Below are positions 1 through 64,000 of a DNA stretch of 64,000 nt, piece after piece. Below the pieces are notes generated by a model. The model ran no database searches. It had not been told where the DNA came from and was given only the letters and a program-made list of their open reading frames with translations. Where the stretch lies: the IMG/VR virus record IMGVR_UViG_3300043464_002284, positions 124,001 to 188,000 of that record; one strand, written 5' to 3'. Numbering within the stretch: the stretch's first letter is position 1; each line of letters starts with the position of its first letter. The translations under genes and the position numbers were made by a program.

Positions 1-491
1 GCTAATTTTGGAATATCTCTGTCACTTTCAGGTTTCTCGTATTCTCTATCTACTTGTTTTTGTAGTTTTTCTGTTTCTGCTATGTGTCTCTTACGTTCTT
101 TCATGCTTCTATTAATTAGTATGTCTATGGTAATAAATTGCTTTATTTGCAGTTCTTCTGCTGGTAGAACGTCTTCTCTAAACTGCTTAATAAGTCCTAT
201 CCATGTGTCTTCAAAATATCTTAGTTCCCCAGTGTCTTCATCAAATTGTCTGAGGATTTCTTGCCAGAAGGTTTTAGAGTGTAGCTTTCTGCGCAGTGTC
301 TCGTCATCATTCTTGTCTTCGTCAGAAACTAAGAGTCTATTCTCTTCTATATATCTTTGAATAGGAGGAGGATTTCGATTAAGAGACGACGCAATCTCAG
401 CCACAGAGAGAGTCTCAAAATGTTCTCTTATGAACTGTTCTTCGTCGAGACTTAATTGTCCTCGTTTTCTTGGTACTCGTTTAGATTCCAC
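1..491 (-). CDS. Hypothetical protein, truncated by window edge; N-terminal HTH-like segment
   Basis: Not in ORF track. GTG at 491 opens a frame (MESKRVPRKRGQLSLDEEQFIREHFETLSVAEIASSLNRN...) that runs off position 1 and overlaps the sigma gene end. Confidence 0.7.
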   Translation of the reverse strand, partial: MESKRVPRKRGQLSLDEEQFIREHFETLSVAEIASSLNRNPPPIQRYIEENRLLVSDEDKNDDETLRRKLHSKTFWQEILRQFDEDTGELRYFEDTWIGLIKQFREDVLPAEELQIKQFITIDILINRSMKERKRHIAETEKLQKQVDREYEKPESDRDIPKL

Positions 492-1150
492 TGGTTATCC
501 TTTAATAGTTCTTGAATGTGTTTTTGAAGCTTAACTAATTGTTGTTTAGGAATTTTGGTTCCATGTTTCAGTTTTAAGTAACTCTCACGAAATTCTGCTT
601 GTATGTTCTGATCTAGGAATTTAATGATTTCTTGGTTCTGTATATTAATAAATAGTTTGTCTTTAATCAAAGACTGATGAATATTTTCTTGATCGTTAAT
701 ATACGAGGGTTGCATAATATTCTTTTTAGAATCATTACGGGTTGCCCAAGCAGCATATAGTTCACAATCCTGTTTATTAGTAAATTTGGAGCATTGATTA
801 GATGAGCACTTGTATGTTTTATCAAAAAGAGGACAGGTCAAGCATGGCTTATCTGGTCTTTGATAGTTATTCCTCTTGTAATTAAAAAGACGATTTCTTA
901 CGTGTGTCCATAAAAAATTCTCTAGTGGTCTTTTATGGTCGTATCTTTCAAGGCCTTCCAAAGCAAAAATCGCTGCTTGCTGTTTCATATCATCGAAATC
1001 ATGGTATCCGAATTTAAACTTATTCGCTAATCTTCTACTTATATTATCTAGTACGATTAAAAATTCTTCTTCTGAAACACCATGTAAATTAGGGATATTC
1101 TTTTTGCTTTTCTTAGTCCTTATTTGTATCTTCTTCTTCTTGTTTGGCAT
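452..1150 (-). CDS. Phage RNA polymerase sigma factor (sigma-70 region 2-like) with a Cys-rich insert
   Basis: DFDDMKQQAAIFALEGLERYD...LENFLWTHVRNRLFNYKR matches the sigma region 2 pattern; followed by CLTCP...C...C...C. Confidence 0.72.
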   Translation of the reverse strand: MPNKKKKIQIRTKKSKKNIPNLHGVSEEEFLIVLDNISRRLANKFKFGYHDFDDMKQQAAIFALEGLERYDHKRPLENFLWTHVRNRLFNYKRNNYQRPDKPCLTCPLFDKTYKCSSNQCSKFTNKQDCELYAAWATRNDSKKNIMQPSYINDQENIHQSLIKDKLFINIQNQEIIKFLDQNIQAEFRESYLKLKHGTKIPKQQLVKLQKHIQELLKDNQWNLNEYQENEDN

Positions 1151-1271
1151 CTATTAGTTCTGCTATTGTTTTGGTTTGAACACATTCAAAGTCCGCCGAT
1201 ACGTCCTGTATGCTGCCAACAGCTTTGACTTCCAATATGGAGTCTGTAATATTAATTTCAGGATTTATCAT
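1113..1271 (-). CDS. Small hypothetical protein
   Basis: GGAGAAAAT RBS before ATG at 1271; coupled to the sigma gene. Confidence 0.55.
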   Translation of the reverse strand: MINPEINITDSILEVKAVGSIQDVSADFECVQTKTIAELIDAKQEEEDTNKD

Positions 1272-1359
1272 ATTTTCTCCTTGCACAAAACTTGTCAATA
1301 TGTAGTATAATAGAGTTATATAGTCTTTAGTCAATATTTACACCAAAAGGAACCATTTT

Positions 1360-1593
1360 ATGGCTAATTATAAAAAGTGGACAGACGCTGAATTAAAGTT
1401 CATTAACGAAAACCAAAAACTTCTTAGCGATGACGAATTGGCCAATAAACTTAGCCAAATGACTGGTCAAAATGTTACTACAAGCATGATTCGTAGACAA
1501 AGACGAAAGCTAGGAATTAAGAAGGCTAAGGGTCGAAGGCCTAAGATTAGGGTTGTTGAAAGTCCTGAGGAAAATAACACACAGAATGTTTGA
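1360..1593 (+). CDS. Small Myb/HTH-like DNA-binding protein
   Basis: KKWTDAELKFI...SDDELANKL...TSMIRRQRRKLG three-helix pattern; basic tail; RBS and downstream terminator. Confidence 0.55.
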   Translation: MANYKKWTDAELKFINENQKLLSDDELANKLSQMTGQNVTTSMIRRQRRKLGIKKAKGRRPKIRVVESPEENNTQNV

Positions 1594-1625
1594 CTTACTA
1601 ATAATGGTGAATAAATAATAAATTA

Positions 1626-1655
1626 GGGATAGCCGTAGTGGGCTGTCCCTTTTTT
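1626..1655 (+). terminator. Intrinsic terminator
   Basis: GGGATAGCC/GGCTGTCCC stem followed by T6. Confidence 0.75.
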
Positions 1656-2013
1656 ATTGAACGTTCTTTAAGCCTCGTGTAAAAACAAACCTGCGACCAG
1701 AACCAGAAGAAGACGCAGAAGAAAATCCCATTCTTTCTTGTTTGGTATGTTGAGTTGAAGATGTGTCTATTACAACCCTATTTGGATTGTGTATGTTCGG
1801 TCTTGCTTTATTTATCAATCCTATAAAAGATGTATCTTCTATAGATGGATAGACAGAATCGATATGTTCTTTGTGTTGTTTTGGGGCCCATGTAATAGTA
1901 TCTAATAATTGAATTTCAATGTATGGATAGATTAGCACTGGAATTTGATATAATCCATTATGAAATTGATAAAGAATACGGTGTCCGTAATTATAGTAAG
2001 CTGAATTATTCAT
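1654..2013 (-). CDS. Hypothetical protein
   Basis: ORF continuing the minus-strand run. Confidence 0.5.
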   Translation of the reverse strand: MNNSAYYNYGHRILYQFHNGLYQIPVLIYPYIEIQLLDTITWAPKQHKEHIDSVYPSIEDTSFIGLINKARPNIHNPNRVVIDTSSTQHTKQERMGFSSASSSGSGRRFVFTRGLKNVQ

Positions 2014-2026
2014 AAATATTTCTATA

Positions 2027-3535
2027 TTAATATGGGTAGTTTACTTGACCTGGAATAAATTTACCATCATCTATAACAATTATGTCTCTTGGGGTAGGTG
2101 TTTCTTTAGAAATCTTAAGTATTGGAAAATTGGTCATCGGAACGCCAAAATTAGCATTAAGAGTAAGATTGTTTTTGATTGAAGACGGAATACTCGTATT
2201 AATCATTTGAGCCATGTTTACTGTGGTAGATAAATTACCTTGTATAAAATTAGATCTTGATGGAGTACTGGAATCTGGAACACCAGCTTTAGGAATCCTT
2301 GATCCGTCGTGTTTCATGAACGAACCGTCTGGTAAAAATACTCCATCTGAGTAATTTAATTGTCCATCATTGTCGGATCCTGTCTCGGGACCGCCAGGAC
2401 CGCCAGGACCGCCGCCTGGACCGCCGGGACCACCACCCCCATCGGGGCCTGGATCACATGTCCAGCTTATATCAGAATCACCAAGACCAGCATCATCTAA
2501 AGCATAAGCAAAAGCGTCCCAGCTTGCTGCTCCTATAAAGGCTGCTATAGCTGGAATCTTTCTTAAACACGGACTAACTGTTTTGGCGAGACGTCCTCCA
2601 TTTTTACGGAGTTCGTCAAATAGTTTTCCAACTGGACTAAGCGGATTAAGTTTTAATTTACCGTCTATAATAGTTTTATCAAATGTTTGTTTTATAGTTT
2701 TCATATTATTTAAATATGTATCATAAGTTGTTTTTGACATTCTAGATAAAGATGGATCACTTGGGGGTTTAAAAGCTGGTGTCATTTTACCAGTAACTGG
2801 ATCAAATGTTGTTTTGTCAAAATCTATAATGTCTATAGTTGAAGGATAAGCACCATTTTTAATTAGGGCTTCAAGAAAATTAGCCTTATCTGTAGGGTTA
2901 AGTTTTGTTACATCAATCATATTTTGGTTATTTTTAAAACCAGTTAAAAATGCCGTTAGGCTTATACCAGCAACTGCTGTAGCATCTACGTAAGTGGTAT
3001 CTGTAACATCTGTACATTTAGACTCTTCTCCACCAGAACATTCCCATGAAATATCATAGCTAAAATTAGCAGCAGCTGCTGTTGAACAATCTGCAGAATT
3101 ATCTATTCCGCTAAGATCAGGAGCAGGAGGAGCAGGAGCAGGACCTAAGCCTCCTCGACCTGAACACTCAGCAATGAAATACTCATAGGCTTCTTCTTCT
3201 GTTTGAAAAGAGTTTTGATTACAAGGACGACTATATTCACAATCAGGAATGCAAATGTAGTTATTTTCATGGCAATTCTGGCAATATCCGTCACCGCAGC
3301 AATCACTATTTCCACTACATCCATAGCATATTACTGCCCATGGTCCTTTATATCCATTATTTACACAAGAACAAGTAGGAAGAACTTCCGGCGTACATAC
3401 TGTGCGAGTAGTAGTAATAGGACATTGAGGAGGACTAAATCCTCCACCAGAGTCCGAACAAGAACCGCTACCTCCTGCAGGTTGAATTGAGGTTGGTGGT
3501 TTAATATAAGGATTATCAAATGGTGATATTGGCAT
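2027..3535 (-). CDS. Cys-rich, Gly/Pro-repeat protein, possibly virion-associated
   Basis: N-terminal ~170 aa has many Cys; GGPGGP linker; lies next to a structural-type gene. Confidence 0.4.
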   Translation of the reverse strand: MPISPFDNPYIKPPTSIQPAGGSGSCSDSGGGFSPPQCPITTTRTVCTPEVLPTCSCVNNGYKGPWAVICYGCSGNSDCCGDGYCQNCHENNYICIPDCEYSRPCNQNSFQTEEEAYEYFIAECSGRGGLGPAPAPPAPDLSGIDNSADCSTAAAANFSYDISWECSGGEESKCTDVTDTTYVDATAVAGISLTAFLTGFKNNQNMIDVTKLNPTDKANFLEALIKNGAYPSTIDIIDFDKTTFDPVTGKMTPAFKPPSDPSLSRMSKTTYDTYLNNMKTIKQTFDKTIIDGKLKLNPLSPVGKLFDELRKNGGRLAKTVSPCLRKIPAIAAFIGAASWDAFAYALDDAGLGDSDISWTCDPGPDGGGGPGGPGGGPGGPGGPETGSDNDGQLNYSDGVFLPDGSFMKHDGSRIPKAGVPDSSTPSRSNFIQGNLSTTVNMAQMINTSIPSSIKNNLTLNANFGVPMTNFPILKISKETPTPRDIIVIDDGKFIPGQVNYPY

Positions 3536-3543
3536 AATGTGTC

Positions 3544-4341
3544 CTATTCTAAAGGATCGCCTAATGAAAAGTTATTAATGAATATATAGTTTTTTTTGTT
3601 AGATATGTCATCATGAATTGTCATAAACTTATTTAGTATTGTTTGTCTTTTTCTTGGATCTGGTATAACTTCTTCATGTATATAAGGATCCATAGAAACT
3701 TGAAGAGATAGTCCTGTTGGTTGTGGATTAGATGATCCTTGATTAGAAATAACTATGTTGCGTATTATTCCAGATCCTGTAACCCTATTAAGTGTTTGAT
3801 ATCCAGCACCAATCGAAGTTAAATCTACATAAGTTATAGAAAATTTATCGTTAGATGATATAACTGCAGATGAGTTACCATTAAGAGAAACATAAGGAAG
3901 ACTTGAAGTAGAATTAAGATCCAGAGGTGGTGATAAAACCTCGTAATCTGATATTGATCCATTAATACCAGTACTTGTGATAATAAAATCACCAATAGTA
4001 TTTCCACTATGCATTATATCAAAAGCTTGATAAGCAGAATATCCTGATCCTGGATTATTAATACTAAATGAAGCCTTACTAGGAGTAAACCAAGGCTTAG
4101 CTGTTGCTACAATCCCGCTGGGATGTTCTGGTGATGGTAATGTTGTTGTTGTACTCTTACTATAATTTATTCCAGAGTTAACTACCTTAATTCCTAAGAT
4201 AGAAACAAACTGAGGATCAATACTTAGTCTGATATAATCAAAATATTTATTAGAGTTTTCTGGTCTATGAGCATGTAAACCACTTAACTGTCTATTACGA
4301 ATCAAGCCACTAATAGAAAATTTATTACTGTTATCAGCCAT
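3544..4341 (-). CDS. Putative virion structural (tail/baseplate-type) protein
   Basis: Repeated V/I-x-N-x-G-x-(G/N)-Y beta motifs (VVNSGINYS, INNPGSGYS, LTSIGAGY, ISNQGS) typical of myovirus structural proteins. Confidence 0.5.
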   Translation of the reverse strand: MADNSNKFSISGLIRNRQLSGLHAHRPENSNKYFDYIRLSIDPQFVSILGIKVVNSGINYSKSTTTTLPSPEHPSGIVATAKPWFTPSKASFSINNPGSGYSAYQAFDIMHSGNTIGDFIITSTGINGSISDYEVLSPPLDLNSTSSLPYVSLNGNSSAVISSNDKFSITYVDLTSIGAGYQTLNRVTGSGIIRNIVISNQGSSNPQPTGLSLQVSMDPYIHEEVIPDPRKRQTILNKFMTIHDDISNKKNYIFINNFSLGDPLE

Positions 4342-4547
4342 TATAGGTTTCCTCTAGTAATTCTAATGAGTTGTATTTCATTAAAATATACCCCAAAATA
4401 AGCATAATAAGCTTAAAACTTTATGCTATTCTAAAAAAGTAAGTATAATTTTATATATACACTATTTGTTTTTTTAAAAAGAAGATTTGACCTGAGACGC
4501 CGACGAGTTACAATAAAAATGTTATGTCACCAATCCTGGAGAAAATC

Positions 4548-4859
4548 ATGAAAAACCTACTATGTTCTTTAATGCTATTATTTATGCTGGCTAACTTAGC
4601 TTCTGCTCAATATCCAGTAGTTACTCAAGCATGGGTTCCTATGATGGTTAATACAACCCAATATGTTCCTTACAATTATGCTGTAACTAATTACTATACT
4701 ACTATGGTTCCGGTTAATGTTCCAACGGTTCAATACTATCAAGCTCCATTGTATCGACCAGTATCTGAGGTAACTCCTTATGCTCAAACTTACTTTCCTT
4801 CATGTCGTTGGAATAGACCAACTTATTACAACTATCAGTATTATCCTTATCGGTATTGA
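4548..4859 (+). CDS. Small secreted Tyr/Pro-rich protein (planctomycete-like)
   Basis: Signal peptide MKNLLCSLMLLFMLANLASA; GGAG RBS; Y/P/V-rich low-complexity body. Confidence 0.6.
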   Translation: MKNLLCSLMLLFMLANLASAQYPVVTQAWVPMMVNTTQYVPYNYAVTNYYTTMVPVNVPTVQYYQAPLYRPVSEVTPYAQTYFPSCRWNRPTYYNYQYYPYRY

Positions 4860-4865
4860 AAAACT

Positions 4866-6677
4866 ATGTGTGGTATAGTTGCTTACAAAGGCAAGCAGAA
4901 ATGCTTGTCTTTTTTGCTTGATGGACTTCAAGCTCTGGAATATAGAGGTTATGATAGTGCGGGCGTATGCTATTTGGTGAACCAAACTTTAATAAATGTC
5001 AAACAGACTGGTAGCGTTGAAGATTTAAAAAAGGCCGTTAAAAACCCCGATATCGAAGCCTACAGCGGTATTGGCCACACAAGATGGGCAACACACGGAA
5101 AGCCCTGCAAAAGAAATTCTCATCCTCATCTGACCAGTGACAATAAATTGGCCATAATCCACAATGGCATTATTGAAAATTACCAAGAGTTAAAGGATAG
5201 TCTGGAAAAAAAGTATAAATTCAAAAGCGACACTGATTCTGAGGTGCTGTTGTATCAAATATATGAATTTGTGCAGGAAGGAAAGGATATTTTAACGAGC
5301 GTCAAATGCGCTCTTAGGAAAATTGTCGGGGCCTTTGCTATAGTGGTAATGGGGGAAAGCGGTCAAATGATAGTGGCTCGAAAGGGAAGTCCTTTGGTGA
5401 TAGGATTGGGGGTAAATGAAATAATGGTAGGGAGTGATAGTGGGGCTTTTGGCGATAGGGCAAGTTTGGGGCTTGTATATTTAAAAGATAATAGTGTAGG
5501 GGAAATTACGGATAAGCTAACGGTATATGATTTGCATAACAATATAGAAACTGATTATGAAATTGAGCAGGTATATAATAATAGTTTGAGGGTGGAAAAG
5601 GGATCTTATGACAGTTTCATGCTTAAAGAGATTTTTGAGCAACCAAGAGTGATTGATGATTGTTTGAGGGGGCGACTTGATGGATATCGCATTAAATTGG
5701 GGGGATTGATTGGCTATGAGAATATATTTAAAAAGGCAAAGCATATAACCATAGTGAGTTGTGGGTCAAGTTGGCATTCTTCTTTGATTGCAAAATATTA
5801 TATTGAGGAATTTTGTAAGATTAAAGTTAGTGTAGAGTATGCTAGTGAGTTCCGATATCGAAAGCCATGTATTGAGAAGGGGGATATTGTTATTGGGGTT
5901 AGTCAAAGTGGGGAAACCGCAGATACTATTAGTGCTTTAGAAATAGCAAAAATATATGGGGCGATTATTGTGGGGATTTGTAATGTTCCTAATTCTACCA
6001 TAGCAAGAATGAGTGATTGCGGAATTTATTTACGGGCGGGTGTGGAAGTGGGGGTGGCTAGTACTAAGGCTTTTACTAATCAGGTGGTGGTTTTGTTGAT
6101 GTTAAGTTTGTGGATTGAGCAGAATGTTGGGATTATGGGTTTGGATCACAGAAAAAGAATAATAGATGATTTGAGGGAGTTGCCGGATTTGACTGAGCAA
6201 TGTTTGAGGTGCTATGAGAACGTGGAGTTTTTAGCAGAGAGTATGGTTGGTATGACTAATTGCTTGTTTTTGGGGCGTGGATATAATTTTCCAATAGCTC
6301 TTGAGGGGGCTCTTAAGTTAAAAGAGATAAGTTATGTTCATGCTGAGGGATATCCTGCGGCAGAAATGAAACATGGGCCTATTGCTTTGATAGATAAAAA
6401 TATGCCGGTGATTGTTCTTGCTAATAATCTGGGGCAGTATGGAAAGATGGTAAATAATGTTAGTGAAATAATAGCACGAGATGGTAAGGTGATAAGCATA
6501 TTTTCTGAAAATGCTGGGTTGGGAGATTATAAAATAAGGGTTCCTGTGGTATCTGATGCTTTGAGTCCGTTGATGGGAATAGTTCCTTTGCAGTTATTTT
6601 CTTACTACTCGGCAGTTTTGAGGGGCAAAAATGTTGATAAGCCAAGGAATTTAGCTAAAAGCGTTACTGTCGAATAA
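4866..6677 (+). CDS. glmS: Glutamine--fructose-6-phosphate aminotransferase (isomerizing)
   Basis: MCGIV N-terminal Cys, LEYRGYDSAG, GHTRWATHG, HNGIIENY, SQSGETADT, LKLKEISY, KPRNLAKSVTVE. Confidence 0.98.
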   Translation: MCGIVAYKGKQKCLSFLLDGLQALEYRGYDSAGVCYLVNQTLINVKQTGSVEDLKKAVKNPDIEAYSGIGHTRWATHGKPCKRNSHPHLTSDNKLAIIHNGIIENYQELKDSLEKKYKFKSDTDSEVLLYQIYEFVQEGKDILTSVKCALRKIVGAFAIVVMGESGQMIVARKGSPLVIGLGVNEIMVGSDSGAFGDRASLGLVYLKDNSVGEITDKLTVYDLHNNIETDYEIEQVYNNSLRVEKGSYDSFMLKEIFEQPRVIDDCLRGRLDGYRIKLGGLIGYENIFKKAKHITIVSCGSSWHSSLIAKYYIEEFCKIKVSVEYASEFRYRKPCIEKGDIVIGVSQSGETADTISALEIAKIYGAIIVGICNVPNSTIARMSDCGIYLRAGVEVGVASTKAFTNQVVVLLMLSLWIEQNVGIMGLDHRKRIIDDLRELPDLTEQCLRCYENVEFLAESMVGMTNCLFLGRGYNFPIALEGALKLKEISYVHAEGYPAAEMKHGPIALIDKNMPVIVLANNLGQYGKMVNNVSEIIARDGKVISIFSENAGLGDYKIRVPVVSDALSPLMGIVPLQLFSYYSAVLRGKNVDKPRNLAKSVTVE

Positions 6678-6774
6678 TTAAATTTTCTATTGATTTTTCA
6701 AATTCTTCTACTAAGATTCGTAAAGGTGTAGGAACGCACGATTTAATCCTTTCTCTATTTAGGTAGGACACCAA

Positions 6775-8385
6775 ATGAAAAAAGCATGGAAGTTAACTGG
6801 TCCAGAGTCTCTAGAAAATAAAACATTATTATCAATAACTCCTAATGATCCTAAATTTAACGATCAATGGGGTTTGCAAAGTATATCGGTCCAACAAGCA
6901 TGGCAATATGGCACAGGATCTAAGGATATTGTTGTTGCTGTAATTGATAGTGGTATTGATTTAACTAATCAAGATTTAAAGAATAATTTATGGGTTAATC
7001 CTGGAGAGATAGCAGGCGACGGAATAGATAATGAGAACAATGGATATATAGACGATGTTAATGGGTGGAATTTTGCCAATAATAATAATGATGTTCAGGA
7101 CCGATACGGACATGGAACTCATGTGGCTGGCATAATTGGTGCAGAAGGGGATAATGGTTTGGGGGTCACGGGGATTAATTGGAATGTAAGTTTGATGGCT
7201 TTAAAGTTTATGGATGATAAGGGTGTGGGTGATACCGGTGGAGCTATACGAGCCATGGATTATATAGGTATGATGAAGAATACTTATGGAGTAAATGTGG
7301 TGGTGGCTAATGCTAGTTGGGGAGGTCTTACTGGTTTTAGTAATATGTTATATGGGGCTATTAATAGATTGAATGATGTTGGGGTGGTGCTGACTGTGGC
7401 TGCTGGTAATAGTGGTAGCGATAATGATATTACTCTTAGATATCCTAGCTGTTATGATAGCGATAATATAATTAGTGTGGGAGCTTTGAGTAAATATGAT
7501 GGGGTGAGTTTGGTTGGCTTTTCTAATTATGGAGCGTCCACTGTGGATCTTGCTGCTCCTGGTAGCATGATACTATCTACGATTCCATATAATAATTATG
7601 GATACTTGAGCGGAACCAGTATGGCGGCTCCTATGGTTGCTGGAGCGGTTGCCTTATTGAAGTCTATTAAGTCTAGTCTAACTGTATCAGAAGTTAAAGC
7701 TGCTATTTTTGGATCAGTAGATAAAATTCCGGAACTATTTGGAAAGGTGGCAACAGGAGGAAAGTTGAACGTGGGGGCAGCCATGGCTAATGTATTGGGG
7801 GTTCCTTATGACGGAAACATATTACCAACAGGAGCCATAACGAGTCAGAATTTAAGAAATATTAGTGGATGGGCCAAAGATCTTAACTTTCCAAACTCTA
7901 GTATTCATGTGAGACTAATAATAGATGGTGCAGATAGCGGGTTGGTATGGACTGGGGTTGGTGGGTCATTTGTTTTTAATCTGGGTGGTCTGACAATAGG
8001 GGAGCATGTTATAAGCGTTGAGGCTAGAGACTCTCAAACAGGATCTTGGACCTCTGTAGCATCATCTAAAGTTACTATTCCTCCTCCGATTGTTAGAGTG
8101 GGATATCTAAGATTAGATAGAGTTGCTGGATGGGCTTTTAGTGAAAGATCAGGAGCTTCTCCGGTTCTTGTTAGAGTAGTTATTAATGGAAGAATAGTAT
8201 CTGGTCGGTGGGCTAACTTGTATAGACCAGCGCTAATTCCGGTGGTTGGTAGCTCCAGACACGGATTTAATATTCCGTTGAATAGAAACTGGTTTCATAA
8301 AGGAGCTAATAACATGACGATTCAAGTTTATGATCCAATATCGAAGCAGGTTTCAATAGCTTGGGAGAGAACCATAAATAAATAA
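6775..8385 (+). CDS. Subtilisin-like S8 serine peptidase with C-terminal Ig-like domains
   Basis: Catalytic triad motifs VAVIDSG, HGTHVAG, GTSMAAP; oxyanion AAGN. Confidence 0.95.
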   Translation: MKKAWKLTGPESLENKTLLSITPNDPKFNDQWGLQSISVQQAWQYGTGSKDIVVAVIDSGIDLTNQDLKNNLWVNPGEIAGDGIDNENNGYIDDVNGWNFANNNNDVQDRYGHGTHVAGIIGAEGDNGLGVTGINWNVSLMALKFMDDKGVGDTGGAIRAMDYIGMMKNTYGVNVVVANASWGGLTGFSNMLYGAINRLNDVGVVLTVAAGNSGSDNDITLRYPSCYDSDNIISVGALSKYDGVSLVGFSNYGASTVDLAAPGSMILSTIPYNNYGYLSGTSMAAPMVAGAVALLKSIKSSLTVSEVKAAIFGSVDKIPELFGKVATGGKLNVGAAMANVLGVPYDGNILPTGAITSQNLRNISGWAKDLNFPNSSIHVRLIIDGADSGLVWTGVGGSFVFNLGGLTIGEHVISVEARDSQTGSWTSVASSKVTIPPPIVRVGYLRLDRVAGWAFSERSGASPVLVRVVINGRIVSGRWANLYRPALIPVVGSSRHGFNIPLNRNWFHKGANNMTIQVYDPISKQVSIAWERTINK

Positions 8386-8420
8386 TAAGTGGCTATTAAA
8401 CTGGCCAATTATTTTATAGG

Positions 8421-8454
8421 GGCCGGTATTGTTTATGGACCACCCGGCCTTTTT
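8421..8454 (+). terminator. Probable intrinsic terminator
   Basis: GGCCGG...CCGGCC stem plus T5 after the S8 gene. Confidence 0.55.
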
Positions 8455-8496
8455 CAGCAAAAAAGCCTGAGAGCTTAGTAAAACAGAAAAACCCCC

Positions 8497-8575
8497 TAAG
8501 TCTATATCCCATAAGGACTTATGACGAGTATCGGATGCCCGTATTTGACGTAAGTCCTTTGTTGTAAGGTACTTA
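8497..8575. repeat. Double-palindrome element 1 (period 54)
   Basis: Palindromes start at 8497 and 8551. Confidence 0.85.
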
Positions 8576-8614
8576 GGCAAGTCTGCGAGTCTGGCATGAC
8601 ATTTGCTGCTCAAA

Positions 8615-8632
8615 CCTTACGAAAATGTAAGG
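8615..8632. promoter_or_regulatory. CCTTAC-N6-GTAAGG palindrome upstream of -35 boxes (also at 9039, 10200, 12369, 14500)
   Basis: Five copies, each about 11-22 bp upstream of a TTGCAA/TTGACR hexamer. Confidence 0.7.
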
Positions 8633-8643
8633 AAATTTTCTGC

Positions 8644-8678
8644 TTGCAAGCAAAGTTTGGGTTGGTATAATGTCGATA
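8644..8678 (+). promoter_or_regulatory. Sigma70-type promoter with GTCGATA right after the -10
   Basis: TTGCAA-16-TATAAT-GTCGATA; same layout at 9068, 11253, 14528. Confidence 0.7.
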
Positions 8679-8710
8679 TGAAGAATAAGAGAAAGAAAAG
8701 AGGAAAAAAG

Positions 8711-9037
8711 ATGGAAAATCTGAATTACGATCTGGTTTCTGACTGCTGTGGTGCTGGTTGTGCTTTTGAGACCGGTGAGGGTAAGGATAAAATCGGGATT
8801 TGCATGGATTGCAAGGAATGGTGTGGTGTGGTAGAAGATATTCCGGAAGATGAGGATATGGTGAAAGCATTGAAAGATAATTCCATGACGATGGAAGAAT
8901 ATGATAGCCTGCCCGATTACATCCCCGGTCTTGACGACGGAGAGGGTTGGGACCCCATTATGGGGGATGCTGAAGATCATATCGAAACGGATGATCAGTG
9001 GCTCGACGATTTCTGTGGCGAAGAGGATTTTGCCTGA
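8711..9037 (+). CDS. Acidic hypothetical protein with CC/CxxC motifs
   Basis: SDCCGA...CMDCKEWC then D/E-rich tail; promoter and RBS upstream. Confidence 0.7.
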   Translation: MENLNYDLVSDCCGAGCAFETGEGKDKIGICMDCKEWCGVVEDIPEDEDMVKALKDNSMTMEEYDSLPDYIPGLDDGEGWDPIMGDAEDHIETDDQWLDDFCGEEDFA

Positions 9038-9132
9038 ACCTTACGAAATTGTAAGGAAACTTTCCGCTTGCAACCTACAGAATACTCTGTATAATGTCGA
9101 TATAAGAACAAGAGAACGATAAAGAAAAGGGA

Positions 9133-9381
9133 ATGAAAATGATCACCATCAACAATCGCGACGAACTGAACAACCTCCTCTATGGTGCTGATTCGACCAG
9201 CCCCGAAACTTTGGTTGGAATCGCTCGTATCGGCGGCGAGTTGCTCGCTGAGGCTTTCCACTATTACGAACTGAGCGACGGGACCGCTTCCATCGGAGAT
9301 TTCTTTCCCTGCGGCGATGAGGGTGAGGGGATCAATGTTGATCGCGACGGAAACATTCTTAGCGATTTTCTCTACTACTGA
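9133..9381 (+). CDS. Acidic hypothetical protein
   Basis: Promoter and RBS upstream. Confidence 0.65.
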   Translation: MKMITINNRDELNNLLYGADSTSPETLVGIARIGGELLAEAFHYYELSDGTASIGDFFPCGDEGEGINVDRDGNILSDFLYY

Positions 9382-9412
9382 ACAATGTACAGTAGTGTAC
9401 AATGATTCGACG

Positions 9413-9490
9413 TAAAGCCTTATGCTATAAGGACTTACGACAAATCCGGCCCGCCCCTTTTGACGTAACTCCTTGATGCGTATATACTTA
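9413..9490. repeat. Double-palindrome element 2 (core inverted)
   Basis: Starts 9413/9466; core CCGGCCCGCCCC. Confidence 0.9.
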
Positions 9491-10117
9491 CAGCAAATAT
9501 AAAAAATATTATGTTTGGCATGAAATTATATTTCAAAAATCCAAAGATTTCCCTTGCAACGGTCGATACATACTGTATAATGAAAGCACAAGAGAACGAT
9601 AGGACAAAGGAAAAGAAAATGACCAACGTATCTTTCGACATGGTGATGGCTGGCGTTCGACAGGTGTTCGGCAAGGAATCGTATCGTGTTCGGGTCGTCC
9701 ACTCTGGTGCATATACGAAAGTCGAATCGAAGGATATGTTTCACTCTGTAACGATCAAGTCGAATGAGACGATCATGGAAAAGCTGAATGAGCTGTTCTA
9801 TGATGTGGTGTGTGAGGATTGTGCGTCGGGCATCTAGGCTTGACAACACCATAGCGTATACGGTATAATAGAACCAACACAAGAAAGAAAAGGAAAAAGA
9901 TGTTTCAGACCAACTATAAAACTGTGACGAATAACCTTGACAAGCTTTTCTCTGCTATGCGAGCTGGTAAGTATCACTGCGTGCTCGACCCAAGGGGTAA
10001 CGCTCATGTGGGCCTTATCAATGGTATCATGCGTGAAGATGGTAGCGGAAAGAATTGGATCGTAATAGTGACCAACCGTACAGTAAGCGAAAAGGTCTTC
10101 ATTCACGCCTCATGACC

Positions 10118-10195
10118 TAAAGCCTTACCCTATAAACACTTAGGGCGAGGCCGGGCGCCCGCATCTGATGTAAGTCCTTATCTCATATAGGCTTA
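10118..10195. repeat. Double-palindrome element 3
   Basis: Starts 10118/10171. Confidence 0.9.
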
Positions 10196-10237
10196 TGAAC
10201 CTTACGATATTGTAAGGAAGAAAACTATTGCTAGAGC

Positions 10238-10266
10238 TTGACGTTGGTCGATAATAGGTGTAGAAT
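10238..10266 (+). promoter_or_regulatory. Sigma70-type promoter with CGATA spacer motif
   Basis: TTGACG-TTGGTCGATAATAGGTG-TAGAAT. Confidence 0.8.
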
Positions 10267-10527
10267 AAGAACACAAGAAAGAAAAGGAATCCCAATGATT
10301 ACGACTATCGAATACGTTCAGTTGTTTGCCTTGATTGCTTTTGCTGGTTTCATCTCGTACACTGCCCACGAGGTGGGTAACGCTATTCAATCCATTCTTC
10401 ACGACTGAGGGAATATGTCTAGGTATCTGCCTGATGGTTATGTAGATTATGCTACATACAATATCAAAGAAGTTTTACAGTTTCTTCAACAATTACTAGG
10501 AATCATTAGCGAAAGCTGGTAAACAAA

Positions 10528-10845
10528 ATGACACACTTTGAAGCAGTAAAGATGGTTCGTGGTAAGACTAATAAGGATACTCGCAAGGTTGGCAACAATA
10601 CCTATGCGGAAATTCTTCCCGATGGTAGCGTAGGCATTATGCTGCATAGTACCTATGTGGTAAAGATTCATCCTGACAACTCTGCTACCCTCAATAGTGG
10701 GGGGTGGCATACTGCTACCACTAAGGATAGAATCAACCAGTATTCACCTGTACGGGTATATCAACGCAAGGGACAATGGTATCTGGAATGTGGTCTAGAG
10801 TATGAAGATGGTATGATTGTGGCCGATAATAACCTTATCTACTAA
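10528..10845 (+). CDS. Phage hypothetical protein
   Basis: GNNT...LHST...LNSGGWHTATTKDRIN motif seen in phage early hypothetical proteins. Confidence 0.6.
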   Translation: MTHFEAVKMVRGKTNKDTRKVGNNTYAEILPDGSVGIMLHSTYVVKIHPDNSATLNSGGWHTATTKDRINQYSPVRVYQRKGQWYLECGLEYEDGMIVADNNLIY

Positions 10846-11085
10846 GAAAGAAAAAAGATGAAAAACGTTTTTACCTTTACGATTGCTTGGGGCGTTTCAA
10901 TTTGTTTGCTTGTTGCAGTAATGCAGGCTACTGGTTTGGGGCATCCTAACTGTGAGCCTACTACTGTAGGATATGCTGAATTCTACGCTACACTGTTCGG
11001 ATGTTCAGTGCTCAGTTGTATACTAGGTATGGCTTGCCTTGGGCTGGTCGTTCTGGTATATCCACAAAAAACATAGCACTAGCCG

Positions 11086-11163
11086 TAAACCCTTGCTGCT
11101 AAAGGACTTAGGGCAAGGCGGGCGGGCCGGGATCGACGTAAGTCCTTATGGCGTATGCACTTA
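11086..11163. repeat. Double-palindrome element 4
   Basis: Starts 11086/11139; core GGCGGGCGGGCCGG. Confidence 0.9.
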
Positions 11164-11871
11164 CGACAACTTAGCAAATACTATGCCAATATCAAAGAAA
11201 ATGACGAAAAGTTTTGTCAAATTCTCTTGACATAAAAATATCCGGATTTCTCTTGAAAGCTCAAGATGAGCATGGTATAATGTCGATATAAGAGATAGAG
11301 AAGAAAGAAAGAGAGAGTTGAGATGGAAAAAGTTACGAGTGTGAATGGTTTCATTGCTTCGCTTCCCAAGATTCGGAAGCGTAAGATTTGGAGTGTGACG
11401 ATTGACGGAAAGATTGTTCAAGGCGTGAGTGCTGACGACAATCGTAAGGAAACTGCTGAAGCGTATATCGCCAGCAAGTATCCTGGTCAAGCTTTCACTC
11501 TCAAGTTTGTTGAGTGGAGAATCTGACCCCCATTAGAGGGGATTGACAAGCACAAAAACTTTGATAGAATACCAGAAAGAGAAAGAGAGAAAAGAATGTA
11601 CGAGATTGGCGACAGTGTGATGCTCAAGGGATTCGAGAAACAGATTGTTGGAAAGATTGTTTCCTACCACTATGATGAGGGAAATGTGTGGACGGTTAGG
11701 ATGCCCGGTGGGCAGCAATGGGATTTTGGCGACCATGAGCTTTCGCCCGCGGTTGATGCCTACGGACAACCCTGGACTTATCGACCCACCCATAGTGGGG
11801 GTTGATAGGCAAAAGAATTGTTGATAGAATCCACACACAAGAGAACGATAGACCTTAGAGAGAAAAAGAAA

Positions 11872-12252
11872 ATGAAAACCAAGTTCCCTATCATCGAAAA
11901 TGCCAAGCGTCAAGCCCGTATGATCTTCAAGGGTATCGCCGTGCCGATGCTCGTGGAAATCCCCGATGATAAGGTTGTGGATGATGTCGATTACGTTTAC
12001 GGTGTGACTGACCACAAGCGTTACGTCATGAGCGAAAAGGTTCTCAAGTTCAATCGTACCGCACTGAAGAACATTGGCAAGGTTCGCAAGGAAAAGGCTG
12101 ACCCCCGCTATGTGGGGGGTGAGGATACCATGATCGTTCCGGTTGGCAAGCCGGGAAGTCGTGAGCGTGTCGAGGAACTGACCAGACAGTATGCTGCCAT
12201 TGCTGCTTGTGGTGAAGAAATCAGCCCGTTCAGCTTCAAGAGTGATGAATAA
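11872..12252 (+). CDS. Hypothetical protein
   Basis: RBS; GC-richer codon usage. Confidence 0.65.
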   Translation: MKTKFPIIENAKRQARMIFKGIAVPMLVEIPDDKVVDDVDYVYGVTDHKRYVMSEKVLKFNRTALKNIGKVRKEKADPRYVGGEDTMIVPVGKPGSRERVEELTRQYAAIAACGEEISPFSFKSDE

Positions 12253-12287
12253 ACGCACACTACTGCACAAAGACATAGCAGTTGACC

Positions 12288-12365
12288 TAAAGCGTTACCC
12301 TATAAGGACTTAGGGCAAACGCGCCCGCCCTTATTTGACGTAAGTCTTTATGTCTCAACAACTTA
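12288..12365. repeat. Double-palindrome element 5 (core inverted)
   Basis: Starts 12288/12341; core GCGCCCGCCC. Confidence 0.9.
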
Positions 12366-12692
12366 CAACCTTACAACATTGTAAGGAAACTTTTCCTGCT
12401 CTAACCTGTTGACATTGGACGATAATAGAGGTATAATCGTAAGACAAGAGGGAGAGAATAAAGATGAAAGATATGAACACTCGTACAATGCAAGACATTC
12501 TGAGGAATACCCAGATCAAGCTGGAAACTTGCACAATTCCCGAAGTAAGGGATGGCTATAAGCTGCTGATCAGGCACCTTGCTAGTGAACTTCTGTTTAG
12601 GTATCGTCTAGCCAAATAGCCTAAAGTTTTGCATGGTAGAATGTCGATAATAGGTATAGGGAAAACGAGAACTAACAACAAAGAGGAAAAGT

Positions 12693-12896
12693 ATGGATAA
12701 TCTCACGTTGCCGCAGAGACATGATTGGGTAGCTTTTGACTATAAGGGTAAGAGTTTCAAGGGTGAAGTTCGTAGGGTTTACGATAAGCCCAAGGGTCAT
12801 TTGATGATTGTGAAATTGGGTGAGGGTAAGTATCGTTCGTGCTATCTTGAGCAGTGCGGGAATCTAACTGCTATCTCTACTCAACCGGAGGCTTGA
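12693..12896 (+). CDS. Small SH3/WYL-like beta protein
   Basis: VAFDYKG...GKYRSCYLEQC resembles the WYL F-x-Y...R-x-F-x-x-x-R pattern. Confidence 0.35.
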   Translation: MDNLTLPQRHDWVAFDYKGKSFKGEVRRVYDKPKGHLMIVKLGEGKYRSCYLEQCGNLTAISTQPEA

Positions 12897-13272
12897 ATAT
12901 GAGCGATTTTATTATGGTGTGGGTCTGGGTGGCGGTTATGTGTGGGGTTTTGTTCTTTGCTTATTTTCTCACTATTGTGGGAGAAGTTTGGCAGAGGATA
13001 AACGAGTATGAGAATATGCGGGCCAGGGGTTTTACTCTTATGAAGAATGATGAGGGTGATGATTTCTGGGTAGGATACGGGGATTGACCACTTAAACCAA
13101 AATGGAGATACAGGGATGTATCAGTTTGATTTTATTAGTGTGGCTTTTGGGTATATTGTTGGTATTATTCTGTATGCTAGTATGTCAAATATCATGTATA
13201 TGGAGGAAAATGATGAAAATCAGTGATTATGTTCTATTAGGGGTGTGCTTCATTCTAGGATGTGGCTTAACG

Positions 13273-13350
13273 TATCTCCTTCACCAGTAAGGACTTACGG
13301 CGAGTCCGGCCCGCCCCGCAAAGCGTAAGTCTTTATCTATCAACACTTTA
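13273..13350. repeat. Double-palindrome element 6 (core inverted; overlaps the end of a small ORF)
   Basis: Starts 13273/13326. Confidence 0.85.
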
Positions 13351-13414
13351 CGTCAACTGCAAAATTTTTTCTATTTGGCACGGAATTATATTCTGGAATT
13401 TTCCAAGTTACTGC

Positions 13415-13443
13415 TTGACACTGGCCGATAATAAGAGTATAAT
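13415..13443 (+). promoter_or_regulatory. Consensus sigma70 promoter with GCCGATA spacer motif
   Basis: TTGACA-CTGGCCGATAATAAGAG-TATAAT. Confidence 0.85.
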
Positions 13444-13720
13444 CGCAGCATCACGAACGGAAACCACAGGAACCAGAATCATGCTGAATTTCGACGAGAT
13501 CAATGCTATTCTGAACGACATGGCCGAAGCGGGAATTGTTGAGCCGATGGTTGAGCCTATCGACGACCCCAGTGTAGAAGTCAACTTTTGGGATTGGGCC
13601 GATGTTGTGGGTGCTATTGACGACTTTGTTCCAGAGGAGTATACTAATGCTTAGTGCGATTGCTTTTGTTGTCGGATACGTTGGCCTGTTTTACATCACC
13701 ACCATCGTGAGGGATTGACC

Positions 13721-13996
13721 ATGAGCTACGAGTATGATGATCTTGAAGACTTTTATGGTATCGACGCTGATGATCGTACTAACGATTATTGGGCTGGAGA
13801 TGATGACTTGGAGAATGATTCTAATGATTCGTTTGATGATAGTATGGATGGCGATGCTGAGTCTGCGTTGGCTTCCGCTGGATGGGGAACCGACGAGGAT
13901 TACGGTTACTATGGTGACGATGGAGTAGAAGATTTCCACGCCGATGAGGCTGTGGGATTTGTGGATTACAATGAAGACGGGCCATATAACGACTAA
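13721..13996 (+). CDS. Extremely acidic small protein (DNA-mimic candidate)
   Basis: About one third D/E, one Arg, no Lys, aromatic-rich. Confidence 0.65.
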   Translation: MSYEYDDLEDFYGIDADDRTNDYWAGDDDLENDSNDSFDDSMDGDAESALASAGWGTDEDYGYYGDDGVEDFHADEAVGFVDYNEDGPYND

Positions 13997-14012
13997 TTAA
14001 AAGGAAAGAACA

Positions 14013-14405
14013 ATGCAGTATCGAAAGATTGCGACGGGGATGATCGAAGCTACATATGAGAATTATTCACAGTGGCTAGAAGATGGTGTTCTGGCTGAAG
14101 AATTGAATAAGTATGAAATTCCAGTATGGAATGAAATGAACGATAGTACCAAGTGTTCTGCCATAGAATATGTTTATCTGAACCGAGATACTATTGAGCT
14201 ACATTCTGGACTTGTAGAATCATGGGTACAAGCTACGGCTTACTTTATGATCTATGATTTTGCTACTATCCTAGCACATGACGGAAATCCAGAAATCGAA
14301 ATTTTCTTTGATGATATGGATTTCATGATGGATGAAGATACCCTGAACGATGAAGATGTTCAGGAGCAACTTGGAATTAGTCCAGATTTTGGAGGAAAAT
14401 TCTAA
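14013..14405 (+). CDS. Acidic hypothetical protein
   Basis: AAGGAAAG RBS. Confidence 0.65.
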   Translation: MQYRKIATGMIEATYENYSQWLEDGVLAEELNKYEIPVWNEMNDSTKCSAIEYVYLNRDTIELHSGLVESWVQATAYFMIYDFATILAHDGNPEIEIFFDDMDFMMDEDTLNDEDVQEQLGISPDFGGKF

Positions 14406-14415
14406 GCACTCTCCG

Positions 14416-14493
14416 TAAACCCTTTGTGCATAAGCACTTAGGGCTGGCGGGGCGGGCCGATTTTGATGTAAGTCCTTATACCACAATACTTTG
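14416..14493. repeat. Double-palindrome element 7
   Basis: Starts 14416/14469. Confidence 0.9.
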
Positions 14494-14921
14494 CGACAAC
14501 CTTACGGTATTGCAAGGAGACATCCACTTGACATCTAAAGTTTCTCTGCTATACTTGTCGATATAAGAGATAGAGAAAGAGAGAGTGAAGAATGAGTAGG
14601 TATTACGAAGGTCGTTTCAACCCGTACAATCGTCATGATACGGGAATGTATGTGGTCTATCGCAAGAGCGACAACAAGCACCTTGGAACGGTTGTGGATT
14701 GTCGTAGTGAGAGCGAAGCCAAGCGCAAGGCTGGCTATGAGTTTGGTTGTGAGTGCTATGTGAGTGAAATTGAGGAATAAAATGAAAACGAAAAAGAAAG
14801 AGTTGACAGCACACCAGAAAGCTGTTATACTCATGAATCGTGAAGCTAGTCGTGCAGTGAATCGTGTGAAGATGTTGGAACAGTTGTATCTTGAAACCAT
14901 GAAAGCAAAGGAACTTGTTAA

Positions 14922-15152
14922 ATGAAGTGCGTTGTTACCCATACGGATACTTTTGGTGGTGAAGCTAACTATGGTTGGGTGAATCGTTATGAGTTCATCC
15001 CCAAGAAGAATGCTTCTCAGCGTAGTGTTATTCGTAAGGCCAAGGCTCTGGCTGGTATGACAGCGGTCAAAGCTGAGACTTATGACTATGGTGATGGTTA
15101 TACCGTTAAGCCTCGCGGCTATGCTCAAATCATCTTTGTTGATTTTGAGTGA
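14922..15152 (+). CDS. Hypothetical protein
   Basis: ORF ends just before element 8. Confidence 0.6.
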   Translation: MKCVVTHTDTFGGEANYGWVNRYEFIPKKNASQRSVIRKAKALAGMTAVKAETYDYGDGYTVKPRGYAQIIFVDFE

Positions 15153-15171
15153 AAAAAATAATCTCTCGTCG

Positions 15172-15249
15172 TAAACCCTTTGTGCTCAAACACTTAGGGC
15201 CGACGCGGGGAGCCGGATTTGACGTAAGTCCTTATCTTGCATAGGGTTG
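15172..15249. repeat. Double-palindrome element 8
   Basis: Starts 15172/15225. Confidence 0.9.
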
Positions 15250-15330
15250 TGACGAAAGAGAATTTCTTACCGAATCTATTGACAATAGCCGATACTCCTG
15301 TAGAATGACTCAACCAAAGGAGGACAAGCT

Positions 15331-15876
15331 ATGTTCACGATGAAAGATTTGAGTCGTGTGCTTCCGGAACTCAAAGGATTGAAGCGGCCTGCTATTTTCT
15401 CTCCATCCAAGAGCGAATCAGCATATAAACTCTCTAAGATGGGGTCGCAGTTTCGTGGTCATGCAATTGAAAAGATGGTTAGGGATGGACTGCTGAAGAA
15501 GCACAAGACAAGCTATCATGGTGGATCTCATTCCCACGACATTACCTTGAATAAGGATGTTAGGATTGAAGTGAAATCAGCTTTAGCTACTCCTCTGGTT
15601 AGTAGCAGGACTAAGAAAATTACTAGATATAAATTTTCATTCAAGCATGTGCAATTGTCTAAGTTTGATATTCTTTTTCTGGTATATGTTACTCCTAATG
15701 GGCCTAAAGTCCGATGGATGACCAAAGCGACAGCGAGGGAGTTTGTTAGTAATCATCGTTCTAAGGCAAGCCATATCGATGTTACTACTTCTTCTTTTCG
15801 TAATCTTGAAGGAACAGCTTGGAAAAAGCTCAAGATGCCAGTAACGAAAAAGAAAAAGCAGAAAGCGAAAGCTTGA
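15331..15876 (+). CDS. PD-(D/E)XK nuclease-like protein
   Basis: RGHAIE...HDITL...RIEVKSA...FSF motif order; own promoter (15279-15306) and GGAGG RBS. Confidence 0.6.
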   Translation: MFTMKDLSRVLPELKGLKRPAIFSPSKSESAYKLSKMGSQFRGHAIEKMVRDGLLKKHKTSYHGGSHSHDITLNKDVRIEVKSALATPLVSSRTKKITRYKFSFKHVQLSKFDILFLVYVTPNGPKVRWMTKATAREFVSNHRSKASHIDVTTSSFRNLEGTAWKKLKMPVTKKKKQKAKA

Positions 15877-15878
15877 CG

Positions 15879-15955
15879 CAAGTCCTTGACTCCAAAGAAC
15901 TTGGGGCAAGGGCGGGCGCCCGGATTGTTATAACTCCTTATCGAATAAAGACTTA
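15879..15955. repeat. Double-palindrome element 9 (period 52)
   Basis: Starts 15879/15931. Confidence 0.85.
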
Positions 15956-16035
15956 CGAAAACCTTGCAATACTGAAAGATTCAAGTTCGCCCCTTGCATT
16001 TGCCGATAATATATGGTAGAATGAAGAGACGAGAA

Positions 16036-16120
16036 GAGAGTCGGAGCTATATCCTCCGGTACACGAGGAACCCACGGCAGTGTCTGCAACAGAGCATGGT
16101 CTGTTGTGCTACTGACTCTC
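16036..16120 (+). ncRNA. Putative ~85-nt structured small RNA
   Basis: GAGAGTCGG/CTGACTCTC closing stem and two internal hairpins; directly after promoter 15994-16022; no convincing ORF. Confidence 0.55.
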
Positions 16121-16223
16121 ATATCGTAAAATTTTTCTAAAGTTTCCGCTTGACAAATGTCGATAATTAGTGTAGACTTGTGGTATGGATGTTGTGATCG
16201 GTTTTCAATTTGAAAGGGTTTCT

Positions 16224-16628
16224 ATGAACGATGTGATTCTGTTTGGTTCGATTCTTGCGGCTGCTGCCGTTGCTGTTGTGGGTTTCGTCTTCTATTCGGT
16301 CTATGGTGGATCGAAGGCTAGCTTGGCGAATGCCCAAGAGGGTCAGGTTTTCAACTTTGTTTACGAGCAGCCTTTGCATGGAACGCATGAGCGTTTTCTT
16401 GCTAAGGTGATTGGCAAGCAGACGTTGACTGCTGACCAGATTGCGAGACTGAATCGCAAGAGTCGGTATCGTATCAATGATCCTGAGTTTGTGCGTACTG
16501 CCAATCTGGTAACGTGTCGAACTGCGGATGGTAAGGTGCGTAATTTCTACGCAGAGCGAGTTACGAAGTGCCGAAAGCCGTTGCTGGCCGGTGCTTTGTT
16601 CAAGAGCGGATTTGCTAACCTGTTCTAA
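16224..16628 (+). CDS. Membrane-anchored WYL-like domain protein
   Basis: N-terminal TM helix; FNFVYEQP...CRTADGKVRNFYAERV. Confidence 0.4.
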   Translation: MNDVILFGSILAAAAVAVVGFVFYSVYGGSKASLANAQEGQVFNFVYEQPLHGTHERFLAKVIGKQTLTADQIARLNRKSRYRINDPEFVRTANLVTCRTADGKVRNFYAERVTKCRKPLLAGALFKSGFANLF

Positions 16629-16664
16629 AAACTAGCAGTCTCTGCCTACTAACTGACCAACCCC

Positions 16665-16742
16665 TAACCCTTTGACACCAAAGGACTTAGGGTAAGGTCG
16701 GCCGCCCCGCTTCGTCGTAAGTCTTTATGCCCCAACACTTTA
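16665..16742. repeat. Double-palindrome element 10 (core inverted)
   Basis: Starts 16665/16718. Confidence 0.9.
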
Positions 16743-16826
16743 CGACAATTCTTTTTTGTTGAAGTTTTCCCTATTGACAAGCCGATAATAGTAGTGTAGA
16801 ATACAGGGAATCAAAAGGAGAAAAAG

Positions 16827-17090
16827 ATGCTGTTTACGCCATATGCTTTGACGGATAAGGTTACTCGCAAGGTTAGTGATGAGGGTATGATCGAATTCAG
16901 TGGGTTGTCTACTGGCGGTCGTCCTTTTTCCATAGTCACTCGACTTGACGATGCCCAGCGTTGGGTCAACGGAGAGTTGATTCAAATTGCTTTCCCGTAT
17001 CTCAATGCGGATGATCGTGAGATTCTCAAAACGGGAATTGATGCTCAGGGTTGGGAGGCAATGTTTGCCGGATCGGAGGATGACGAATGA
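16827..17090 (+). CDS. Phage hypothetical protein
   Basis: GELIQIAFPYLNADDREILKTGI motif; promoter 16774-16802; AGGAG RBS. Confidence 0.65.
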   Translation: MLFTPYALTDKVTRKVSDEGMIEFSGLSTGGRPFSIVTRLDDAQRWVNGELIQIAFPYLNADDREILKTGIDAQGWEAMFAGSEDDE

Positions 17091-17223
17091 GTACCGATAC
17101 CTATATGGTCATGAAGGGCAATAAGGTGGTAGGGTATGTTCATGCGTACAGTACCTATCATGCGTTGTCTCAGGCTGAGAAACTTTATGGGAAAAATTTG
17201 CTGATTGAGCGAATTACCCATAG

Positions 17224-17273
17224 TTGTCCCGCCTAACCCTGGCGGGTCGGGCTGAGTGGGTATAGTCAGCCAG
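17224..17273 (+). repeat. 50-bp ungapped motif, copy 1 (divergent)
   Basis: TTGT..C..CTAA...GG..TGG...AGTCAGCCAG. Confidence 0.7.
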
Positions 17274-17539
17274 TAGTCGGGGCTTGACAAAGAGTCTTTA
17301 ATAGAGTATATTGGGCAGAAAGGGAGAGAATTATGTTGAATAATGATGAGCGTATGGCTGTTTGTGACTGTGTGGCTGATTTTTCTATTCGTCTGTTTCG
17401 TGCTGCTACTGTTGATGATCAAGCTGTTCATAATGAATTGGATATTTTTTATGAGTTCTTTTGTAGGGCTCTTGAGATTGCCAAGAGTGAGGGTGCGGTT
17501 AGGGTTCGTGAGTCTATTGGGGCTAGTAACAACTAATCG

Positions 17540-17617
17540 TAAGTCCTTATCCTTAAAGAACTTAGGGATAGGGCGGGCGGACGAATTTGATGTAAGTGCT
17601 TGTGTATCATAGGGTTA
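17540..17617. repeat. Double-palindrome element 11
   Basis: Starts 17540/17593. Confidence 0.9.
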
Positions 17618-17658
17618 TGTAAATGCTAAAAAATTTTTGGAATTCCTACAGAAGCCTC

Positions 17659-17687
17659 TTGACAAGTGACGATAATAGATGTATACT
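17659..17687 (+). promoter_or_regulatory. Sigma70 promoter upstream of the ncRNA cluster
   Basis: TTGACA-AGTGACGATAATAGATG-TATACT. Confidence 0.85.
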
Positions 17688-17695
17688 TAGCACAT

Positions 17696-18177
17696 AAGCA
17701 GATGAGGGCCGCTGGCAGAATGATATCAAAGAAGCCACGGTTAAATGCAAGGCCGAGTATGGCATAACCCAATCTGCTTTACAATACAAAACTCGTGGGT
17801 CCATGCCTTGGACTAGGTTGGGTAACTCATTACGATAAGCCCCGCATGTCGCGGCAGCGATGGGGCTGACAGTGCCGGTTACGCACTGGATAGTAGTGCC
17901 AATCTATGGGGGATCGCGTCCTCACCACGTTATAATACAATCAGTAATCGTTCCCAAGAGCCAGACAGATTGCTTCATGAACAATCTCAGGGAGGTTTCC
18001 GTGGACGGTTTCCACTAGTGTTTACCTGGCCCAAGGGTTAAAAATATCGGGTATTAGTGGAGTATAGAACCGGAGTCGTAAATGGTTCGCTGATTACAAA
18101 CAGGGGTCGGATAGAAACCAAGTTTACTGGCTGGGTTGGATAATGCGTGATACCGGACATTATTCGTAAAACTATCG
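17696..18177 (+). ncRNA. ORF-free multi-domain structured RNA (four domains)
   Basis: Closing stems AAGCAGAT/ATCTGCTT, CGTGG/CCACG, GTAATC/GATTAC, GATAG/CTATC, separated by AC-rich linkers. Confidence 0.65.
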
Positions 18178-18250
18178 CTGGATATAACTCAAATGGCAGA
18201 GTTCCACTCAGAGATGAGAGGAGTTACAGGTTCAAATCCTGTTATCTGGT
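18178..18250 (+). tRNA. tRNA-like RNA with non-canonical anticodon arm (GAGA tetraloop)
   Basis: Acceptor CTGGATA/TATCTGG, D arm ACTC/GAGT, T arm ACAGG-TTCAAAT-CCTGT; no 7-nt anticodon loop. Confidence 0.6.
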
Positions 18251-18474
18251 AAGTCGATCCATTAACAGCCGGTATACAATACAAAGGAGAAGAGATGACT
18301 AAAGAAGAATCAGACAGAAATGCGGCCATAGTTTATGTTCTTAGGGTTCTTAAAAACCCAATGATGATCAGGAGCCCTGCTAAAAAAGACGCATTGACTT
18401 TAGCAGAGCAGTATGGTATAACGGTGACTGATTTGATTAATGAGTACGAAAAGATAGTAATGAGGGTATAAAGT

Positions 18475-18702
18475 ATGAGATGGAATCCTAATGAGCCAAT
18501 TACTCCGGGATATTATCTGTGTGCTGCTGTTGGATATAATAGACCAATAATGCTCTGTTGGGATATTGACAATAAAGAATGGGGTGAATGGACTCATGGT
18601 GAGTATGATGATGGTATACTTCAATGGGAACCGTTTGATAAGTCTATCGTTAAATATCATATGGGACTGAATGAAATTTCTATGCCGGAGGGTTGGGTAT
18701 GA
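18475..18702 (+). CDS. Hypothetical Trp-rich protein
   Basis: ORF in plus-strand run. Confidence 0.55.
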   Translation: MRWNPNEPITPGYYLCAAVGYNRPIMLCWDIDNKEWGEWTHGEYDDGILQWEPFDKSIVKYHMGLNEISMPEGWV

Positions 18703-18993
18703 TCTACTTAAATATTAATGAGATCGAACGGTTGGCCGAAATTGTTGCTGAACTGGTTAAGTTGGATATGTGTGTGATTGCTGAGTTGAAGGGGACTAAG
18801 TGGAGTATTGAGGTAACTAAGGGATGAAAACTACAACGCTTGAGCTGACCAAAACCGAAATTAACTATTTGTATAATCTGGTATGTGAGAATATGGAGCG
18901 TGGAGAATATTGGGGAAATCAGAATCAGTTTATGAAGATGCAAGAACGTGTTTTTAATAAACTGATGGACTGCGAAACAGAGGTGGCATCCTA

Positions 18994-19248
18994 ATGGAAT
19001 GGATTAGTTTCCACGGGCCTCGTCGCCCTATTAATGGACAAAAGATCATCTATTATGGTGAGGCTATTGGTGTGTGGCGTGGAAAGTATAGGATAAACTA
19101 TACTGACCCTTTTTGTATTCACAATATTGATTGTAGTGAAGCTCCCGGCAATGTAGACTATATGGATGCTCCATACTGGCAACCCGATGAGGGGCAACCA
19201 AAACCACCACCACCAGAACAGCCCTACCCACCAGATTATCCTAGTTGA
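18994..19248 (+). CDS. Hypothetical protein with Pro-rich tail
   Basis: ORF ends at element 12. Confidence 0.6.
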   Translation: MEWISFHGPRRPINGQKIIYYGEAIGVWRGKYRINYTDPFCIHNIDCSEAPGNVDYMDAPYWQPDEGQPKPPPPEQPYPPDYPS

Positions 19249-19250
19249 CA

Positions 19251-19328
19251 TAAGTCCTTGCTGCTAAAGAACTTAGCTCAAGGGCGGGCGGCCGGTTTCG
19301 ACGTAAGTCCTTATCTCTAAAGACTTTA
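19251..19328. repeat. Double-palindrome element 12
   Basis: Starts 19251/19304. Confidence 0.9.
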
Positions 19329-19408
19329 CGATTAGCAATATTTTTTCAAGATTTCCTCTTGACTTGTCGATAATAGTAGTGTAAGATAGTGGTAACACGA
19401 AAGGGAAT

Positions 19409-19654
19409 ATGATGACTGTTGCTGAATTGATCGAAGAACTGAACAAGCTGCCCCAAGATATGCTTGTGCTTGTACCGGGTTATGAGGGTGGATACGACAA
19501 TATCGAAGTTCAGAGGAATGGGGCTGTTGTTCTGGACGATAATTGGGATGGACAAGAAAAGTTTTATTGGTATAATGGGCGACACGCAACGTACTACAAG
19601 GATATGGAAGGCGACGAGCCTACGTCCTGCGTCGTTATCGGGAGGGGAAAATGA
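19409..19654 (+). CDS. Phage hypothetical protein
   Basis: MTVAELIEELNKLPQD...GYEGG motif; promoter 19359-19387. Confidence 0.65.
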   Translation: MMTVAELIEELNKLPQDMLVLVPGYEGGYDNIEVQRNGAVVLDDNWDGQEKFYWYNGRHATYYKDMEGDEPTSCVVIGRGK

Positions 19655-20160
19655 AAACGGCAGAAAAACACGCCGAAGTACGATTTCATCTGCTCAATGG
19701 GCAAAACTATCGGAAATGGCAAGTAAATATTATGCAAGGGAAGAAGAGGGTTGACCAATTTTATGTCGATCCGGCCGAATACCAGTTAGAGATGCGTGGT
19801 TGCAAGCTGGTAAATAAGGTGGCTAGGGCAAAATGGGTCAATAAGAAACAGAAAAAGAATGTGAGTGGTTGGGTGCAGTGCGAGGAGGTTATGCTTCGCA
19901 AGGATTTTTATCCCTCTTTGCCTATTGACAATCTTGAGAAGTTGTATTATAATCCCATTCGTGATGTTCACTGGCGACGAGAGAGTGACGGTGGTGAATT
20001 TGTTTGGGATAACAGTGAATATGACACCTTAGTTACTGATGGACGACAGGTTCATATTCTGGAAGAACGTAACGGAAATTTTGACGGTATTTACGAGATC
20101 GACCCTAAATATACAGAAAGTTTTGGAATTTATGATCAAAATCGAACTGAGCGTGCGTGA
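19651..20160 (+). CDS. Hypothetical protein
   Basis: Overlaps the upstream ORF stop (ATGA coupling). Confidence 0.65.
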   Translation: MKTAEKHAEVRFHLLNGQNYRKWQVNIMQGKKRVDQFYVDPAEYQLEMRGCKLVNKVARAKWVNKKQKKNVSGWVQCEEVMLRKDFYPSLPIDNLEKLYYNPIRDVHWRRESDGGEFVWDNSEYDTLVTDGRQVHILEERNGNFDGIYEIDPKYTESFGIYDQNRTERA

Positions 20161-20503
20161 GTCGTTGAACATGATTGCAAATGGTTGCAGTCTCGATATG
20201 TTCGACAAGATTGTGACTTCGTTGGAAGTGGCATTGGGTGTGAACCAGCGTCGTAAGGTAACCATCACGGGTGGGATGACCACGGATAACCGTATCCGCT
20301 GCATCAAAGTCATCCGCGAACACACCGGATGGGGTTTGAAGGAGTCGAAGGATTGGACCGATGTTCTTGTTGGTCGCTACAACGAGAGCGGCTTTTGGAG
20401 TGGTGGTGGACACCCGAACACCATGACTCTGAAAACGCCGGAAGTGGCGGAGCAACTGCTGCGTGACCTGACCAGTCATGGTTGTGTGGGTTATCTCGTA
20501 TGA
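20132..20503 (+). CDS. Ribosomal protein bL12 (L7/L12) C-terminal-domain-like protein
   Basis: NRIRCIKVIREHTGWGLKESKDWTD matches the L12 CTD K-x-x-R-x-x-TGLGLKEAK signature. Confidence 0.7.
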   Translation: MIKIELSVRESLNMIANGCSLDMFDKIVTSLEVALGVNQRRKVTITGGMTTDNRIRCIKVIREHTGWGLKESKDWTDVLVGRYNESGFWSGGGHPNTMTLKTPEVAEQLLRDLTSHGCVGYLV

Positions 20504-20505
20504 CC

Positions 20506-20583
20506 TAAAGCCTTGTCCCTAAAGAACTTAGGGCGAGGCTGGGCGGCCGAATTTGATCTAAGTCCTTATCCCCAAACAACTTA
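20506..20583. repeat. Double-palindrome element 13
   Basis: Starts 20506/20559. Confidence 0.9.
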
Positions 20584-20786
20584 GGACAAAATCAAAAATC
20601 TTTGAGGCCCACTCAAGTTCCTGCTTGACAATGACGATACTATACTGTAGAATGAGAGTATCACAAGTCAAGACTCCGCGATGATGCCAACAAGAAAAAC
20701 CATCACGACGGACTTGACAAGTGGGTAACAGTAACGTATACTGATACTAGAACGATTGGAAACTGTAACATTTTTGGAGAAATGAA

Positions 20787-21047
20787 ATGAAGAAGTTTAG
20801 CTTTGCTGTTGATATTGTTGGCGACGAGATTGACTCTGCGGATGTGGTTGCTACGCTTACAAAGGCTCTGAACGATGAGCTTCCTGGTGATGTTCATGCG
20901 AATGTTAAGCCCGCTGGTATCAAGGCTTTTAGTGAACAGGGTTATAAGGTGTGGCGAGCTAGGGTTACTGGTGTGACTGCCGAGGCTGCGGGAGATGCCC
21001 ACGATGGCAAGGTAGAGAAGGAGACAGAAACCGAAACGGTTGCGTGA
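20787..21047 (+). CDS. Hypothetical protein
   Basis: GGAG RBS. Confidence 0.6.
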   Translation: MKKFSFAVDIVGDEIDSADVVATLTKALNDELPGDVHANVKPAGIKAFSEQGYKVWRARVTGVTAEAAGDAHDGKVEKETETETVA

Positions 21048-21062
21048 GTTAACAAAACTGGA

Positions 21063-21307
21063 CTATGCCAGTATAAAGGGCTAACGCCCCACCGATAAAT
21101 AGGTGAGATTTTAGGCATAGTGCGGCGGGGTCAAACCCGCGTAATGATAGTTCGTTGCAAGACTAAAAGGTGCAACTTAGAGGGTTTAACCAACCAGATA
21201 AGTCGGGTGGTTCCGTCGAAGTTATCGACCTCTAGAGTATATACTAATGACGATGGTAAGACGATAACGCCATCAAACCGTAATGCCTACATGGGACGCC
21301 ATGTGGG
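21063..21307 (+). ncRNA. Putative structured RNA upstream of tRNA-Arg
   Basis: Stems CTATGCC/GGCATAG, GCGGG/CCCGC, GTTGCA/TGCAAC, TAGAGG/CCTCTA, GATGG/CCATC, CCTACATGG/CCATGTGGG. Confidence 0.6.
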
Positions 21308-21344
21308 CTTGCGGCGTTGAGTGGGTACGATATAATAGAGAGAC

Positions 21345-21416
21345 GGCCCCATAGTTAAATGGATATAATAAGTGACTTCTAATCTCTAGTTGCAGGTTCG
21401 ATTCCTGCTGGGGCTA
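21345..21416 (+). tRNA. tRNA-Arg(TCT)
   Basis: Cloverleaf; loop CTTCTAA; T arm GCAGG-TTCGATT-CCTGC. Confidence 0.85.
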
Positions 21417-21421
21417 TTGTT

Positions 21422-21495
21422 GGGGGCGTAGATCAATTGGTTAGATCGCTAGCTTGTCACGCTAGAGGTTGCGGGTTCGAGTCCCGTCGCTCTCG
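21422..21495 (+). tRNA. tRNA-Asp(GTC)
   Basis: Cloverleaf; CTAGC-TTGTCAC-GCTAG. Confidence 0.92.
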
Positions 21496-21502
21496 TTTGT
21501 TG

Positions 21503-21580
21503 TAAACCCTTGCTACTAAAGCACTTAGAGCAAGTTCGCCGGGCCGGGGTCGTCGTAAGTCCTTATCTCACAAGGGTTTG
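21503..21580. repeat. Double-palindrome element 14 (directly after tRNA-Asp)
   Basis: Starts 21503/21556. Confidence 0.9.
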
Positions 21581-21660
21581 CATCAAGAATAATTTTGTGA
21601 AGTTTTTCGCTTGACGTTGCCGATACTATAGTGTAGAATCGGTAGACACAGGAGAAGAAC

Positions 21661-22365
21661 ATGAAAACTGCTGACGGTAATGATAAGTTGGGTAAGGGTT
21701 GTATTGTTGTGAGTCGTCCGGTTGGCGATACTTGCCCACCCGATTGCGATTATCTCGGAAACGGCTGCTATGCCGAAGCTACTGAAAACCAGTATAAAAA
21801 TGCTCGCACTGCCGGGTTTGCTAATATCATAACGGAAAAGAATAAAATCCGCTCTATGATTCTGGAAGCAAAGCGTCGTGAGAAGTCTATCCGTTGGCAT
21901 GAACGTGGCGACTGGTTTCTCAATGGCGAACTTGACCTAGACTATGTTGCGAATGTAACGTGGGCTTGTGAGAGTATTCTTGCCGATGGTGATACGTTGC
22001 CCGATATGTGGTTTTATACTCATATCTACGATTCTCGGCTTGTGAGTCTGGAAAAGTATATGAATGTATACGCTAGTGTGCATGATGATAACGATATGGG
22101 CGAAGCACTATCACAGGGTTTCAAGCTGTTCGCATGGTGTGACAGCGATATGAAGATTGCACCCAAGCGACCCAAGAGCAAGGCAAAGGCCGAAGCATGG
22201 CGACAAGCACTGCCGAAGCTGGTGGTTCTCAATGCGACAAAGTTTGTTGTGTGTCCAGAAATCCGTCGTGGTCGTTCGGAAATCACTTGCACTGGCACAA
22301 AAGATAGTATATCATGCGACTTGTGTGTGCGTGGTTTGGCTAATGTATTGTTTCCCGCACACTAA
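21661..22365 (+). CDS. Gp88-like Cys-motif phage protein
   Basis: TCPPDC...GCYA...IRWHERGD...FYTH pattern; C-terminal CP...C...C..C. Confidence 0.6.
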   Translation: MKTADGNDKLGKGCIVVSRPVGDTCPPDCDYLGNGCYAEATENQYKNARTAGFANIITEKNKIRSMILEAKRREKSIRWHERGDWFLNGELDLDYVANVTWACESILADGDTLPDMWFYTHIYDSRLVSLEKYMNVYASVHDDNDMGEALSQGFKLFAWCDSDMKIAPKRPKSKAKAEAWRQALPKLVVLNATKFVVCPEIRRGRSEITCTGTKDSISCDLCVRGLANVLFPAH

Positions 22366-22368
22366 ACC

Positions 22369-22446
22369 TAAGTCCTTGACCGTAAAGAACTTACGGCAAG
22401 GGCGAGCGGACGGATCGGTCGTAAGTCCTTGACTCATAAGACTTTA
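22369..22446. repeat. Double-palindrome element 15
   Basis: Starts 22369/22422. Confidence 0.9.
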
Positions 22447-22529
22447 GAGATTATTCAAGTTTCACTATTGCATTTGTCGATAAGATACTGTAGAATGGTG
22501 GAGTATCACCAACTTGGAAAGGGAAAGCT

Positions 22530-23096
22530 ATGAGCTATGTTGGATTGTATGATGACGCAGGAAGTAAGAACGCTTTCTACATTGTCAAAGATAAAAAGAT
22601 TGGCCGGAAGCGTGTGGGCTTCAAAGAGTTTGAAAATAAGCAAGAGGCAGAGTTTGCCCATCGGGTTCAAAAGCATCTGGCTCAGTTTGATTTGGCCCCT
22701 ATGGTATATGGGGATGTTGGTTTTATTCGTAGGCATGATGGTGAGTTGACTTGTTATGGTTATTTGACCGAAGTGGCTCGGCCTATGTCTGAATGTCATG
22801 ATGAAGATTGTGATGGTGAATGTTTTCGGAGCGAGTGTAAGAATGGTACTACTATCTCTGAACTAGTTTATGATTTGGGTGAACATGGCTTAGAGTATAA
22901 CGATGCCCATAAGGGTAATTTTGGTTATGTTCGACGTAAGGGTTCATGGGTTCCGGTTGCTATCGACCTTGGAATCGAGAGCTTTACTGATTGGGATGAA
23001 GATATTTATGGAAAGTTTGATTATGCTGCTGACGAGTTTGATGACTATGGACGATGCAATTGTGTTCAATGCAAAAAGTTCCGAGAGGAAGAATAA
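22530..23096 (+). CDS. Protein-kinase-like (ePK/APH fold) protein
   Basis: LAPMVYG, DAHKGNFG (HxxN), AIDLG (DxG); C-terminal CxCxxC. Confidence 0.6.
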   Translation: MSYVGLYDDAGSKNAFYIVKDKKIGRKRVGFKEFENKQEAEFAHRVQKHLAQFDLAPMVYGDVGFIRRHDGELTCYGYLTEVARPMSECHDEDCDGECFRSECKNGTTISELVYDLGEHGLEYNDAHKGNFGYVRRKGSWVPVAIDLGIESFTDWDEDIYGKFDYAADEFDDYGRCNCVQCKKFREEE

Positions 23097-23499
23097 TGAG
23101 CAAATACTATATCAAGTGTGGAACACTAGAATTAATTTATTCCTGCAACAAATGTCCACGGGATGCTGCGATGGATGCTATTTGGGAAACAAATGAAAAT
23201 GATACACTAGATGAGCATTTCTATATAGATGAGCGTGGATATAAAGACTATACAAATGCTGATGGATTAACTTGTGTGTTACATACTAGCCACATTCTAA
23301 AAGATGCCGGATGGAGTATTGAATAATGTGGACAAAAATAGACGATAAAAAAGTAAGACACTTATGGGAATGTGCTGATTGTGATAATCTAGTTTATGTT
23401 GAACCTTGGTTCTATTCCGAAAATGGCGAACCCTTTTGCACAAAGTGTGAGAGGGATATGGAGTATATTCGAACAGAAGTGGATATGTAACACTTTCCG

Positions 23500-23577
23500 C
23501 AAACCCTTGCTGCGTAAGCACTTAGGGTGAGCGGGGGCGGCCGGATTTGACGTAAGTTGTTGCAGGATGCGGACTTA
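23500..23577. repeat. Double-palindrome element 16
   Basis: Starts 23500/23553. Confidence 0.9.
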
Positions 23578-23615
23578 GAGAAATTCCAGAAAACTCCTAA
23601 AGTTTAGGGTGGTGA

Positions 23616-24029
23616 TTGGTCGATAATAAGGATATGAGAACGAGACGAGAATCAACAAGGGGTGAGAGAATGATCCAGTGGGTTGGGATTGTGATTACGA
23701 TTTTGGGTCTGGCGTATACGGGTGTGAAGGACTACCAGAAAGGGGACATAAAATTTCCCAAGATGCCTCAAAAACAGGTCTTGACAAAGGTAGTTTATCC
23801 GATACAATACTGTCTGATGGCTTACGATCCTAACATTGATAGAATTTTTTACCTACACGAAAATGGAATATGGTATGATTACGCTCCACAACAACGACGA
23901 TATTCGACCACGCCGCAACCATATCAAGCTCAAGGTGCGACCGCAGTGGCAGGTTCCTACGGGTCACAAGGAACACCGGCATACCGTTATGGACAATCGC
24001 CCCAAGCGTCAGCGAACCCGATCCGCTGA
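23616..24029 (+). CDS. Membrane-anchored hypothetical protein
   Basis: TM helix WVGIVITILGLAY. Confidence 0.55.
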   Translation: MVDNKDMRTRRESTRGERMIQWVGIVITILGLAYTGVKDYQKGDIKFPKMPQKQVLTKVVYPIQYCLMAYDPNIDRIFYLHENGIWYDYAPQQRRYSTTPQPYQAQGATAVAGSYGSQGTPAYRYGQSPQASANPIR

Positions 24030-24079
24030 AAATCGTAGGGCTTGCGAGAATGGGGACTATTGAGTATAATTAGTAGTAT

Positions 24080-24152
24080 GCCAGTGTAGCTCAGTCAGCA
24101 GAGCGTCAAATTTGTAATTTGAATGTCGCGGGTGCAACTCCTGCCACTGGCT
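24080..24152 (+). tRNA. tRNA-Thr(TGT)
   Basis: GCCAGTG/CACTGGC acceptor; TCAAA-TTTGTAA-TTTGA; atypical D and T loops. Confidence 0.8.
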
Positions 24153-24218
24153 TTATGAGTCGAAAGAAAAAACGTATGTAAACGCTCTATCTGGTGTATA
24201 TATTCGTATCCAGAGGAG

Positions 24219-24746
24219 ATGTCTATGATTGTAAAATGTAGTTGCTGTAATAAAGAGTTTAATAAGCAGAAGTGCGAGGTAATTAAGTCAAAAAATAATT
24301 ACTGCTCACGTTCCTGTGCAGCAAAAATAAACAATAGGTTATTTAAAAAGAGAAACAAAAAAGTTAGACATTGTAGGAACTGTAAGATTGAAATTATTGG
24401 CAAGGGAAAACTTTATTGTAGTATTAAATGTCAAAATGTTTTTCAGTCAGAAATAAAGATAAAGTCATGGCAGCTAGGAATGGACGATGGATACGAAACT
24501 AATGGAACAGTAAGGAGATATATAAAAAAATTCTTACTGGAAAAAAGAGGTCAGAAATGTGAGGAGTGTGGTTGGAATAAAATTAATCCAAATACCAATA
24601 AGTGTCCATTGGAAATACATCATAGGGATGGAAATTATAAAAATAATATAGAAGAAAACTTACAAATACTATGTCCGAATTGCCATTCATTGACAGATAC
24701 ATATAAGAATATGAACAAAGGTAATGGTAGAGAATGCAGAAGATGA
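24219..24746 (+). CDS. HNH endonuclease inserted in the tRNA cluster
   Basis: CEECG...LEIHHRDG...NN...NLQILCPNCH; N-terminal CSxxC repeats. Confidence 0.88.
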   Translation: MSMIVKCSCCNKEFNKQKCEVIKSKNNYCSRSCAAKINNRLFKKRNKKVRHCRNCKIEIIGKGKLYCSIKCQNVFQSEIKIKSWQLGMDDGYETNGTVRRYIKKFLLEKRGQKCEECGWNKINPNTNKCPLEIHHRDGNYKNNIEENLQILCPNCHSLTDTYKNMNKGNGRECRR

Positions 24747-24817
24747 TCCGGGATGGTGAAATGGTATCACAGCAGACTTTGGATCTGCGTTTCTACGTTC
24801 AAGTCGTAGTCCCGGAA
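24747..24817 (+). tRNA. tRNA-Gln(TTG)
   Basis: TCCGGGA/TCCCGGA; GCAGA-CTTTGGA-TCTGC. Confidence 0.9.
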
Positions 24818-24821
24818 TTAT

Positions 24822-24893
24822 TGGCGAGTAGCACAACGGTTGTGCAAGCGGCTGTTAACCGCTAGGTTACAGGTTCGAATCCTGTCTCGCCAG
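24822..24893 (+). tRNA. tRNA-Asn(GTT)
   Basis: TGGCGAG/CTCGCCA; AGCGG-CTGTTAA-CCGCT. Confidence 0.9.
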
Positions 24894-24898
24894 CTTGA

Positions 24899-24985
24899 GG
24901 AAGAATGGCAGAGTGGTCTAATGCATCTGATTACTAATCAGAAGAAGCGTAAAAACTTCCGTGGGTTCGAATCCTACTTCTTCCG
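24899..24985 (+). tRNA. tRNA-Ser(ACT)
   Basis: GGAAGAA/TTCTTCC, G73, long variable arm, TCTGA-TTACTAA-TCAGA. Confidence 0.85.
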
Positions 24986-24988
24986 CTC

Positions 24989-25070
24989 GGTAGATTACTC
25001 AAGTGGACAACGAGGGCAGACTGTAAATCTGCTGGCATTGCCTTCGCTGGTTCGAATCCAGCATCTACCA
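24989..25070 (+). tRNA. tRNA-Tyr(GTA)
   Basis: GGTAGAT/ATCTACC; GCAGA-CTGTAAA-TCTGC; long variable arm. Confidence 0.92.
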
Positions 25071-25071
25071 C

Positions 25072-25149
25072 TAAGTTGTTGGTATGAAAGGACTTAGGAC
25101 AAATTCGGCGGGCCGCGTTCGACGTAAGTGATTACAGAGTAACGACTTA
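25072..25149. repeat. Double-palindrome element 17 (directly after tRNA-Tyr)
   Basis: Starts 25072/25125. Confidence 0.9.
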
Positions 25150-25234
25150 GGATTTGTTTAAAGTTTGTTCTTGACAGCTGCCGATAACTAGTGTATGATT
25201 GCTAATCGGAGGCTGATGTTTGAGTTGCGAGTGC

Positions 25235-25306
25235 GGCCCCATAGTATAGTAGTTAGTACGCTGGCCTTTCACGCCGGAGACCTGGGAGCGTAACCCAGTG
25301 GGGTCA
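25235..25306 (+). tRNA. tRNA-Glu(TTC), atypical T loop
   Basis: GGCCCCA/TGGGGTC; CTGGC-CTTTCAC-GCCGG; T loop AGCGTAA. Confidence 0.75.
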
Positions 25307-25307
25307 T

Positions 25308-25357
25308 TTGTTTCTGCTAATCCTACGGATTTGGAAGTTGTGGAAGTAGTCAGCGAG
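25308..25357 (+). repeat. 50-bp ungapped motif, copy 2 (immediately after tRNA-Glu)
   Basis: TTGTTTCTGCTAATCCTACGGATTTGG...TAGTCAGCGAG. Confidence 0.85.
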
Positions 25358-25613
25358 AATTTCTAAACATTTGCCTCTTGACAAGCCGATAATGGTATGG
25401 TAGACTATTGGAATAAGAAAGGAACCTAAGATGAAGAACCTTCGCATCTATGATATTGTGACCGAGGACGGTCAAACCCTGGCTGACATTCAACTCTCTA
25501 TGCAAGAGGATTTTGATTGGGCTGATGTTTTTGATAAGCTCTATGATTTTACCACAGAAAACGTCCAAAGTTATTCCTACCAAGAAATTACCGTACAAAC
25601 TGAATAACTAGAT

Positions 25614-25686
25614 GGGCCTTTAGCTCAATTGGCAGAGCAAGGAGCTTTTAACTCTTAGGTTCGGGGTTCGAGTCCCCGAGGGCCCA
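25614..25686 (+). tRNA. tRNA-Lys(TTT)
   Basis: GGGCCTT/AGGGCCC; AGGAG-CTTTTAA-CTCTT. Confidence 0.92.
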
Positions 25687-25740
25687 CTTGACAATGGTTG
25701 GTTGTTGGTGTAGAATATGGGTAAGAAAGGGAGTAGAAAT

Positions 25741-25917
25741 ATGAGATATGAAGATTATTATGATGGCTACAACTATGACTATGATGAATTGGTAGAAAAT
25801 ACCGAGGATCTTGGTCTGGATGAAGAACCTTGGATGAATGATATTGAGGAAGAAGATGACGAGGTTCCATCTTACGGTAAGAATTATTATCCAAGTATTG
25901 AAGATGAAGATGAATAA
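25741..25917 (+). CDS. Very acidic small protein
   Basis: D/E/Y-rich; RBS GGGAG. Confidence 0.6.
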   Translation: MRYEDYYDGYNYDYDELVENTEDLGLDEEPWMNDIEEEDDEVPSYGKNYYPSIEDEDE

Positions 25918-25922
25918 TTTTT

Positions 25923-26003
25923 GTGTGTGCTTCTAGGTGGGACTAGAACCTTTTCTTTATTCCTTTCTTATAATGGGCTGTTGGTTCAAATCCAACCACA
26001 CAC
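25923..26003 (+). pseudogene. tRNA-like element with degenerate anticodon arm
   Basis: GTGTGTG/CACACAC acceptor; GTTGG-TTCAAAT-CCAAC T arm; TTCTAG/CTAGAA D-like arm; pyrimidine tract in place of the anticodon arm. Confidence 0.55.
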
Positions 26004-26006
26004 TTT

Positions 26007-26513
26007 ATGAACGCTTGGCAACAAGAGCTTGATGACTTCCGGCGTACCCCAGATGGTAAGATTATCCAAGGTGCTGCTCACACTAGCCGAGTATTAAATC
26101 ACAAATATCGGAATGGTGTGATTATCAAGGCTGTTTGTTCTCTGCGTAAAATTGAGAATAATTTCGATAGCATTGCTTGTTGTGGCGTAAGTGGTTTGAT
26201 GGTAGTGCCACAGATTGCAGAGATTCTCAATAAGAATATTATAGTTGTTCGTAAGGATGAAAAGCGATATAGCGAATTCTTTCTTGAGGGTGTCTCTCCG
26301 TCTCGATATATTATTGTAGATGATTTGATCTGTTCTGGAAATACTCTTAAGCATATTATTGCTAGTATTTCTGATGATACTCCAAGAGCAAAGTGTATCG
26401 GGGCGTACTTCTATCTCGGTGAGGAATGTTCTTTCAATGCTTCCACCGATTCTAAATTTTTTGAGAAGCAGTTTGGGACGATTATCCTAAACCCTTACCA
26501 GCCAAAGACTTAG
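26007..26513 (+). CDS. Type I phosphoribosyltransferase-family protein
   Basis: PRPP-binding motif IIVDDLICSGNT. Confidence 0.8.
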   Translation: MNAWQQELDDFRRTPDGKIIQGAAHTSRVLNHKYRNGVIIKAVCSLRKIENNFDSIACCGVSGLMVVPQIAEILNKNIIVVRKDEKRYSEFFLEGVSPSRYIIVDDLICSGNTLKHIIASISDDTPRAKCIGAYFYLGEECSFNASTDSKFFEKQFGTIILNPYQPKT

Positions 26514-26565
26514 GACGAATCCGGACGCCCCGGCCAGCCGTAAGTCCTTATCCTGAAACAACTTA
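26488..26565. repeat. Double-palindrome element 18 (core inverted; overlaps the PRTase 3' end)
   Basis: Starts 26488/26541. Confidence 0.9.
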
Positions 26566-26667
26566 CGACCTGCGGAATTTTTCCAAGGTTTTCGCTTGAC
26601 AGTGACGATAACATAGTGTAGAATCAGCGTATAAGAACGATTGAACAGCAACACGAAAGGGATGATT

Positions 26668-27618
26668 ATGGCTCATGCAGTTGAACAGATGATGTTTGTT
26701 GGTGCGACCCCGTGGCACGGTCTGGGCAACCAGCTCGACGAGGCTCCCACGGTTTCGGAGGCGATGACTGCCGCCGGTTTGGATTGGGAAGTTGGTCTGA
26801 AGGATTTGGTCACGGTGGACGGTCAACCAGTTCCGGCCCGTGCGACCTATCGCAAGACCGACGACAGTATTCTGGGCGTTGTCGGCCCGCGATACACTCC
26901 GCTGCAAAACAGCGAAGCGTTCGATTGGTTCCAGCCGTTTCTGGACGCTGGTGAGTGTGCGTTGCATACTGCCGGTTCGCTCCACAGCGGTCAGAAAGTT
27001 TGGGTTCTGGCCCAACTGAACCGCGACAATAGCGAGATCGTGAAGGGCGACGAGGTTGGGAAGTTTATTCTTCTCAGCAACTCGCACGATGGCACGACTG
27101 CTATCCGGGTTGGCTATACGCCGATCCGCGTTGTGTGTGCTAATACTATGGCAATGGCCCATAGCAAGAGCAGTGGTTCCAAGTTGATCCGTATTCGTCA
27201 CACACGTTCCAGCAAGACGAATCTGGAAAACGTGCGAGACATTATGGACAACATCAACATGGAGTTTGAGGCGACTGCGGAGCAATTCAAGTTCCTCGCG
27301 TCGAAGAACTTCAATCAGGCCGACGTTCGTCGCTATGTCAAGGTGATGCTCGACATCGACGGTACGCCGGACGATCAGATCAAGACTCGTACCAGAAACA
27401 TCATGGACGAGATTCTGAATCTGGTCGAAGGCCCGAAGCAGAGTGCTACGGGCGTTCGCGGAACGTGGTGGGCCGCTTATAACGGCTTCAACGAGTATCT
27501 GAATTACAACAAGGGTCGCACCGAAGATAATCGGCTCGACAGTCTGTGGTTCGGATCGAACGCGAATGACAACACCAAGGCTCTGGAAAAGGCCATGCAG
27601 TTCGCTCAGGCACTCTAA
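26668..27618 (+). CDS. DUF932 family phage/plasmid-like protein
   Basis: TPWHGLG...AGLDWEV...YTPLQN...TAGSL..GQKVW...LLSNSHDG...TPIRVVCANT...RHT...W.AYN...EY. Confidence 0.9.
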   Translation: MAHAVEQMMFVGATPWHGLGNQLDEAPTVSEAMTAAGLDWEVGLKDLVTVDGQPVPARATYRKTDDSILGVVGPRYTPLQNSEAFDWFQPFLDAGECALHTAGSLHSGQKVWVLAQLNRDNSEIVKGDEVGKFILLSNSHDGTTAIRVGYTPIRVVCANTMAMAHSKSSGSKLIRIRHTRSSKTNLENVRDIMDNINMEFEATAEQFKFLASKNFNQADVRRYVKVMLDIDGTPDDQIKTRTRNIMDEILNLVEGPKQSATGVRGTWWAAYNGFNEYLNYNKGRTEDNRLDSLWFGSNANDNTKALEKAMQFAQAL

Positions 27619-27642
27619 TACCTCGTAGTGGGGGTAATGTGG

Positions 27643-27677
27643 GAGCCGCCACTCAGCAATGGGTGGCGGTTCTTTTT
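27643..27677 (+). terminator. Strong intrinsic terminator
   Basis: GAGCCGCCACTCA-GCAA-TGGGTGGCGGTTC followed by T5. Confidence 0.9.
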
Positions 27678-27696
27678 ACTCCTAGACCACTTGACG

Positions 27697-27774
27697 TAAA
27701 CCCTTATCTGACAAGGACTTACGACAAGGCGGGGCGCCCGAAATTTCTCTAAGTTATTTGATACCAACGACTTA
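27697..27774. repeat. Double-palindrome element 19
   Basis: Starts 27697/27750; further solo palindromes at 27799, 27850, 28013 and 28562. Confidence 0.9.
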
Positions 27775-27929
27775 CGTCAATTTAGTAAAAGAATCTCGTA
27801 AGCCCAGTGTTGCCAACGGGTTGGGATGTCGATATACTGTATGTGGACGTAAGTGATTGAGTGGCAAGGGGTTAGGTTAAAATAGTAATAGAATTGTAAT
27901 AATGGATTGTATATTTTACCAGCCCTTTT

Positions 27930-27979
27930 TTGTCTCGCCTAATCCAGCGGATTTGCTGCCGTTGCTGTTAGTCAGCGAG
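27930..27979 (+). repeat. 50-bp ungapped motif, copy 3
   Basis: TTGTCTCGCCTAATCCAGCGGATTTGC...TAGTCAGCGAG. Confidence 0.85.
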
Positions 27980-28181
27980 AATATTCACTATAATAACACG
28001 AGCCTCTGTTCCTAAGTTCTTATGTTTCAACCACTTGCGACAAGTCTTGGGGTGTGGTATACTAAACAGTGTAACAACGATAGTAACAAAACGACTAATA
28101 GTTGAGATTTATTCTCAATAGATAAAGTTAGTTAGATTTTGTTGTATAATCTTATAGTCAGGCAAAAACTGGGAGCCCTTT

Positions 28182-28397
28182 GTGATGCAGAAAGAAAAAA
28201 TTATTGTAACTGATGAAAATCGACAGGATATTACTAACATCTATTGTCACAGACTTTTGGATGACATGGACTTTAATACTCTGTGGACTTTTGCTTATGA
28301 TATGTTGAGAGATAATAAAGCGGGTTTGACTAATAAAATGTTGGAAGATCAAATCTCTGACTACTACCCTGATATTCTGGAGAACCAATGGAAATAG
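28182..28397 (+). CDS. Hypothetical protein (paralog of 29254-29511)
   Basis: NR.DI...Y...L..DF...LE.QI....PD.L shared. Confidence 0.55.
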   Translation: MMQKEKIIVTDENRQDITNIYCHRLLDDMDFNTLWTFAYDMLRDNKAGLTNKMLEDQISDYYPDILENQWK

Positions 28398-29031
28398 ATA
28401 TTACAAAACAAGAAGCCTGGAAACTAATAGATGCTATCAAGGCATATATGAAGGACTATACTGTTACGGGAGCAGTTCATAAAACGTTCGACAATATTAC
28501 TAAAAAACTAAAGGAGGTTGTCAAAGAATAGTAACTGGTGGTGAGAGACCGGTTAGTATTGTAAGTTGTTTGTTCTCAAGGCTTTGCGTCAACAGAGCCG
28601 ATATGGTATACTAGGACGGTGGCGTGAGTGGTCAACTTTTCTCTTTCTAAGGAATTCTTATGCTAGGCCTAATCTTTGGTAGTTGTGTTGTTTTTGGACT
28701 TATCCAAGGTTTTAGCAGCAAGTAAGATTTTATGAATAATAATCAGACTATTCGGGTCGTTACCATACAAATGGAATTGGCTATACCAAATGATGATTGT
28801 ACTTGTCTAGATAGAGATGACATCTGCAATTATCTAAATAATAAACTGTATGAGGACCCTGAATTTTTTGGTGAGTTTGGCCCTGAGAATATTGTAAAGG
28901 TAGCCTCACTAGAATCATAGATACTATCTATTGTAGTATACCCTTCTCTAACTTCTTAACTCTTATTTATCATACGCACCTGCATAATACATATTCTTTT
29001 CTCTGGGGTGTGTCAAGAAATAAAAATCTTA

Positions 29032-29081
29032 TTGTCCAATCTAATCCTTCGGATTTGGCGGTCATGGCGATAGTCAGCGAG
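29032..29081 (+). repeat. 50-bp ungapped motif, copy 4
   Basis: TTGTCCAATCTAATCCTTCGGATTTGG...TAGTCAGCGAG. Confidence 0.85.
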
Positions 29082-29253
29082 TAATGAGGGGTCAGTTAAC
29101 AAACCAATAAGAAGTTATGTTTGGTCCTTCAACCTCCTTCTGGTATAATACAAGAGTCAACGGAGCCAGTAGTCAAGCATGTGGTGAGACAGATGCGGGA
29201 CTAAGGGAATCATGGGCAAAAGTGTTTTTAACTTTTAAACCATGAGGTGATTT

Positions 29254-29511
29254 ATGAAAAGTAGATTTATAGGTTCGGATAATCGAGTCGAGATTCAAAG
29301 AAAGTATATTGATCAGATCTTGGGTGAATTAGATTTCATGCAGATCAAAGATCGATTAAGAGATTATCTGACCAAGGAAAAGGATAAAGAATCTAACTAT
29401 GCTTTGGAAGCTGAGATACGAAAAGAAGCTCCAGATGTTTTAGTAGATAATTGGGATAGTTCAGATGGGCCAACTACCTTGATAGAGGAAGAAGGGTATC
29501 ATCATGCTTAA
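29254..29511 (+). CDS. Hypothetical protein (paralog of 28182-28397)
   Basis: GAGGTG RBS; shared motif. Confidence 0.6.
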   Translation: MKSRFIGSDNRVEIQRKYIDQILGELDFMQIKDRLRDYLTKEKDKESNYALEAEIRKEAPDVLVDNWDSSDGPTTLIEEEGYHHA

Positions 29512-29909
29512 AACTTTCCACAGAATAATTTCTTTTGAAGTAGAGGGTGAAATTTATGATAGCTCTACTACTCCAGAGAGTATTCTAAAAAGCTATGACT
29601 GGCACTTTAAAGGATTTCATGACAATCATGAGGACAAATGTTTCTTAGAATCATCTCATGATAACAGTCATGGACGCATTACTAAAATTGTGCGAAAGAA
29701 TAAGATCAGTAAAACTGACAAAGCAGATACAGAAACTTTCACAATTAATAATAGGTGACTTATGAATTATACATTAGTTTATTGGAGCGTTGGAACACTA
29801 GTAACATTGTTAGCATTAGTGTCATTATACTATTTCTCTTGTCGCTGTTCTCCTCCAGCTATTAAATAGTAAATAATAGTAATTTGGTATTAATTTAATC
29901 CGGTGAGGT

Positions 29910-29959
29910 TAGTCTCGGCTAATCTCCCGGATTTGGCTTTAGTGGTAATAGTCAGCGAG
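29910..29959 (+). repeat. 50-bp ungapped motif, copy 5
   Basis: TAGTCTCGGCTAATCTCCCGGATTTGG...TAGTCAGCGAG. Confidence 0.85.
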
Positions 29960-30077
29960 TTAGTGGGGTCAGTTAAAAAAGAGTATATCGGTGGAACTTG
30001 CCTCCTAGTCCGCATAGCCTATTATAGGTCAAATGACAGTCGCAGGGACGCGACATTACTTCAACAGGAGAAAGTTT

Positions 30078-30293
30078 ATGATTAAGTTTGTTCTTGTGTT
30101 TGCTCTAATGGTTCTTGGTTCGTCAACCTATGCTGGTGAGTGTGCTAGTGGACATTGTACTCTACGAAGTCGAGTTGTCAATGTTACACAAGAAATTGTT
30201 GCTGTTCCAGTAGCAGTTACACGCCGAACAGTTGAGGCTACTCGTAATGTTGGTCGAAGAACTGTAGCTCGCGTTCGCAGCGTTGTTCGTTAA
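30078..30293 (+). CDS. Small secreted protein (planctomycete-like)
   Basis: Signal peptide, ECASGHC, Arg/Val-rich tail. Confidence 0.6.
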   Translation: MIKFVLVFALMVLGSSTYAGECASGHCTLRSRVVNVTQEIVAVPVAVTRRTVEATRNVGRRTVARVRSVVR

Positions 30294-30441
30294 TATTCAT
30301 GGTCGATAATCAAAAGGATCATAGGACAGATTTGTTTGATTATAGGTCATAAAGAAAAGATAACCCCCGATGCCTCTTAGCAATGCACACTTTCGGGGGT
30401 CTTTTCTTAAAATAGGACTAACTTTATTCAAGGAGGAATTT

Positions 30442-30786
30442 ATGAAAGTTTTCATGATGGTATTTGCAATTTGTTTTTGTACTATGTTTGCCGCATCGGC
30501 TGCTGGGCCAAAGTATTATTACTCTCAGCCAACAAGGGTTGAAAGTTATGCTAATAATTACTCTGGTGGAGATGACCAAAGTCGATGTCAAGCCGAAGCT
30601 AATCATATGGCAGCTAATAACATTACTGGTCATGTGTGGGGAGTTATTGGTAGTTTTGAAGGAGTAGGTTATGGTTCTAGTCCCAATTGTAACACTTGTA
30701 CTCCAGGTAACAATATGAGACTAACAGGAGATGCGTCAGCACAAGGTCGCAATGGTAAATGGTATAGAGTAAGGTCTTGGAGATAA
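30442..30786 (+). CDS. Small secreted Cys-containing protein (minimal CAP-like, planctomycete-like)
   Basis: Signal peptide; EANHMA...GH...FEGVGYG...GDASAQG..GKWY...W. Confidence 0.5.
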   Translation: MKVFMMVFAICFCTMFAASAAGPKYYYSQPTRVESYANNYSGGDDQSRCQAEANHMAANNITGHVWGVIGSFEGVGYGSSPNCNTCTPGNNMRLTGDASAQGRNGKWYRVRSWR

Positions 30787-30795
30787 TATCTTCAG

Positions 30796-30868
30796 GCAAG
30801 AGTAGCTCAATTGGCAGAGCGTCAGGTTTCCAACCTGAATGTTGAGGGTTCGATTCCCTTCTCTTGCT
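30796..30868 (+). tRNA. tRNA-Gly(TCC)
   Basis: GCAAGAG/CTCTTGC; TCAGG-TTTCCAA-CCTGA. Confidence 0.92.
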
Positions 30869-30883
30869 TTTAATAGTAACAGA

Positions 30884-30933
30884 TTGTATCAGCTAATAGT
30901 ATCGGGTTGGTTTTTATGGTAACAGTCAGCGAG
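30884..30933 (+). repeat. 50-bp ungapped motif, copy 6 (15 nt after tRNA-Gly)
   Basis: TTGTATCAGCTAATAGTATCGGGTTGG...CAGTCAGCGAG. Confidence 0.8.
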
Positions 30934-31177
30934 ATTTAGTATGATAACAACTATAAAAATTCAACCCCAAATGGACTGTAATTACATTTGTCAAAGAATT
31001 CACCAAGCTATCCTCCAATATCAAAAGGATAACCAGAACGTAAACGATACTATGCTAGTGATAGATATTCGTAAACCTTATGACGATGATAATCTTATCT
31101 CCAAGTTAGAATTTAAGGAAGAATAAACTTGCTAAAGTAGTCAGGCGCTTTTATAATACCATTGAGATACTCTGTAT

Positions 31178-31227
31178 ATGTCTCACCTAAAATTCCGGGT
31201 TTGGAATTTATGGAAACAGTCAGCGAG
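31178..31227 (+). repeat. 50-bp ungapped motif, copy 7
   Basis: ATGTCTCACCTAAAATTCCGGGTTTGG...CAGTCAGCGAG. Confidence 0.8.
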
Positions 31228-34018
31228 TTTATCATGTTAAAACATACTATAATCAATATTGATAATAAGTGTCTTGATCTATTGTTAACAGAAGAAGAAA
31301 TTCAAGGTGCTTTTGCCCGAGCTTTAGATCATAATAATGCTCAATATATTAACCAAAATATTTGCTGCAAATGCTGGCCCATAGATAGTAATAAGGAATG
31401 TTGTCCGTTCTGGAAAAAGATTTTTGGACTATGTGAAAGTTGTCAAGAAAATCCCCCAGAGTCAAAGGAGAACTGTGATGGCTAAGAAAAAAGCCTGTAA
31501 GAAAACTTGTGGGAAAAAATGTAGCAAGAAAAAGTGCGACCAAGTTCCACAAGAAAATCAAGATACTGGATTTGAAGTTAAGCCGTTAACAAAGGCAGAT
31601 TATTTTTTTGGAATGATTAAGAAAGCCTTTGGTTATGAATGAGATATTCAGCAACTTAGGATTTTTATTGATGAGTTTGATTCTGGTAGAGTCTATAGTA
31701 TATATTACAGGACTATGGTTCGTCTCCTATCTGTCAAGGAAAGATGACGATGACTCAAATAATTTCCATAGTTAGTCGGCCAATTTGCCCCACCTTCATT
31801 CATGATGACATAACCAGAATATTCATTTCCCTCATAGGATTACTAGTCCTCTCTGCCATCTTTTACCAAATAGTTAGATATTATGGTCGTTGAAAATAAT
31901 AATCTCATTATATATGGCCCACATATCATTCTTTCCTGCATCATAGTTAGATCACTGCTGATCTGGTATTTAGAGCATTTTTTATATGAGGACTATAATG
32001 AGTAAAATTTCAAGAAATGATGATTTTCATGTTCCTTTCATTAAGAATCTAGCTTTTGTGGGGCTAGTTACTATAGTTTCTATGATTACTACTCACTTTT
32101 TAGTAGTAAATTATCTTCCAAAACTTATTCAAACCCAAGAATATACCATTCAGCAATCCCAGATTCAGCCCAAGTAGGTCTTTCTTTAGCTAATACGACC
32201 TATTTAACGGCTAAAAGAATTAATATTCACTTATTATCTTATCTCGTGGTGAAATTTGAGTAAAGTCTATTCTCTGATAGGGTGAATTATACCATATCGG
32301 CCTAAAGTTGTCAAGCCCTCATTGTCGATACTTGACAGAGAGGAAACTATGATGTATACTGGTACTACTGATAGGGGTAGAAAACTTAATTTGGGGCTGA
32401 AAAAGATGTATAAACAGATTCAATTGACTGATAAGGAACTAGAACTTTTAGCCTCTATGATCCGGTATTATATTGGTGAAAAGAAGGACAAACCGGGCTT
32501 TGAAATCAATAATGCTCACATTATGTTACGTCACATTAGTGGGGTAAATGCCCGTAAAGGTAGTAATCAAATAGTCTTTAGTGGGAAATGAACCCATTCC
32601 ATTTATCAAATGAAAAAGAAATCAAAACAAATGAAAATCAATGATTATATGTCGCTCGTTGCTGACTATATTGAGAATGAGTATGGGCCAGATGACGATT
32701 TTAAGGAATTAACTATGGACGAAAAATATGCAGTTAAAATGATGCTGGCATTTCATTACCAAGAAAATAATAGTATCAATAATGCGGCTAGTGATGTTAT
32801 TAGTTATATTCGTGACAATAGAGAATGGATGAGGGAGAATATCAAATGAGTAGTATTGTAATCAAAGATAGTTATAAGGCTGATGTTTTCAATTTCGATA
32901 TGGAATGTTGGAAACAAGAAATTCCTAATGAGATACTGTTTAATGAAGATGGAACAGTCAAGGACGGGCCTTGTACTAAATGGGCTGAACTATATAATCT
33001 GACTATTAATAATGTGATCAGTTGGGAATGGACTAAGATGAAGTTGACAAGAAATGAACTCAAAGGTTTGGCCGATTTTCTTAACCAATTTTTGGAGGAC
33101 AACCCATGAACGATAAACTGAAAAGTAATATCAGGAACTTTATTGTGGATTATGATAATACTGTGAGTGATTTTAATATGGCTGATTATGATTTGTGGCT
33201 TGAGACTGCCGTTAATCTTTTGAAAGAAGTTTTGGAGAATAAATAATGACTAAACCCACAATCCTTACAGACAAAGAAATTGAGGCGATTAAGGAATCCA
33301 TGAGACAAATATGGGAGAGCGACTGCATTTCCATAGAGGATGCACAAGAAGTAAATACCATTCTCAATAATCTACTTGAAAGGACAAAGGAAAACTAATG
33401 GTAATTCAAAAAACTTGGACAGACCTTTTGGGCAAGCCTCAAGGTAATGAGAGTGTTGATGGTAATGATATTGTGAGGGAAGTTAGTCTTCATCAATTTA
33501 GAATATTGTGGTCATTTAATAGTAATCAAGAAGCTAATCGGATTTATACTTATTGGACAACTATGGAGAATAACTAATGACTAGATTAAATTTGGATTTG
33601 ACAACTAAACAGATCAATCTTCTATTTGTGGCTTTGGAAAATCTTGAGAAAAGTGATAGGATGGGCGATCCTGAGCGTGCAGATATTATGAAGTTGACGA
33701 GATATTTGGATAGTGTAGTATTTGTTGAGAAATGGTATGTGGAAAACAAATAATGGAAAACGGGACAGTTGTCGTATTTGAACCCAAAAATTTTAATCCA
33801 GAGTTTTGGAACAATCTTCCAGAAAAAGATAGGGCTGAATATTACGGGCCTTTGGGTTATGGATCGGACAAGAAGAAGTTTTTTGTATTTTTGACCGAAA
33901 TTAAAAATGCTCCCGGCCATTGTGTTCTTGTTGATCTTGACGATGGACATATAGAGGTTATGCGTCATGTTTCTGATTTTAGAGAAGTTAATGAAGAAGA
34001 ATTTTAGGAGAATAAATA

Positions 34019-34303
34019 ATGAGAGTAAGAATTACTACCAAAGGTGGTAGGCCAGCTAGGGATCATACCCTTAAAAGGAATATTGAGCAGGAAAATGCAA
34101 GAAAAAATCGTCCGATAACAGATGAGGTTAAAAAAATAACATTTGGCAAGTATAAGGGCATTTCTATTACAGATATAGATTCCAAGTACCTGTTGTGGTG
34201 TTGTAATAATCTTGATAAGTGCCCATCATATATTACTGATGAGCTAAAATATCGGGGCCACAACCCACCAGATATTCCTCCGTGGGAAGATCGTATACAT
34301 TAA
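34019..34303 (+). CDS. DUF3820-like (FGKY-motif) protein
   Basis: ITFGKYKGISITDIDSKYLLW. Confidence 0.65.
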   Translation: MRVRITTKGGRPARDHTLKRNIEQENARKNRPITDEVKKITFGKYKGISITDIDSKYLLWCCNNLDKCPSYITDELKYRGHNPPDIPPWEDRIH

Positions 34304-35794
34304 TATCTTTCAAAGGAGTATAAATAATGGCTGGACTTGTATTGTTTGCTATATTAGGATATATGGCTTGTGTACGAATTTATGATTGGTGGAATGGATA
34401 TGGGGAGTTATTTTAATGACTAATGAAGATAAAGCAGATTGTCTTACTTTACTAAAAGAAATGAAAGAACTATGTAGGGTATTCGCCAAACATAAAGTCG
34501 ATGACCCTGCTATGGCATCCTTCATTTATGCTGTGAATCAATCTACTGATGTTCTTATTGAGATTATTGAAAACAAACCACTAGAAATCAAAAGGATGTT
34601 TTAATGATAGTTAATCTTAAAACAGAATTACAAAATCTTGACCGTAATGATTTTATGGCAGTTGCCAATCTCGTTGATAAAATAGTTTTTGATCTTAGTG
34701 ATCTTCTGATTGATGTGGGCGATGAAATCATGTTAGCTGCTGCAAAAGACTATATGATTGACCTTATTAATCCTGACCTATTGGATTTTGACAATGACCA
34801 AAGCTGAATACAAAAAACATCATTGTAAGGTAGTAGAGTATATTTATGCAGAATATAGTGATTTTCATTTTACTAGAATGAAGAATGGATCGTTACTTAT
34901 TCAATTAAGTCCAATAGATAAACACCTATTTCATTTACTTATTAAAACTTTATCTAATCATCCTGATCCTAAAAATAGTATTAATAATATTGCTGGCAAT
35001 GTAGTGGAAGAAATGTGGCAATGTTTGTGGGGAAAGTCTAAGATAAGGTCTTGAAAAATAAGTATACCATATAAAGGAAACTGTGAACATCTTAAAGAAG
35101 GATATTGTATAGCTTGCGTATCCAAGATTAGAGATAATTGGGGTGCTACTGCTATGACTTTTTCTAAAGATTCAAAATGCTATATTAATGTGTGGGATGG
35201 TGATTATCCAAAGTGGATTGAGATAACTAATGACACTAGTAAGAACCCTAATTCTTGAATATGATATTGTTGAGATTCATTACAATGAACTTTTGAAGAA
35301 TAAACCTTACTTGATCAGGGTTTTTAGCTATAATAGTAGTGACCCTACTGAACTCAGAGTGGATGAAAATCAAGTCAACAATCTATATCAAACTCTTAAA
35401 GAATACTATCTATTATGAAAATTCAAAACAAGAAAGAAATTGTTCTCAGCGTCCAAGATATTCAAAATATTCTGTTTGATCATTTAACAAGACAATACAG
35501 GCTTGACGGGGATTTTAATTTTGACTTTATTGTTATCAATAAACCATATTCATGTGGAATGTATGATTCTTGTGATCGTCATGAATTTGATGGTGTGAAG
35601 ATTGTGGTGACTCATGATTAACTCAGAAATTTTGGAAAAAATGAAAGAACAGTATGAAAAAGCTAAAATTTTAGCTAAACAAGCTTGGCAAGACGGAGAT
35701 CATGAGGGAAGTCTTTATGATCAGTATTATTTTGAGGCCGGATTTTTTGCTGGTTTAGCGTGTGGACTGAAAAAGAATTTAGAAGAGAAATAAT

Positions 35795-36253
35795 ATGAGA
35801 AAAAAAGAATTAGCCGTTGACAATATCATGCTGTTTGGTGGATTAGTTATACTTACAGCAGCATTATGCACCCTTGTTCTTAATCCTATCCACAAAAAGA
35901 ATATACAAAAACTATCAGAACCACCACTGATAACTTGCAATCAATGTAAAGGCTCTGGAGAAGAGCTAACAGATATTAATAAACTTATGATGGATGCTAG
36001 TTTGGCATTATTCATAAATCATCATCTTATGGTTGACAAGTGCGATAAGTGTGTTAAACTACCCTACGGTGATGGTTACGATTATTGCGATATTGTTCAG
36101 AACAAATACAAGATTTTGCTTCAAGAATATGGTGCTGCTGGGCCGAAAATAGATATGGCGGCTTGTGAAAAATGTATGGGGATGGGCCAATTTACCACAG
36201 TAAAAAAAGATGGGTCATATATGACTCAAGAAGAATATAATGAAACCCATTGA
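35795..36253 (+). CDS. Membrane-anchored protein with DnaJ-type CxxCxGxG zinc-finger motifs
   Basis: CNQCKGSG and CEKCMGMG; N-terminal TM helix. Confidence 0.55.
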   Translation: MRKKELAVDNIMLFGGLVILTAALCTLVLNPIHKKNIQKLSEPPLITCNQCKGSGEELTDINKLMMDASLALFINHHLMVDKCDKCVKLPYGDGYDYCDIVQNKYKILLQEYGAAGPKIDMAACEKCMGMGQFTTVKKDGSYMTQEEYNETH

Positions 36254-36500
36254 AGTTGGATTTGATGGAACTATACAGATTTATAATGGAACTAGTAGTC
36301 CATATAAAATCATATTTGCACGATCAACACATGATGATAAGGGGCCAGATGTTTGGTCAGCTAGTTGGAATCCGAACATAAATAACAAAATTAAGAATAC
36401 ATTTATTTGGTGGACAAAGACAGATGGGCCAGAATTATTTTATCGAAATAAAGATGGTGAACTGTTTACTGTAAATTTTGAGCCTTTTGGGGAATAATTC

Positions 36501-36881
36501 GTGATCGGTTTAAATGTACGGTCGCCTTGGTCTACCCTTTTAATTAATGGTCAGAAAAGTGTCGAAACCCGCTCCTATCGACTCCCCACAAGATTAGAGG
36601 GGGTTGAGTTAGCACTTATTGAAACCCCGGGGAAATCGGCTAAGTTTAAGAGTAGAATTATCGGAACAATTACTTTTAGTTCTTGTGTTCAATACTCTTC
36701 TAAAGAGCAGTGGGAATCTGATGAGAGTAAGCATAAGGTGAGTATTGATGATAAGACTTATGGCTGGAAAGATAAGCCTAAGTTTGGGTGGATTGTAAAA
36801 TCCGTTAAAAGGTTTGAAAATCCTATTGACCCTCCAGCTAAACGTGGTATAATTTACGCAAGAGACTGTGTTTGTTATTAG
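36501..36881 (+). CDS. ASCH/PUA-like domain protein
   Basis: GLNVRSPWSTLLINGQKSVETR...GTITF. Confidence 0.8.
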   Translation: MIGLNVRSPWSTLLINGQKSVETRSYRLPTRLEGVELALIETPGKSAKFKSRIIGTITFSSCVQYSSKEQWESDESKHKVSIDDKTYGWKDKPKFGWIVKSVKRFENPIDPPAKRGIIYARDCVCY

Positions 36882-38435
36882 GAGATTAAGAGTGAGCGAA
36901 ATATATAAAACAGAATATGCTAATCTAGAACTAGACAATACTAGAGTAGGAAAATTTGAATATGAGCTAGGTATTTCTCTGTATAAAAAGAAATTGGTAC
37001 TAATTTTTTCTGAGGAAGAACTTAAGGGCTTTGCTGATTTTATCAATAACTTTTTGGAGAGTAAATCATGAGATGGGTTTTTATTGTGGCTAGAGGATCA
37101 ACCATCGAAAAAATTAAAGTTTTTGATGACTATTTTGTAGGAGAAGCCTATACCAATGAATATCTAAGGATAGGATTTGGAGTAAACGAAGTAGATTTTC
37201 CAGAATATCGCAAAGGGGAATATTATGAAGGAGGAATAAGTGTTGGTCTTTACAAAGACAATGGGTAATTTTGTAAAGTGTCTGTTGACAAACGCCGATA
37301 ACACAGTATACTTGGGTATCCCTTGGAGAAAGTTTATGAGTCCAACAGTTCAACAAAAAGTTCAAAATTTGATTGATAAGTATTTCATTGGTCAGAACAA
37401 CCATGAACTATCTATCAAACAAGATAACCTAGACAAATTCTTGTCGGAATACAACAAGATTATTATTACTCGTACCGTGGAAGTTTGTGGCATACATTAA
37501 TTGGAGAAAAACATGACAGTTCAACAGCTTCGTAATAGTGGATATAAGGTTAGGGTTCTTCACAATCGTCTTTACAACGGCTATTATAAATGGCAAGTAG
37601 GTAGCAAACCTAATCAGAGCGTTCATGGTTATGCTCCTATTGATCCAGATACTAAAGGTGGATCAACCCAAATTATAATTGATGGCCCATCTGGCGATCA
37701 TTATGATGGACTCGCTATTTGTAGTAAGAAAGAGAACTATAATAAAAAACTGGGAGTTAGAATTGCTCTTGGACGTTGTAACATTAAACAGCCAGCATAT
37801 ATTCCAGTCGAGGTAGAAAATGACTAAAGAAGAAAAATTGGAAGAGATTAGGCGAATGTGCTTGGGTATTATGCAAGTTTGGAGTCAAAAGTCTAGTTAT
37901 AATGATCCTTATGAGGATGGAAGAATTGTAGGTCGTTCAACACTAGCAGAAACTATTCTGGAGATTATTAATCATGGCTAAGAGTTTTGAAGATTTGTTG
38001 AAGAAAACTTGTTCTAAAGACGTTATTATTGATGGATATAAGAAAACTATGGACTACTTTGCAGAGTATATTGGAATGTCTCCAAAACAAGCCAACGTAT
38101 TGCCAGATGGTTTTTCAACGGTTAGAATTAAAGGGAAACAATTCAAGAGGCGTGATCCAGCACGAAGATGGTAATGAGAACATATAAAGAAGAATTAAGA
38201 AAAGTTCTTGATGACGTTTCATGTGATGTCTGTGGTAAAAGTACCACTAACTATCCAGATGTTGGGCCAGATTATGCCACTCTTGAATCTTGTTGGGGAT
38301 ATGGCTCAAAGAATGATGGATCAAGATTTGAGGTTGATCTGTGCGAGTCGTGTTTTAATGATGTAATTAATTTACTGAAAGAAAAAAGAAAAAGTGTTTT
38401 GGGGCCATTCGTCTATCCATATTCTCCAGACCCAC

Positions 38436-38990
38436 TCAATGGGCAGGAATATCTTTAGTCCAATCTAACTGATTATTTTTAGTTAAATTATCTTTAGCCC
38501 ATAAAGGCTGTAGGTTAGTATAGTGAGATAGTTTTATTTTTTCTTCTAAGGTTTTTGCAGACGATAATGGGATTATATGATCTATATGCCACTCCCCATG
38601 ATTTTTTCTTGTCATCCCTTCCGTAAATTGTTTTTCTAAATGTTGCCAAAATTCTTCAGATGAACAACCTATAATTTCTATTGTTCTTTTACTTTTGGTT
38701 TCACCCTTTAATGCTCGACCAACTAATTTTCTGAGAGTATAATCCATTTTAAAATTTGGATCTTTTTGTCTGCGTTCCTTTTGATATCTTCTACCATTTT
38801 CACGATATTTATCTCTATTATCTTTGTAATACTGTTTACCGTAATCAGGATTAATTTCTCTATATTTTTCACACTGCTTACTACCACACTTTTTGCAATA
38901 TGATCGTATATTACATGGGCGATCCTTACGAACATAAAATTCGTTAAAACTTTTTTTAATTCCACATTTACTACAAACTTTCTTTTTCAT
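38436..38990 (-). CDS. HNH endonuclease on the opposite strand
   Basis: CSKC...F...CKKC; WHIDHIIPLS...HYTNLQPLWAKDNLTK. Confidence 0.85.
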   Translation of the reverse strand: MKKKVCSKCGIKKSFNEFYVRKDRPCNIRSYCKKCGSKQCEKYREINPDYGKQYYKDNRDKYRENGRRYQKERRQKDPNFKMDYTLRKLVGRALKGETKSKRTIEIIGCSSEEFWQHLEKQFTEGMTRKNHGEWHIDHIIPLSSAKTLEEKIKLSHYTNLQPLWAKDNLTKNNQLDWTKDIPAH

Positions 38991-39122
38991 ATTAATACCT
39001 AAACACAGAAAGCCCAAATGTTGTCAAATTGCGGTTGACAAACACTCAGGCTTCTGGTATGATAATTGTATGGTTTTCAGAAATGTCCGCAATACATTTC
39101 TATTATAGATAATACACCAAAA

Positions 39123-39734
39123 ATGACAAACAAAATATCACTTCTGGGGGATGTGCATGGTAAATATAAACGGATGCACGAAATTATTCGTGAGAAAGAT
39201 AAGCACGAATATATAGTTGCTCTAGGAGATGTAGGATTTGATTATGGCACACTATTCAATGTTAATTCAGATAAATTTAAAATTGTAGGAGGAAATCATG
39301 ACCATTATGATAGGATTATTCATATTCCTCATTACCTTGGGGATTTTGGTTACTCATGCTTGAATGGGGTGAATTTTTTCTATTACAGAGGGGCTTATAG
39401 TATTGATCGTGGATATAGAACAGTCGGAATAGACTGGTGGGAGCAAGAGCAACTTACTATAGATCAATTTATGAAAGCCAGAGAGCTTTATAGAGAAATT
39501 AAACCAGATATCGTTTTAACTCATGATTGTCCAGACGAGGTTAGTTTAAAGATATTAGATGCTAACCAAAGAAAATATGAGAACCTAACAGGGTGGGCTT
39601 TGCAAGAGCTATTTAATATTCATCAACCTAAGAAGTGGCGATTCGGTCATTATCATAAGAGTTGGAATATGAATATAAGTGGCACTGACTTTAGATGTTT
39701 AAATGAATTGGAAACGGAACTATTGACAGTCTAG
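39123..39734 (+). CDS. Calcineurin-like metallophosphoesterase
   Basis: GDVHG, GDVG, GNHD, THDCP, GHYH. Confidence 0.88.
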   Translation: MTNKISLLGDVHGKYKRMHEIIREKDKHEYIVALGDVGFDYGTLFNVNSDKFKIVGGNHDHYDRIIHIPHYLGDFGYSCLNGVNFFYYRGAYSIDRGYRTVGIDWWEQEQLTIDQFMKARELYREIKPDIVLTHDCPDEVSLKILDANQRKYENLTGWALQELFNIHQPKKWRFGHYHKSWNMNISGTDFRCLNELETELLTV

Positions 39735-40566
39735 TATCGGGTAGTATAATTAAAATGTTGATGCCGAAAGGTTGGGGTCGCGGGTATCCTCACAATCAAC
39801 AATCCGTAGGTTTTGTTTGCAGAAAAGTTTTCGTAAATGACCAAAACCAATTCTGCTTTAACATAAGGATTAGATCATGTGGAATCATAGAATAATTAGG
39901 CATATTGACCCAAGAGCTAACATGGATGATAGTATTTATTATGCTATCCATGAAGTTTATTATGATGAAGATGGGAAAGTAAAAGGCTGGACAGAAGAAC
40001 CTATTAGAATTATGGAAGAAAGCTTAGAAGATCTTAAAGTTACACTACAAAGACTAATAGAATCTTTTGATAATCCTGTTCTTGATGAGGAAACCAAGGA
40101 GGCTATTCTGTGACAGAAAATGAAAAGTTTGTCATATTCTGGCTATATAATACAGTTGCTAAAAGGATGCCAGATAATCCTTATGGTTCAAACGATATTT
40201 TAGTCAATGGTATCAACGTAACAGAAACCGTTAGGAAACTATTACAAGATAGACTATTTGTATGAATGAAATAGAAAAAGCGAACATACTTGAAATTATC
40301 AAACTATGTAATCGAAAAATTAAAGATCAAAAAGATCATGAGTCTACATCTGGATACGGTGAAGATTATAATGATGGTAGGATTGTTGGTGGTGCTGCAT
40401 TAGCACGAAGAATACTAACCATACTAAAACATATCGAGTTTTAATTATGAATGAATTACCAGATAGTAAAATTCCTTGGTGGGATAATCACTATGAAGAT
40501 ACTTATAGTGAAGAAGTAGAAGATGGTTATCCTTATGATATGGGAACTAAAATACAGGAATAAATT

Positions 40567-41349
40567 ATGTGGTTCAGACCAAAAACAAGAACTTATTACT
40601 GGAGTTGTTCTAAGTTCGCTGACTTTGTTCGTGGAGAGAAGAAACCCTTTGCTTTAGAGTGGGGCAAATGGGACGAATGGTATAAAGAACAAAAAAAGAA
40701 AAGACCAATAAGATATTGGTTGGCAGAAGAAGGACTATCAAAACTCCAAGACATTCTATTCTTCCCTTGTGATGTTTATACGGAGATTAGATACTATGTT
40801 AATAACCGTTGGATAACTAAAACACATTATCTAAAAACTGGACTAAAACCGGGACATTACTATGAGCTTGACTACAGAATTCTTCATGGTTTGTTTAATG
40901 AGCTTGTGGATTTTGTAGAGATTGAATATGCACACCTAGCAAAATGGTCTCTTAAAAAAGGTACTAAAAAATACAAGTTCAAACATGGTCGATCAATTGA
41001 AGCAGGATTAGCTTATCTAAAGTGGGCTTGTTCTTTAAAGTATACCAAAGATTGGGGAGTAGATAAAAAAGACCCAAAGTACGGAAAACCAACCCACCAA
41101 GCCATCTCTGCACAAAAGATTAAAGAACTTTATCTCTGGTGGAAAGATCGTCCTAATCGACCAGAACCAATGACTGTTGCTGGATTAAACTGGGATCAGA
41201 ATAAAGAAGACAACTTGATGGGTGGAAAGATATCTAAAAAAGAACTACTGGAATTTAAAAAGCTTGAAAAGATCGAAGCGGACTACGAAAAAGAAGATAC
41301 AAAAATGCTTATTGAACTTATTAAAATCCGTAAGGAGTTGTGGTCATGA
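40567..41349 (+). CDS. Phage hypothetical protein
   Basis: 260-aa ORF in plus-strand run. Confidence 0.7.
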   Translation: MWFRPKTRTYYWSCSKFADFVRGEKKPFALEWGKWDEWYKEQKKKRPIRYWLAEEGLSKLQDILFFPCDVYTEIRYYVNNRWITKTHYLKTGLKPGHYYELDYRILHGLFNELVDFVEIEYAHLAKWSLKKGTKKYKFKHGRSIEAGLAYLKWACSLKYTKDWGVDKKDPKYGKPTHQAISAQKIKELYLWWKDRPNRPEPMTVAGLNWDQNKEDNLMGGKISKKELLEFKKLEKIEADYEKEDTKMLIELIKIRKELWS

Positions 41350-41693
41350 GAAAAGTTAATCTAGAACATGATCTTATCAAATCAGATTATATCACAGATA
41401 AATGTATAAACAGTGATTCATATAGCCAAAATCTTTATGCGGCTATGTGCAACAATTTATTCTATAAGAATGATGAAGAATGGAGTTGTTCTTGGAGATA
41501 TGCTGGGGGTGTTTTAGCAGACATACGAAATATGGGAGAGAGTTATATTGATTGGTATTGTTCTGGAATAGGTAGTCATCATGATGGATATGTTGGAGAG
41601 AGTTTTGTTACGGATGAAATTCGATCAGACCTACTTCAACTAGGATGGACTATCAAAGAATATCCTCAGAGTGAACAGGTTGATGCTATCTAG
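41340..41693 (+). CDS. Phage hypothetical protein
   Basis: LYAAMCNN...WSCSWRYAGG...YIDWYCSG motif. Confidence 0.65.
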   Translation: MVMRKVNLEHDLIKSDYITDKCINSDSYSQNLYAAMCNNLFYKNDEEWSCSWRYAGGVLADIRNMGESYIDWYCSGIGSHHDGYVGESFVTDEIRSDLLQLGWTIKEYPQSEQVDAI

Positions 41694-42815
41694 GGAGTTC
41701 CTATTAAAAAGAGGGTACTGCTGCCCCTTGGATGCTTCAACTGCCCTTATAACGAGCAACCAGAGGGCTTGACAAAGGAACCAGAGGACGTTAAACTAGA
41801 AGTGAACGACGAATCATCCACTCAAAAGGAAAAGCAATGAACGAGTCAGTAAATCAAGCTATTTGTGATTTCTATAATAGTGTTTGGAATTATATGAAAG
41901 CTGAATATAAGCCAAAGTGGGCCAGACTTTATAATGCTGAAGATACTTTGGATGAAATGATTCAGATTACTGGACAGTATTATCTTGGCGGGAACAATGT
42001 TGTAGATACTGCCGGAGATATTGTGACTCTTCTTAAAAAGAGAAGCAAGTGACCTACTCTGATTTTAGAAATAAAATTGATCATGATCTTAAAAAGTATG
42101 GTTTAAGGTATGGTCAAACAGTGATGAATACTTTGTCAGAAGTTTGGCCGGAAAAAAATAGAGAATTAACATCAACAGATTGGGACTGTTTCTATAATGA
42201 TAACAAAGCAGACACTCTACTAAATTACTTAGAAAAAATATGGAACCATGAAACAACTTGAAAAGAAAGATCCTCTCTTTGATATAGACAATTATATTAA
42301 TAGCTTAGAAAAGACCATAGAGCAACAGAAATACACAATAGAGTCTCTTAAAAACGAGATTAGAACTCAAAGAAAAGAAATAGGTTCTTTGCGAGAAGAA
42401 CGCGGATCGCTATTAGATCAAGACAAGCCGCCGATGTTTGACCACAACCTATGGATAGAAAATGGAGATAATAATGAAAGATAAGACAGAAGTTTTTGCT
42501 ATTGGTACTGACGTTAAACTGGCTGAAGATGTATTCGGCAAGGTAACAGGGATTAATATTCGTGGAAATAATTCGATCAGCTATGAAATTGGCTGGTGGA
42601 ATGGACGAAGTTATGACTGCAAGAGTTTTGCTGACTATGAAATTGAAAGCACTCTATCTACAACAAAGCAAAGAATTGGTTTTGCTTGAAGTCTTGACAA
42701 GAGAAAACCGATAAGATAGAATGAGGAACTGGATGGATTGGGATTTTACTTGGTTAATCGAACTAACTTTAGTGATTATTGTGTTTTTTGTTTTTGGTTA
42801 TTTTTTAGGGGTTAA

Positions 42816-43145
42816 TTGGTGAACTCTACAGCTACTAATTTTCATGACCATATTAACATATGGTTAGATGCTCTTGAAATAAAAGCTAAACAGCAAACTT
42901 ATGGAGATGAACAAACCGTTTATTATTTCTTCAAAGAAAACAAGAAATACTACAAAATTACTCAAGTTTGGGAAGGTGTTGAGACTATTCATGCTTTCGT
43001 AGATAAAAATACCGGAGATATTTATAAGCCAGCAAGCTATAAGGCTCCATATAAAGATGCTAGATACAACTTATTCCATGACCACAAAAAACTGATTGAT
43101 GAATGTGATTGGGCAGGAAGTTATTTATACAAGAGGACTGGATGA
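42816..43145 (+). CDS. Phage hypothetical protein
   Basis: KYYKI...HAFVDKNTGDIYKPASYKAP motif seen in large-phage hypothetical proteins. Confidence 0.65.
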   Translation: MVNSTATNFHDHINIWLDALEIKAKQQTYGDEQTVYYFFKENKKYYKITQVWEGVETIHAFVDKNTGDIYKPASYKAPYKDARYNLFHDHKKLIDECDWAGSYLYKRTG

Positions 43146-44622
43146 CTAATAAAGACCAAATTAAAAAAGCGCTAGAAACAATAGGCACAGAAAAAGCATT
43201 GCAGTGTTTGATTGAAAGTATTGACGAGAGTACAGAATGGAACAAGGCTCCTATCTGGAAGTTTAAACTCATCGAAAATTTAGAAGATGCCTATAATTCA
43301 TACATGGATCAATTTAGCAAGGAGACAACTAATGCGTCTTGATTTGGCTATGGGATTAAAGGTTGGAGACAAGATTGTTAATGTGTTTATGGATGAGCTT
43401 GTTATATCAGCAATAGACCATAGTTATGATCCAAAACCACCAGTATTTATCGCATTAGATACTATGCTACAAAAACACTACTTGTGGTTTGATGATATTT
43501 ATTATCCAGATTTGTCTGATATTTGCGACGAAGAAAAGAGTTTTGTTCTTTGGGCTAAAGACAACAGACAATTTGTTGGAGAAAATTCGCGTCTACTCAA
43601 GACTGTTTATATGCAAGGATTCTCTATGGGCTTTGAACACAGAAGAAGGATCACGCACGAAGAGGCTATGCAAAAATGAGCGAGACATATGATCCCAACT
43701 GGAATCCAGACGATTACGATATGGCACTCAAGTATGAGCCTATGAATTTATCTAAAGTCAGCATTATCCTGTCACAATATAAAGGACAGCAGGTTTTAGA
43801 TTACATCATTGAGCTATATAAGTTAATTGAATATCAAAAGAAAAGAATATTTGAGCAAGAAAAAGAGATCATTGCTTTGAGACATGAGAAAGCATGGAAG
43901 CATTATGATAAACCTATAGAAAATTATGATCCAACCACAAGAAAGTATGTTGACAAACCACCCAAGTCTGGTAACATGAGTTGTTAATATGATGATCTCC
44001 GAAATCAAAAAATGGGCTAAAACACAGGGTTATGAAGTAATTAAAGACAAGGAAGATGGTCTTTATTATTGGGCTAAGTTAGATGCTGGGCCGGATGCCA
44101 GCGGAGTAGCCAAAAGTGTGAGTAAAGTAGCTACCGCTATTTTTAATCATATCACAGAAGATAAGTGGGTTGAGCATCAAACCAAGTTTAAGGAAGAACA
44201 AGTCGATATTCAATTCACTGTGAGCGATTATGGAAAATAAAGAAGAAGTTAAAACACAAATGATACCAGTAGTTCCAGCACTAACTTTTGGAGGTATAAT
44301 TAATGCCTCTGTAAGTGGTATTGTTAGTTTTATAGCTGTATACTTCTTTACTCCAGTATGGAATAAGATTACTAATTATTGGAACAATAATGAAATACAT
44401 TAAGTTTGTTTCTAAGACAGATGAATGGTTTGATGCTGGTACGGAAGTTTTTGATGCTACAATATGCGATTGGGGAAGAACTTTAAAGAGAATGGCTGTT
44501 GATGACTATGCCGTTTGGCTAAAAGCTGGACATATTCTTGGTAGAGGACTAAAGAATGGATTTTGGGATGAGGAACTTTGTCCATTAGAAGAGTTTGAAA
44601 TATCATATACAGAGGATCAAGT

Positions 44623-45270
44623 ATGAGTGTAAAACTAATTTCAGTGACTCCAGACGCAGAAAAGTTAATGGCATATTGTGCCAGAGTAAGTAATCCAAGT
44701 AATCAAGACAACGACAATTATTCAAAGCTATTGGCTTATTGCATTAAGCATCAGCACTGGAGTATTTTTGAACAAGCTTTTATGACCGTTGAAATCAACA
44801 CCACAAGAGGATTAGCTGCTCAAATTCTCAGACATAGAAGTTTTACTTTTCAGGAATTTAGTCAAAGATATGCTGATACTACATTACTAGCTGAAGATAT
44901 TCCAACTTTTGAATTGCGAAGACAAGACAATAAAAATAGACAGAATAGTATTGATGATATATCTGATGAGACTAAAGTAAAATGGAATACTAAAATTCGT
45001 GAACATTTTGCAAAAGCTAAGTCTATCTATGATGGTATGATAGCTGACGGCATAGCTAAAGAATGTGCTAGATTTGTTTTGCCATTAGCAACTCCCACTA
45101 GACTTTATATGAGTGGTTCTATTCGTAGTTGGATTCACTATATTGAATTACGATCCTCAAATGGAACTCAAAAAGAACATAGACTTATTGTAGAAGAAAT
45201 CAAGAAAGTTTTTTCAGAACAATTCCCCACAGTTTCAGAAGCACTAGGATGGAATAATGGAAATGTATAA
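44623..45270 (+). CDS. thyX: FAD-dependent thymidylate synthase
   Basis: [23 protein letters not shown] (RHR-x7-S), KECARFVLP. Confidence 0.97.
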
Positions 45271-45428
45271 TATCACAGCACAGGTGTATGAATTACATGA
45301 CGCTTCTAAGCAACATCTTTTAATTAATCAAGTTATAGATGCTGATTCAGAAGAGGATGCTATTTTTCAATTTAAGAATCAATATCGTATTAAATTTCAG
45401 GTAGTTAAAATCCATTCAGTAGAACAGT

Positions 45429-46070
45429 TTGAATATGGAAACCAAACCTAACTTAACTCTTAAAATTGTTAGAGAATTACTTGATCATGGATTCTCTGTA
45501 CTATTATATAACGTAGAACAACTACCAGATGCTTGTGGTGGATGGTGTTCTATTGATGAAAATGAGAGAGAATTTGTGGTGGCTATGAAGCATCACATGG
45601 GCTTTGAGATTCTGATTCATGAATATTGTCATTTCTTACAATGGAAAACTGATCGTAAATTATGGGATAAAAGTATGTCTACTTATGATATTCTTTTTGA
45701 CTGGATTAGTTTCCCCTCACTGGTTCATAATGCTTTTATTAAGGATAATAAGTTTACTCAACAAGAACTAGATCAAAGTTTGCATGATATTCTAGAGATA
45801 GAACATGATTGTGAAAAAAGAGTTCTGAAATTAGTTAAGAATTGTCCTATTGAGGATTTTGATACAGATAAATATATTCGTGCTGCCAACGCTTATTTGT
45901 GGTCTTATCATTTAAATAGAGAATTAAGAATGAGACCTAAGAATCCTATTTATTCAGAAAGAGTGCTGGAGCATATGCCGAATACTTTTAATTCCGATCT
46001 ATCTTTTTATCTAGATCGTTATAATCTTACCGATTCTATTCGACAAGCATTGCTGGTTGAATACGAATAA
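45429..46070 (+). CDS. Zincin-like metallopeptidase-motif protein
   Basis: LIHEYCHFLQW...EIEHDCE. Confidence 0.55.
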   Translation: MNMETKPNLTLKIVRELLDHGFSVLLYNVEQLPDACGGWCSIDENEREFVVAMKHHMGFEILIHEYCHFLQWKTDRKLWDKSMSTYDILFDWISFPSLVHNAFIKDNKFTQQELDQSLHDILEIEHDCEKRVLKLVKNCPIEDFDTDKYIRAANAYLWSYHLNRELRMRPKNPIYSERVLEHMPNTFNSDLSFYLDRYNLTDSIRQALLVEYE

Positions 46071-46131
46071 TTCTCAAGTCTGGCTTGACAACTTGACGAT
46101 ACTAGGATATAATCTCAGCACAGGAGACACT

Positions 46132-47043
46132 ATGAATAAACTTGGATTATGTTGTATATCCCTCAATCTGAAAGAACAGGGATTTAGTCATCAGACTATG
46201 ACTTTTAAACGATTCAATTCTTTGCCGCGAGAAGAAGCACTAGACATTCTTGGTGATAGAATCCAAAACAATCTGGAAGTAACCAATAAAACAATTCAAT
46301 TTTGTGCAGAAAACAACTATGTTTATCGTGTTAGTAGCGACATTTTTCCTCTTATTACTTACGATGAGGCTAATGTAAGTCTTGAAGATTTGCCTAATTA
46401 TGACGAAATACAAGATGCGTTTGACAATCTTTCAGAAACTATTTCCTCTACTAGCGTTCGTGTTTCTGCTCATCCAAGTGAATTTAACAGTCTGGCTAGT
46501 CTCAACGAAAAAGTTATCGAAAAAACCATTACAGAACTCAATTTCTACAGCAGTTTCTTTGACAGAATTGGACTTCCAGCAGATCGTAGATCGCCAATGA
46601 ATTTCCATATTCATAATAATAATGGAACCAGAGAAGAAATCGCCCACAGGTTCTACAACAACTTTAAGAAACTGGACAATAACTGTCAGGCTCGCATCAC
46701 AATCGAAAACGATGACAAACTTAACTGCTGGAGTGTGAAAGAATTAGTAGATATCTTCCATCCGATTACTCGTATTCCAATATGTTTCGACTATTTACAT
46801 CACAAGTGCCACCCAAATGGTCTGACAGAACGCGAAGCGATTAATATGTGTTGGGATACTTGGCAAACCAGACCACTTTTTCATTATAGTGAAAGTAGAG
46901 AGGGAAATAATCCACGGGCGCACGCAGATTATCCAGAAAATACTTTTGATAATTATGGTCTTGAGTTTGATATTGATCTAGAACTAAAAGCAAAAGACTT
47001 GGCTCTTGCAAAATATGATTCGTTACTAAACTGTGTTTCTTAA
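46132..47043 (+). CDS. uvsE: UV-damage endonuclease (UvsE/UvdE)
   Basis: LGLCCI, YRVSSDIFP, SAHP, TIENDD, FDYLHH, HYSES, HAD, ELKAKD. Confidence 0.93.
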   Translation: MNKLGLCCISLNLKEQGFSHQTMTFKRFNSLPREEALDILGDRIQNNLEVTNKTIQFCAENNYVYRVSSDIFPLITYDEANVSLEDLPNYDEIQDAFDNLSETISSTSVRVSAHPSEFNSLASLNEKVIEKTITELNFYSSFFDRIGLPADRRSPMNFHIHNNNGTREEIAHRFYNNFKKLDNNCQARITIENDDKLNCWSVKELVDIFHPITRIPICFDYLHHKCHPNGLTEREAINMCWDTWQTRPLFHYSESREGNNPRAHADYPENTFDNYGLEFDIDLELKAKDLALAKYDSLLNCVS

Positions 47044-47531
47044 ATATAAGGAGATAATTATGGCTCAAATCGGTGCAATTTCAATTAGTCCCAATGTTAA
47101 TACTCAAGCAATCATTAACTTGCTAAAGGAAGATAAGAAGATTACTATTGGTCAGGAACAGACTGCTCCCGATGGCTCTCGCTATATCCCCATAGAGAAG
47201 AACTAAAATGTCGGCTAACCTTATTCTTATTACTGGTATAATATATCTTTATATAGCCATTGAACAAGGTTATCTACATAATAATTATGGTATGTTTATT
47301 GCATATCTTGGTTATGCGGCGGCGAATGTTGGATTATATATCTTAGCTTCTAAGTAGGAGGTCTTATGAAAGAACCTAAAAGAATTAAACTTGATCCAGA
47401 AACTCCAACACCAAAAGAACCAACCAAACGCCCATTACCTCCGCTGATTAAACCGGAGTGGAATGTAACTGGTCAAGATAATGATGATGTTTATACTCCA
47501 CTAGACCTAGATAAGATTAATAGATTATTGG

Positions 47532-47993
47532 ATGAAACGAATGAAGATAATTCATAAAACAATCAAGAAATCTTATGATAATTGGAGTCCTAGTTCTTTG
47601 ATTCGCTGCTATCATTATGCTGCTGCTTTTGATGGCACAAAAATGATTGAGTTTGCACAAAATAATCCTATCAAGATGAGTACAAAGGCTTTCAGAATAG
47701 GAAAAAGATTTAATATCCCCAAATATTTGGAGTATCCTTATGTTCATAGTGAGTCTCATCTTATTTCTAAATTACTTGATCGCTATAACTCCATTGATCC
47801 TAATTGGAGCATATGTGTCTTACGAATTAACAGACAGGGATTAATACTTGGAAGTAAACCTTGTGTTAATTGTTCTAAGCTATTAAATGCTGTGGGATTA
47901 AATAACGTCTATCATAGTGATGATGATGGAAACTTTGTTTGTCCTACTAAAACCATCAAGATTGAACGCATGGTAGATATTCCCCATGTTTGA
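47532..47993 (+). CDS. Cytidine/dCMP-deaminase-fold protein
   Basis: VHSESHLI...SKPCVNC zinc motif. Confidence 0.7.
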   Translation: MKRMKIIHKTIKKSYDNWSPSSLIRCYHYAAAFDGTKMIEFAQNNPIKMSTKAFRIGKRFNIPKYLEYPYVHSESHLISKLLDRYNSIDPNWSICVLRINRQGLILGSKPCVNCSKLLNAVGLNNVYHSDDDGNFVCPTKTIKIERMVDIPHV

Positions 47994-48367
47994 ACCAGAG
48001 TGGATGGAATATTTTGAGAGAGAAGCTCCGTTTTCCTATTACTGTATTATTTGTTTGGGATACTTAGGTAAAATACTATTTTATTTCTCGTATGTTATAC
48101 TCTTGATATTTTTATTTGTTCCTCTTTTCATGATATACTCTGGCACAAAAGCTATTAAAATCAAATTAGTAGAGGATAAAAAGCATAAAAAACTACGCAA
48201 AGAAAAAGAGAAACAAGAACAGCTTCATCAGAACCTATATTTAGATCATCTAGACAGAAATATAAAAAAGAAAAAGAAACACAAATAGTTTCTAAAGTCT
48301 GCCTGTTGACAACTCCGATACTTGTGGTATAAAACATGAGTTGTCACCGTGTCATTTTGGAGAAACT

Positions 48368-48586
48368 ATGAATTGCATTTATTGCAAAAATTGTGTTGGT
48401 GTTGAAAGATATGAGTTTCTTATAGAAACCAATAGAAATATTGTATGTAAAGAATGTTCAGCAGAACAAAAAGCTGTTGGATATATGGATTGGGGACATA
48501 AGACCGCACCAAGCTTGGTTATGGTTCCAAGCAATGCTAAAGAGACTATTAGGATTTTGAACAGAGCAAACAGGAGAGCTAGATGA
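48368..48586 (+). CDS. DksA/TraR-like C4 zinc-finger protein
   Basis: CIYC...ERYEFL...CKEC; own promoter 48306-48333. Confidence 0.5.
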   Translation: MNCIYCKNCVGVERYEFLIETNRNIVCKECSAEQKAVGYMDWGHKTAPSLVMVPSNAKETIRILNRANRRAR

Positions 48587-49328
48587 CTAATGAATTTGAG
48601 CTTGAGGGACTATTGTTTAAGCAGGTTGAGAAGCCTAAAAATCATTTGATGACTAAAGTTATTAATGTATTCCATGACTATTATCGAATTAATGTTTATA
48701 CTCAGATTGAAGAAGAGGGATTGTTGAAGCGAAAAATTTCTCAAAGCTACATGACAACTTTTAGAAACAATGTTTTGACTATTATTCCAGATCCAGATAA
48801 AAAGCCAGACGATCTTAAAAAGAAAAGGTGAGTTATGCCGATAGCAACTTTAAAATTTAAACTACCAGAAGAACAATACGAGTTTGATACTGCTATTCAA
48901 GCTGGTGATGCTAAAAGAATGTTGTGGGATTTTTCTCAACAACTACGATCTTGGCAGAAATACAGCAATGATTTTACCGACGCGGGCGATGCTCTTGACA
49001 AGATTAGATCAGAATTTCACAGATTAGTTACAGAATATAATATCAACATAGACTAAGGAGATTATTATGCCACTATTTGAAGTTAATACCGTTTCTTTGT
49101 TTCGTCATAAGTATGTTATTGAGGCTAAGAGTCTTGAACACGCATATGATACTGTATTGATTGATAAGCCAGAAGAATTGACCCAAAAACATCTTGAAGA
49201 AACTATTCTTGATGGTCGAAAGATTGGTCGAAAAGAATTTGAAAGACTTTGCGATGAATCTCTTAACGATAGTACAGAATTGAGTAATGCTCATCTTGGA
49301 ACACGAATTATACACAAGGTAGACTATA

Positions 49329-49736
49329 ATGAGTCCTGAACTAACAGCTAAATTAATTTCAGCCTATCCTGAACAGTTTAAAAATCTTACATGGATAGAA
49401 TGTGGGGATGGTTGGTTTAATATCCTATCCAAGCTATGTTATATTGTAGATAATCGTCTTCATTACAAGCAAAAGATTAATGAGCCTCTAGATTTTTTCT
49501 ATTGGAGTCAGATTAAAGAAAAGTTTGGCGGACTAAGAGCCTATGCTTATGGTGCTGATGACTTTATTAGAGGAGCAATAGAAATGGCAGAAAGTATGAG
49601 TTATATCACTTGTGAAGTAACTGGTGAAAGAGGAAAACTTCGCAAACAAAGAATAGACGATGAAGGAGAGCCAGTTATGGCATGGATTAAAACTCTTTGT
49701 GACACTGAGGCTAAGAAAGAAGGATATGTAGTATGA
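49329..49736 (+). CDS. Phage hypothetical protein
   Basis: ECGDGW...QIKEKFGGLR...CEVTG motif. Confidence 0.65.
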   Translation: MSPELTAKLISAYPEQFKNLTWIECGDGWFNILSKLCYIVDNRLHYKQKINEPLDFFYWSQIKEKFGGLRAYAYGADDFIRGAIEMAESMSYITCEVTGERGKLRKQRIDDEGEPVMAWIKTLCDTEAKKEGYVV

Positions 49737-50419
49737 CTTTTGATGCTATAGTTATTAGCGATATTCATTTAGGAAGTAATGTTTGTCAAGCTAAAACTCT
49801 GGCATCTTTTTTGTCTAGGATTGAACTTGGAGAGACTGATACTGACACTTTGATTATTAACGGTGATTTGTTTGATAGTTGGGATTTTCGCAAACTTAAA
49901 AAAGATCATTGGAAAATACTATCTCAAATCCGTAAAATATCTGACATTATTAAGGTTATCTGGATTAGAGGCAATCATGATGGGCCTGCTGATATGGTGA
50001 GTCATTTGATTGGGGTTGATTTTATGAATGAGTATAGTTTTATCAGCGGAGATGAAAAAATACTAATCTTGCATGGTGACATTTTTGATAATGTGATTTC
50101 AAAACATCCTAGATTGACGAAAATAGCTGACTATGTTTACCGATGGCTACAGATTTATGCTGGGCTATATTTCTCCAACCTTGCTAAACGCAGCAGTAAA
50201 ACCTTTTTAAGATGTTCTCAGGAAGTTTGTGATAGGGCTAAGTCTTATTGTTCTATTAAGAAATGTGACTCAATAATTTGTGGTCATACTCATTTAGCTA
50301 CAACTGATGTTTCTGGATCAACCCATTACTATAATAGCGGATGCTGGACAGATCATCCATGTTCATATATTTCAATTAAAGATGGTCACATTAAAATAAA
50401 TTATGTGGATATCCTGTAG
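49733..50419 (+). CDS. LpxH/YbbF-like metallophosphoesterase
   Basis: ISDIHLG, GDLFD, GNHD, HGD, CGHTH, NSGCW. Confidence 0.88.
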   Translation: MTFDAIVISDIHLGSNVCQAKTLASFLSRIELGETDTDTLIINGDLFDSWDFRKLKKDHWKILSQIRKISDIIKVIWIRGNHDGPADMVSHLIGVDFMNEYSFISGDEKILILHGDIFDNVISKHPRLTKIADYVYRWLQIYAGLYFSNLAKRSSKTFLRCSQEVCDRAKSYCSIKKCDSIICGHTHLATTDVSGSTHYYNSGCWTDHPCSYISIKDGHIKINYVDIL

Positions 50420-50520
50420 ATTTTGAAAAAATCTCAGAACCACTAAAGAATCCCTCTTGACAGTGCCGATAATTGAGTTATACTTAGGATGTAACGTCAA
50501 CAAACACAGGAGAAAAGAAA

Positions 50521-50925
50521 ATGGGTAAGGGTCAAAAAACTTGTGAAAAATGTGGAGCTACCACAGGCCCGCGAGCTTATCTGTGTCCTAAATGCAATGC
50601 TCCGTTCGTCTTTAAGGCAAAGAGCAAAGAGGCAAAGAACACAAAGATTATTCGTGACTTTAATTGGAAGGAACTGATCAAGGGAGACAGAATCAGGGTT
50701 GGTGGAGGCCCATACTTTGCTAAGGGTGCTGAATTCATCCCGATGGGTTATAGGGGTCGTTTTGTTGTCGAGGGGATCGACCAGCATGGAATTAAAGCAT
50801 GGGGTCTGGACAAGCATCAAGGCTTCTGCCATATTTATATGGGGCCGGATATTCAGAACAAAGAGACTGGCGTTTGGAAGATTAAGCACAAGCTTATGAA
50901 ACTCAAACAAAAGGTGGAGGCATAA
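50521..50925 (+). CDS. Zinc-ribbon protein
   Basis: CEKCG...CPKCN; own promoter 50457-50484. Confidence 0.6.
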   Translation: MGKGQKTCEKCGATTGPRAYLCPKCNAPFVFKAKSKEAKNTKIIRDFNWKELIKGDRIRVGGGPYFAKGAEFIPMGYRGRFVVEGIDQHGIKAWGLDKHQGFCHIYMGPDIQNKETGVWKIKHKLMKLKQKVEA

Positions 50926-51206
50926 TGTCTCTCACCCAAGAACAAAAAGATCAGATCAATAGTCTGCTTGATAATAGAGACAAGATAGTCAATAGTCTCT
51001 ATCATATCGAACGTATTCTGAAAACCTATTTTCCAGAAGAATTTGAACGAGCAATCCAATTCTATCTACCTCAAATTACCACTGCTCTTTATGAGGATAA
51101 AAAGTGGCTAAGTAGGGGCGAATACAGTTTGCAGAACACTATTGACAATCTGCTTGAGCGGTGTAAAATTGATAGTGACGGTAAGGGTACTACAAAATAT
51201 CTTTAA

Positions 51207-51933
51207 TTGGAACAAATAATGGAAAGCTATAGCGTTATTGATTTGGAAGGTTATGCAAAAGCTATGAGGGATGGGGCAGCATCTTCTTTTGAGAAGGATT
51301 ATACTGAGAATTTGGATGAGTTTATCACTATTGGTCAGGTGATCAACATGATTAAAAAGAACAACCTGGGTCTGGATGAGGAAGGACACTATCTAATCAA
51401 TGAGGATATTTTTGAAGATGTATTCAACAATATCAGAACTTGGCTTTATGAAGTAGGTTTATGTAAACTAGCAGCAAAAGGCTTCGTAGACTGCTCATGG
51501 GATGATGAATCTAACGAAATGGTATTCTGGTTGGCTAACAAAGATAAGACAGAAATTCCTGCTAAACCCTCAAAGGATAATGATGACTAATTATATTAAG
51601 ATTAGAAACCTGAAGCTTTTTATTAATAGCATTAGAAAAAATGCCGCTATGGTTTTCCCAGAATCATATTATGAACAAATAGATCATTTAATTTCTTTGT
51701 CTCAAACAGAAAATCTAGCTAGACAATATATTGAGCCTGGATATAATAATGAATTTATTCTTAGCGATGAGAATTATGATCTTCTTTGTGAAGAAATTAA
51801 AAAGTGGATTTATAACTCAAGTTTGAGCTTGGTGGCTTCATCTGGAAATATAGAGTGTGCTTGGGATGATGACTCTAATGAGATGATTTTTTGGCATCCA
51901 GAATCACACGAAACATTCAACACTATTAAATAA
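51207..51933 (+). CDS. Two tandem paralogous hypothetical proteins (51207-51590, 51578-51933)
   Basis: Shared C-terminal DCSWDDESNEMVFW / ECAWDDDSNEMIFW. Confidence 0.65.
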
Positions 51934-52137
51934 TATGTCTCAACAAGAAATACAAGAACTTAAAGAGCAAATACATGACTTAAAGGAATATCTATATTCT
52001 GACTTGTGTAAGGCTTGTGGAGACGCAGCATTAGCTCTAGATAAAATTAGTGAAAGACTAAATCAGCTAGAGTCTCAACAAAATTCCTAAAGGTCTTGAC
52101 AGTGGTTGGTCGATATGATACAATAGAAAAATAACAC

Positions 52138-52210
52138 GGGGCGTTCGTCTAATGGTCTAAGACGCTAGTCTTATTAACTAGCTAAGGGAGTTCGATTCTC
52201 TCACGCCCTA
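52138..52210 (+). tRNA. Atypical tRNA, anticodon TAT (Ile-AUA by anticodon) with U37
   Basis: GGGGCGT/ACGCCCT; GTCT/AGAC D stem; CTAGT-CTTATTA-ACTAG; T arm GGGAG-TTCGATT-CTCTC; own promoter 52096-52124. Confidence 0.7.
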
Positions 52211-52696
52211 TTTTTGCTTTATAGTAAACTTTCTAGTGCTATTCCCAATATTCCTTCCTTTAAAAGTAGGAAGCTGACTATCACAATTAGGACACACTAA
52301 ACGAATATTAGATACAGACCAGTTATCTGCCTTACCATCTATATGATCTACAATTAATGTCAACTGCTTTCCGTTCCAATTCTCTCCAGACTGATTACAA
52401 ACGAAGCAATTATTTCCATGTTTTTTTATTAGATATTCTCTAATACTTTTGTTATTGTTCCAACTACTAGCAAAGCTACCACTTGTTTCAATTTTTTCTA
52501 TCTTATATTCGTAATGACATTGTTTAGAACAAAATTTTCTATTGCGTAGCCTATATGGATATTCTTTATTGCAAAACAAACAGAATTTTACTCTTTTCGT
52601 TCTTTTAGGTTTGGCCTTATTGTTATAAGAAACTCCACAAGAACGAGAGCAAAATTTAGGGTTATCAGTTAATTTATCACAATTTACACATTTCAT
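52208..52696 (-). CDS. HNH endonuclease between tRNA and tmRNA
   Basis: CFVC...LIVDHIDG...N.RLVCPNCD; CSxxC repeats. Confidence 0.88.
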   Translation of the reverse strand: MKCVNCDKLTDNPKFCSRSCGVSYNNKAKPKRTKRVKFCLFCNKEYPYRLRNRKFCSKQCHYEYKIEKIETSGSFASSWNNNKSIREYLIKKHGNNCFVCNQSGENWNGKQLTLIVDHIDGKADNWSVSNIRLVCPNCDSQLPTFKGRNIGNSTRKFTIKQK

Positions 52697-52963
52697 AAAT
52701 ACCTCTCAAAAATGAATCGAACTTGACATAATATACACCGAAACTATAATATAGTATTCGATTCTTGATTGAAAGCAAGCAATGAAACTTCAACCACTAA
52801 CGGCTATTTTTGCAGGATTATTTCTAACATCATTAGGATTTAACATTCTTTTGAATGTAGAGATACAAAAACTAAAAAAGCTGGCAAACAAACCAGCAAG
52901 AATTATTATAGAAAGAGAACCGGAAATTCACATCAAACCAAAAGTTTGGGGGTATACTAAATA

Positions 52964-53315
52964 GGGCTAGTAAAGGTATCGACAGGTAAAATAGATATAG
53001 ATGGCATCGACTGGTTAATCGACCGGCCAGTTTAAAAGTCGATTAAAATTGTTAATTGGCGAAGTTTCAACTCTCGCTCTCGCTGCCTAATTAGTTAGGT
53101 ACGAGTGGGGCGGCATGAGCCTTATTACCAAATCATGCTGACTCCGATATTCGGATATGGTAGTCCTACCAGACATAAATAGGAATGATGATTGTACTCA
53201 ATCTGACTCAGATAATTCTGATAGCTTTGTTGGTAGTGCGATAACAACTAAATAACGATGTAGAAGTTTATATTGATGTTTATTCTGGACGCGGGTTCGA
53301 CTCCCGCCTAGTCCA
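52964..53315 (+). ncRNA. ssrA: tmRNA; tag reading frame (A)GEVSTLALAA at 53058-53090
   Basis: 5' GGGCTAGTAAAGGTATCGAC; 3' GACGCGGGTTCGACTCCCGCCTAGTCCA; internal frame ends ALAA-stop. Confidence 0.92.
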
Positions 53316-53323
53316 CTTATATT

Positions 53324-53869
53324 ATGATAAGCTCTAATGATGTACTAACACATACAGTAGATCCAAAATTTGTAGACTTAATAATTACCAATGCTAAAAA
53401 AGCAGAAATTGGTGGCAGGTCTCAAATTAGGAACTCTAAAAGCAGAGTATCCAATCTATCAGAAGATCAATTGGTTGGTCAAATATCCACCTACTGTGCT
53501 TCAATGATCCTTACTGGTTCTCCAGAAGGATATATACAAGCAAGAGATAAAGCAAACGCTAATCCTCTGGCTGGAGATAATGGTGTAGATATATCTGGTC
53601 TACCCAATATGGATATCAAAGGTAGCCTAATGAGATATTCAAATAACCCATTAAACTATAGATTATTGGTTAGGCCAAAAGAAAGACACGATAATTGGAT
53701 TTATGTGTTGGCATTAGTACCAAAAGAAAGACCTTATAAGACTTATCTTGTTGGCTGGGCTAATGATAATGATTTACCTTTAAAGCCCTATGATGGAGAA
53801 ATAAAGTCTTTACATGGAGCATACGTTATAGAAGCTAAGAACCTAAGAAAGATTGCGGAACTAAGATGA
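53324..53869 (+). CDS. Hypothetical protein, possible PD-(D/E)XK fold
   Basis: GDNGVDI...MDIKGS. Confidence 0.35.
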   Translation: MISSNDVLTHTVDPKFVDLIITNAKKAEIGGRSQIRNSKSRVSNLSEDQLVGQISTYCASMILTGSPEGYIQARDKANANPLAGDNGVDISGLPNMDIKGSLMRYSNNPLNYRLLVRPKERHDNWIYVLALVPKERPYKTYLVGWANDNDLPLKPYDGEIKSLHGAYVIEAKNLRKIAELR

Positions 53870-55110
53870 ACCGAAGACATTTTTTAAATCACTGTGCCGC
53901 AACATCTTCTCTGGTAGCATCTTCGTCTTTTTTTACTCAGTCTATTTTAGCTAATGCTAATGATTTAAAGAAAAGACATAAGAGTGCTATTCTTTTATGG
54001 ATGGGTGGTGGCCCAAGCACTATTGATCTATGGGATTTAAAGCCGGGTGCTGCTACTGGTGGAATTTTTAAGCCAGTATCTACTAGTGCTGATGGTATTC
54101 AGATTTGCGAACATCTGCCACTAATGGCACAGCAAATGCACCACATGAATATTGTACGATCTATGAGTACAAGAGAAGCAGACCACATGAGAGGTCGCTA
54201 TTATATGCACACAGGATATGTTCCTAATCCTAATGTTGAGCATCCTAGTTATGGATCAGTCATTTCTCATGAATTAATGTCTAGCATACCACAACTTGAT
54301 ATTCCTCCATTCGTTAGTATTGGAGGAACCAGTATTGGTGCTGGATTTTTGGGAACATCTTATTCTCCATTCGTAGTTAATTCTAATGGAACAGTTCGTG
54401 ATCTTGATATGGGCATAGATCAGTCTAGATTAGACCAAAGACTCAATATGCTTAAAACTATCGAAGATAAGTTTGTAAATGAAAAACGTGGAGACTATGC
54501 TTCTGACCACTCTAAACTTTTGACTAAAACAGTCAAGCTAATGACTAGTCCTCAGATGGAAGTATTCAAAGTATCTAAAGAACCAAAAGAAGTTCAAGAA
54601 AGATATGGTAATACAGGATTTGGCCGAGGTTGTTTGATGGCACGAAGATTGGTGGAAATGGGTGTTCCATTTATTGAGGTTGATCTTGGCGGATGGGATA
54701 ATCATACTGATATTTTTAAGACTCTACAGGATCAAAAACTTCCAGAACTAGATAAGGCTATGAGTGCCTTGATAAGCGACCTTAGCGATAAAGGACTGTT
54801 GCAGGATACTGCTATTATTTGGATGGGTGAATTTGGACGAACGCCAAATATTAATGGTAATGGTGGGCGAGATCATTGGGCTAGAAGTTGGAGTGTCGTT
54901 GTTGGTGGAGCAGGATTTAAGGGTGGTATTGTTGTTGGAGAAACTAGCAGTGATGGTAAGGAAGTAATTACGGAACCATACTCATCTCAAGACTTAATGG
55001 CTAGTGTTCTTAAATCATTAGGAATATCTTTAGAAACCAATTTTACTGCTAAAAATGGACGACCAATGAGAATTGCTAATAGTGGCAAACTTATTAAAGA
55101 ACTATTTTAA
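53866..55110 (+). CDS. DUF1501 family protein with Tat signal (Planctomycetota-type)
   Basis: MNRRHFL Tat motif; ILLWMGGGPS..D.WD.KP; GCLMARRLVE.GV.F; GGWDNH; GEFGRTP..N..GGRDHW. Confidence 0.92.
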   Translation: MNRRHFLNHCAATSSLVASSSFFTQSILANANDLKKRHKSAILLWMGGGPSTIDLWDLKPGAATGGIFKPVSTSADGIQICEHLPLMAQQMHHMNIVRSMSTREADHMRGRYYMHTGYVPNPNVEHPSYGSVISHELMSSIPQLDIPPFVSIGGTSIGAGFLGTSYSPFVVNSNGTVRDLDMGIDQSRLDQRLNMLKTIEDKFVNEKRGDYASDHSKLLTKTVKLMTSPQMEVFKVSKEPKEVQERYGNTGFGRGCLMARRLVEMGVPFIEVDLGGWDNHTDIFKTLQDQKLPELDKAMSALISDLSDKGLLQDTAIIWMGEFGRTPNINGNGGRDHWARSWSVVVGGAGFKGGIVVGETSSDGKEVITEPYSSQDLMASVLKSLGISLETNFTAKNGRPMRIANSGKLIKELF

Positions 55111-55460
55111 TGTCTAGAAAAATTTGTACTTATTGTGAGAAACGTAAAAACTTAGCAAGTTTTCCCAAACATAGTATGTACAAAGACAATCTTGACAGTA
55201 GATGTAGAAAATGTGTCAAGAAACATTCTAAGATACGAGTTAAGCTACATAAAAAAGCGCCACCAAAACCAGAAGTATGTGAGTGCTGTAAAAAGGTTCC
55301 CTACAAATGGGCCTTAGATCATGATCATGATGATAATAGTTTTAGGGGTTGGCTCTGCGAACCTTGCAATACTGGTATAGGTAAATTGGGTGATGATTTT
55401 CAAAGCATCGTTAACGCTATGAATTATTTTCTTTCAAGACAAAAACGATATGAAAAATAA
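55110..55460 (+). CDS. Recombination endonuclease VII-like nuclease
   Basis: CECC...LDHDH....RGWLCEPCNTGIGKLGDD. Confidence 0.85.
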   Translation: MSRKICTYCEKRKNLASFPKHSMYKDNLDSRCRKCVKKHSKIRVKLHKKAPPKPEVCECCKKVPYKWALDHDHDDNSFRGWLCEPCNTGIGKLGDDFQSIVNAMNYFLSRQKRYEK

Positions 55461-55665
55461 GATTAAAGAACACCTAGCAGAAAACAATATGACATACTAT
55501 CAACATTTTAAATTTGCTGTATTTTTTGGATGCTTATCTTTATTGGCTGGATTTTGTTTGATAATTCATGCGTTTTTTCCATGTTGGTTTCAAACTTCTG
55601 GCAGCGATTTGGTTCAGTCTATGGCGATAGTATTTAAGAAACGAAACCGATTAGACGATACTTGA
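55450..55665 (+). CDS. Small membrane hypothetical protein (DUF6356-like)
   Basis: HLAENNMTYYQHFKFA...IIHAFFP. Confidence 0.5.
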   Translation: MKNKIKEHLAENNMTYYQHFKFAVFFGCLSLLAGFCLIIHAFFPCWFQTSGSDLVQSMAIVFKKRNRLDDT

Positions 55666-55715
55666 CAAAGGGACTACCGTATGGTAGAGTTGGGACAACA
55701 CAGGAGAAAATAAAA

Positions 55716-57017
55716 ATGTCGTTTGAGCATCTTAATGGTTTTGTTCGTGATTTGAAGTCAACTAGCAGCACACTTGATAAAGTTGGCATTATTGAGGATT
55801 ATACTTCCTCTAATGAGAGTGGAGCAAATTTTCTTAAAAAGATTCTGCTCTATACTTATCATCCTCTTTGGCAGTACAATGTAACTAGTGATAATCTTAA
55901 AAAGAAAAGTCATCTGCGTGGTAAAGTATACAAGTCTATATTTGATCTGTTGGATGCTTTGAAGAATAGAGAAATCACAGGTCATGATGCTATTGGAGCA
56001 GTTAATAGCTTTATTGACAACCAAAGAGAATACGAAGAACTCGTTCATTGCATCATTGACAAGGATTTGAAAACCCGTGCTGGAGATAAGCTGATTAATA
56101 AGGCTATTCCAGATCATATCCCAACATTTAGTGTTGCTCTAGCGGACAAGTATGTTCCTAAAATCGTAGACTGGAAGGATGGATGGTATGTTAGCAGGAA
56201 GATCGACGGTGCTAGATGTATTGCTATTGTTGATAGTAATGGCAATACTACCTTTTATTCCCGCACGGGAAAAATCTTTGATACTCTTGATATTGTTAGC
56301 GGTGGGATTAAAGCTTTGGGACTTACTAATGTAGTTCTTGATGGAGAGCTTTGTCTTGTTGATAAAGATGGTAATGAAGATTTTCAGGGAGTAATGAAAG
56401 AACTTCGCAAAAAAGATCATACTATTCCTAATCCTTCCTACAAGATTTTTGATATGATTACCCATGACGAATTCTATAGTCAGAAAGGCGAAAAGAATAG
56501 GCCGTTCAGTATCAGACTCAAGAATCTTACAGAAATTATGAAGAAAAATGAGTGTCCTTGTTTGACACTTCTGGAACAGTCTTTGGTCAAGGATGAAAAC
56601 CATTTTCAAGAGTTCGTGACTGAATCCAATCAAAATGGATATGAGGGGCTTATGCTTCGATCTGACGCTCCATATAAAGGTAAGCGATCCAAAGACCTAT
56701 TGAAGTATAAAGCGTTTTCTGACGATGAATACGAGGTTGTGGATGTTGAAATGGGGCCATTTCGCTATGTTAAAGATGGTGCAGAGTGTGAGGAGACTAT
56801 GCTCAGTTGCGTAACCATTAAACATAAGGGTTACGATGTTAGGGTTGGGTCTGGTTTTAGTATCGAACAAAGACAAGAGTTTTATAAGAATCCTAAGAAA
56901 ATTCTTGGAAAGCAAATAACTGTACAATATTTTCAAGAGACAGAAAACGAGAAGGGTGGGCTTAGTCTTCGCTTCCCCACTTTTAAGATTCTTCATGGAG
57001 AAGAAAGAGATATATAA
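55716..57017 (+). CDS. lig: ATP-dependent DNA ligase
   Basis: SRKIDGAR (motif I), LDGEL, KIFD, EGLMLR, LLKYK, VGSGF, SLRFPTF. Confidence 0.95.
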   Translation: MSFEHLNGFVRDLKSTSSTLDKVGIIEDYTSSNESGANFLKKILLYTYHPLWQYNVTSDNLKKKSHLRGKVYKSIFDLLDALKNREITGHDAIGAVNSFIDNQREYEELVHCIIDKDLKTRAGDKLINKAIPDHIPTFSVALADKYVPKIVDWKDGWYVSRKIDGARCIAIVDSNGNTTFYSRTGKIFDTLDIVSGGIKALGLTNVVLDGELCLVDKDGNEDFQGVMKELRKKDHTIPNPSYKIFDMITHDEFYSQKGEKNRPFSIRLKNLTEIMKKNECPCLTLLEQSLVKDENHFQEFVTESNQNGYEGLMLRSDAPYKGKRSKDLLKYKAFSDDEYEVVDVEMGPFRYVKDGAECEETMLSCVTIKHKGYDVRVGSGFSIEQRQEFYKNPKKILGKQITVQYFQETENEKGGLSLRFPTFKILHGEERDI

Positions 57018-57022
57018 TAATT

Positions 57023-58018
57023 ATGCCACCAGCATGGAAAGAGCTAGGTTTTAGGAGTTATGATGCCTATATAAAATCTAGGCTCTGGTGGAACATAAGG
57101 CAACTAGTCTTAGAACGAGATGGTAAATGTTGTCAAGTTTGTGGCTCTCCATCTAAAATGGTTCATCATATTGATTACACAAAAATTATCATGCTGGGTC
57201 AAGGAGATCAGCATGAATTAATTACGTTATGTGAGCCATGTCATAATTTTGTTGAACAAGATAAAAGAGTTTCTGAAAAGAAAAGCTTGTTGAATAAACT
57301 ATTTGGTCAGCATAGCAAAAATACTTTAGATGAATGGCAAATTTGGGCTGAAAAATTTAATAGCGATATTGGTTATAATAGATCTCAAATACTAGAGCCA
57401 AAAAATAACCGCAAGAAAAAATATAAGAAAAAGCCTATTGTTTTATCAGATAAAGGAACAATAGAAAAACAAAAAGAACAACCAAAACCTGAAATTAAAT
57501 CTCTTAGAGATGATATTGATTCTTATATCAAGACACATAAACGTAAAAGAAATAAGCAATACAAAACTCTTGCTCCTGCTACTGATGAAAACAGGAAAGA
57601 ATTTATTACCAATACGGTTCGCAAATACAGTAGAAAAAGCAAAAAAAATATTAGGAGATATTTAGATAATCATAGACCGCTAATAGAATTACTGTTTAAT
57701 CATCCTGAGGCAAGTGATAAGCTAAAAAAAACTATTGCTGAACATCCATATTTCATTAAAGAATCAAGAAAAAATAATGACACAGAGGAACAAAAAAGAC
57801 AACGCAGAGACGAAGAATATCGAAAGAAAAAACAAATAGAACAGGAAGAAATTGTTCAGATTCTTCACCAACAAGAATATAAAAAACAGAAACCTAGAAA
57901 AAGGGTAAATCCGTTTGGCAAATTGCCAGTATGGACAAAAAATCATAAGACCACAATACCAAAACAAGAAAATCCATTAATGAAATATGTAAGGGAAGTA
58001 AAAGATAAGACCAATTGA
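57023..58018 (+). CDS. HNH endonuclease with long basic C-terminal extension
   Basis: CQVCG...VHHIDY...LITLCEPCH. Confidence 0.75.
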   Translation: MPPAWKELGFRSYDAYIKSRLWWNIRQLVLERDGKCCQVCGSPSKMVHHIDYTKIIMLGQGDQHELITLCEPCHNFVEQDKRVSEKKSLLNKLFGQHSKNTLDEWQIWAEKFNSDIGYNRSQILEPKNNRKKKYKKKPIVLSDKGTIEKQKEQPKPEIKSLRDDIDSYIKTHKRKRNKQYKTLAPATDENRKEFITNTVRKYSRKSKKNIRRYLDNHRPLIELLFNHPEASDKLKKTIAEHPYFIKESRKNNDTEEQKRQRRDEEYRKKKQIEQEEIVQILHQQEYKKQKPRKRVNPFGKLPVWTKNHKTTIPKQENPLMKYVREVKDKTN

Positions 58019-58069
58019 CCAGTTTCCAGTATGGTGTATAAAATTATCCCGCCTTACTGGAGAAATTAA

Positions 58070-58480
58070 ATGATCAAAGTTATTCTTCGCTCTCTTATAT
58101 ATCCGTGGTTTATCTTATTTGTAGGATTTTCTATAGGTTTTATTTGCAATTCAGAATGGTTTGGCTACAAATATGTACTTGTGGAAAGATCAGTACGAAA
58201 TATATTTTTTCCAATCAAATATGACGAAAAAGTAGAAGAATGGGTTAAATCTAATGGACGATTAAGATTATGGGCAAGCCTAGACTGTCCAAAAGATTTT
58301 GAGATTGTTCATGAGTTTGTAAAAGGAGAAGAGCATTATTGGGCTGTTTATAAGATCAAAGACAAAAACGGAAAAGAAATTAAAGATATTGGCAGTGTTA
58401 GAGTGAAATGGAAAACATGGGAATACTACTATAAATTAGATGAGATTTTAGATAAGTCTGGCGTTACGAAATTGGATTGA
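58070..58480 (+). CDS. Membrane-anchored hypothetical protein
   Basis: N-terminal TM helix; GGTGTATA motif upstream. Confidence 0.6.
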   Translation: MIKVILRSLIYPWFILFVGFSIGFICNSEWFGYKYVLVERSVRNIFFPIKYDEKVEEWVKSNGRLRLWASLDCPKDFEIVHEFVKGEEHYWAVYKIKDKNGKEIKDIGSVRVKWKTWEYYYKLDEILDKSGVTKLD

Positions 58481-58561
58481 TTCAAGAACCGGGGCTTGAC
58501 AAGACGATAGGACTAGTGTAGAATGTGAGCATACACTTTGGAACCAACCTTTGAGGACATT

Positions 58562-59260
58562 ATGACAGAGATTGTTGTTGAGAAAAAGCCGATTGTTATG
58601 AGTACCAGCAAGGCCGATGAGTTTTTCAAGAATTTTCCGAAGGATAAGGTAGTTGCCTATAAAGACTATTGGGAGAGTGTTCGCCCCAAGACTGACGAAG
58701 ATATTTTCCGTCGCTATCTCTTTGCCTATTGTTCAGTGCATACCACTTGGCAGGGTAATGTCAAGGGATACAATGCTATCAAGAATTTTAGCGAATGGGT
58801 AGATAGTAAAGAAATTCTTTTGACAAAACTCCACAAGAGCGGCGTCGGTCTGCACAATAATCGTACCAATTATATCTGGGATTTTAGTACCAAGTTTTGG
58901 GCTAATCCTAAAGATTTTTATCTGACTACTAAGAAGTATCATGTTAAGAAGCGAGACAGTATTCTGAATAAGATTAGCGGAATTGGTCTGGCTAAAATTA
59001 GCTTTGCTCTTGAGATGATTCATCCCAATGAGGCAAGAGTATTGTGTGGAGATATTCATCAGCTTCGACTTTACGATGTTGAGGCTCTTAAATATAATAA
59101 AAGCAAGACTGGTTCGGCAATCTATAAGAAGATGGAGCGTCACTGGATGGTCAATTGTGGCAAATTGAAAGTTCCATCTTATGTAGCAAGGTCGATCTAT
59201 TGGGATGATCTTCAAAAGAAAGAAGATAGTCGTTACTGGAGCTATGTTCTGGAGAGTTAA
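58562..59260 (+). CDS. HhH-GPD-superfamily DNA glycosylase/lyase-like protein
   Basis: ISGIGLAKISFAL (HhH) followed by LCGDIHQLR; own promoter 58496-58524. Confidence 0.65.
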   Translation: MTEIVVEKKPIVMSTSKADEFFKNFPKDKVVAYKDYWESVRPKTDEDIFRRYLFAYCSVHTTWQGNVKGYNAIKNFSEWVDSKEILLTKLHKSGVGLHNNRTNYIWDFSTKFWANPKDFYLTTKKYHVKKRDSILNKISGIGLAKISFALEMIHPNEARVLCGDIHQLRLYDVEALKYNKSKTGSAIYKKMERHWMVNCGKLKVPSYVARSIYWDDLQKKEDSRYWSYVLES

Positions 59261-60251
59261 TTATGCGGAATGGTAAAGGTTCTAAAAGACGAGAGAGTTT
59301 GGTTTCTCAAGAGACTTGGGATAAAAACTACGAAAGAATTTTTAGAAAGAAAAAAGATGGGAAGCGTAACAAATCTAAAGGAAAATAAAACACTGTTCAT
59401 CCCTTGTTCTTGCAAGAGCGAAATTTTAGTGATCGAATATGATCATGAAATTCAATTGGCTGATTTGGCAATATTTGAACATTACACAAACTATAGTCAT
59501 AAGATGTCATTATGGCAGAGATTAAGGTATTGTTTTAAGGTATTGTTTGAAAAAAAACCATACGCCGATCAGATGGTACTTGACAATAAACAGCTTAAAG
59601 ATTTGCAAAAATTCCTAAATGAACTTAATCTCTAAGGTGTATATTATAGGGTTATCAAACTCATCTTAAGGAGGCTAATCATGGTTGTCAGAACAGCAAC
59701 AGAATACATGAACGATCAGTTAGCTAACAGAGTTAAATCTCTTCAGAAAGCTTTAAATCAAGCTGAAAAAATAATGAATACCCTTGAGATAGAAAATCAA
59801 AGACTAAAAGACGTTCTTGCTAACCTAACGTCAGAAAATAATCAAGGTTATATTCTCAATAGTGAGACCTTTAATGAGCCAGTGCTTACAGTCTAAGAAC
59901 AAGAACAAAAGAATAATAACACAAATTGGCGAATACGAATATTTGATTGAGGGCGAGAGCGATTGGGCGAAATTTGGTTGTCAATCAGATATTTCAATAA
60001 TAACTTCTGCTAACTTAGACGGCGGGCCATTCTTATTGGTTGGTGATTCTTTCTTGGGTAAAGGAAGAATATCCTCAATACTAAATATTGACAGTGGGCG
60101 GGATGGGTATATAATAATTAAGGTTACTCTATACTCACCAAAGGAAACATCATGATTTCAGAACTCATTCCCGTTATCGGTTATCATCAAGCAATGTTAA
60201 TGTCTGGCTATTCAGAATATCAGATTCAACAAATTATTAAAGGATCTACTT

Positions 60252-60437
60252 ATGAACCAATTTCACAAGAGTAATAAGAATAGAGTTTTCTTTGGTGTTT
60301 GTGGAGGACTAGCAGAAAGTCTAGGATTAGATGTTTCTGTAGTTAGGCTGGGATTTGTTGCTGGTGCGATTTTCACCGGAAGTATTCTTTTCTGGGCATA
60401 TTTACTAATGGCTCTGGTTCTTCCAACAGAGGATTGA
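60252..60437 (+). CDS. PspC domain protein
   Basis: NRVFFGVCGGLAESLGLDVSVVRLGFV...AYLLMALVLP. Confidence 0.85.
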   Translation: MNQFHKSNKNRVFFGVCGGLAESLGLDVSVVRLGFVAGAIFTGSILFWAYLLMALVLPTED

Positions 60438-60441
60438 TCTA

Positions 60442-61062
60442 ATGGATAAGATAGTGGGTGGTCAGAAAGTATTTTTTACTGCTGATCTTCACCTTGGACA
60501 TAAGAATATCATAGGATATTGTAATCGTCCATTTTCTACTGGTGGAGAGATGGACGCTAAAATTATTTCTTCTATAAACGAAACAGTTGGACAAAACGAT
60601 ATTCTTTACGTTATAGGAGATTTCTGCCATAAAGGCGGAACGGCTCTATCTTATAGAGAAAGAATAGCTTGCCAAAATGTGCATATTATTCTTGGCAATC
60701 ATGACGAACCAACTAAATTCACTAGCGGATTCTCTAGTGTCTCTGATCAAAAAATGATTCTGTATATCAATCAAAAAATATTCATGTGTCATTATCCTAT
60801 GAGAAGTTGGTCTGGTAGCTATAGAAAAAGTTGGATGCTCTATGGTCATGTTCATGGCAGGCTGCATCGTGAGGACGTTGCTTCTGGAACCCTCACGCTT
60901 GATGTAGGCGTTGATAATAAAAGAGATGGGGTAGGGTTTGGTACTCCTTGGAGTTTTAAAGACGTTCAACAGGAATTTCTGGCGAGAACGAAAAAAAAAT
61001 CAAGGTCGCCCATTGACATTGACGATACCATACTGTATAATCGAAGGAACAACGCGAGGTAA
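60442..61062 (+). CDS. Phage calcineurin-like metallophosphoesterase
   Basis: FFTADLHLGH.NII..C.RPF, GDF, GNHD, CHYP, GHVH, DVGVD. Confidence 0.88.
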   Translation: MDKIVGGQKVFFTADLHLGHKNIIGYCNRPFSTGGEMDAKIISSINETVGQNDILYVIGDFCHKGGTALSYRERIACQNVHIILGNHDEPTKFTSGFSSVSDQKMILYINQKIFMCHYPMRSWSGSYRKSWMLYGHVHGRLHREDVASGTLTLDVGVDNKRDGVGFGTPWSFKDVQQEFLARTKKKSRSPIDIDDTILYNRRNNAR

Positions 61063-61120
61063 GATCAGTCGCTCGACTGAGCCTAGCTTGTAAGATTGGT
61101 TAAGAATTTGGAGGTTGATT

Positions 61121-61405
61121 ATGGCTGAAGTTACTACTACTGAGAAGCAGAGTCGTGTTCGTTGCAGTGATGACCAGTTCCTTGAGGCAGTTTTTTCCAG
61201 CAAGACTTATGCTGAGATTGCCGCTAAGACTGGTCAGAAGATTGCTAGTACGATGGCTCGTTACGCTCGTACCAAGGCTTCTCTGGCTAAGAAGGGTGAG
61301 GAATTGCCCGCGATGGAGCGAGCAAAGCCCACAAAGACAGTGGATAATGTCGAGGCTATGGCTGAGACAGTTCGCCGTCTAAAGGCCGCTCATTCTAACG
61401 GCTGA
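61121..61405 (+). CDS. Small helical, possibly DNA-binding protein
   Basis: SDDQFLEAVFSSKTYAEIAAKTG HTH-like; strong promoter 61013-61041; GGAGG RBS. Confidence 0.5.
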   Translation: MAEVTTTEKQSRVRCSDDQFLEAVFSSKTYAEIAAKTGQKIASTMARYARTKASLAKKGEELPAMERAKPTKTVDNVEAMAETVRRLKAAHSNG

Positions 61406-61514
61406 GTCTTAGTTTAAACCAAATGCTTCCAACTACATCCCTCATAAATATTAGTAGAGACAACATAGTCAACCATCTAACTAATCGTTATGATATGTAG
61501 TTCGGAAGTGTTAT

Positions 61515-61589
61515 GGGAGCGTAGTCCAATTGGCAGCAGACAAAGGACTTAAAATCCTTCCAGTGTGGGTTCGAGTCCCACCGCTCCTA
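61515..61589 (+). tRNA. tRNA-Leu(TAA) with short variable loop
   Basis: GGGAGCG/CGCTCCT; AAGGA-CTTAAAA-TCCTT; variable loop CCAGT. Confidence 0.85.
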
Positions 61590-62878
61590 CTTAATCCTTT
61601 TTAAAATGAGTTTACTCTTATGACTTTTGACCACTGGATAAACGAAATCGAAGGATATAGCGTCAGACACGAAAGAGCTATAAGCGACATAAGAAACTGT
61701 GTTGCAAAAGGAAAAACCGACGATATAATCAAATGGTTGATGGCAGCTTATGCTATGGGCCATGAACAAGGTTATGATGTTGGATATTATGACGCTAATG
61801 AAGAATGTCAAGAAAAGTTTGATGAATATCGAATGGGAGATGACTTTTAATTATGCCATACAATCTATATAGCCTAACTACTGAAGAAATTAAAACAGCA
61901 ATCATTCAATATATTGTTGAGAACAAAAAGATTTCTACTACTTCAGAACTTTACATAATGGAAAATAAGTATGACATTAGATTCATTCTTGAAGATACTT
62001 ATCAGAAGGACAGTTTGACAGGATATTATAAGCCTGAATTGAAGGGCGTAGAAATTTCTATCTTAGAATGATCGAAGAATATGAAAACTGGGAAGATGGT
62101 ATAAGAAGAACCTTTATAGAACTAGCTAATTATATGGAAAAACACGCTAACCCTCTTGAATCTATTATTGATTTTGCTTGGGCTTCTGGAGCTGATCTTT
62201 TCTTTGTGCAAAATGCCAAAGATGAACTAAAGAAACTAAAAGACAAGAATAAAGAGTGGGCTGAAGAAGTCTATAGGGCTAATGAGTTCGCCACTGAACA
62301 GATGAATCTATATCTGGAGAAAGTAGAAGAGCTAGAAAAATTTAAAAAACAAAGGATGGAAACATGACAGAATATGAGAGACAATTAATAAAAAATCAAA
62401 TAGTGGTTTTAGAAAAGAAGATTAAGCTTTTAGAAGAATCTTTTGACAAGCCTGTTGCTTGGGCTAGGATTAATGGTCGTGGTGATTTGTTTGATCTGAG
62501 AACTCAAAATAATCCGTATATTGATCAAAATACTGTAGTTCCTCTTTATAGGAAAAATCATGAGTAATAGTTTGTGTAATGGGAGGGTTAAGAACAATAA
62601 TCCAAAATCTCCAATAGAATATTTCTTGTTGGTTACTGTAAGAGAGTTCAGCGACTATGAGGGTGGGTCTTATATAGACGAAATTAAGAGTGCTGAACAT
62701 TTTCTAGATTCAGGAGAAGAAGCTCTTGATGATCCTTATTACCAAATCTATGGAGAAAGATACTCTCACGATACCGAATACAAATCTATTTTTCTTGGGG
62801 AATTTTATACCTTAGATAAGGCAAAAGAGTTTTTGTATAATTTAACTGGCGAAGTTCCAGACATTATCTCTTATTGAT

Positions 62879-63403
62879 ATGGTTAATACTAAACATAAGA
62901 TTGATTTGTCTAACTACTATAGTGACAATGGTGGTTACTGCACTCTGTTTAAAATATCTAATCAGCCATTTTTAGGCTTTAAAGAATTTATTTCCAAGTC
63001 TAGGGCAGAATATGCTAGAAAAATTCAGATCAAATTAAGTAAGTACGATCTCTCTCCCAAGGTATGTTCTGAATTATGTAAGATGGAGTATGAGCCATTC
63101 TTTCCTAATCAAATAAGTGGATGGGGATATATTACAGAATTAGCCAAGCCTACTAATACAAATATACAATCATGGAAAATACAAAGACTAGTCGATACTA
63201 TTTACGATACAACAAAGTTAAAATTTTGGGACTGTCATTCGGCTAATCTTGGATATATCATAAGAGAAGGAAAGAAAAAGTTGGTTTGTATTGATACTGG
63301 TAAAGAAACTTGGGATGGATATGCTAATTATTTTGGAAATTCTGATCCTGGCCCAAAGTGTTCGTATTGTTTAAGATATCAATGTAAGTGTGAAGGAATT
63401 TAA
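62879..63403 (+). CDS. Protein-kinase-like protein (paralog of 22530-23096)
   Basis: LSPKV, GWGYITELAKP, DCHSANLG, CIDTG, C-terminal CxxC..CxC. Confidence 0.6.
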   Translation: MVNTKHKIDLSNYYSDNGGYCTLFKISNQPFLGFKEFISKSRAEYARKIQIKLSKYDLSPKVCSELCKMEYEPFFPNQISGWGYITELAKPTNTNIQSWKIQRLVDTIYDTTKLKFWDCHSANLGYIIREGKKKLVCIDTGKETWDGYANYFGNSDPGPKCSYCLRYQCKCEGI

Positions 63404-63404
63404 A

Positions 63405-63755
63405 ATGCCATATATAAAAGAAGAAAATAGATTATCTTTAGATGAATGTATAGACCATATGGTAATTTGTCTAAAAAACAGCGCTTTTAGATCATCATTT
63501 GATCCAAATAAAAATAATTATCTGAATGAAGAACTGTGTAATGAAGATGTTCTAGCTATTCTTGGTGATATTAATTATGCTTTTAGTCGTATTTTAGGGG
63601 GTGTTATGGGAGATGTTTCATACTCTAAGATTGCTATGATTACTGGTGTATTAGAGAATATTAAGCAAGAACATTATCGTCGCGTGGCAGCACCATACGA
63701 AGATAAGAAAATCATTGAAAATGGTGATATTAAAGAGTATAAACGCCTAAAATAA
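63405..63755 (+). CDS. Phage hypothetical protein
   Basis: MPYIKEENR...GDINY...EHYRRVAAPYEDKKI.ENGD motif. Confidence 0.65.
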   Translation: MPYIKEENRLSLDECIDHMVICLKNSAFRSSFDPNKNNYLNEELCNEDVLAILGDINYAFSRILGGVMGDVSYSKIAMITGVLENIKQEHYRRVAAPYEDKKIIENGDIKEYKRLK

Positions 63756-63765
63756 AGAGGCCAAA

Positions 63766-64000
63766 ATGTCTAAAAATATTGATGATGTAATTAAAGAAGT
63801 AATGAAAAGCAATAAAGAAATCCACAATATGGATAATCATTTAACTAAAGATATTACTGAGGTTAAGAAAAGCATCAAAAATATTGAGAATAAGATCAAG
63901 ACCTTAGAAAACAAGATTGATCAAGCAATAGATATTTTAAATACATTCACCATTCTAATTTCTGACATGGACGATATGAATGATTCCGATATAGATGATG
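63766..64000 (+). CDS. Coiled-coil hypothetical protein, truncated by window edge
   Basis: GAGG RBS; open frame to the end of the window. Confidence 0.6.
   Translation, partial: MSKNIDDVIKEVMKSNKEIHNMDNHLTKDITEVKKSIKNIENKIKTLENKIDQAIDILNTFTILISDMDDMNDSDIDD

What the first reader, a model, noticed from the sequence alone, without database searches (positions are those of the whole stretch)
17224..31227. Second repeat family: seven ungapped, co-oriented 50-bp motifs
Seen at 17224, 25308, 27930, 29032, 29910, 30884 and 31178. All align without gaps: TTGT-N5-CTAA-N6-(C/G)G(G/A)..T(T)GG-N6-TGG-N3-(T/C)AGTCAGCGAG, with invariant G3 T4, C10-A13, G21, T24, G26, T34 G35, A41-C47 and A49 G50. Two sit right after tRNA genes (Glu, Gly); copies 4 and 5 share a further GGGGTCAGTTAA. 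Five cluster in the ORF-poor 27.9-31.2 kb stretch. Inference: a long asymmetric site for one large protein (replication initiator/iteron, packaging or nicking site, recombinase att-like site) or a small ssDNA/RNA motif (weak CTCG/CGAG and ATCC/GGAT pairing).
Basis: partly seen in the sequence, partly recalled or inferred. Interest (0 to 1): 0.75.

Follow-up and report, generated by a model that had tools for sequence, protein, structure and literature searches.

The report
Phage intergenic junction repeat element
A roughly 50-base sequence repeated seven times, always in the same direction, between the small early genes and tRNA genes of an uncultured 238-kb lake phage is a real, clade-wide element at gene-unit boundaries; it most likely ends one transcript and leads into the next gene, but an odd pair of always-matching triplets inside it is unexplained.

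Summary
Seven ungapped, co-oriented 50-nt copies lie at the stated coordinates. They are the only copies in the 237,915-bp phage genome (profile E 1e-9 to 1e-14).

The motif is clade-wide. There are 266 copies in 829 kb of related lake-phage contigs. Five complete relatives carry 6-8 copies each, on one strand, within 13-17 kb. It is absent from bacterial genomes and matches no Rfam family.

It is always intergenic: after tRNAs, after ORF ends (sometimes supplying the stop codon) or after terminators. Downstream lies either a strong sigma70 promoter (37%) or a start codon 3-20 nt away (30%, peak 5-8 nt), where its terminal GAG looks like a Shine-Dalgarno.

In the copy-5 class, an upstream arm closes the conserved CTAATCC...GGATT segment into a 17-bp covarying hairpin followed by a U-rich tract. 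A metatranscriptome contig ends 7 nt after that stem.

The motif is also a discrete indel unit, forms tandem arrays, and its centre is swapped between copies.

Best reading (0.4): a transcribed junction cassette, combining terminator or 3' hairpin with a ribosome-binding-site leader, analogous to PeSL and SAS/ESAS elements.

Two things are unexplained: triplets 27-29 and 36-38 are identical, and conservation recurs every 10.5 nt, which favours a rival DNA-binding-site reading.

The parts
17224..17273 (+). Copy 1 (triplets GGC/GGT). The upstream ORF reads into it and stops at its TAA (positions 11-13). A sigma70 promoter starts 10 nt after it, with its -35 at 17284.
25308..25357 (+). Copy 2 (GAA/GAA). 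It starts 1 nt after tRNA-Glu and is followed by the promoter at 25378-25406. The same site is empty in four relatives.
27930..27979 (+). Copy 3 (CTG/CTG), followed by a hairpin of the other repeat family and a promoter at 28035.
28099..28161 (+). Diverged long variant with the same ends (TAGT ... TATAGTCAG) and a two-hairpin interior in the relatives. Orthologous copies occur in at least six related loci.
29032..29081 (+). Copy 4 (GCG/GCG). GGGGTCAGTTAA follows at 29088-29099. The next promoter is TTGGTC at 29121-29126 with TATAAT at 29144-29149.
29897..29912 (+). Upstream left arm (AATCCGGTGAGGTTAG). It pairs with motif positions 10-24 of copy 5 to form a long hairpin.
29910..29959 (+). Copy 5 (GCT/GTA). 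It is the right arm of a terminator-like hairpin followed by UUUGGCUUU. A metatranscriptome contig ends at 29940, motif position 31.
30884..30933 (+). Copy 6 (GTT/GTA). It starts 14 nt after tRNA-Gly. The ATG of a 61-aa ORF lies 7 nt after its end.
31178..31227 (+). Copy 7 (GAA/GAA). It lies in a 5' UTR downstream of the promoter at 31129-31157. The ATG at 31234 is 6 nt after its end.
25235..25306 (+). tRNA-Glu, whose 3' end abuts copy 2. Thirteen related copies start 0-1 nt after a tRNA-Glu.
30795..30869 (+). tRNA-Gly upstream of copy 6.

Best explanation
The motif is a clade-specific, transcribed junction cassette of the phage's early/tRNA region. It acts mainly in cis on RNA and has three parts.

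1. The conserved CTAATCC...GGATT segment is one arm of a stem-loop. Where a complementary upstream arm is present (28% of contexts, including copy 5), it forms a 15-17-bp hairpin followed by a U-rich tract. That is a Rho-independent terminator or 3'-end hairpin. Elsewhere only a 5-bp mini-hairpin remains.
2. A fixed pair of 9-nt units follows, TG-xyz ... TG-xyz.
3. An invariant YAGUCAG box follows. Its variable tail is an SD-like GAG wherever the next start codon lies 5-8 nt away.

The cassette therefore closes the upstream unit, through stop codons in two frames and a hairpin. It then leads into the next unit, either as a ribosome-binding-site leader or by sitting 10-13 nt before the next sigma70 promoter.

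Because it is repeated, it is also where homologous recombination duplicates, deletes and exchanges cassettes.

Shown: anatomy, contexts, indels, the hairpin of the copy-5 class, and transcription into copy 5. Inferred: the termination or 3'-end function of the other classes, SD use, and a trans-acting factor reading YAGUCAG and the TG-xyz pair.
For: Orientation:
- Copies are strictly co-oriented with transcription. tRNAs in the loci lie 522 to 0 on the motif strand.
- Five complete relatives carry 6-8 copies each on one strand.

Context (always intergenic):
- 13 copies start 0-1 nt after tRNA-Glu.
- 15-18 upstream ORFs stop at the motif's TAA.
- Some copies follow intrinsic terminators.
- Of 199 unique downstream contexts, 73 have a strong sigma70 promoter and 59 have an ORF start within 3-20 nt, peaking at 5-8 nt.
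- GAG at positions 48-50 is enriched when an ATG follows within 3-10 nt: 29 of 41 against 65 of 158, odds ratio 3.5, p = 8e-4.

Copy-5 class hairpin:
- RNAalifold predicts a 17-pair hairpin at -18.5 kcal/mol, with two compensatory pairs and many G-U pairs, followed by UUUGGUUUU.
- Copy 5 with its flanks folds at -27.8 kcal/mol, z = -3.7.

Transcription:
- RNA contigs from two metatranscriptome runs begin at 29164/29165, just downstream of the sigma70 -10 at 29144-29149.
- One contig runs through three ORFs and ends at 29940, 7 nt after the stem.

Strand bias and selection:
- In the mini-hairpin, G-U outnumbers A-C 76 to 25.
- At orthologous sites the motif is more conserved than its flanks when flanks have diverged: 92% against 83%.

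Published analogues exist: PeSL (PMC4122927) and SAS/ESAS (PMC3203893).
Against: - The 50-mers are no more structured than shuffles (mean z -0.12), and RNAalifold finds no consensus fold for the family.
- 72% of contexts lack the long hairpin, and the 5-bp mini-hairpin cannot terminate transcription by itself.
- Conservation recurs every 10.5 nt (0 of 2000 permutations). This fits one face of duplex DNA better than RNA.
- Some copies lie after strong terminators, where little RNA is expected.
- The element is dispensable at the tRNA-Glu site.
- The RNA evidence is assembled contigs of a roughly 93%-identical relative. The 3' end could be an assembly break at the variable centre.
- GAG is a weak SD.
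- Nothing in this model explains the identical triplets or the invariance of AGTCAG.
Confidence: 0.4

Rival explanations
1. It is a double-stranded DNA site for a phage or host DNA-binding protein or oligomer. The protein contacts one face of the helix over about 4.5 turns, for example as a polar transcription roadblock, an insulator or an early-gene shut-off operator (stoperator-like), or as a nucleoprotein scaffold.
For: - Conserved blocks are centred near positions 3.5, 11.5, 24, 34.5 and 43.5. Fourier analysis peaks at 10.5 nt: amplitude 12.7 against 4.1, with 0 of 2000 permutations as high.
- There is no general RNA fold.
- The -35 of the next promoter sits at a fixed +61 to +63 in many contexts.
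- Copies occur after terminators.
- TG direct repeats lie 9 bp apart.
Against: - 30% of copies have no promoter downstream and sit 5-8 nt before a start codon inside operons.
- Distance to promoters is otherwise variable.
- G-U exceeds A-C in the hairpin, and the copy-5 class has a covarying RNA-type hairpin.
- A roadblock would stop RNA polymerase upstream of the site, not at motif position 31.
- The permutation test ignores that conserved positions come in blocks.
- A single protein does not explain variable but matching triplets.
Confidence: 0.22
2. It is a non-autonomous mobile or selfish miniature repeat (MITE/REP-like). It spreads and is lost as a unit, is tolerated only in the plastic early region, and is kept uniform by gene conversion rather than by a function for the phage.
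For: - It is a discrete indel. At the tRNA-Glu site it is present in the window, L017 and L033 but absent in L070, L030, L076 and L036, with both flanks conserved.
- It replaces the 3' 174 nt of an ORF in L043.
- It forms tandem arrays with 64-nt and 50-nt periods, and is doubled at orthologous sites.
- Its centre is swapped between identical flanks.
- It is absent from bacterial genomes.
Against: - No transposase or recombinase family was found.
- There are no terminal inverted repeats, no target-site duplication and no preferred target.
- Copy number is stable at 6-8, and sites with their types are orthologous across genomes whose flanks are only 70-90% identical.
- Ten positions are invariant in about 180 unique copies.
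- The 3' tail is adapted to context.
Confidence: 0.15
3. It is an abundant RNA decoy or sponge, or an anti-defence mimic, carried on strong early and tRNA transcripts. It would titrate a host RNA-binding protein or nuclease, as pseudo-ToxI or RNA anti-CRISPR repeats do.
For: - Several dispensable copies sit on highly expressed early units.
- Some relatives have tandem amplification, with three identical 64-nt units in L074.
- The centre evolves faster than the flanks in close relatives: 85% against 97.6% identity.
Against: - It has no similarity to any Rfam family, including ToxI-type and CRISPR-repeat-like models.
- It has no stable fold.
- Copies are mostly dispersed at junctions rather than arrayed.
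- No partner is known.
Confidence: 0.1
4. It is a promoter for the phage-encoded sigma factor (window 452-1150, - strand). GGATT would serve as the -35, and AGTC 16 nt downstream as the -10.
For: - The phage encodes a Sigma70_r2 protein.
- The spacing of GGATT-N16-AGTC resembles ECF-type promoters. This comparison rests on my own knowledge.
- Every copy is followed by a co-oriented gene.
Against: - RNA contigs start at the sigma70 transcription start site (29164/29165), not after copy 4, and nothing was laid downstream of copy 5.
- The motif is absent upstream of all structural (late) operons.
- The presumed spacer carries conserved TG dinucleotides.
- 5' UTRs would be only 2-7 nt long.
Confidence: 0.05
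5. It is a replication origin or iteron, a packaging site, a nicking site or a recombinase att site.
For: Only that it is an asymmetric repeated site confined to one region.
Against: - Copies are scattered over 14 kb at unrelated gene junctions.
- No recombinase is detectable.
- GC skew follows gene orientation and shows no switch in the region.
- Individual copies are dispensable.
Confidence: 0.03

Closest known systems
PeSL elements (promoter-early stem-loops) of T4-like phages (Arbiol 2010; Comeau 2014, PMC4122927)
   Same: - Both are short conserved intergenic cassettes concentrated in the hyperplastic early region.
- Both have a stem-loop upstream of a sigma70 promoter, then an SD and a start codon.
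- Both sit at indel and replacement boundaries and can occur in tandem or degraded ('1/2') forms.
- This phage also has a more classical PeSL-like family: a CGTAAGTCC...ACTTACG hairpin, a T-rich UP-like stretch and a promoter.
   Different: - The 50-nt motif contains no promoter.
- Its conservation is far stricter than the signals alone would need (invariant AGTCAG, GT, A13, T24).
- 30% of copies lie inside operons directly before a start codon.
- Alignment breakpoints are only 1.6-fold enriched at the copies.
- It has an internal matched-triplet repeat that PeSLs lack.
Start-associated sequences and extended SAS (SAS/ESAS) of Cluster K mycobacteriophages (Pope 2011, PMC3203893)
   Same: - Both are clade-specific conserved motifs, all in one orientation, lying a few bases upstream of start codons.
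- ESAS adds an upstream imperfect inverted repeat with a variable spacer.
- Both are conserved at orthologous genes, occasionally missing completely from a site, and of unknown function.
   Different: - The sequences are unrelated.
- SAS is tied to start codons, whereas most copies here precede promoters or follow tRNAs.
- The motif here has a direct repeat, not an inverted one, in its variable part.
Stoperators of mycobacteriophage L5 / Cluster A (own knowledge)
   Same: Both are many asymmetric sites in short intergenic spaces, in one orientation relative to transcription.
   Different: - Stoperators are 13-14 bp, number 20-30 or more across the genome, and are bound by the prophage repressor.
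- This phage shows no integrase, and no repressor has been identified.
- The site here is 47-50 nt long and confined to 14 kb.
REP/BIME and MITE-type miniature repeats (own knowledge)
   Same: Both are short, intergenic, multi-copy repeats with presence/absence polymorphism and a small hairpin.
   Different: - There is no RAYT/Y1 transposase.
- There are no terminal inverted repeats or target-site duplications.
- The orientation is single.
- Copy number is low and stable, and sites are orthologous.
Intercistronic processing or antitermination signals of phage early operons (T7 RNase III sites, lambda nut sites; own knowledge)
   Same: Both are orientation-specific repeated RNA signals between early cistrons, combining a hairpin with conserved single-stranded boxes.
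   Different: - There is no long double-stranded RNA for RNase III.
- There is no boxA/boxB similarity.
- Neither cleavage nor antitermination has been shown.

Membership tests
Any Rfam RNA family | Covariance-model match at the gathering score or a low E-value | tested here: not met
   The gathering-score scan of the window finds only tRNAs and a tmRNA. An E <= 10 scan of 27800-31400 finds nothing on any copy.
PeSL (promoter-early stem-loop) | A stem-loop immediately upstream of a sigma70-type promoter inside the repeated unit | tested here: not met
   The motif itself holds no -35/-10 pair. A strong promoter follows within 120 nt in only 73 of 199 contexts.
PeSL (promoter-early stem-loop) | Located in the hyperplastic early region and at indel or replacement boundaries between close relatives | tested here: met
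   - Copies are confined to a 13-17 kb early/tRNA region in six genomes.
- There are empty sites, doubled sites and ORF-end replacements.
- A cassette is replaced between copies 4 and 5 in L070.
- The overall enrichment of breakpoints at the copies is only 1.6-fold.
SAS/ESAS-like start-associated element | A conserved motif 3-8 nt upstream of start codons, in one orientation | tested here: inconclusive
   This is met for about 30% of contexts, with a peak at 5-8 nt and GAG enrichment. It is not met for the majority.
Rho-independent terminator | A G+C-containing stem of at least 5-8 bp followed by a U-tract, with an RNA 3' end 7-9 nt after the stem | tested here: inconclusive
   This is met for the copy-5 class: a 17-bp covarying hairpin, UUUGGUUUU, and a contig end 7 nt after the stem. 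Only 56 of 199 contexts form a hairpin of 8 bp or more. The remainder have a 5-bp stem.
Structured cis-regulatory RNA or riboswitch | A conserved secondary structure supported by compensatory changes across the family | tested here: not met
   RNAalifold gives no structure on either strand. Mean MFE z is -0.12. Only the 5-bp hairpin shows weak covariation.
Protein-coding segment or leader peptide | An open frame with a start codon and 3-nt periodicity of conservation | tested here: not met
   - There is no 3-nt periodicity.
- TAA is invariant in frame 2 and TAG is usual in frame 1.
- Frame 3 has TGA, TAG or TAA in several types and no start.
Mobile element with its own or a trans enzyme (IS200/605-REP, integron attC, IS110, DDE) | A cognate recombinase or transposase in the genome | tested here: not met
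   PF01797, PF00589, PF00239, PF00665 and PF01548 all give 0 hits in the complete genome, while the control genomes do score.
Mobile element | Terminal inverted repeats or a target-site duplication at filled versus empty sites | tested here: not met
   The filled/empty alignment at tRNA-Glu shows a clean indel of about 50-57 nt with at most a 1-nt T ambiguity. No copies lie on the minus strand.
Replication iterons, origin or pac site | Clustered at a single locus with a skew switch, or near the genome ends | tested here: not met
   Median spacing is about 1 kb at different gene junctions. GC skew follows transcription.
Double-stranded DNA protein-binding site | Helical (about 10.5-bp) periodicity of the conserved contacts | tested here: met
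   The Fourier peak is at 10.5 nt, with 0 of 2000 permutations as high. Binding itself cannot be tested with these tools.

The most novel reading that the evidence does not exclude
The two always-matching, locus-specific triplets (positions 27-29 and 36-38, each after TG) are a programmable specifier. One trans-acting reader would read both, for example a nucleic-acid guide, a tRNA end or anticodon, or a polymerase that realigns between the repeats. On this reading the family would be a new class of phage cis element whose copies carry individual 'addresses' that are exchanged by patch conversion.
Probability: 0.1. Interest if true: 0.85.

Novelty: new variant of a known kind. Interest (0 to 1): 0.5.

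Why it matters
Large uncultured lake phages carry long regions of tiny early genes whose regulation and rapid turnover are poorly understood. This element marks the boundaries of such units in at least 60 contigs.

It combines features of two published but mechanistically unsolved classes, PeSL and SAS/ESAS. It comes with an unusually rich comparative data set: 266 copies, empty and doubled sites, and subclass-specific hairpins.

If it is a terminator and ribosome-binding-site junction cassette, it shows how phages keep expression signals intact while shuffling accessory genes.

The matched-triplet rule is a clean, testable anomaly. Identity covariation normally signals a shared pairing partner or templated copying, and no such partner was found.

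Tried and rejected
- Rfam at gathering score and at E <= 10: no family.
- RNAalifold on 7 and on 83 copies, both strands, several flank lengths: no structure.
- CTCG/CGAG closing helix: not supported.
- A complement of the repeated 5-mer within +-100 nt or in the 5' half: no enrichment, apart from a weak z of 2.4-3.6 for positions 10-19.
- Link between the triplet and the adjacent tRNA's anticodon (T-box-like). It fits copy 2, where GAA lies next to tRNA-Glu. The same site carries GTG/GCG in other genomes, so it was rejected.
- Coding, leader-peptide or ribosome-hopping readings: no 3-nt periodicity, in-frame stops and no start.
- Copy-number (phase) variation of the 9-nt unit: none, the spacing is fixed at 26 or 25 nt.
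- Host origin: 31 pattern hits in 596 Gb is about the chance expectation. Only 7 freshwater MAG contigs, of inconsistent taxonomy and probably mis-binned phage, score with the profile.
- Cultured relatives: none. The best DNA polymerase match is 33% identical.
- Recombinase and transposase searches: negative.
- Alignment breakpoints at the motifs: only 4.7% against 2.9% expected.
- RNA runs: a second search listed none. Only Logan contigs of two metatranscriptomes could be laid, so there are no read-level ends.

Full report
**1. Observation**

They align without gaps and show exactly the invariant columns listed.

The window is bases 124001-188000 of a 237,915-bp IMG/VR virus from lake water. 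A profile HMM built from relatives finds the seven copies (E 4e-9 to 7e-14) and nothing else in the genome on either strand. The bare hexamer AGTCAG is equally common on both strands. The repeat is therefore real and far beyond chance.

**2. Distribution**

- An IUPAC pattern scan of IMG/VR returned 99 loci. The profile finds 266 copies in those 829 kb.
- Five complete relatives (200-244 kb) carry 6-8 copies each, on one strand, within 13-17 kb. The reversed-pattern control gives zero.
- A scan of 596 Gb of prokaryote genomes gave about the chance number of pattern hits. Only seven freshwater MAG contigs of inconsistent taxonomy score with the profile, and these are probably mis-binned phage.
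- No Rfam family matches.
- No cultured phage is close. The best DnaE-type polymerase match is 33% identical.

**3. Anatomy**

After the search was relaxed, 150 aligned copies keep G3, T4, A13, T24 and A41-G46 invariant. C10, T11, A12, G21, G26, T34 and G35 are above 90%. The last four bases vary. The distance from CTAA to YAGTCAG is 26 nt in 232 copies and 25 nt in 22.

Hairpin and overall fold:
- A 5-bp hairpin (12-16 with 20-24) is 79.9% paired, against 77.0% in shuffles. Compensatory change is modest, mainly U14-A22 to C-G.
- G-U outnumbers A-C 76 to 25 in it. That points to the + strand as the folded strand.
- The 50-mers as a whole are not structured (mean z -0.12).
- RNAalifold gives no family-wide fold.

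Periodicity:
- Conservation has no 3-nt periodicity.
- It has a strong 10.5-nt periodicity, with 0 of 2000 permutations as high.

**4. The anomaly**

The strongest covariation is identity, not complementarity.
- Position 27 equals 36 in 89% of copies (59% expected).
- Position 28 equals 37 in 81% (29% expected, all four bases used).
- Position 29 equals 38 in 69% (28% expected).
- Positions 30 and 39 are unrelated.

At least 13 different identical triplets occur.

Evidence from near-identical genomes:
- One pair differs by a coordinated change at positions 28 and 37.
- Other pairs differ by a whole 7-nt patch.

In close relatives the centre changes faster than the flanks. I found no complementary partner and no coding explanation. 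This remains unexplained.

**5. Context**

The motif is always intergenic and always co-oriented with the tRNAs (522 to 0).

Upstream of it lie:
- a tRNA 3' end, with 13 copies 0-1 nt after tRNA-Glu;
- an ORF that stops at the motif's TAA (15-18 cases), including one case where the motif replaces 174 nt of an ORF's 3' end;
- or a terminator.

Downstream, among 199 unique contexts:
- 73 have a strong sigma70 promoter, with the -35 typically at +61 to +63;
- 59 have an ORF start within 3-20 nt, peaking at 5-8 nt;
- 33 have a weak promoter;
- 9 have another copy.

GAG at 48-50 is associated with an adjacent ATG (odds ratio 3.5, p = 8e-4). This fits use as a Shine-Dalgarno.

**6. A terminator subclass**

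In 56 of 199 contexts, the upstream flank pairs with motif positions 10-25. This is enriched in copies that begin TAGT.

For the copy-5 class:
- Fifteen sequences fold into a 17-pair consensus hairpin (-18.5 kcal/mol), with two compensatory pairs and many G-U pairs, followed by UUUGGUUUU.
- Copy 5 with its flanks folds at -27.8 kcal/mol, z = -3.7.

Contigs from two lake metatranscriptome runs, from a relative about 93% identical, were laid on the window.
- They begin at 29164/29165, just downstream of the TGnTATAAT at 29141-29149.
- One runs through three small ORFs and ends at 29940, 7 nt after the stem.

Copy 5 is therefore transcribed as a 3' UTR and behaves like a Rho-independent terminator. 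The motif after copy 4 is not the promoter of that operon. These are assembled contigs, so the ends are suggestive only.

**7. Dynamics**

- The tRNA-Glu site is filled in many genomes and empty in four, with both flanks conserved and no target duplication.
- Orthologous sites are sometimes doubled.
- Tandem arrays of 64-nt and 50-nt period exist.
- A cassette between copies 4 and 5 is replaced in L070.
- Breakpoints are only 1.6-fold enriched at the motifs overall.
- No recombinase or transposase family is detectable. Turnover is therefore most simply explained by homologous and illegitimate recombination.

**8. Interpretation**

All contexts share one thing: the element sits between two expression units.

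The reading that covers most observations is a transcribed junction cassette. It ends the upstream unit through stops and a hairpin, which is a full terminator when the left arm is present. It leads into the next unit either as a ribosome-binding-site leader or by lying just upstream of a promoter. As a dispersed repeat, it doubles as a recombination substrate.

This is the logic of PeSLs in T4-like phages and resembles SAS/ESAS of Cluster K mycobacteriophages. This phage also has a more classical PeSL-like family.

I hold this reading at 0.4 for three reasons:
- Most copies lack a terminator-grade hairpin.
- The 10.5-nt periodicity favours a duplex-DNA protein site (rival, 0.22).
- The invariant AGTCAG and the matched triplets imply an unidentified trans factor.

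The remaining rivals are less likely:
- selfish miniature repeat, 0.15;
- RNA decoy, 0.10;
- promoter for the phage sigma factor, 0.05;
- origin, packaging or att site, 0.03.

**9. Novelty**

This is a new variant of a known kind, namely phage intergenic regulatory or junction repeats. It is not in Rfam and is confined to an uncultured lake jumbo-phage clade. Its internal identity rule has no precedent that I know of.

Noticed in passing
window 9400-28100, e.g. 16710-16802, 21550-21639, 25100-25199, 26530-26624: This is another, more classical PeSL-like repeat family. It has a hairpin (CGTAAGTCCTTAT ... ACTTACG), then a T-rich UP-like stretch (aatttttc.aaagttttcgc), then a near-consensus sigma70 promoter (TTGACA-N17-TAgAAT).
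   Followed up: partly
window 28099-28161: A long variant of the motif has the same ends (TAGT ... TATAGTCAG) but a different interior. In relatives such as L041 7140-7205 the interior forms two hairpins (-17.5 kcal/mol, z -2.6). The ends, not the interior, therefore define the family.
   Followed up: partly
window 52964-53318 (+): The phage encodes a full-length tmRNA (Rfam 91.5 bits), together with 13-14 tRNAs spread over 18-62 kb.
   Followed up: no
window 452-1150 (-): A phage-encoded sigma factor (Sigma70_r2, 232 aa) sits at the divergent switch between the leftward structural genes and the rightward early genes. Its promoters were not identified.
   Followed up: partly
genome 81201-100883 (-), outside the window (L110): A single 6560-aa ORF has a PhageMin_Tail (tape-measure) domain near its N-terminus. 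If it is a tape measure, it implies an extraordinarily long tail. Neighbouring ORFs of 2591, 2232 and 1833 aa have no Pfam match.
   Followed up: no
window 30364-30400 (+): There is a near-threshold match to the abiF RNA motif (34 bits against a gathering score of 37, E = 0.0014). It lies at the start of a 138-aa ORF that has no Pfam family.
   Followed up: no
window 18178-18250 (+) and 24899-24986 (+): Rfam calls a weak tRNA (37.8 bits) that ARAGORN does not report. ARAGORN reports a tRNA-Ser with the unusual anticodon ACT.
   Followed up: no
genome 130-155 kb (window about 6000-31000): The early/tRNA region is a G+C-rich island, at 41-44% against 32-37% elsewhere in the genome.
   Followed up: no
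genome 41507-43372 and 44294-45913 (L102): The DnaE-type (Pol III alpha-like) DNA polymerase is split into two ORFs about 900 nt apart.
   Followed up: no
L074 1394-1585 and 8380-8590; L047 8147-8246; L089 6149-6246: Some relatives carry the motif as head-to-tail arrays. One array has three nearly identical 64-nt units, and others have 49-50-nt periods, with no ORF between the units.
   Followed up: partly

What the first reader, a model, noticed from the sequence alone, without database searches (positions are those of the whole stretch)
21063..21307. Structured ~245-nt RNA upstream of tRNA-Arg/tRNA-Asp
Seen: six successive stems, including a three-way junction (CTATGCC/GGCATAG enclosing GGGC/GCCC and CACC/GGTG) and CCTACATGG-GACG-CCATGTGGG. 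The overlapping 66-aa ORF has no RBS and looks spurious. Inference: a second uncharacterised phage ncRNA co-transcribed with tRNAs.
Basis: partly seen in the sequence, partly recalled or inferred. Interest (0 to 1): 0.6.

Follow-up and report, generated by a model that had tools for sequence, protein, structure and literature searches.

The report
Pistol ribozyme plus new phage RNA
The flagged stretch in this 238-kb lake phage is a known type of self-cutting RNA (a pistol ribozyme with an unusual insertion) joined to a previously undescribed folded RNA and the leader hairpin of a phage tRNA, an arrangement that would cut a discrete small RNA out of an early transcript.

Summary
The structure is real, but the region holds three things, not one RNA.

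1. **21057-21146, pistol self-cleaving ribozyme (Rfam RF02679).** Relatives score 51-57.6 bits against a threshold of 34.5. The window's copy is missed because a 28-nt two-hairpin insertion (21078-21105) splits it. The predicted cut lies between G21141 and U21142.

2. **21147-21275, an RNA domain with no Rfam match.** It has a pseudoknot, a three-way junction whose two hairpin loops pair with each other, and a hairpin. Across 72 distinct homologs, 96.5% of cells pair, against 83% in shuffles and 17-46% when partners are slid. Sixteen of 25 pairs show compensatory changes.

3. **21276-21320, a long hairpin.** It belongs to the tRNA-Arg leader and is also present in relatives that lack parts 1 and 2.

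The 66-aa ORF survives in 4 of 72 homologs and is spurious.

Inferred mechanism: early promoters transcribe the 86-aa ORF, the ribozyme, the new domain and the tRNAs together. The ribozyme cuts off the mRNA, and RNase P cuts at the tRNA. This would release a folded RNA of about 200 nt whose function is unknown. No RNA-seq run was listed, so ends and cleavage are untested.

The parts
20625..20742 (+). Two tandem sigma-70-like promoters (TTGACA-17-TAGAAT at 20625-20653; TTGACA-17-TATACT at 20714-20742). They are the likely source of the transcript that carries the 86-aa ORF and the ribozyme.
   Evidence: Consensus scan, 11 of 12 matches each. Function is inferred.
20787..21047 (+). 86-aa ORF of unknown function, with no Pfam or PHROG match. 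In relatives, tRNA-Arg(UCU) lies just downstream in 77 of 80 loci.
21057..21146 (+). Pistol-class self-cleaving ribozyme interrupted by an insertion. P1 is 21057-21061/21068-21072. The pseudoknot is 21062-21067/21116-21121. The AUAAA linker is 21073-21077. P2 is 21108-21110/21143-21145. P3 is 21125-21130/21135-21140. The catalytic-core residues are G21114, G21115, G21122, C21123 and G21124.
   Evidence: Homologs reach 51-57.6 bits against Rfam RF02679, gathering score 34.5. The window's copy equals that of L008 except for the insertion and scores 18.1 + 14.7 bits in two pieces. P1, pseudoknot, P2 and P3 covary in L216/L221, L209/L248, L357, L080 and L021. Catalytic residues are mapped from PMC6154101.
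21078..21105 (+). 28-nt insertion of two small hairpins (GGGC-UAAC-GCCC and CACC-GAUAAAUA-GGUG). It sits at the one non-conserved position of the pistol P1-P2 linker.
   Evidence: Absent from most homologs and present in about ten. In those, the stems are kept and the second loop varies in length.
21141..21142 (+). Predicted self-cleavage site, G21141 | U21142. This is the two-nucleotide GU junction between the 3' strands of P3 and P2.
   Evidence: Position follows from the Rfam alignment. The published cleavage site is in PMC4604425. Cleavage was not tested here.
21148..21176 (+). Domain D1, an H-type pseudoknot. Stem 1 is 21148-21152/21161-21165 and stem 2 is 21154-21159/21171-21176. In 'short-type' homologs a plain covarying hairpin takes its place.
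   Evidence: About ten distinct complementary stem-1 pairs are seen, such as AGTC/GACT, GGCC/GGCC, CCCT/AGGG and GGGT/ACCC. Cognate duplexes reach 4 bp or more in 24 of 24 sequences.
21177..21235 (+). Domain D2, a three-way junction. The closing helix is 21177-21183/21229-21235. Hairpin D2a is 21184-21194 and hairpin D2b is 21197-21226. The loops of D2a and D2b pair with each other (AACCA 21188-21192 with UGGUU 21208-21212). The conserved junction nucleotides are RAUAA and GAAG.
   Evidence: Covariation. In the closing helix 4 of 6 pairs show double changes, and in D2b 5 of 5. In the loop-loop helix, pair 102-126 is AU:58/GC:14 and pair 103-124 is CG:69/UA:3, with no unpaired cell in either.
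21252..21274 (+). Domain D3, hairpin GAUGGU...(G/A)CCAUC. It is preceded by an AU-rich linker (21236-21251).
   Evidence: 97.2% of cells paired and 3 of 6 pairs with double changes.
21276..21320 (+). Leader hairpin L. The lower stem is 21278-21282/21310-21314, the upper stem is 21285-21294/21299-21308, and the loop is GACG. It belongs to the tRNA-Arg leader.
   Evidence: z = -5.9. In the upper stem 6 of 10 pairs show double changes. The lower stem is compensated in L068, L168 and the beta/gamma variants. It is present in relatives that lack 21048-21284.
21309..21336 (+). Sigma-70-like promoter TTGCGG-16-TATAAT between the leader hairpin and tRNA-Arg. It is absent from several homologs, where the tRNA follows directly.
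   Evidence: Read from the sequence and from the alignment. It falls below the scan's -35 cut-off, so function is inferred.
21345..21496 (+). tRNA-Arg(UCU) at 21345-21416 and tRNA-Asp(GUC) at 21421-21496. RNase P cleavage at 21344|21345 would set the 3' end of the upstream RNA.
   Evidence: ARAGORN and Rfam. The RNase P step rests on established knowledge of tRNA maturation.

Best explanation
The region is a processing cassette made of three parts.

1. **21057-21146** is a pistol self-cleaving ribozyme. It carries a tolerated 28-nt two-hairpin insertion in its P1-P2 linker.
2. **21147-21275** is a new structured RNA domain. It consists of a pseudoknot, a three-way junction with kissing hairpin loops, and a hairpin.
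3. **21276-21320** is the leader hairpin of phage tRNA-Arg(UCU).

**Shown here**
- Pistol family membership of the homologous sequences, and identity of the window's copy apart from the insertion.
- Presence of all mapped catalytic residues.
- Covariation of every helix.
- No conserved ORF.
- Near-obligate linkage of the new domain to an upstream pistol.

**Inferred mechanism**
1. Host RNA polymerase starts at the early promoters at 20625 and 20714. It transcribes the 86-aa ORF, the ribozyme, the new domain and the tRNAs as one RNA.
2. The pistol cuts itself between G21141 and U21142. The ORF mRNA is left ending in the ribozyme fold with a 2',3'-cyclic phosphate, and the downstream RNA starts with a 5'-hydroxyl.
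3. RNase P cuts at the 5' end of tRNA-Arg. This would release a discrete folded RNA of about 200 nt (21142-21344).

My best guess is that this released RNA acts in trans as a protein-binding accessory RNA of the early infection programme, not as a base-pairing regulator. It has almost no conserved single-stranded stretch. Its function is not known.
For: **Pistol**
- Rfam RF02679 hits of 52.4-57.6 bits (gathering score 34.5) in L068, L081, L087, L091, L102, L121 and L216.
- L008, whose sequence equals the window's minus the insertion, scores 51.0 bits. The window is split into 18.1 and 14.7 bits.
- P1 covaries: ACUGG/CCAGU becomes ACUCG/CGAGU. The pseudoknot covaries: ACUAUG/CAUAGU becomes ACUGUG/CACAGU and ACCCAG/CUGGGU.
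- The cleavage site and catalytic residues come from PMC4604425 and PMC6154101.

**New domain**
- 72 distinct homologs were aligned.
- For the core alone, 96.5% of cells pair, against 83.4% in shuffles and 17-46% when partners are slid. Sixteen of 25 pairs show double changes. The covariation score is 0.377 against 0.146, reached by 0 of 500 shuffles.
- Stem 1 of the pseudoknot covaries.
- G-U pairs fix the strand.

**No coding potential**.

**Linkage**
- 77-78 of 79 distinct cores have an intact pistol directly upstream.
- Seven pistols without the core sit directly before ORFs with ribosome-binding sites or before tRNAs. This fits a general transcript-cutting role.
- In L081, L041, L044, L091 and L109, tRNA-Arg follows the leader hairpin directly.

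**Transcription**: promoters lie upstream and no + strand terminator lies between them and the element.
Against: - No transcript data: none was listed for this sequence. Transcription, cleavage and RNA ends are all untested.
- The window's own pistol fails the Rfam threshold, and the insertion could impair it.
- A sigma-70-like promoter lies between the element and tRNA-Arg in this window (21309-21336), so the tRNAs need not depend on the long transcript.
- The new domain folds no better than shuffles by nearest-neighbour energy (z = -0.67). This is expected for a pseudoknotted fold but gives no support.
- Most homologs were fished with an exact 18-mer inside the pistol. The pistol's invariance in that set is therefore partly ascertainment.
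- About 50 of 80 relatives do without the whole element, so it is dispensable.
Confidence: 0.7

Rival explanations
1. The new domain is a cis-acting sensor, not a released RNA. In this reading it binds a ligand, protein or tRNA and tunes either pistol cleavage (a natural allosteric ribozyme) or read-through and maturation of the downstream tRNA or gene.
For: - Its first helix starts 2 nt after the pistol P2 3' strand.
- The three-way junction with kissing loops has the architecture of several riboswitch aptamers (own knowledge).
- In the beta and gamma variants the leader hairpin is followed by a U-run, so it looks like a terminator.
- In L216/L221 the element precedes a small ORF instead of a tRNA.
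Against: - No conserved alternative pairing was found between the domain and either the pistol or the leader hairpin.
- The segment CCGUA pairs with the 3' partner, with compensation in L068, L168 and the beta/gamma variants. It does not form an aptamer-closing helix.
- The common alpha-type leader hairpin has no U-run.
- The same pistol and the same leader hairpin work without the domain in many relatives.
Confidence: 0.15
2. The three-way junction D2 is itself a second self-cleaving ribozyme. It would be hammerhead-like or of a new class, working with the pistol to cut the RNA at two places.
For: - Ribozymes cluster with other ribozymes in phage DNA (PMC4604425).
- D2 has the topology of a type III hammerhead: three helices, a loop-loop contact between two of them, and a GAA after the second hairpin.
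- Some homologs read CUGAUAA where the hammerhead has CUGAUGA.
Against: - No hammerhead or other ribozyme family matched the region at the E-value limits used: up to 10 for the window stretch, up to 1 for the homolog loci.
- The positions equivalent to the essential G5 and G8 are A in most homologs.
- The pair next to the would-be cleavage site is G-C, not A-U.
Confidence: 0.07
3. The conservation acts at the DNA level. The 5' block would be a promoter (TTAACA-17-TATAAA) with an operator-like inverted repeat, or a recombination cassette that shuffles genes in this variable region. The RNA folds would then be incidental.
For: - A TTGACA-like hexamer lies 15-18 nt upstream of TATAAA in about two thirds of homologs.
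- The block flanks a 44-aa ORF as a duplicate in L109/L140.
- The region is mosaic, with presence/absence variation.
Against: - The block matches a covariance model of sequence plus structure far above threshold.
- TATAAA lacks the near-invariant final T of a -10 hexamer and was not called by the scan.
- A start inside the block would delete pistol P1.
- G-U pairs and compensatory changes in every downstream helix are RNA-level signals.
Confidence: 0.05
4. The 66-aa ORF (21120-21320) encodes a protein.
For: An open frame from GTG exists in the window.
Against: - There is no ribosome-binding site.
- The frame reaches 60 or more codons in only 4 of 72 homologs and mostly stops within 8-25 codons.
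- Indels are not multiples of three.
Confidence: 0.01

Closest known systems
Pistol self-cleaving ribozyme (Rfam RF02679; Weinberg et al. 2015; Harris et al. 2015, PMC4604425)
   Same: - P1, the 6-bp pseudoknot, P2 and P3 are all present.
- The AUAAA linker, the UUAGGC and GNGCG core and the two-nucleotide GU cleavage junction are present.
- It lies in phage DNA.
- Homologs score 51-57.6 bits.
   Different: - The window's copy has a 28-nt two-hairpin insertion at linker position 22, so it fails the family threshold.
- It sits in a freshwater jumbo phage rather than in Firmicutes or gut sequences.
- It is placed directly 5' of a structured RNA, a tRNA or an ORF. This suggests a transcript-processing role that has not been assigned to pistol.
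Theta (minimal HDV-like) ribozymes next to phage tRNAs (PMC10879173)
   Same: It is a small self-cleaving ribozyme in a tailed phage, physically tied to tRNA genes and proposed to process the tRNA transcript without host nucleases.
   Different: - It belongs to a different ribozyme class.
- Theta ribozymes are proposed to trim tRNA 3' trailers. Here the ribozyme lies 5' of the tRNA (or of the new RNA) and cuts at its own 3' end.
- The environment is a lake, not the gut.
T4 stable RNAs rnaC and rnaD (species 1 and 2) beside tRNA-Arg
   Same: They are structured stable RNAs of unknown function, encoded next to tRNA-Arg(UCU) in a phage tRNA region and presumably cut out of the tRNA precursor.
   Different: - In T4 they lie 3' of tRNA-Arg.
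- rnaC contains a tRNA-like T-arm.
- No sequence or fold similarity to 21147-21275 was seen, and no ribozyme is involved.
GOLLD and ROOL ornate RNAs (10.1101/2024.12.08.627333)
   Same: They are phage-borne, lake- or gut-derived, tRNA-adjacent structured RNAs of unknown function (genomic context from my own knowledge).
   Different: Those are several times larger (size from my own knowledge) and are Rfam families. Neither matches here.

Membership tests
Pistol ribozyme (RF02679) | Score at or above the Rfam gathering threshold (34.5 bits) | tested here: inconclusive
   Seven homolog loci and L008 score 51.0-57.6 bits (alignment for L081). The window's own copy scores only 18.1 + 14.7 bits because a 28-nt insertion splits it. 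Apart from that insertion it is identical to L008.
Pistol ribozyme (RF02679) | P1 hairpin whose loop forms a 6-bp pseudoknot with the P2-P3 junction | tested here: met
   P1 is ACUGG/CCAGU and the pseudoknot is ACUAUG/CAUAGU in the window. Both are kept through compensatory changes in L216/L221, L209/L248 and L357.
Pistol ribozyme (RF02679) | P2 and P3 helices joined on the 3' side by a junction of exactly two nucleotides (GU) holding the scissile bond | tested here: met
   P3 is 21125-21130/21135-21140, followed by G21141 and U21142, followed by the P2 3' strand 21143-21146. P2 has only 3 standard pairs plus a mismatch but covaries in L216, L080 and L021. The junction rule is taken from PMC4604425.
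Pistol ribozyme (RF02679) | Conserved catalytic residues (purine 32, G33-C41, G40 and G42 in env25 numbering) | tested here: met
   These map to G21114, G21115-C21123, G21122 and G21124 through the Rfam alignment and PMC6154101.
Pistol ribozyme (RF02679) | Mg2+-dependent self-cleavage giving 2',3'-cyclic phosphate and 5'-OH ends | not testable with these tools
   This needs an in vitro transcript. No RNA run was listed.
Hammerhead ribozyme | Three-way junction with the CUGANGA and GAAA core and a match to an Rfam hammerhead model | tested here: not met
   D2 has the topology and a GAA. The first box reads RAUAA or CUAAUAA in most homologs. No hammerhead model matched at the E-value limits used: up to 10 for the window stretch, up to 1 for the homolog loci.
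T-box leader or other riboswitch | Match to an Rfam aptamer model and a conserved switch between aptamer and expression platform | tested here: not met
   The only chance-level hit was TPP at 10.4 bits, E = 9.3. The UGG in the D2b loop covaries with the D2a loop, so it is used internally. No alternative pairing with the leader hairpin was found.
T4 rnaC/rnaD-type stable RNAs | Sequence or fold similarity to T4 species 1 and 2 RNAs | tested here: not met
   Reading the T4 sequences and their predicted folds beside the element showed no similarity. The phage-collection blastn matched tRNA genes only. The gene order also differs.

The most novel reading that the evidence does not exclude
The 130-nt domain at 21147-21275 is a new functional RNA class that phages deliver through a natural 'ribozyme - cargo RNA - tRNA' cassette. 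In the most novel form of this reading, it is a sensor fused to the pistol P2, making the first natural allosteric pistol ribozyme. Alternatively it is a new self-cleaving or protein-sequestering RNA used during host takeover.
Probability: 0.15. Interest if true: 0.85.

Novelty: new variant of a known kind. Interest (0 to 1): 0.6.

Why it matters
No cellular role is assigned to pistol ribozymes in the papers read here.

In this clade of lake jumbo phages the same pistol sits exactly at the boundary between an early mRNA and one of three things: a tRNA, another gene, or a new structured RNA. That placement points to a concrete and testable job, namely cutting polycistronic early transcripts without host nucleases. 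It parallels what was proposed for theta ribozymes at tRNA 3' ends.

The locus also shows two further things:
- A pistol can carry a sizeable insertion at one linker position. Such insertions hide copies from standard family scans.
- The locus supplies a new, well-covarying RNA fold (pseudoknot plus kissing-loop three-way junction) with defined predicted ends, ready for biochemical and structural work.

Tried and rejected
- **Rfam on the window.** Nothing was found at the gathering threshold apart from tRNAs and a tmRNA. The pistol appeared only as sub-threshold pieces. I first dismissed these as chance and recognised them only after scanning homologs.
- **GenBank phages.** A blastn search matched tRNA genes only.
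- **RNA-seq.** None was listed for window:19500-23500.
- **MFE closing helix.** I first took the helix between 5' UGCGG and CCGUA as real. I rejected it because CCGUA is compensated with the 3' UGCGG in L068, L168 and the beta/gamma variants.
- **5' block.** I first read it as a promoter with an operator-like inverted repeat, and read ACTGG/CCAGT and CTATGCC/GGCATAG as competing hairpins. The pistol P1 and pseudoknot explain both.
- **T4 rnaC/rnaD.** Fetched and folded, with no similarity.
- **Short core patterns in viral contigs.** These gave mostly chance hits, but they did yield the divergent homologs L209, L216, L221, L248 and L357.
- **Core pattern in 185,579 species genomes.** It found one true copy, on a 141-kb MAG contig, and four chance hits in a Clostridia gene.
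- **Antisense targets.** A search of the phage genome for targets of the conserved AU-rich linker found nothing.
- **Catalogue of 10,006 viral candidate RNAs (PMC10690425).** Its supplements are not held, so I cannot say whether parts of this element are listed there.
- **Covariance model.** None was built. MAFFT alignments with hand-set pairs sufficed.
- **D1 pseudoknot.** It could not be scored with the count of structure pairs because MAFFT put its three registers out of step. A cognate versus non-cognate complementarity test was used instead.

Full report
**Setting.** The window is bases 124001-188000 of a 237,915-bp virus record with direct terminal repeats. GC content is 36.8%. The window carries 12-13 tRNA genes and a tmRNA. 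The flagged stretch lies between an 86-aa ORF (20787-21047) and tRNA-Arg(UCU) (21345-21416) followed by tRNA-Asp. Two strong sigma-70-like promoters lie upstream of the ORF. No + strand terminator-like site lies between them and the tRNAs. Neighbouring genes are small early-region genes, mostly without known families.

The 245 nt fold at -83.3 kcal/mol, z = -4.54. Split up, the signal comes mainly from the last hairpin (21276-21320, z = -5.9). The middle 129 nt give z = -0.67. Energy alone therefore does not establish the middle part, and comparative data were needed.

**Relatives.**
- A search with the downstream 234-aa gene gave 80 related viral loci.
- An exact 18-mer from the element gave 33 viral and 94 metagenomic stretches.
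- Searches with core patterns and with the 86-aa ORF added divergent copies.
- In all, 72 distinct full-length homologs were aligned.
- The element is single-copy in its own genome.
- Among 185,579 species genomes, one core pattern found a single true copy, on a 141-kb MAG contig.

**Presence and absence.** Of 80 loci holding a homolog of the 86-aa ORF, 77 have tRNA-Arg(UCU) just downstream. Only about 28 carry the element. The rest have a 54-115-nt leader. In those 'empty' loci the sequence equivalent to 21285-21320 is still present. The last hairpin therefore belongs to the tRNA-Arg leader, not to the optional element.

**The 5' third is a pistol ribozyme.**
- A permissive Rfam scan of eight homolog loci gave Pistol (RF02679) at 52.4-57.6 bits in seven of them. 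The gathering score is 34.5 and E-values ran from 2.6e-8 to 4e-7.
- The alignment assigns ACUGG/CCAGU to P1 and AUAAA to the linker. GAUU/AAUR is P2 and GCGGGN...NCCCGC is P3.
- The P1 loop ACUAUG pairs with CAUAGU to form the class-defining 6-bp pseudoknot.
- The divergent copies keep these helices through compensatory changes. P1 becomes ACUCG/CGAGU. The pseudoknot becomes ACUGUG/CACAGU or ACCCAG/CUGGGU. P2 becomes CUU/AAG. P3 becomes GGAACAG/CUGUUCC.
- In the window, 28 nt forming two small hairpins replace the non-conserved U between AUAAA and A. The covariance model therefore finds only two pieces, 18.1 and 14.7 bits.
- L008, otherwise identical over the ribozyme, scores 51.0 bits.
- About ten homologs carry the insertion. 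Both stems are kept and the second loop varies in length, as expected of a tolerated structured expansion.
- The residues reported as catalytic are all present once mapped through the alignment. These are purine 32, G33-C41, G40 and G42.
- Published work places the scissile bond in the two-nucleotide GU junction between the 3' strands of P3 and P2 (PMC4604425). Here that is G21141 | U21142.

**The middle part is new.** No Rfam family matches it, at E up to 10 in the window stretch and up to 1 in the homolog loci. Counted on the 72-sequence alignment for five hand-set helices:
- 96.5% of cells pair, against 83.4% in shuffles and 17-46% when partners are slid.
- Sixteen of 25 pairs show changes on both sides.
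- The covariation score is 0.377 against 0.146, reached by 0 of 500 shuffles.

The fold has three units.
- **D1 (21148-21176)** is an H-type pseudoknot in 'long-type' copies such as the window. About ten different complementary versions of stem 1 are seen, and cognate duplexes reach 4 bp or more in 24 of 24 sequences. Short-type copies have a plain covarying hairpin instead.
- **D2 (21177-21235)** is a three-way junction. It has a 7-bp closing helix, a short hairpin with loop CUAACCA, and a 5-bp hairpin with loop GUGGUU.
  - The two loops are complementary and covary together (AACCA/UGGUU, AAUCA/UGAUU, AAGCCA/UGGCUU).
  - At the two varying pairs of that helix, no sequence is unpaired.
  - The junction nucleotides RAUAA and GAAG are conserved.
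- **D3 (21252-21274)** is a covarying hairpin.

Many G-U pairs fix the + strand as the RNA strand. The 66-aa ORF is open for 60 or more codons in 4 of 72 homologs and usually stops within 8-25 codons.

**The leader hairpin.** The lower stem is compensated in L068 (ACGCA/UGCGU), in L168, and in variants where the whole hairpin is swapped (CCGAUAG/CUAUCGG). This speaks against the closing helix in the minimum-energy fold.

**Linkage and mechanism.**
- Of 79 distinct copies of the new domain, 77-78 have an intact pistol immediately upstream. One has a 4-nt deletion in P1.
- Seven distinct pistols lack the domain. They sit directly in front of ORFs with ribosome-binding sites or of tRNAs.
- In L216/L221 the full element precedes a small zinc-ribbon-like ORF instead of the tRNA.
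- In several homologs tRNA-Arg starts a few bases after the leader hairpin.

The simplest reading is this:
1. The pistol is a transcript-cutting module.
2. It separates the upstream mRNA from whatever follows.
3. Together with RNase P at the tRNA, it would excise the new domain plus leader hairpin as an RNA of about 200 nt with a 5'-hydroxyl.

These steps are inferred. No RNA run was listed. In this window a TTGCGG-16-TATAAT lies between the hairpin and tRNA-Arg, so the tRNAs may also be made independently.

**Function of the released RNA.** The function is unknown. It has hardly any conserved single-stranded run, and no antisense match was found in the phage genome. I therefore favour a protein-binding or otherwise structural role over base-pairing. 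A cis-sensor role and a second-ribozyme role remain possible and are scored as rivals.

**Comparison with known systems.**
- **Pistol.** The ribozyme is a pistol by every sequence and structure criterion testable here except the threshold score of the window's own interrupted copy.
- **Theta ribozymes.** The functional parallel is the theta ribozymes proposed to process phage tRNA 3' trailers (PMC10879173).
- **T4 rnaC/rnaD.** These lie 3' of tRNA-Arg and show no similarity.
- **Catalogue of 10,006 viral candidate RNAs (PMC10690425).** It may contain fragments of this element. Its tables are not held here.

**Verdict.**
- The finding is a new variant of a known kind. It is a pistol ribozyme with an insertion, in a new genomic role, coupled to an undescribed RNA domain.

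Noticed in passing
window 52964-53318 (+): The phage encodes a full-length tmRNA (Rfam RF00023, 91.5 bits). ARAGORN did not report it.
   Followed up: no
window 18178-18250 (+): A weak extra tRNA-like hit (Rfam tRNA 37.8 bits) that ARAGORN does not call. It may be a divergent or decayed tRNA.
   Followed up: no
window about 8,500-27,700, both strands (e.g. 20510-20590, 21500-21590): At least 15 copies of an intergenic module. Each has a hairpin, a GC-rich run (GGGCGGGCCG-like) and a second hairpin around GTAAGTCCTTATC...ACTTAC. The two copies checked (near 20560 and 21557) lie about 50-65 nt upstream of a TTGAC-17-TAnAAT promoter. The module recalls the promoter-stem-loop cassettes of T4-type variable regions.
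   Followed up: partly
L109 2547-3122 (-); L140, L161, L192: Two pistol copies flank a 44-aa ORF (MKFTVEITDNQDF...). The ribozyme cassette may act as a recombination point for inserting small genes.
   Followed up: partly
L014, L011, L004 and other 'empty' loci, about 65 nt before tRNA-Arg: Loci lacking the element have ACTC-TATG-GAGT followed by TATAAT, where filled loci have pistol P1 followed by AUAAA. This could be a remnant left by deletion of the ribozyme and the new domain. It now reads as a good TTGCGT-17-TATAAT promoter.
   Followed up: partly
window 24899-24986 (+): ARAGORN calls a tRNA-Ser with anticodon ACT. Relatives have either ACT or GCT at the same place. An A at the wobble position is unusual.
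   Followed up: no
window 24219-24746 (+) and 57023-58018 (+): HNH endonuclease ORFs. The first lies inside the tRNA cluster between tRNA-Thr and tRNA-Gln, which fits the mosaic gene order seen among relatives.
   Followed up: no
window 20787-21047 and L387-L466: The 86-aa ORF of unknown function is tied to tRNA-Arg(UCU) in 77 of 80 related loci. This holds whatever lies between them and hints at a functional link.
   Followed up: partly
window 4866-6677 (+): A full-length GlmS-like glutamine-fructose-6-phosphate aminotransferase gene. It is about 41% identical to copies in Acinetobacter and Campylobacter phage records.
   Followed up: no
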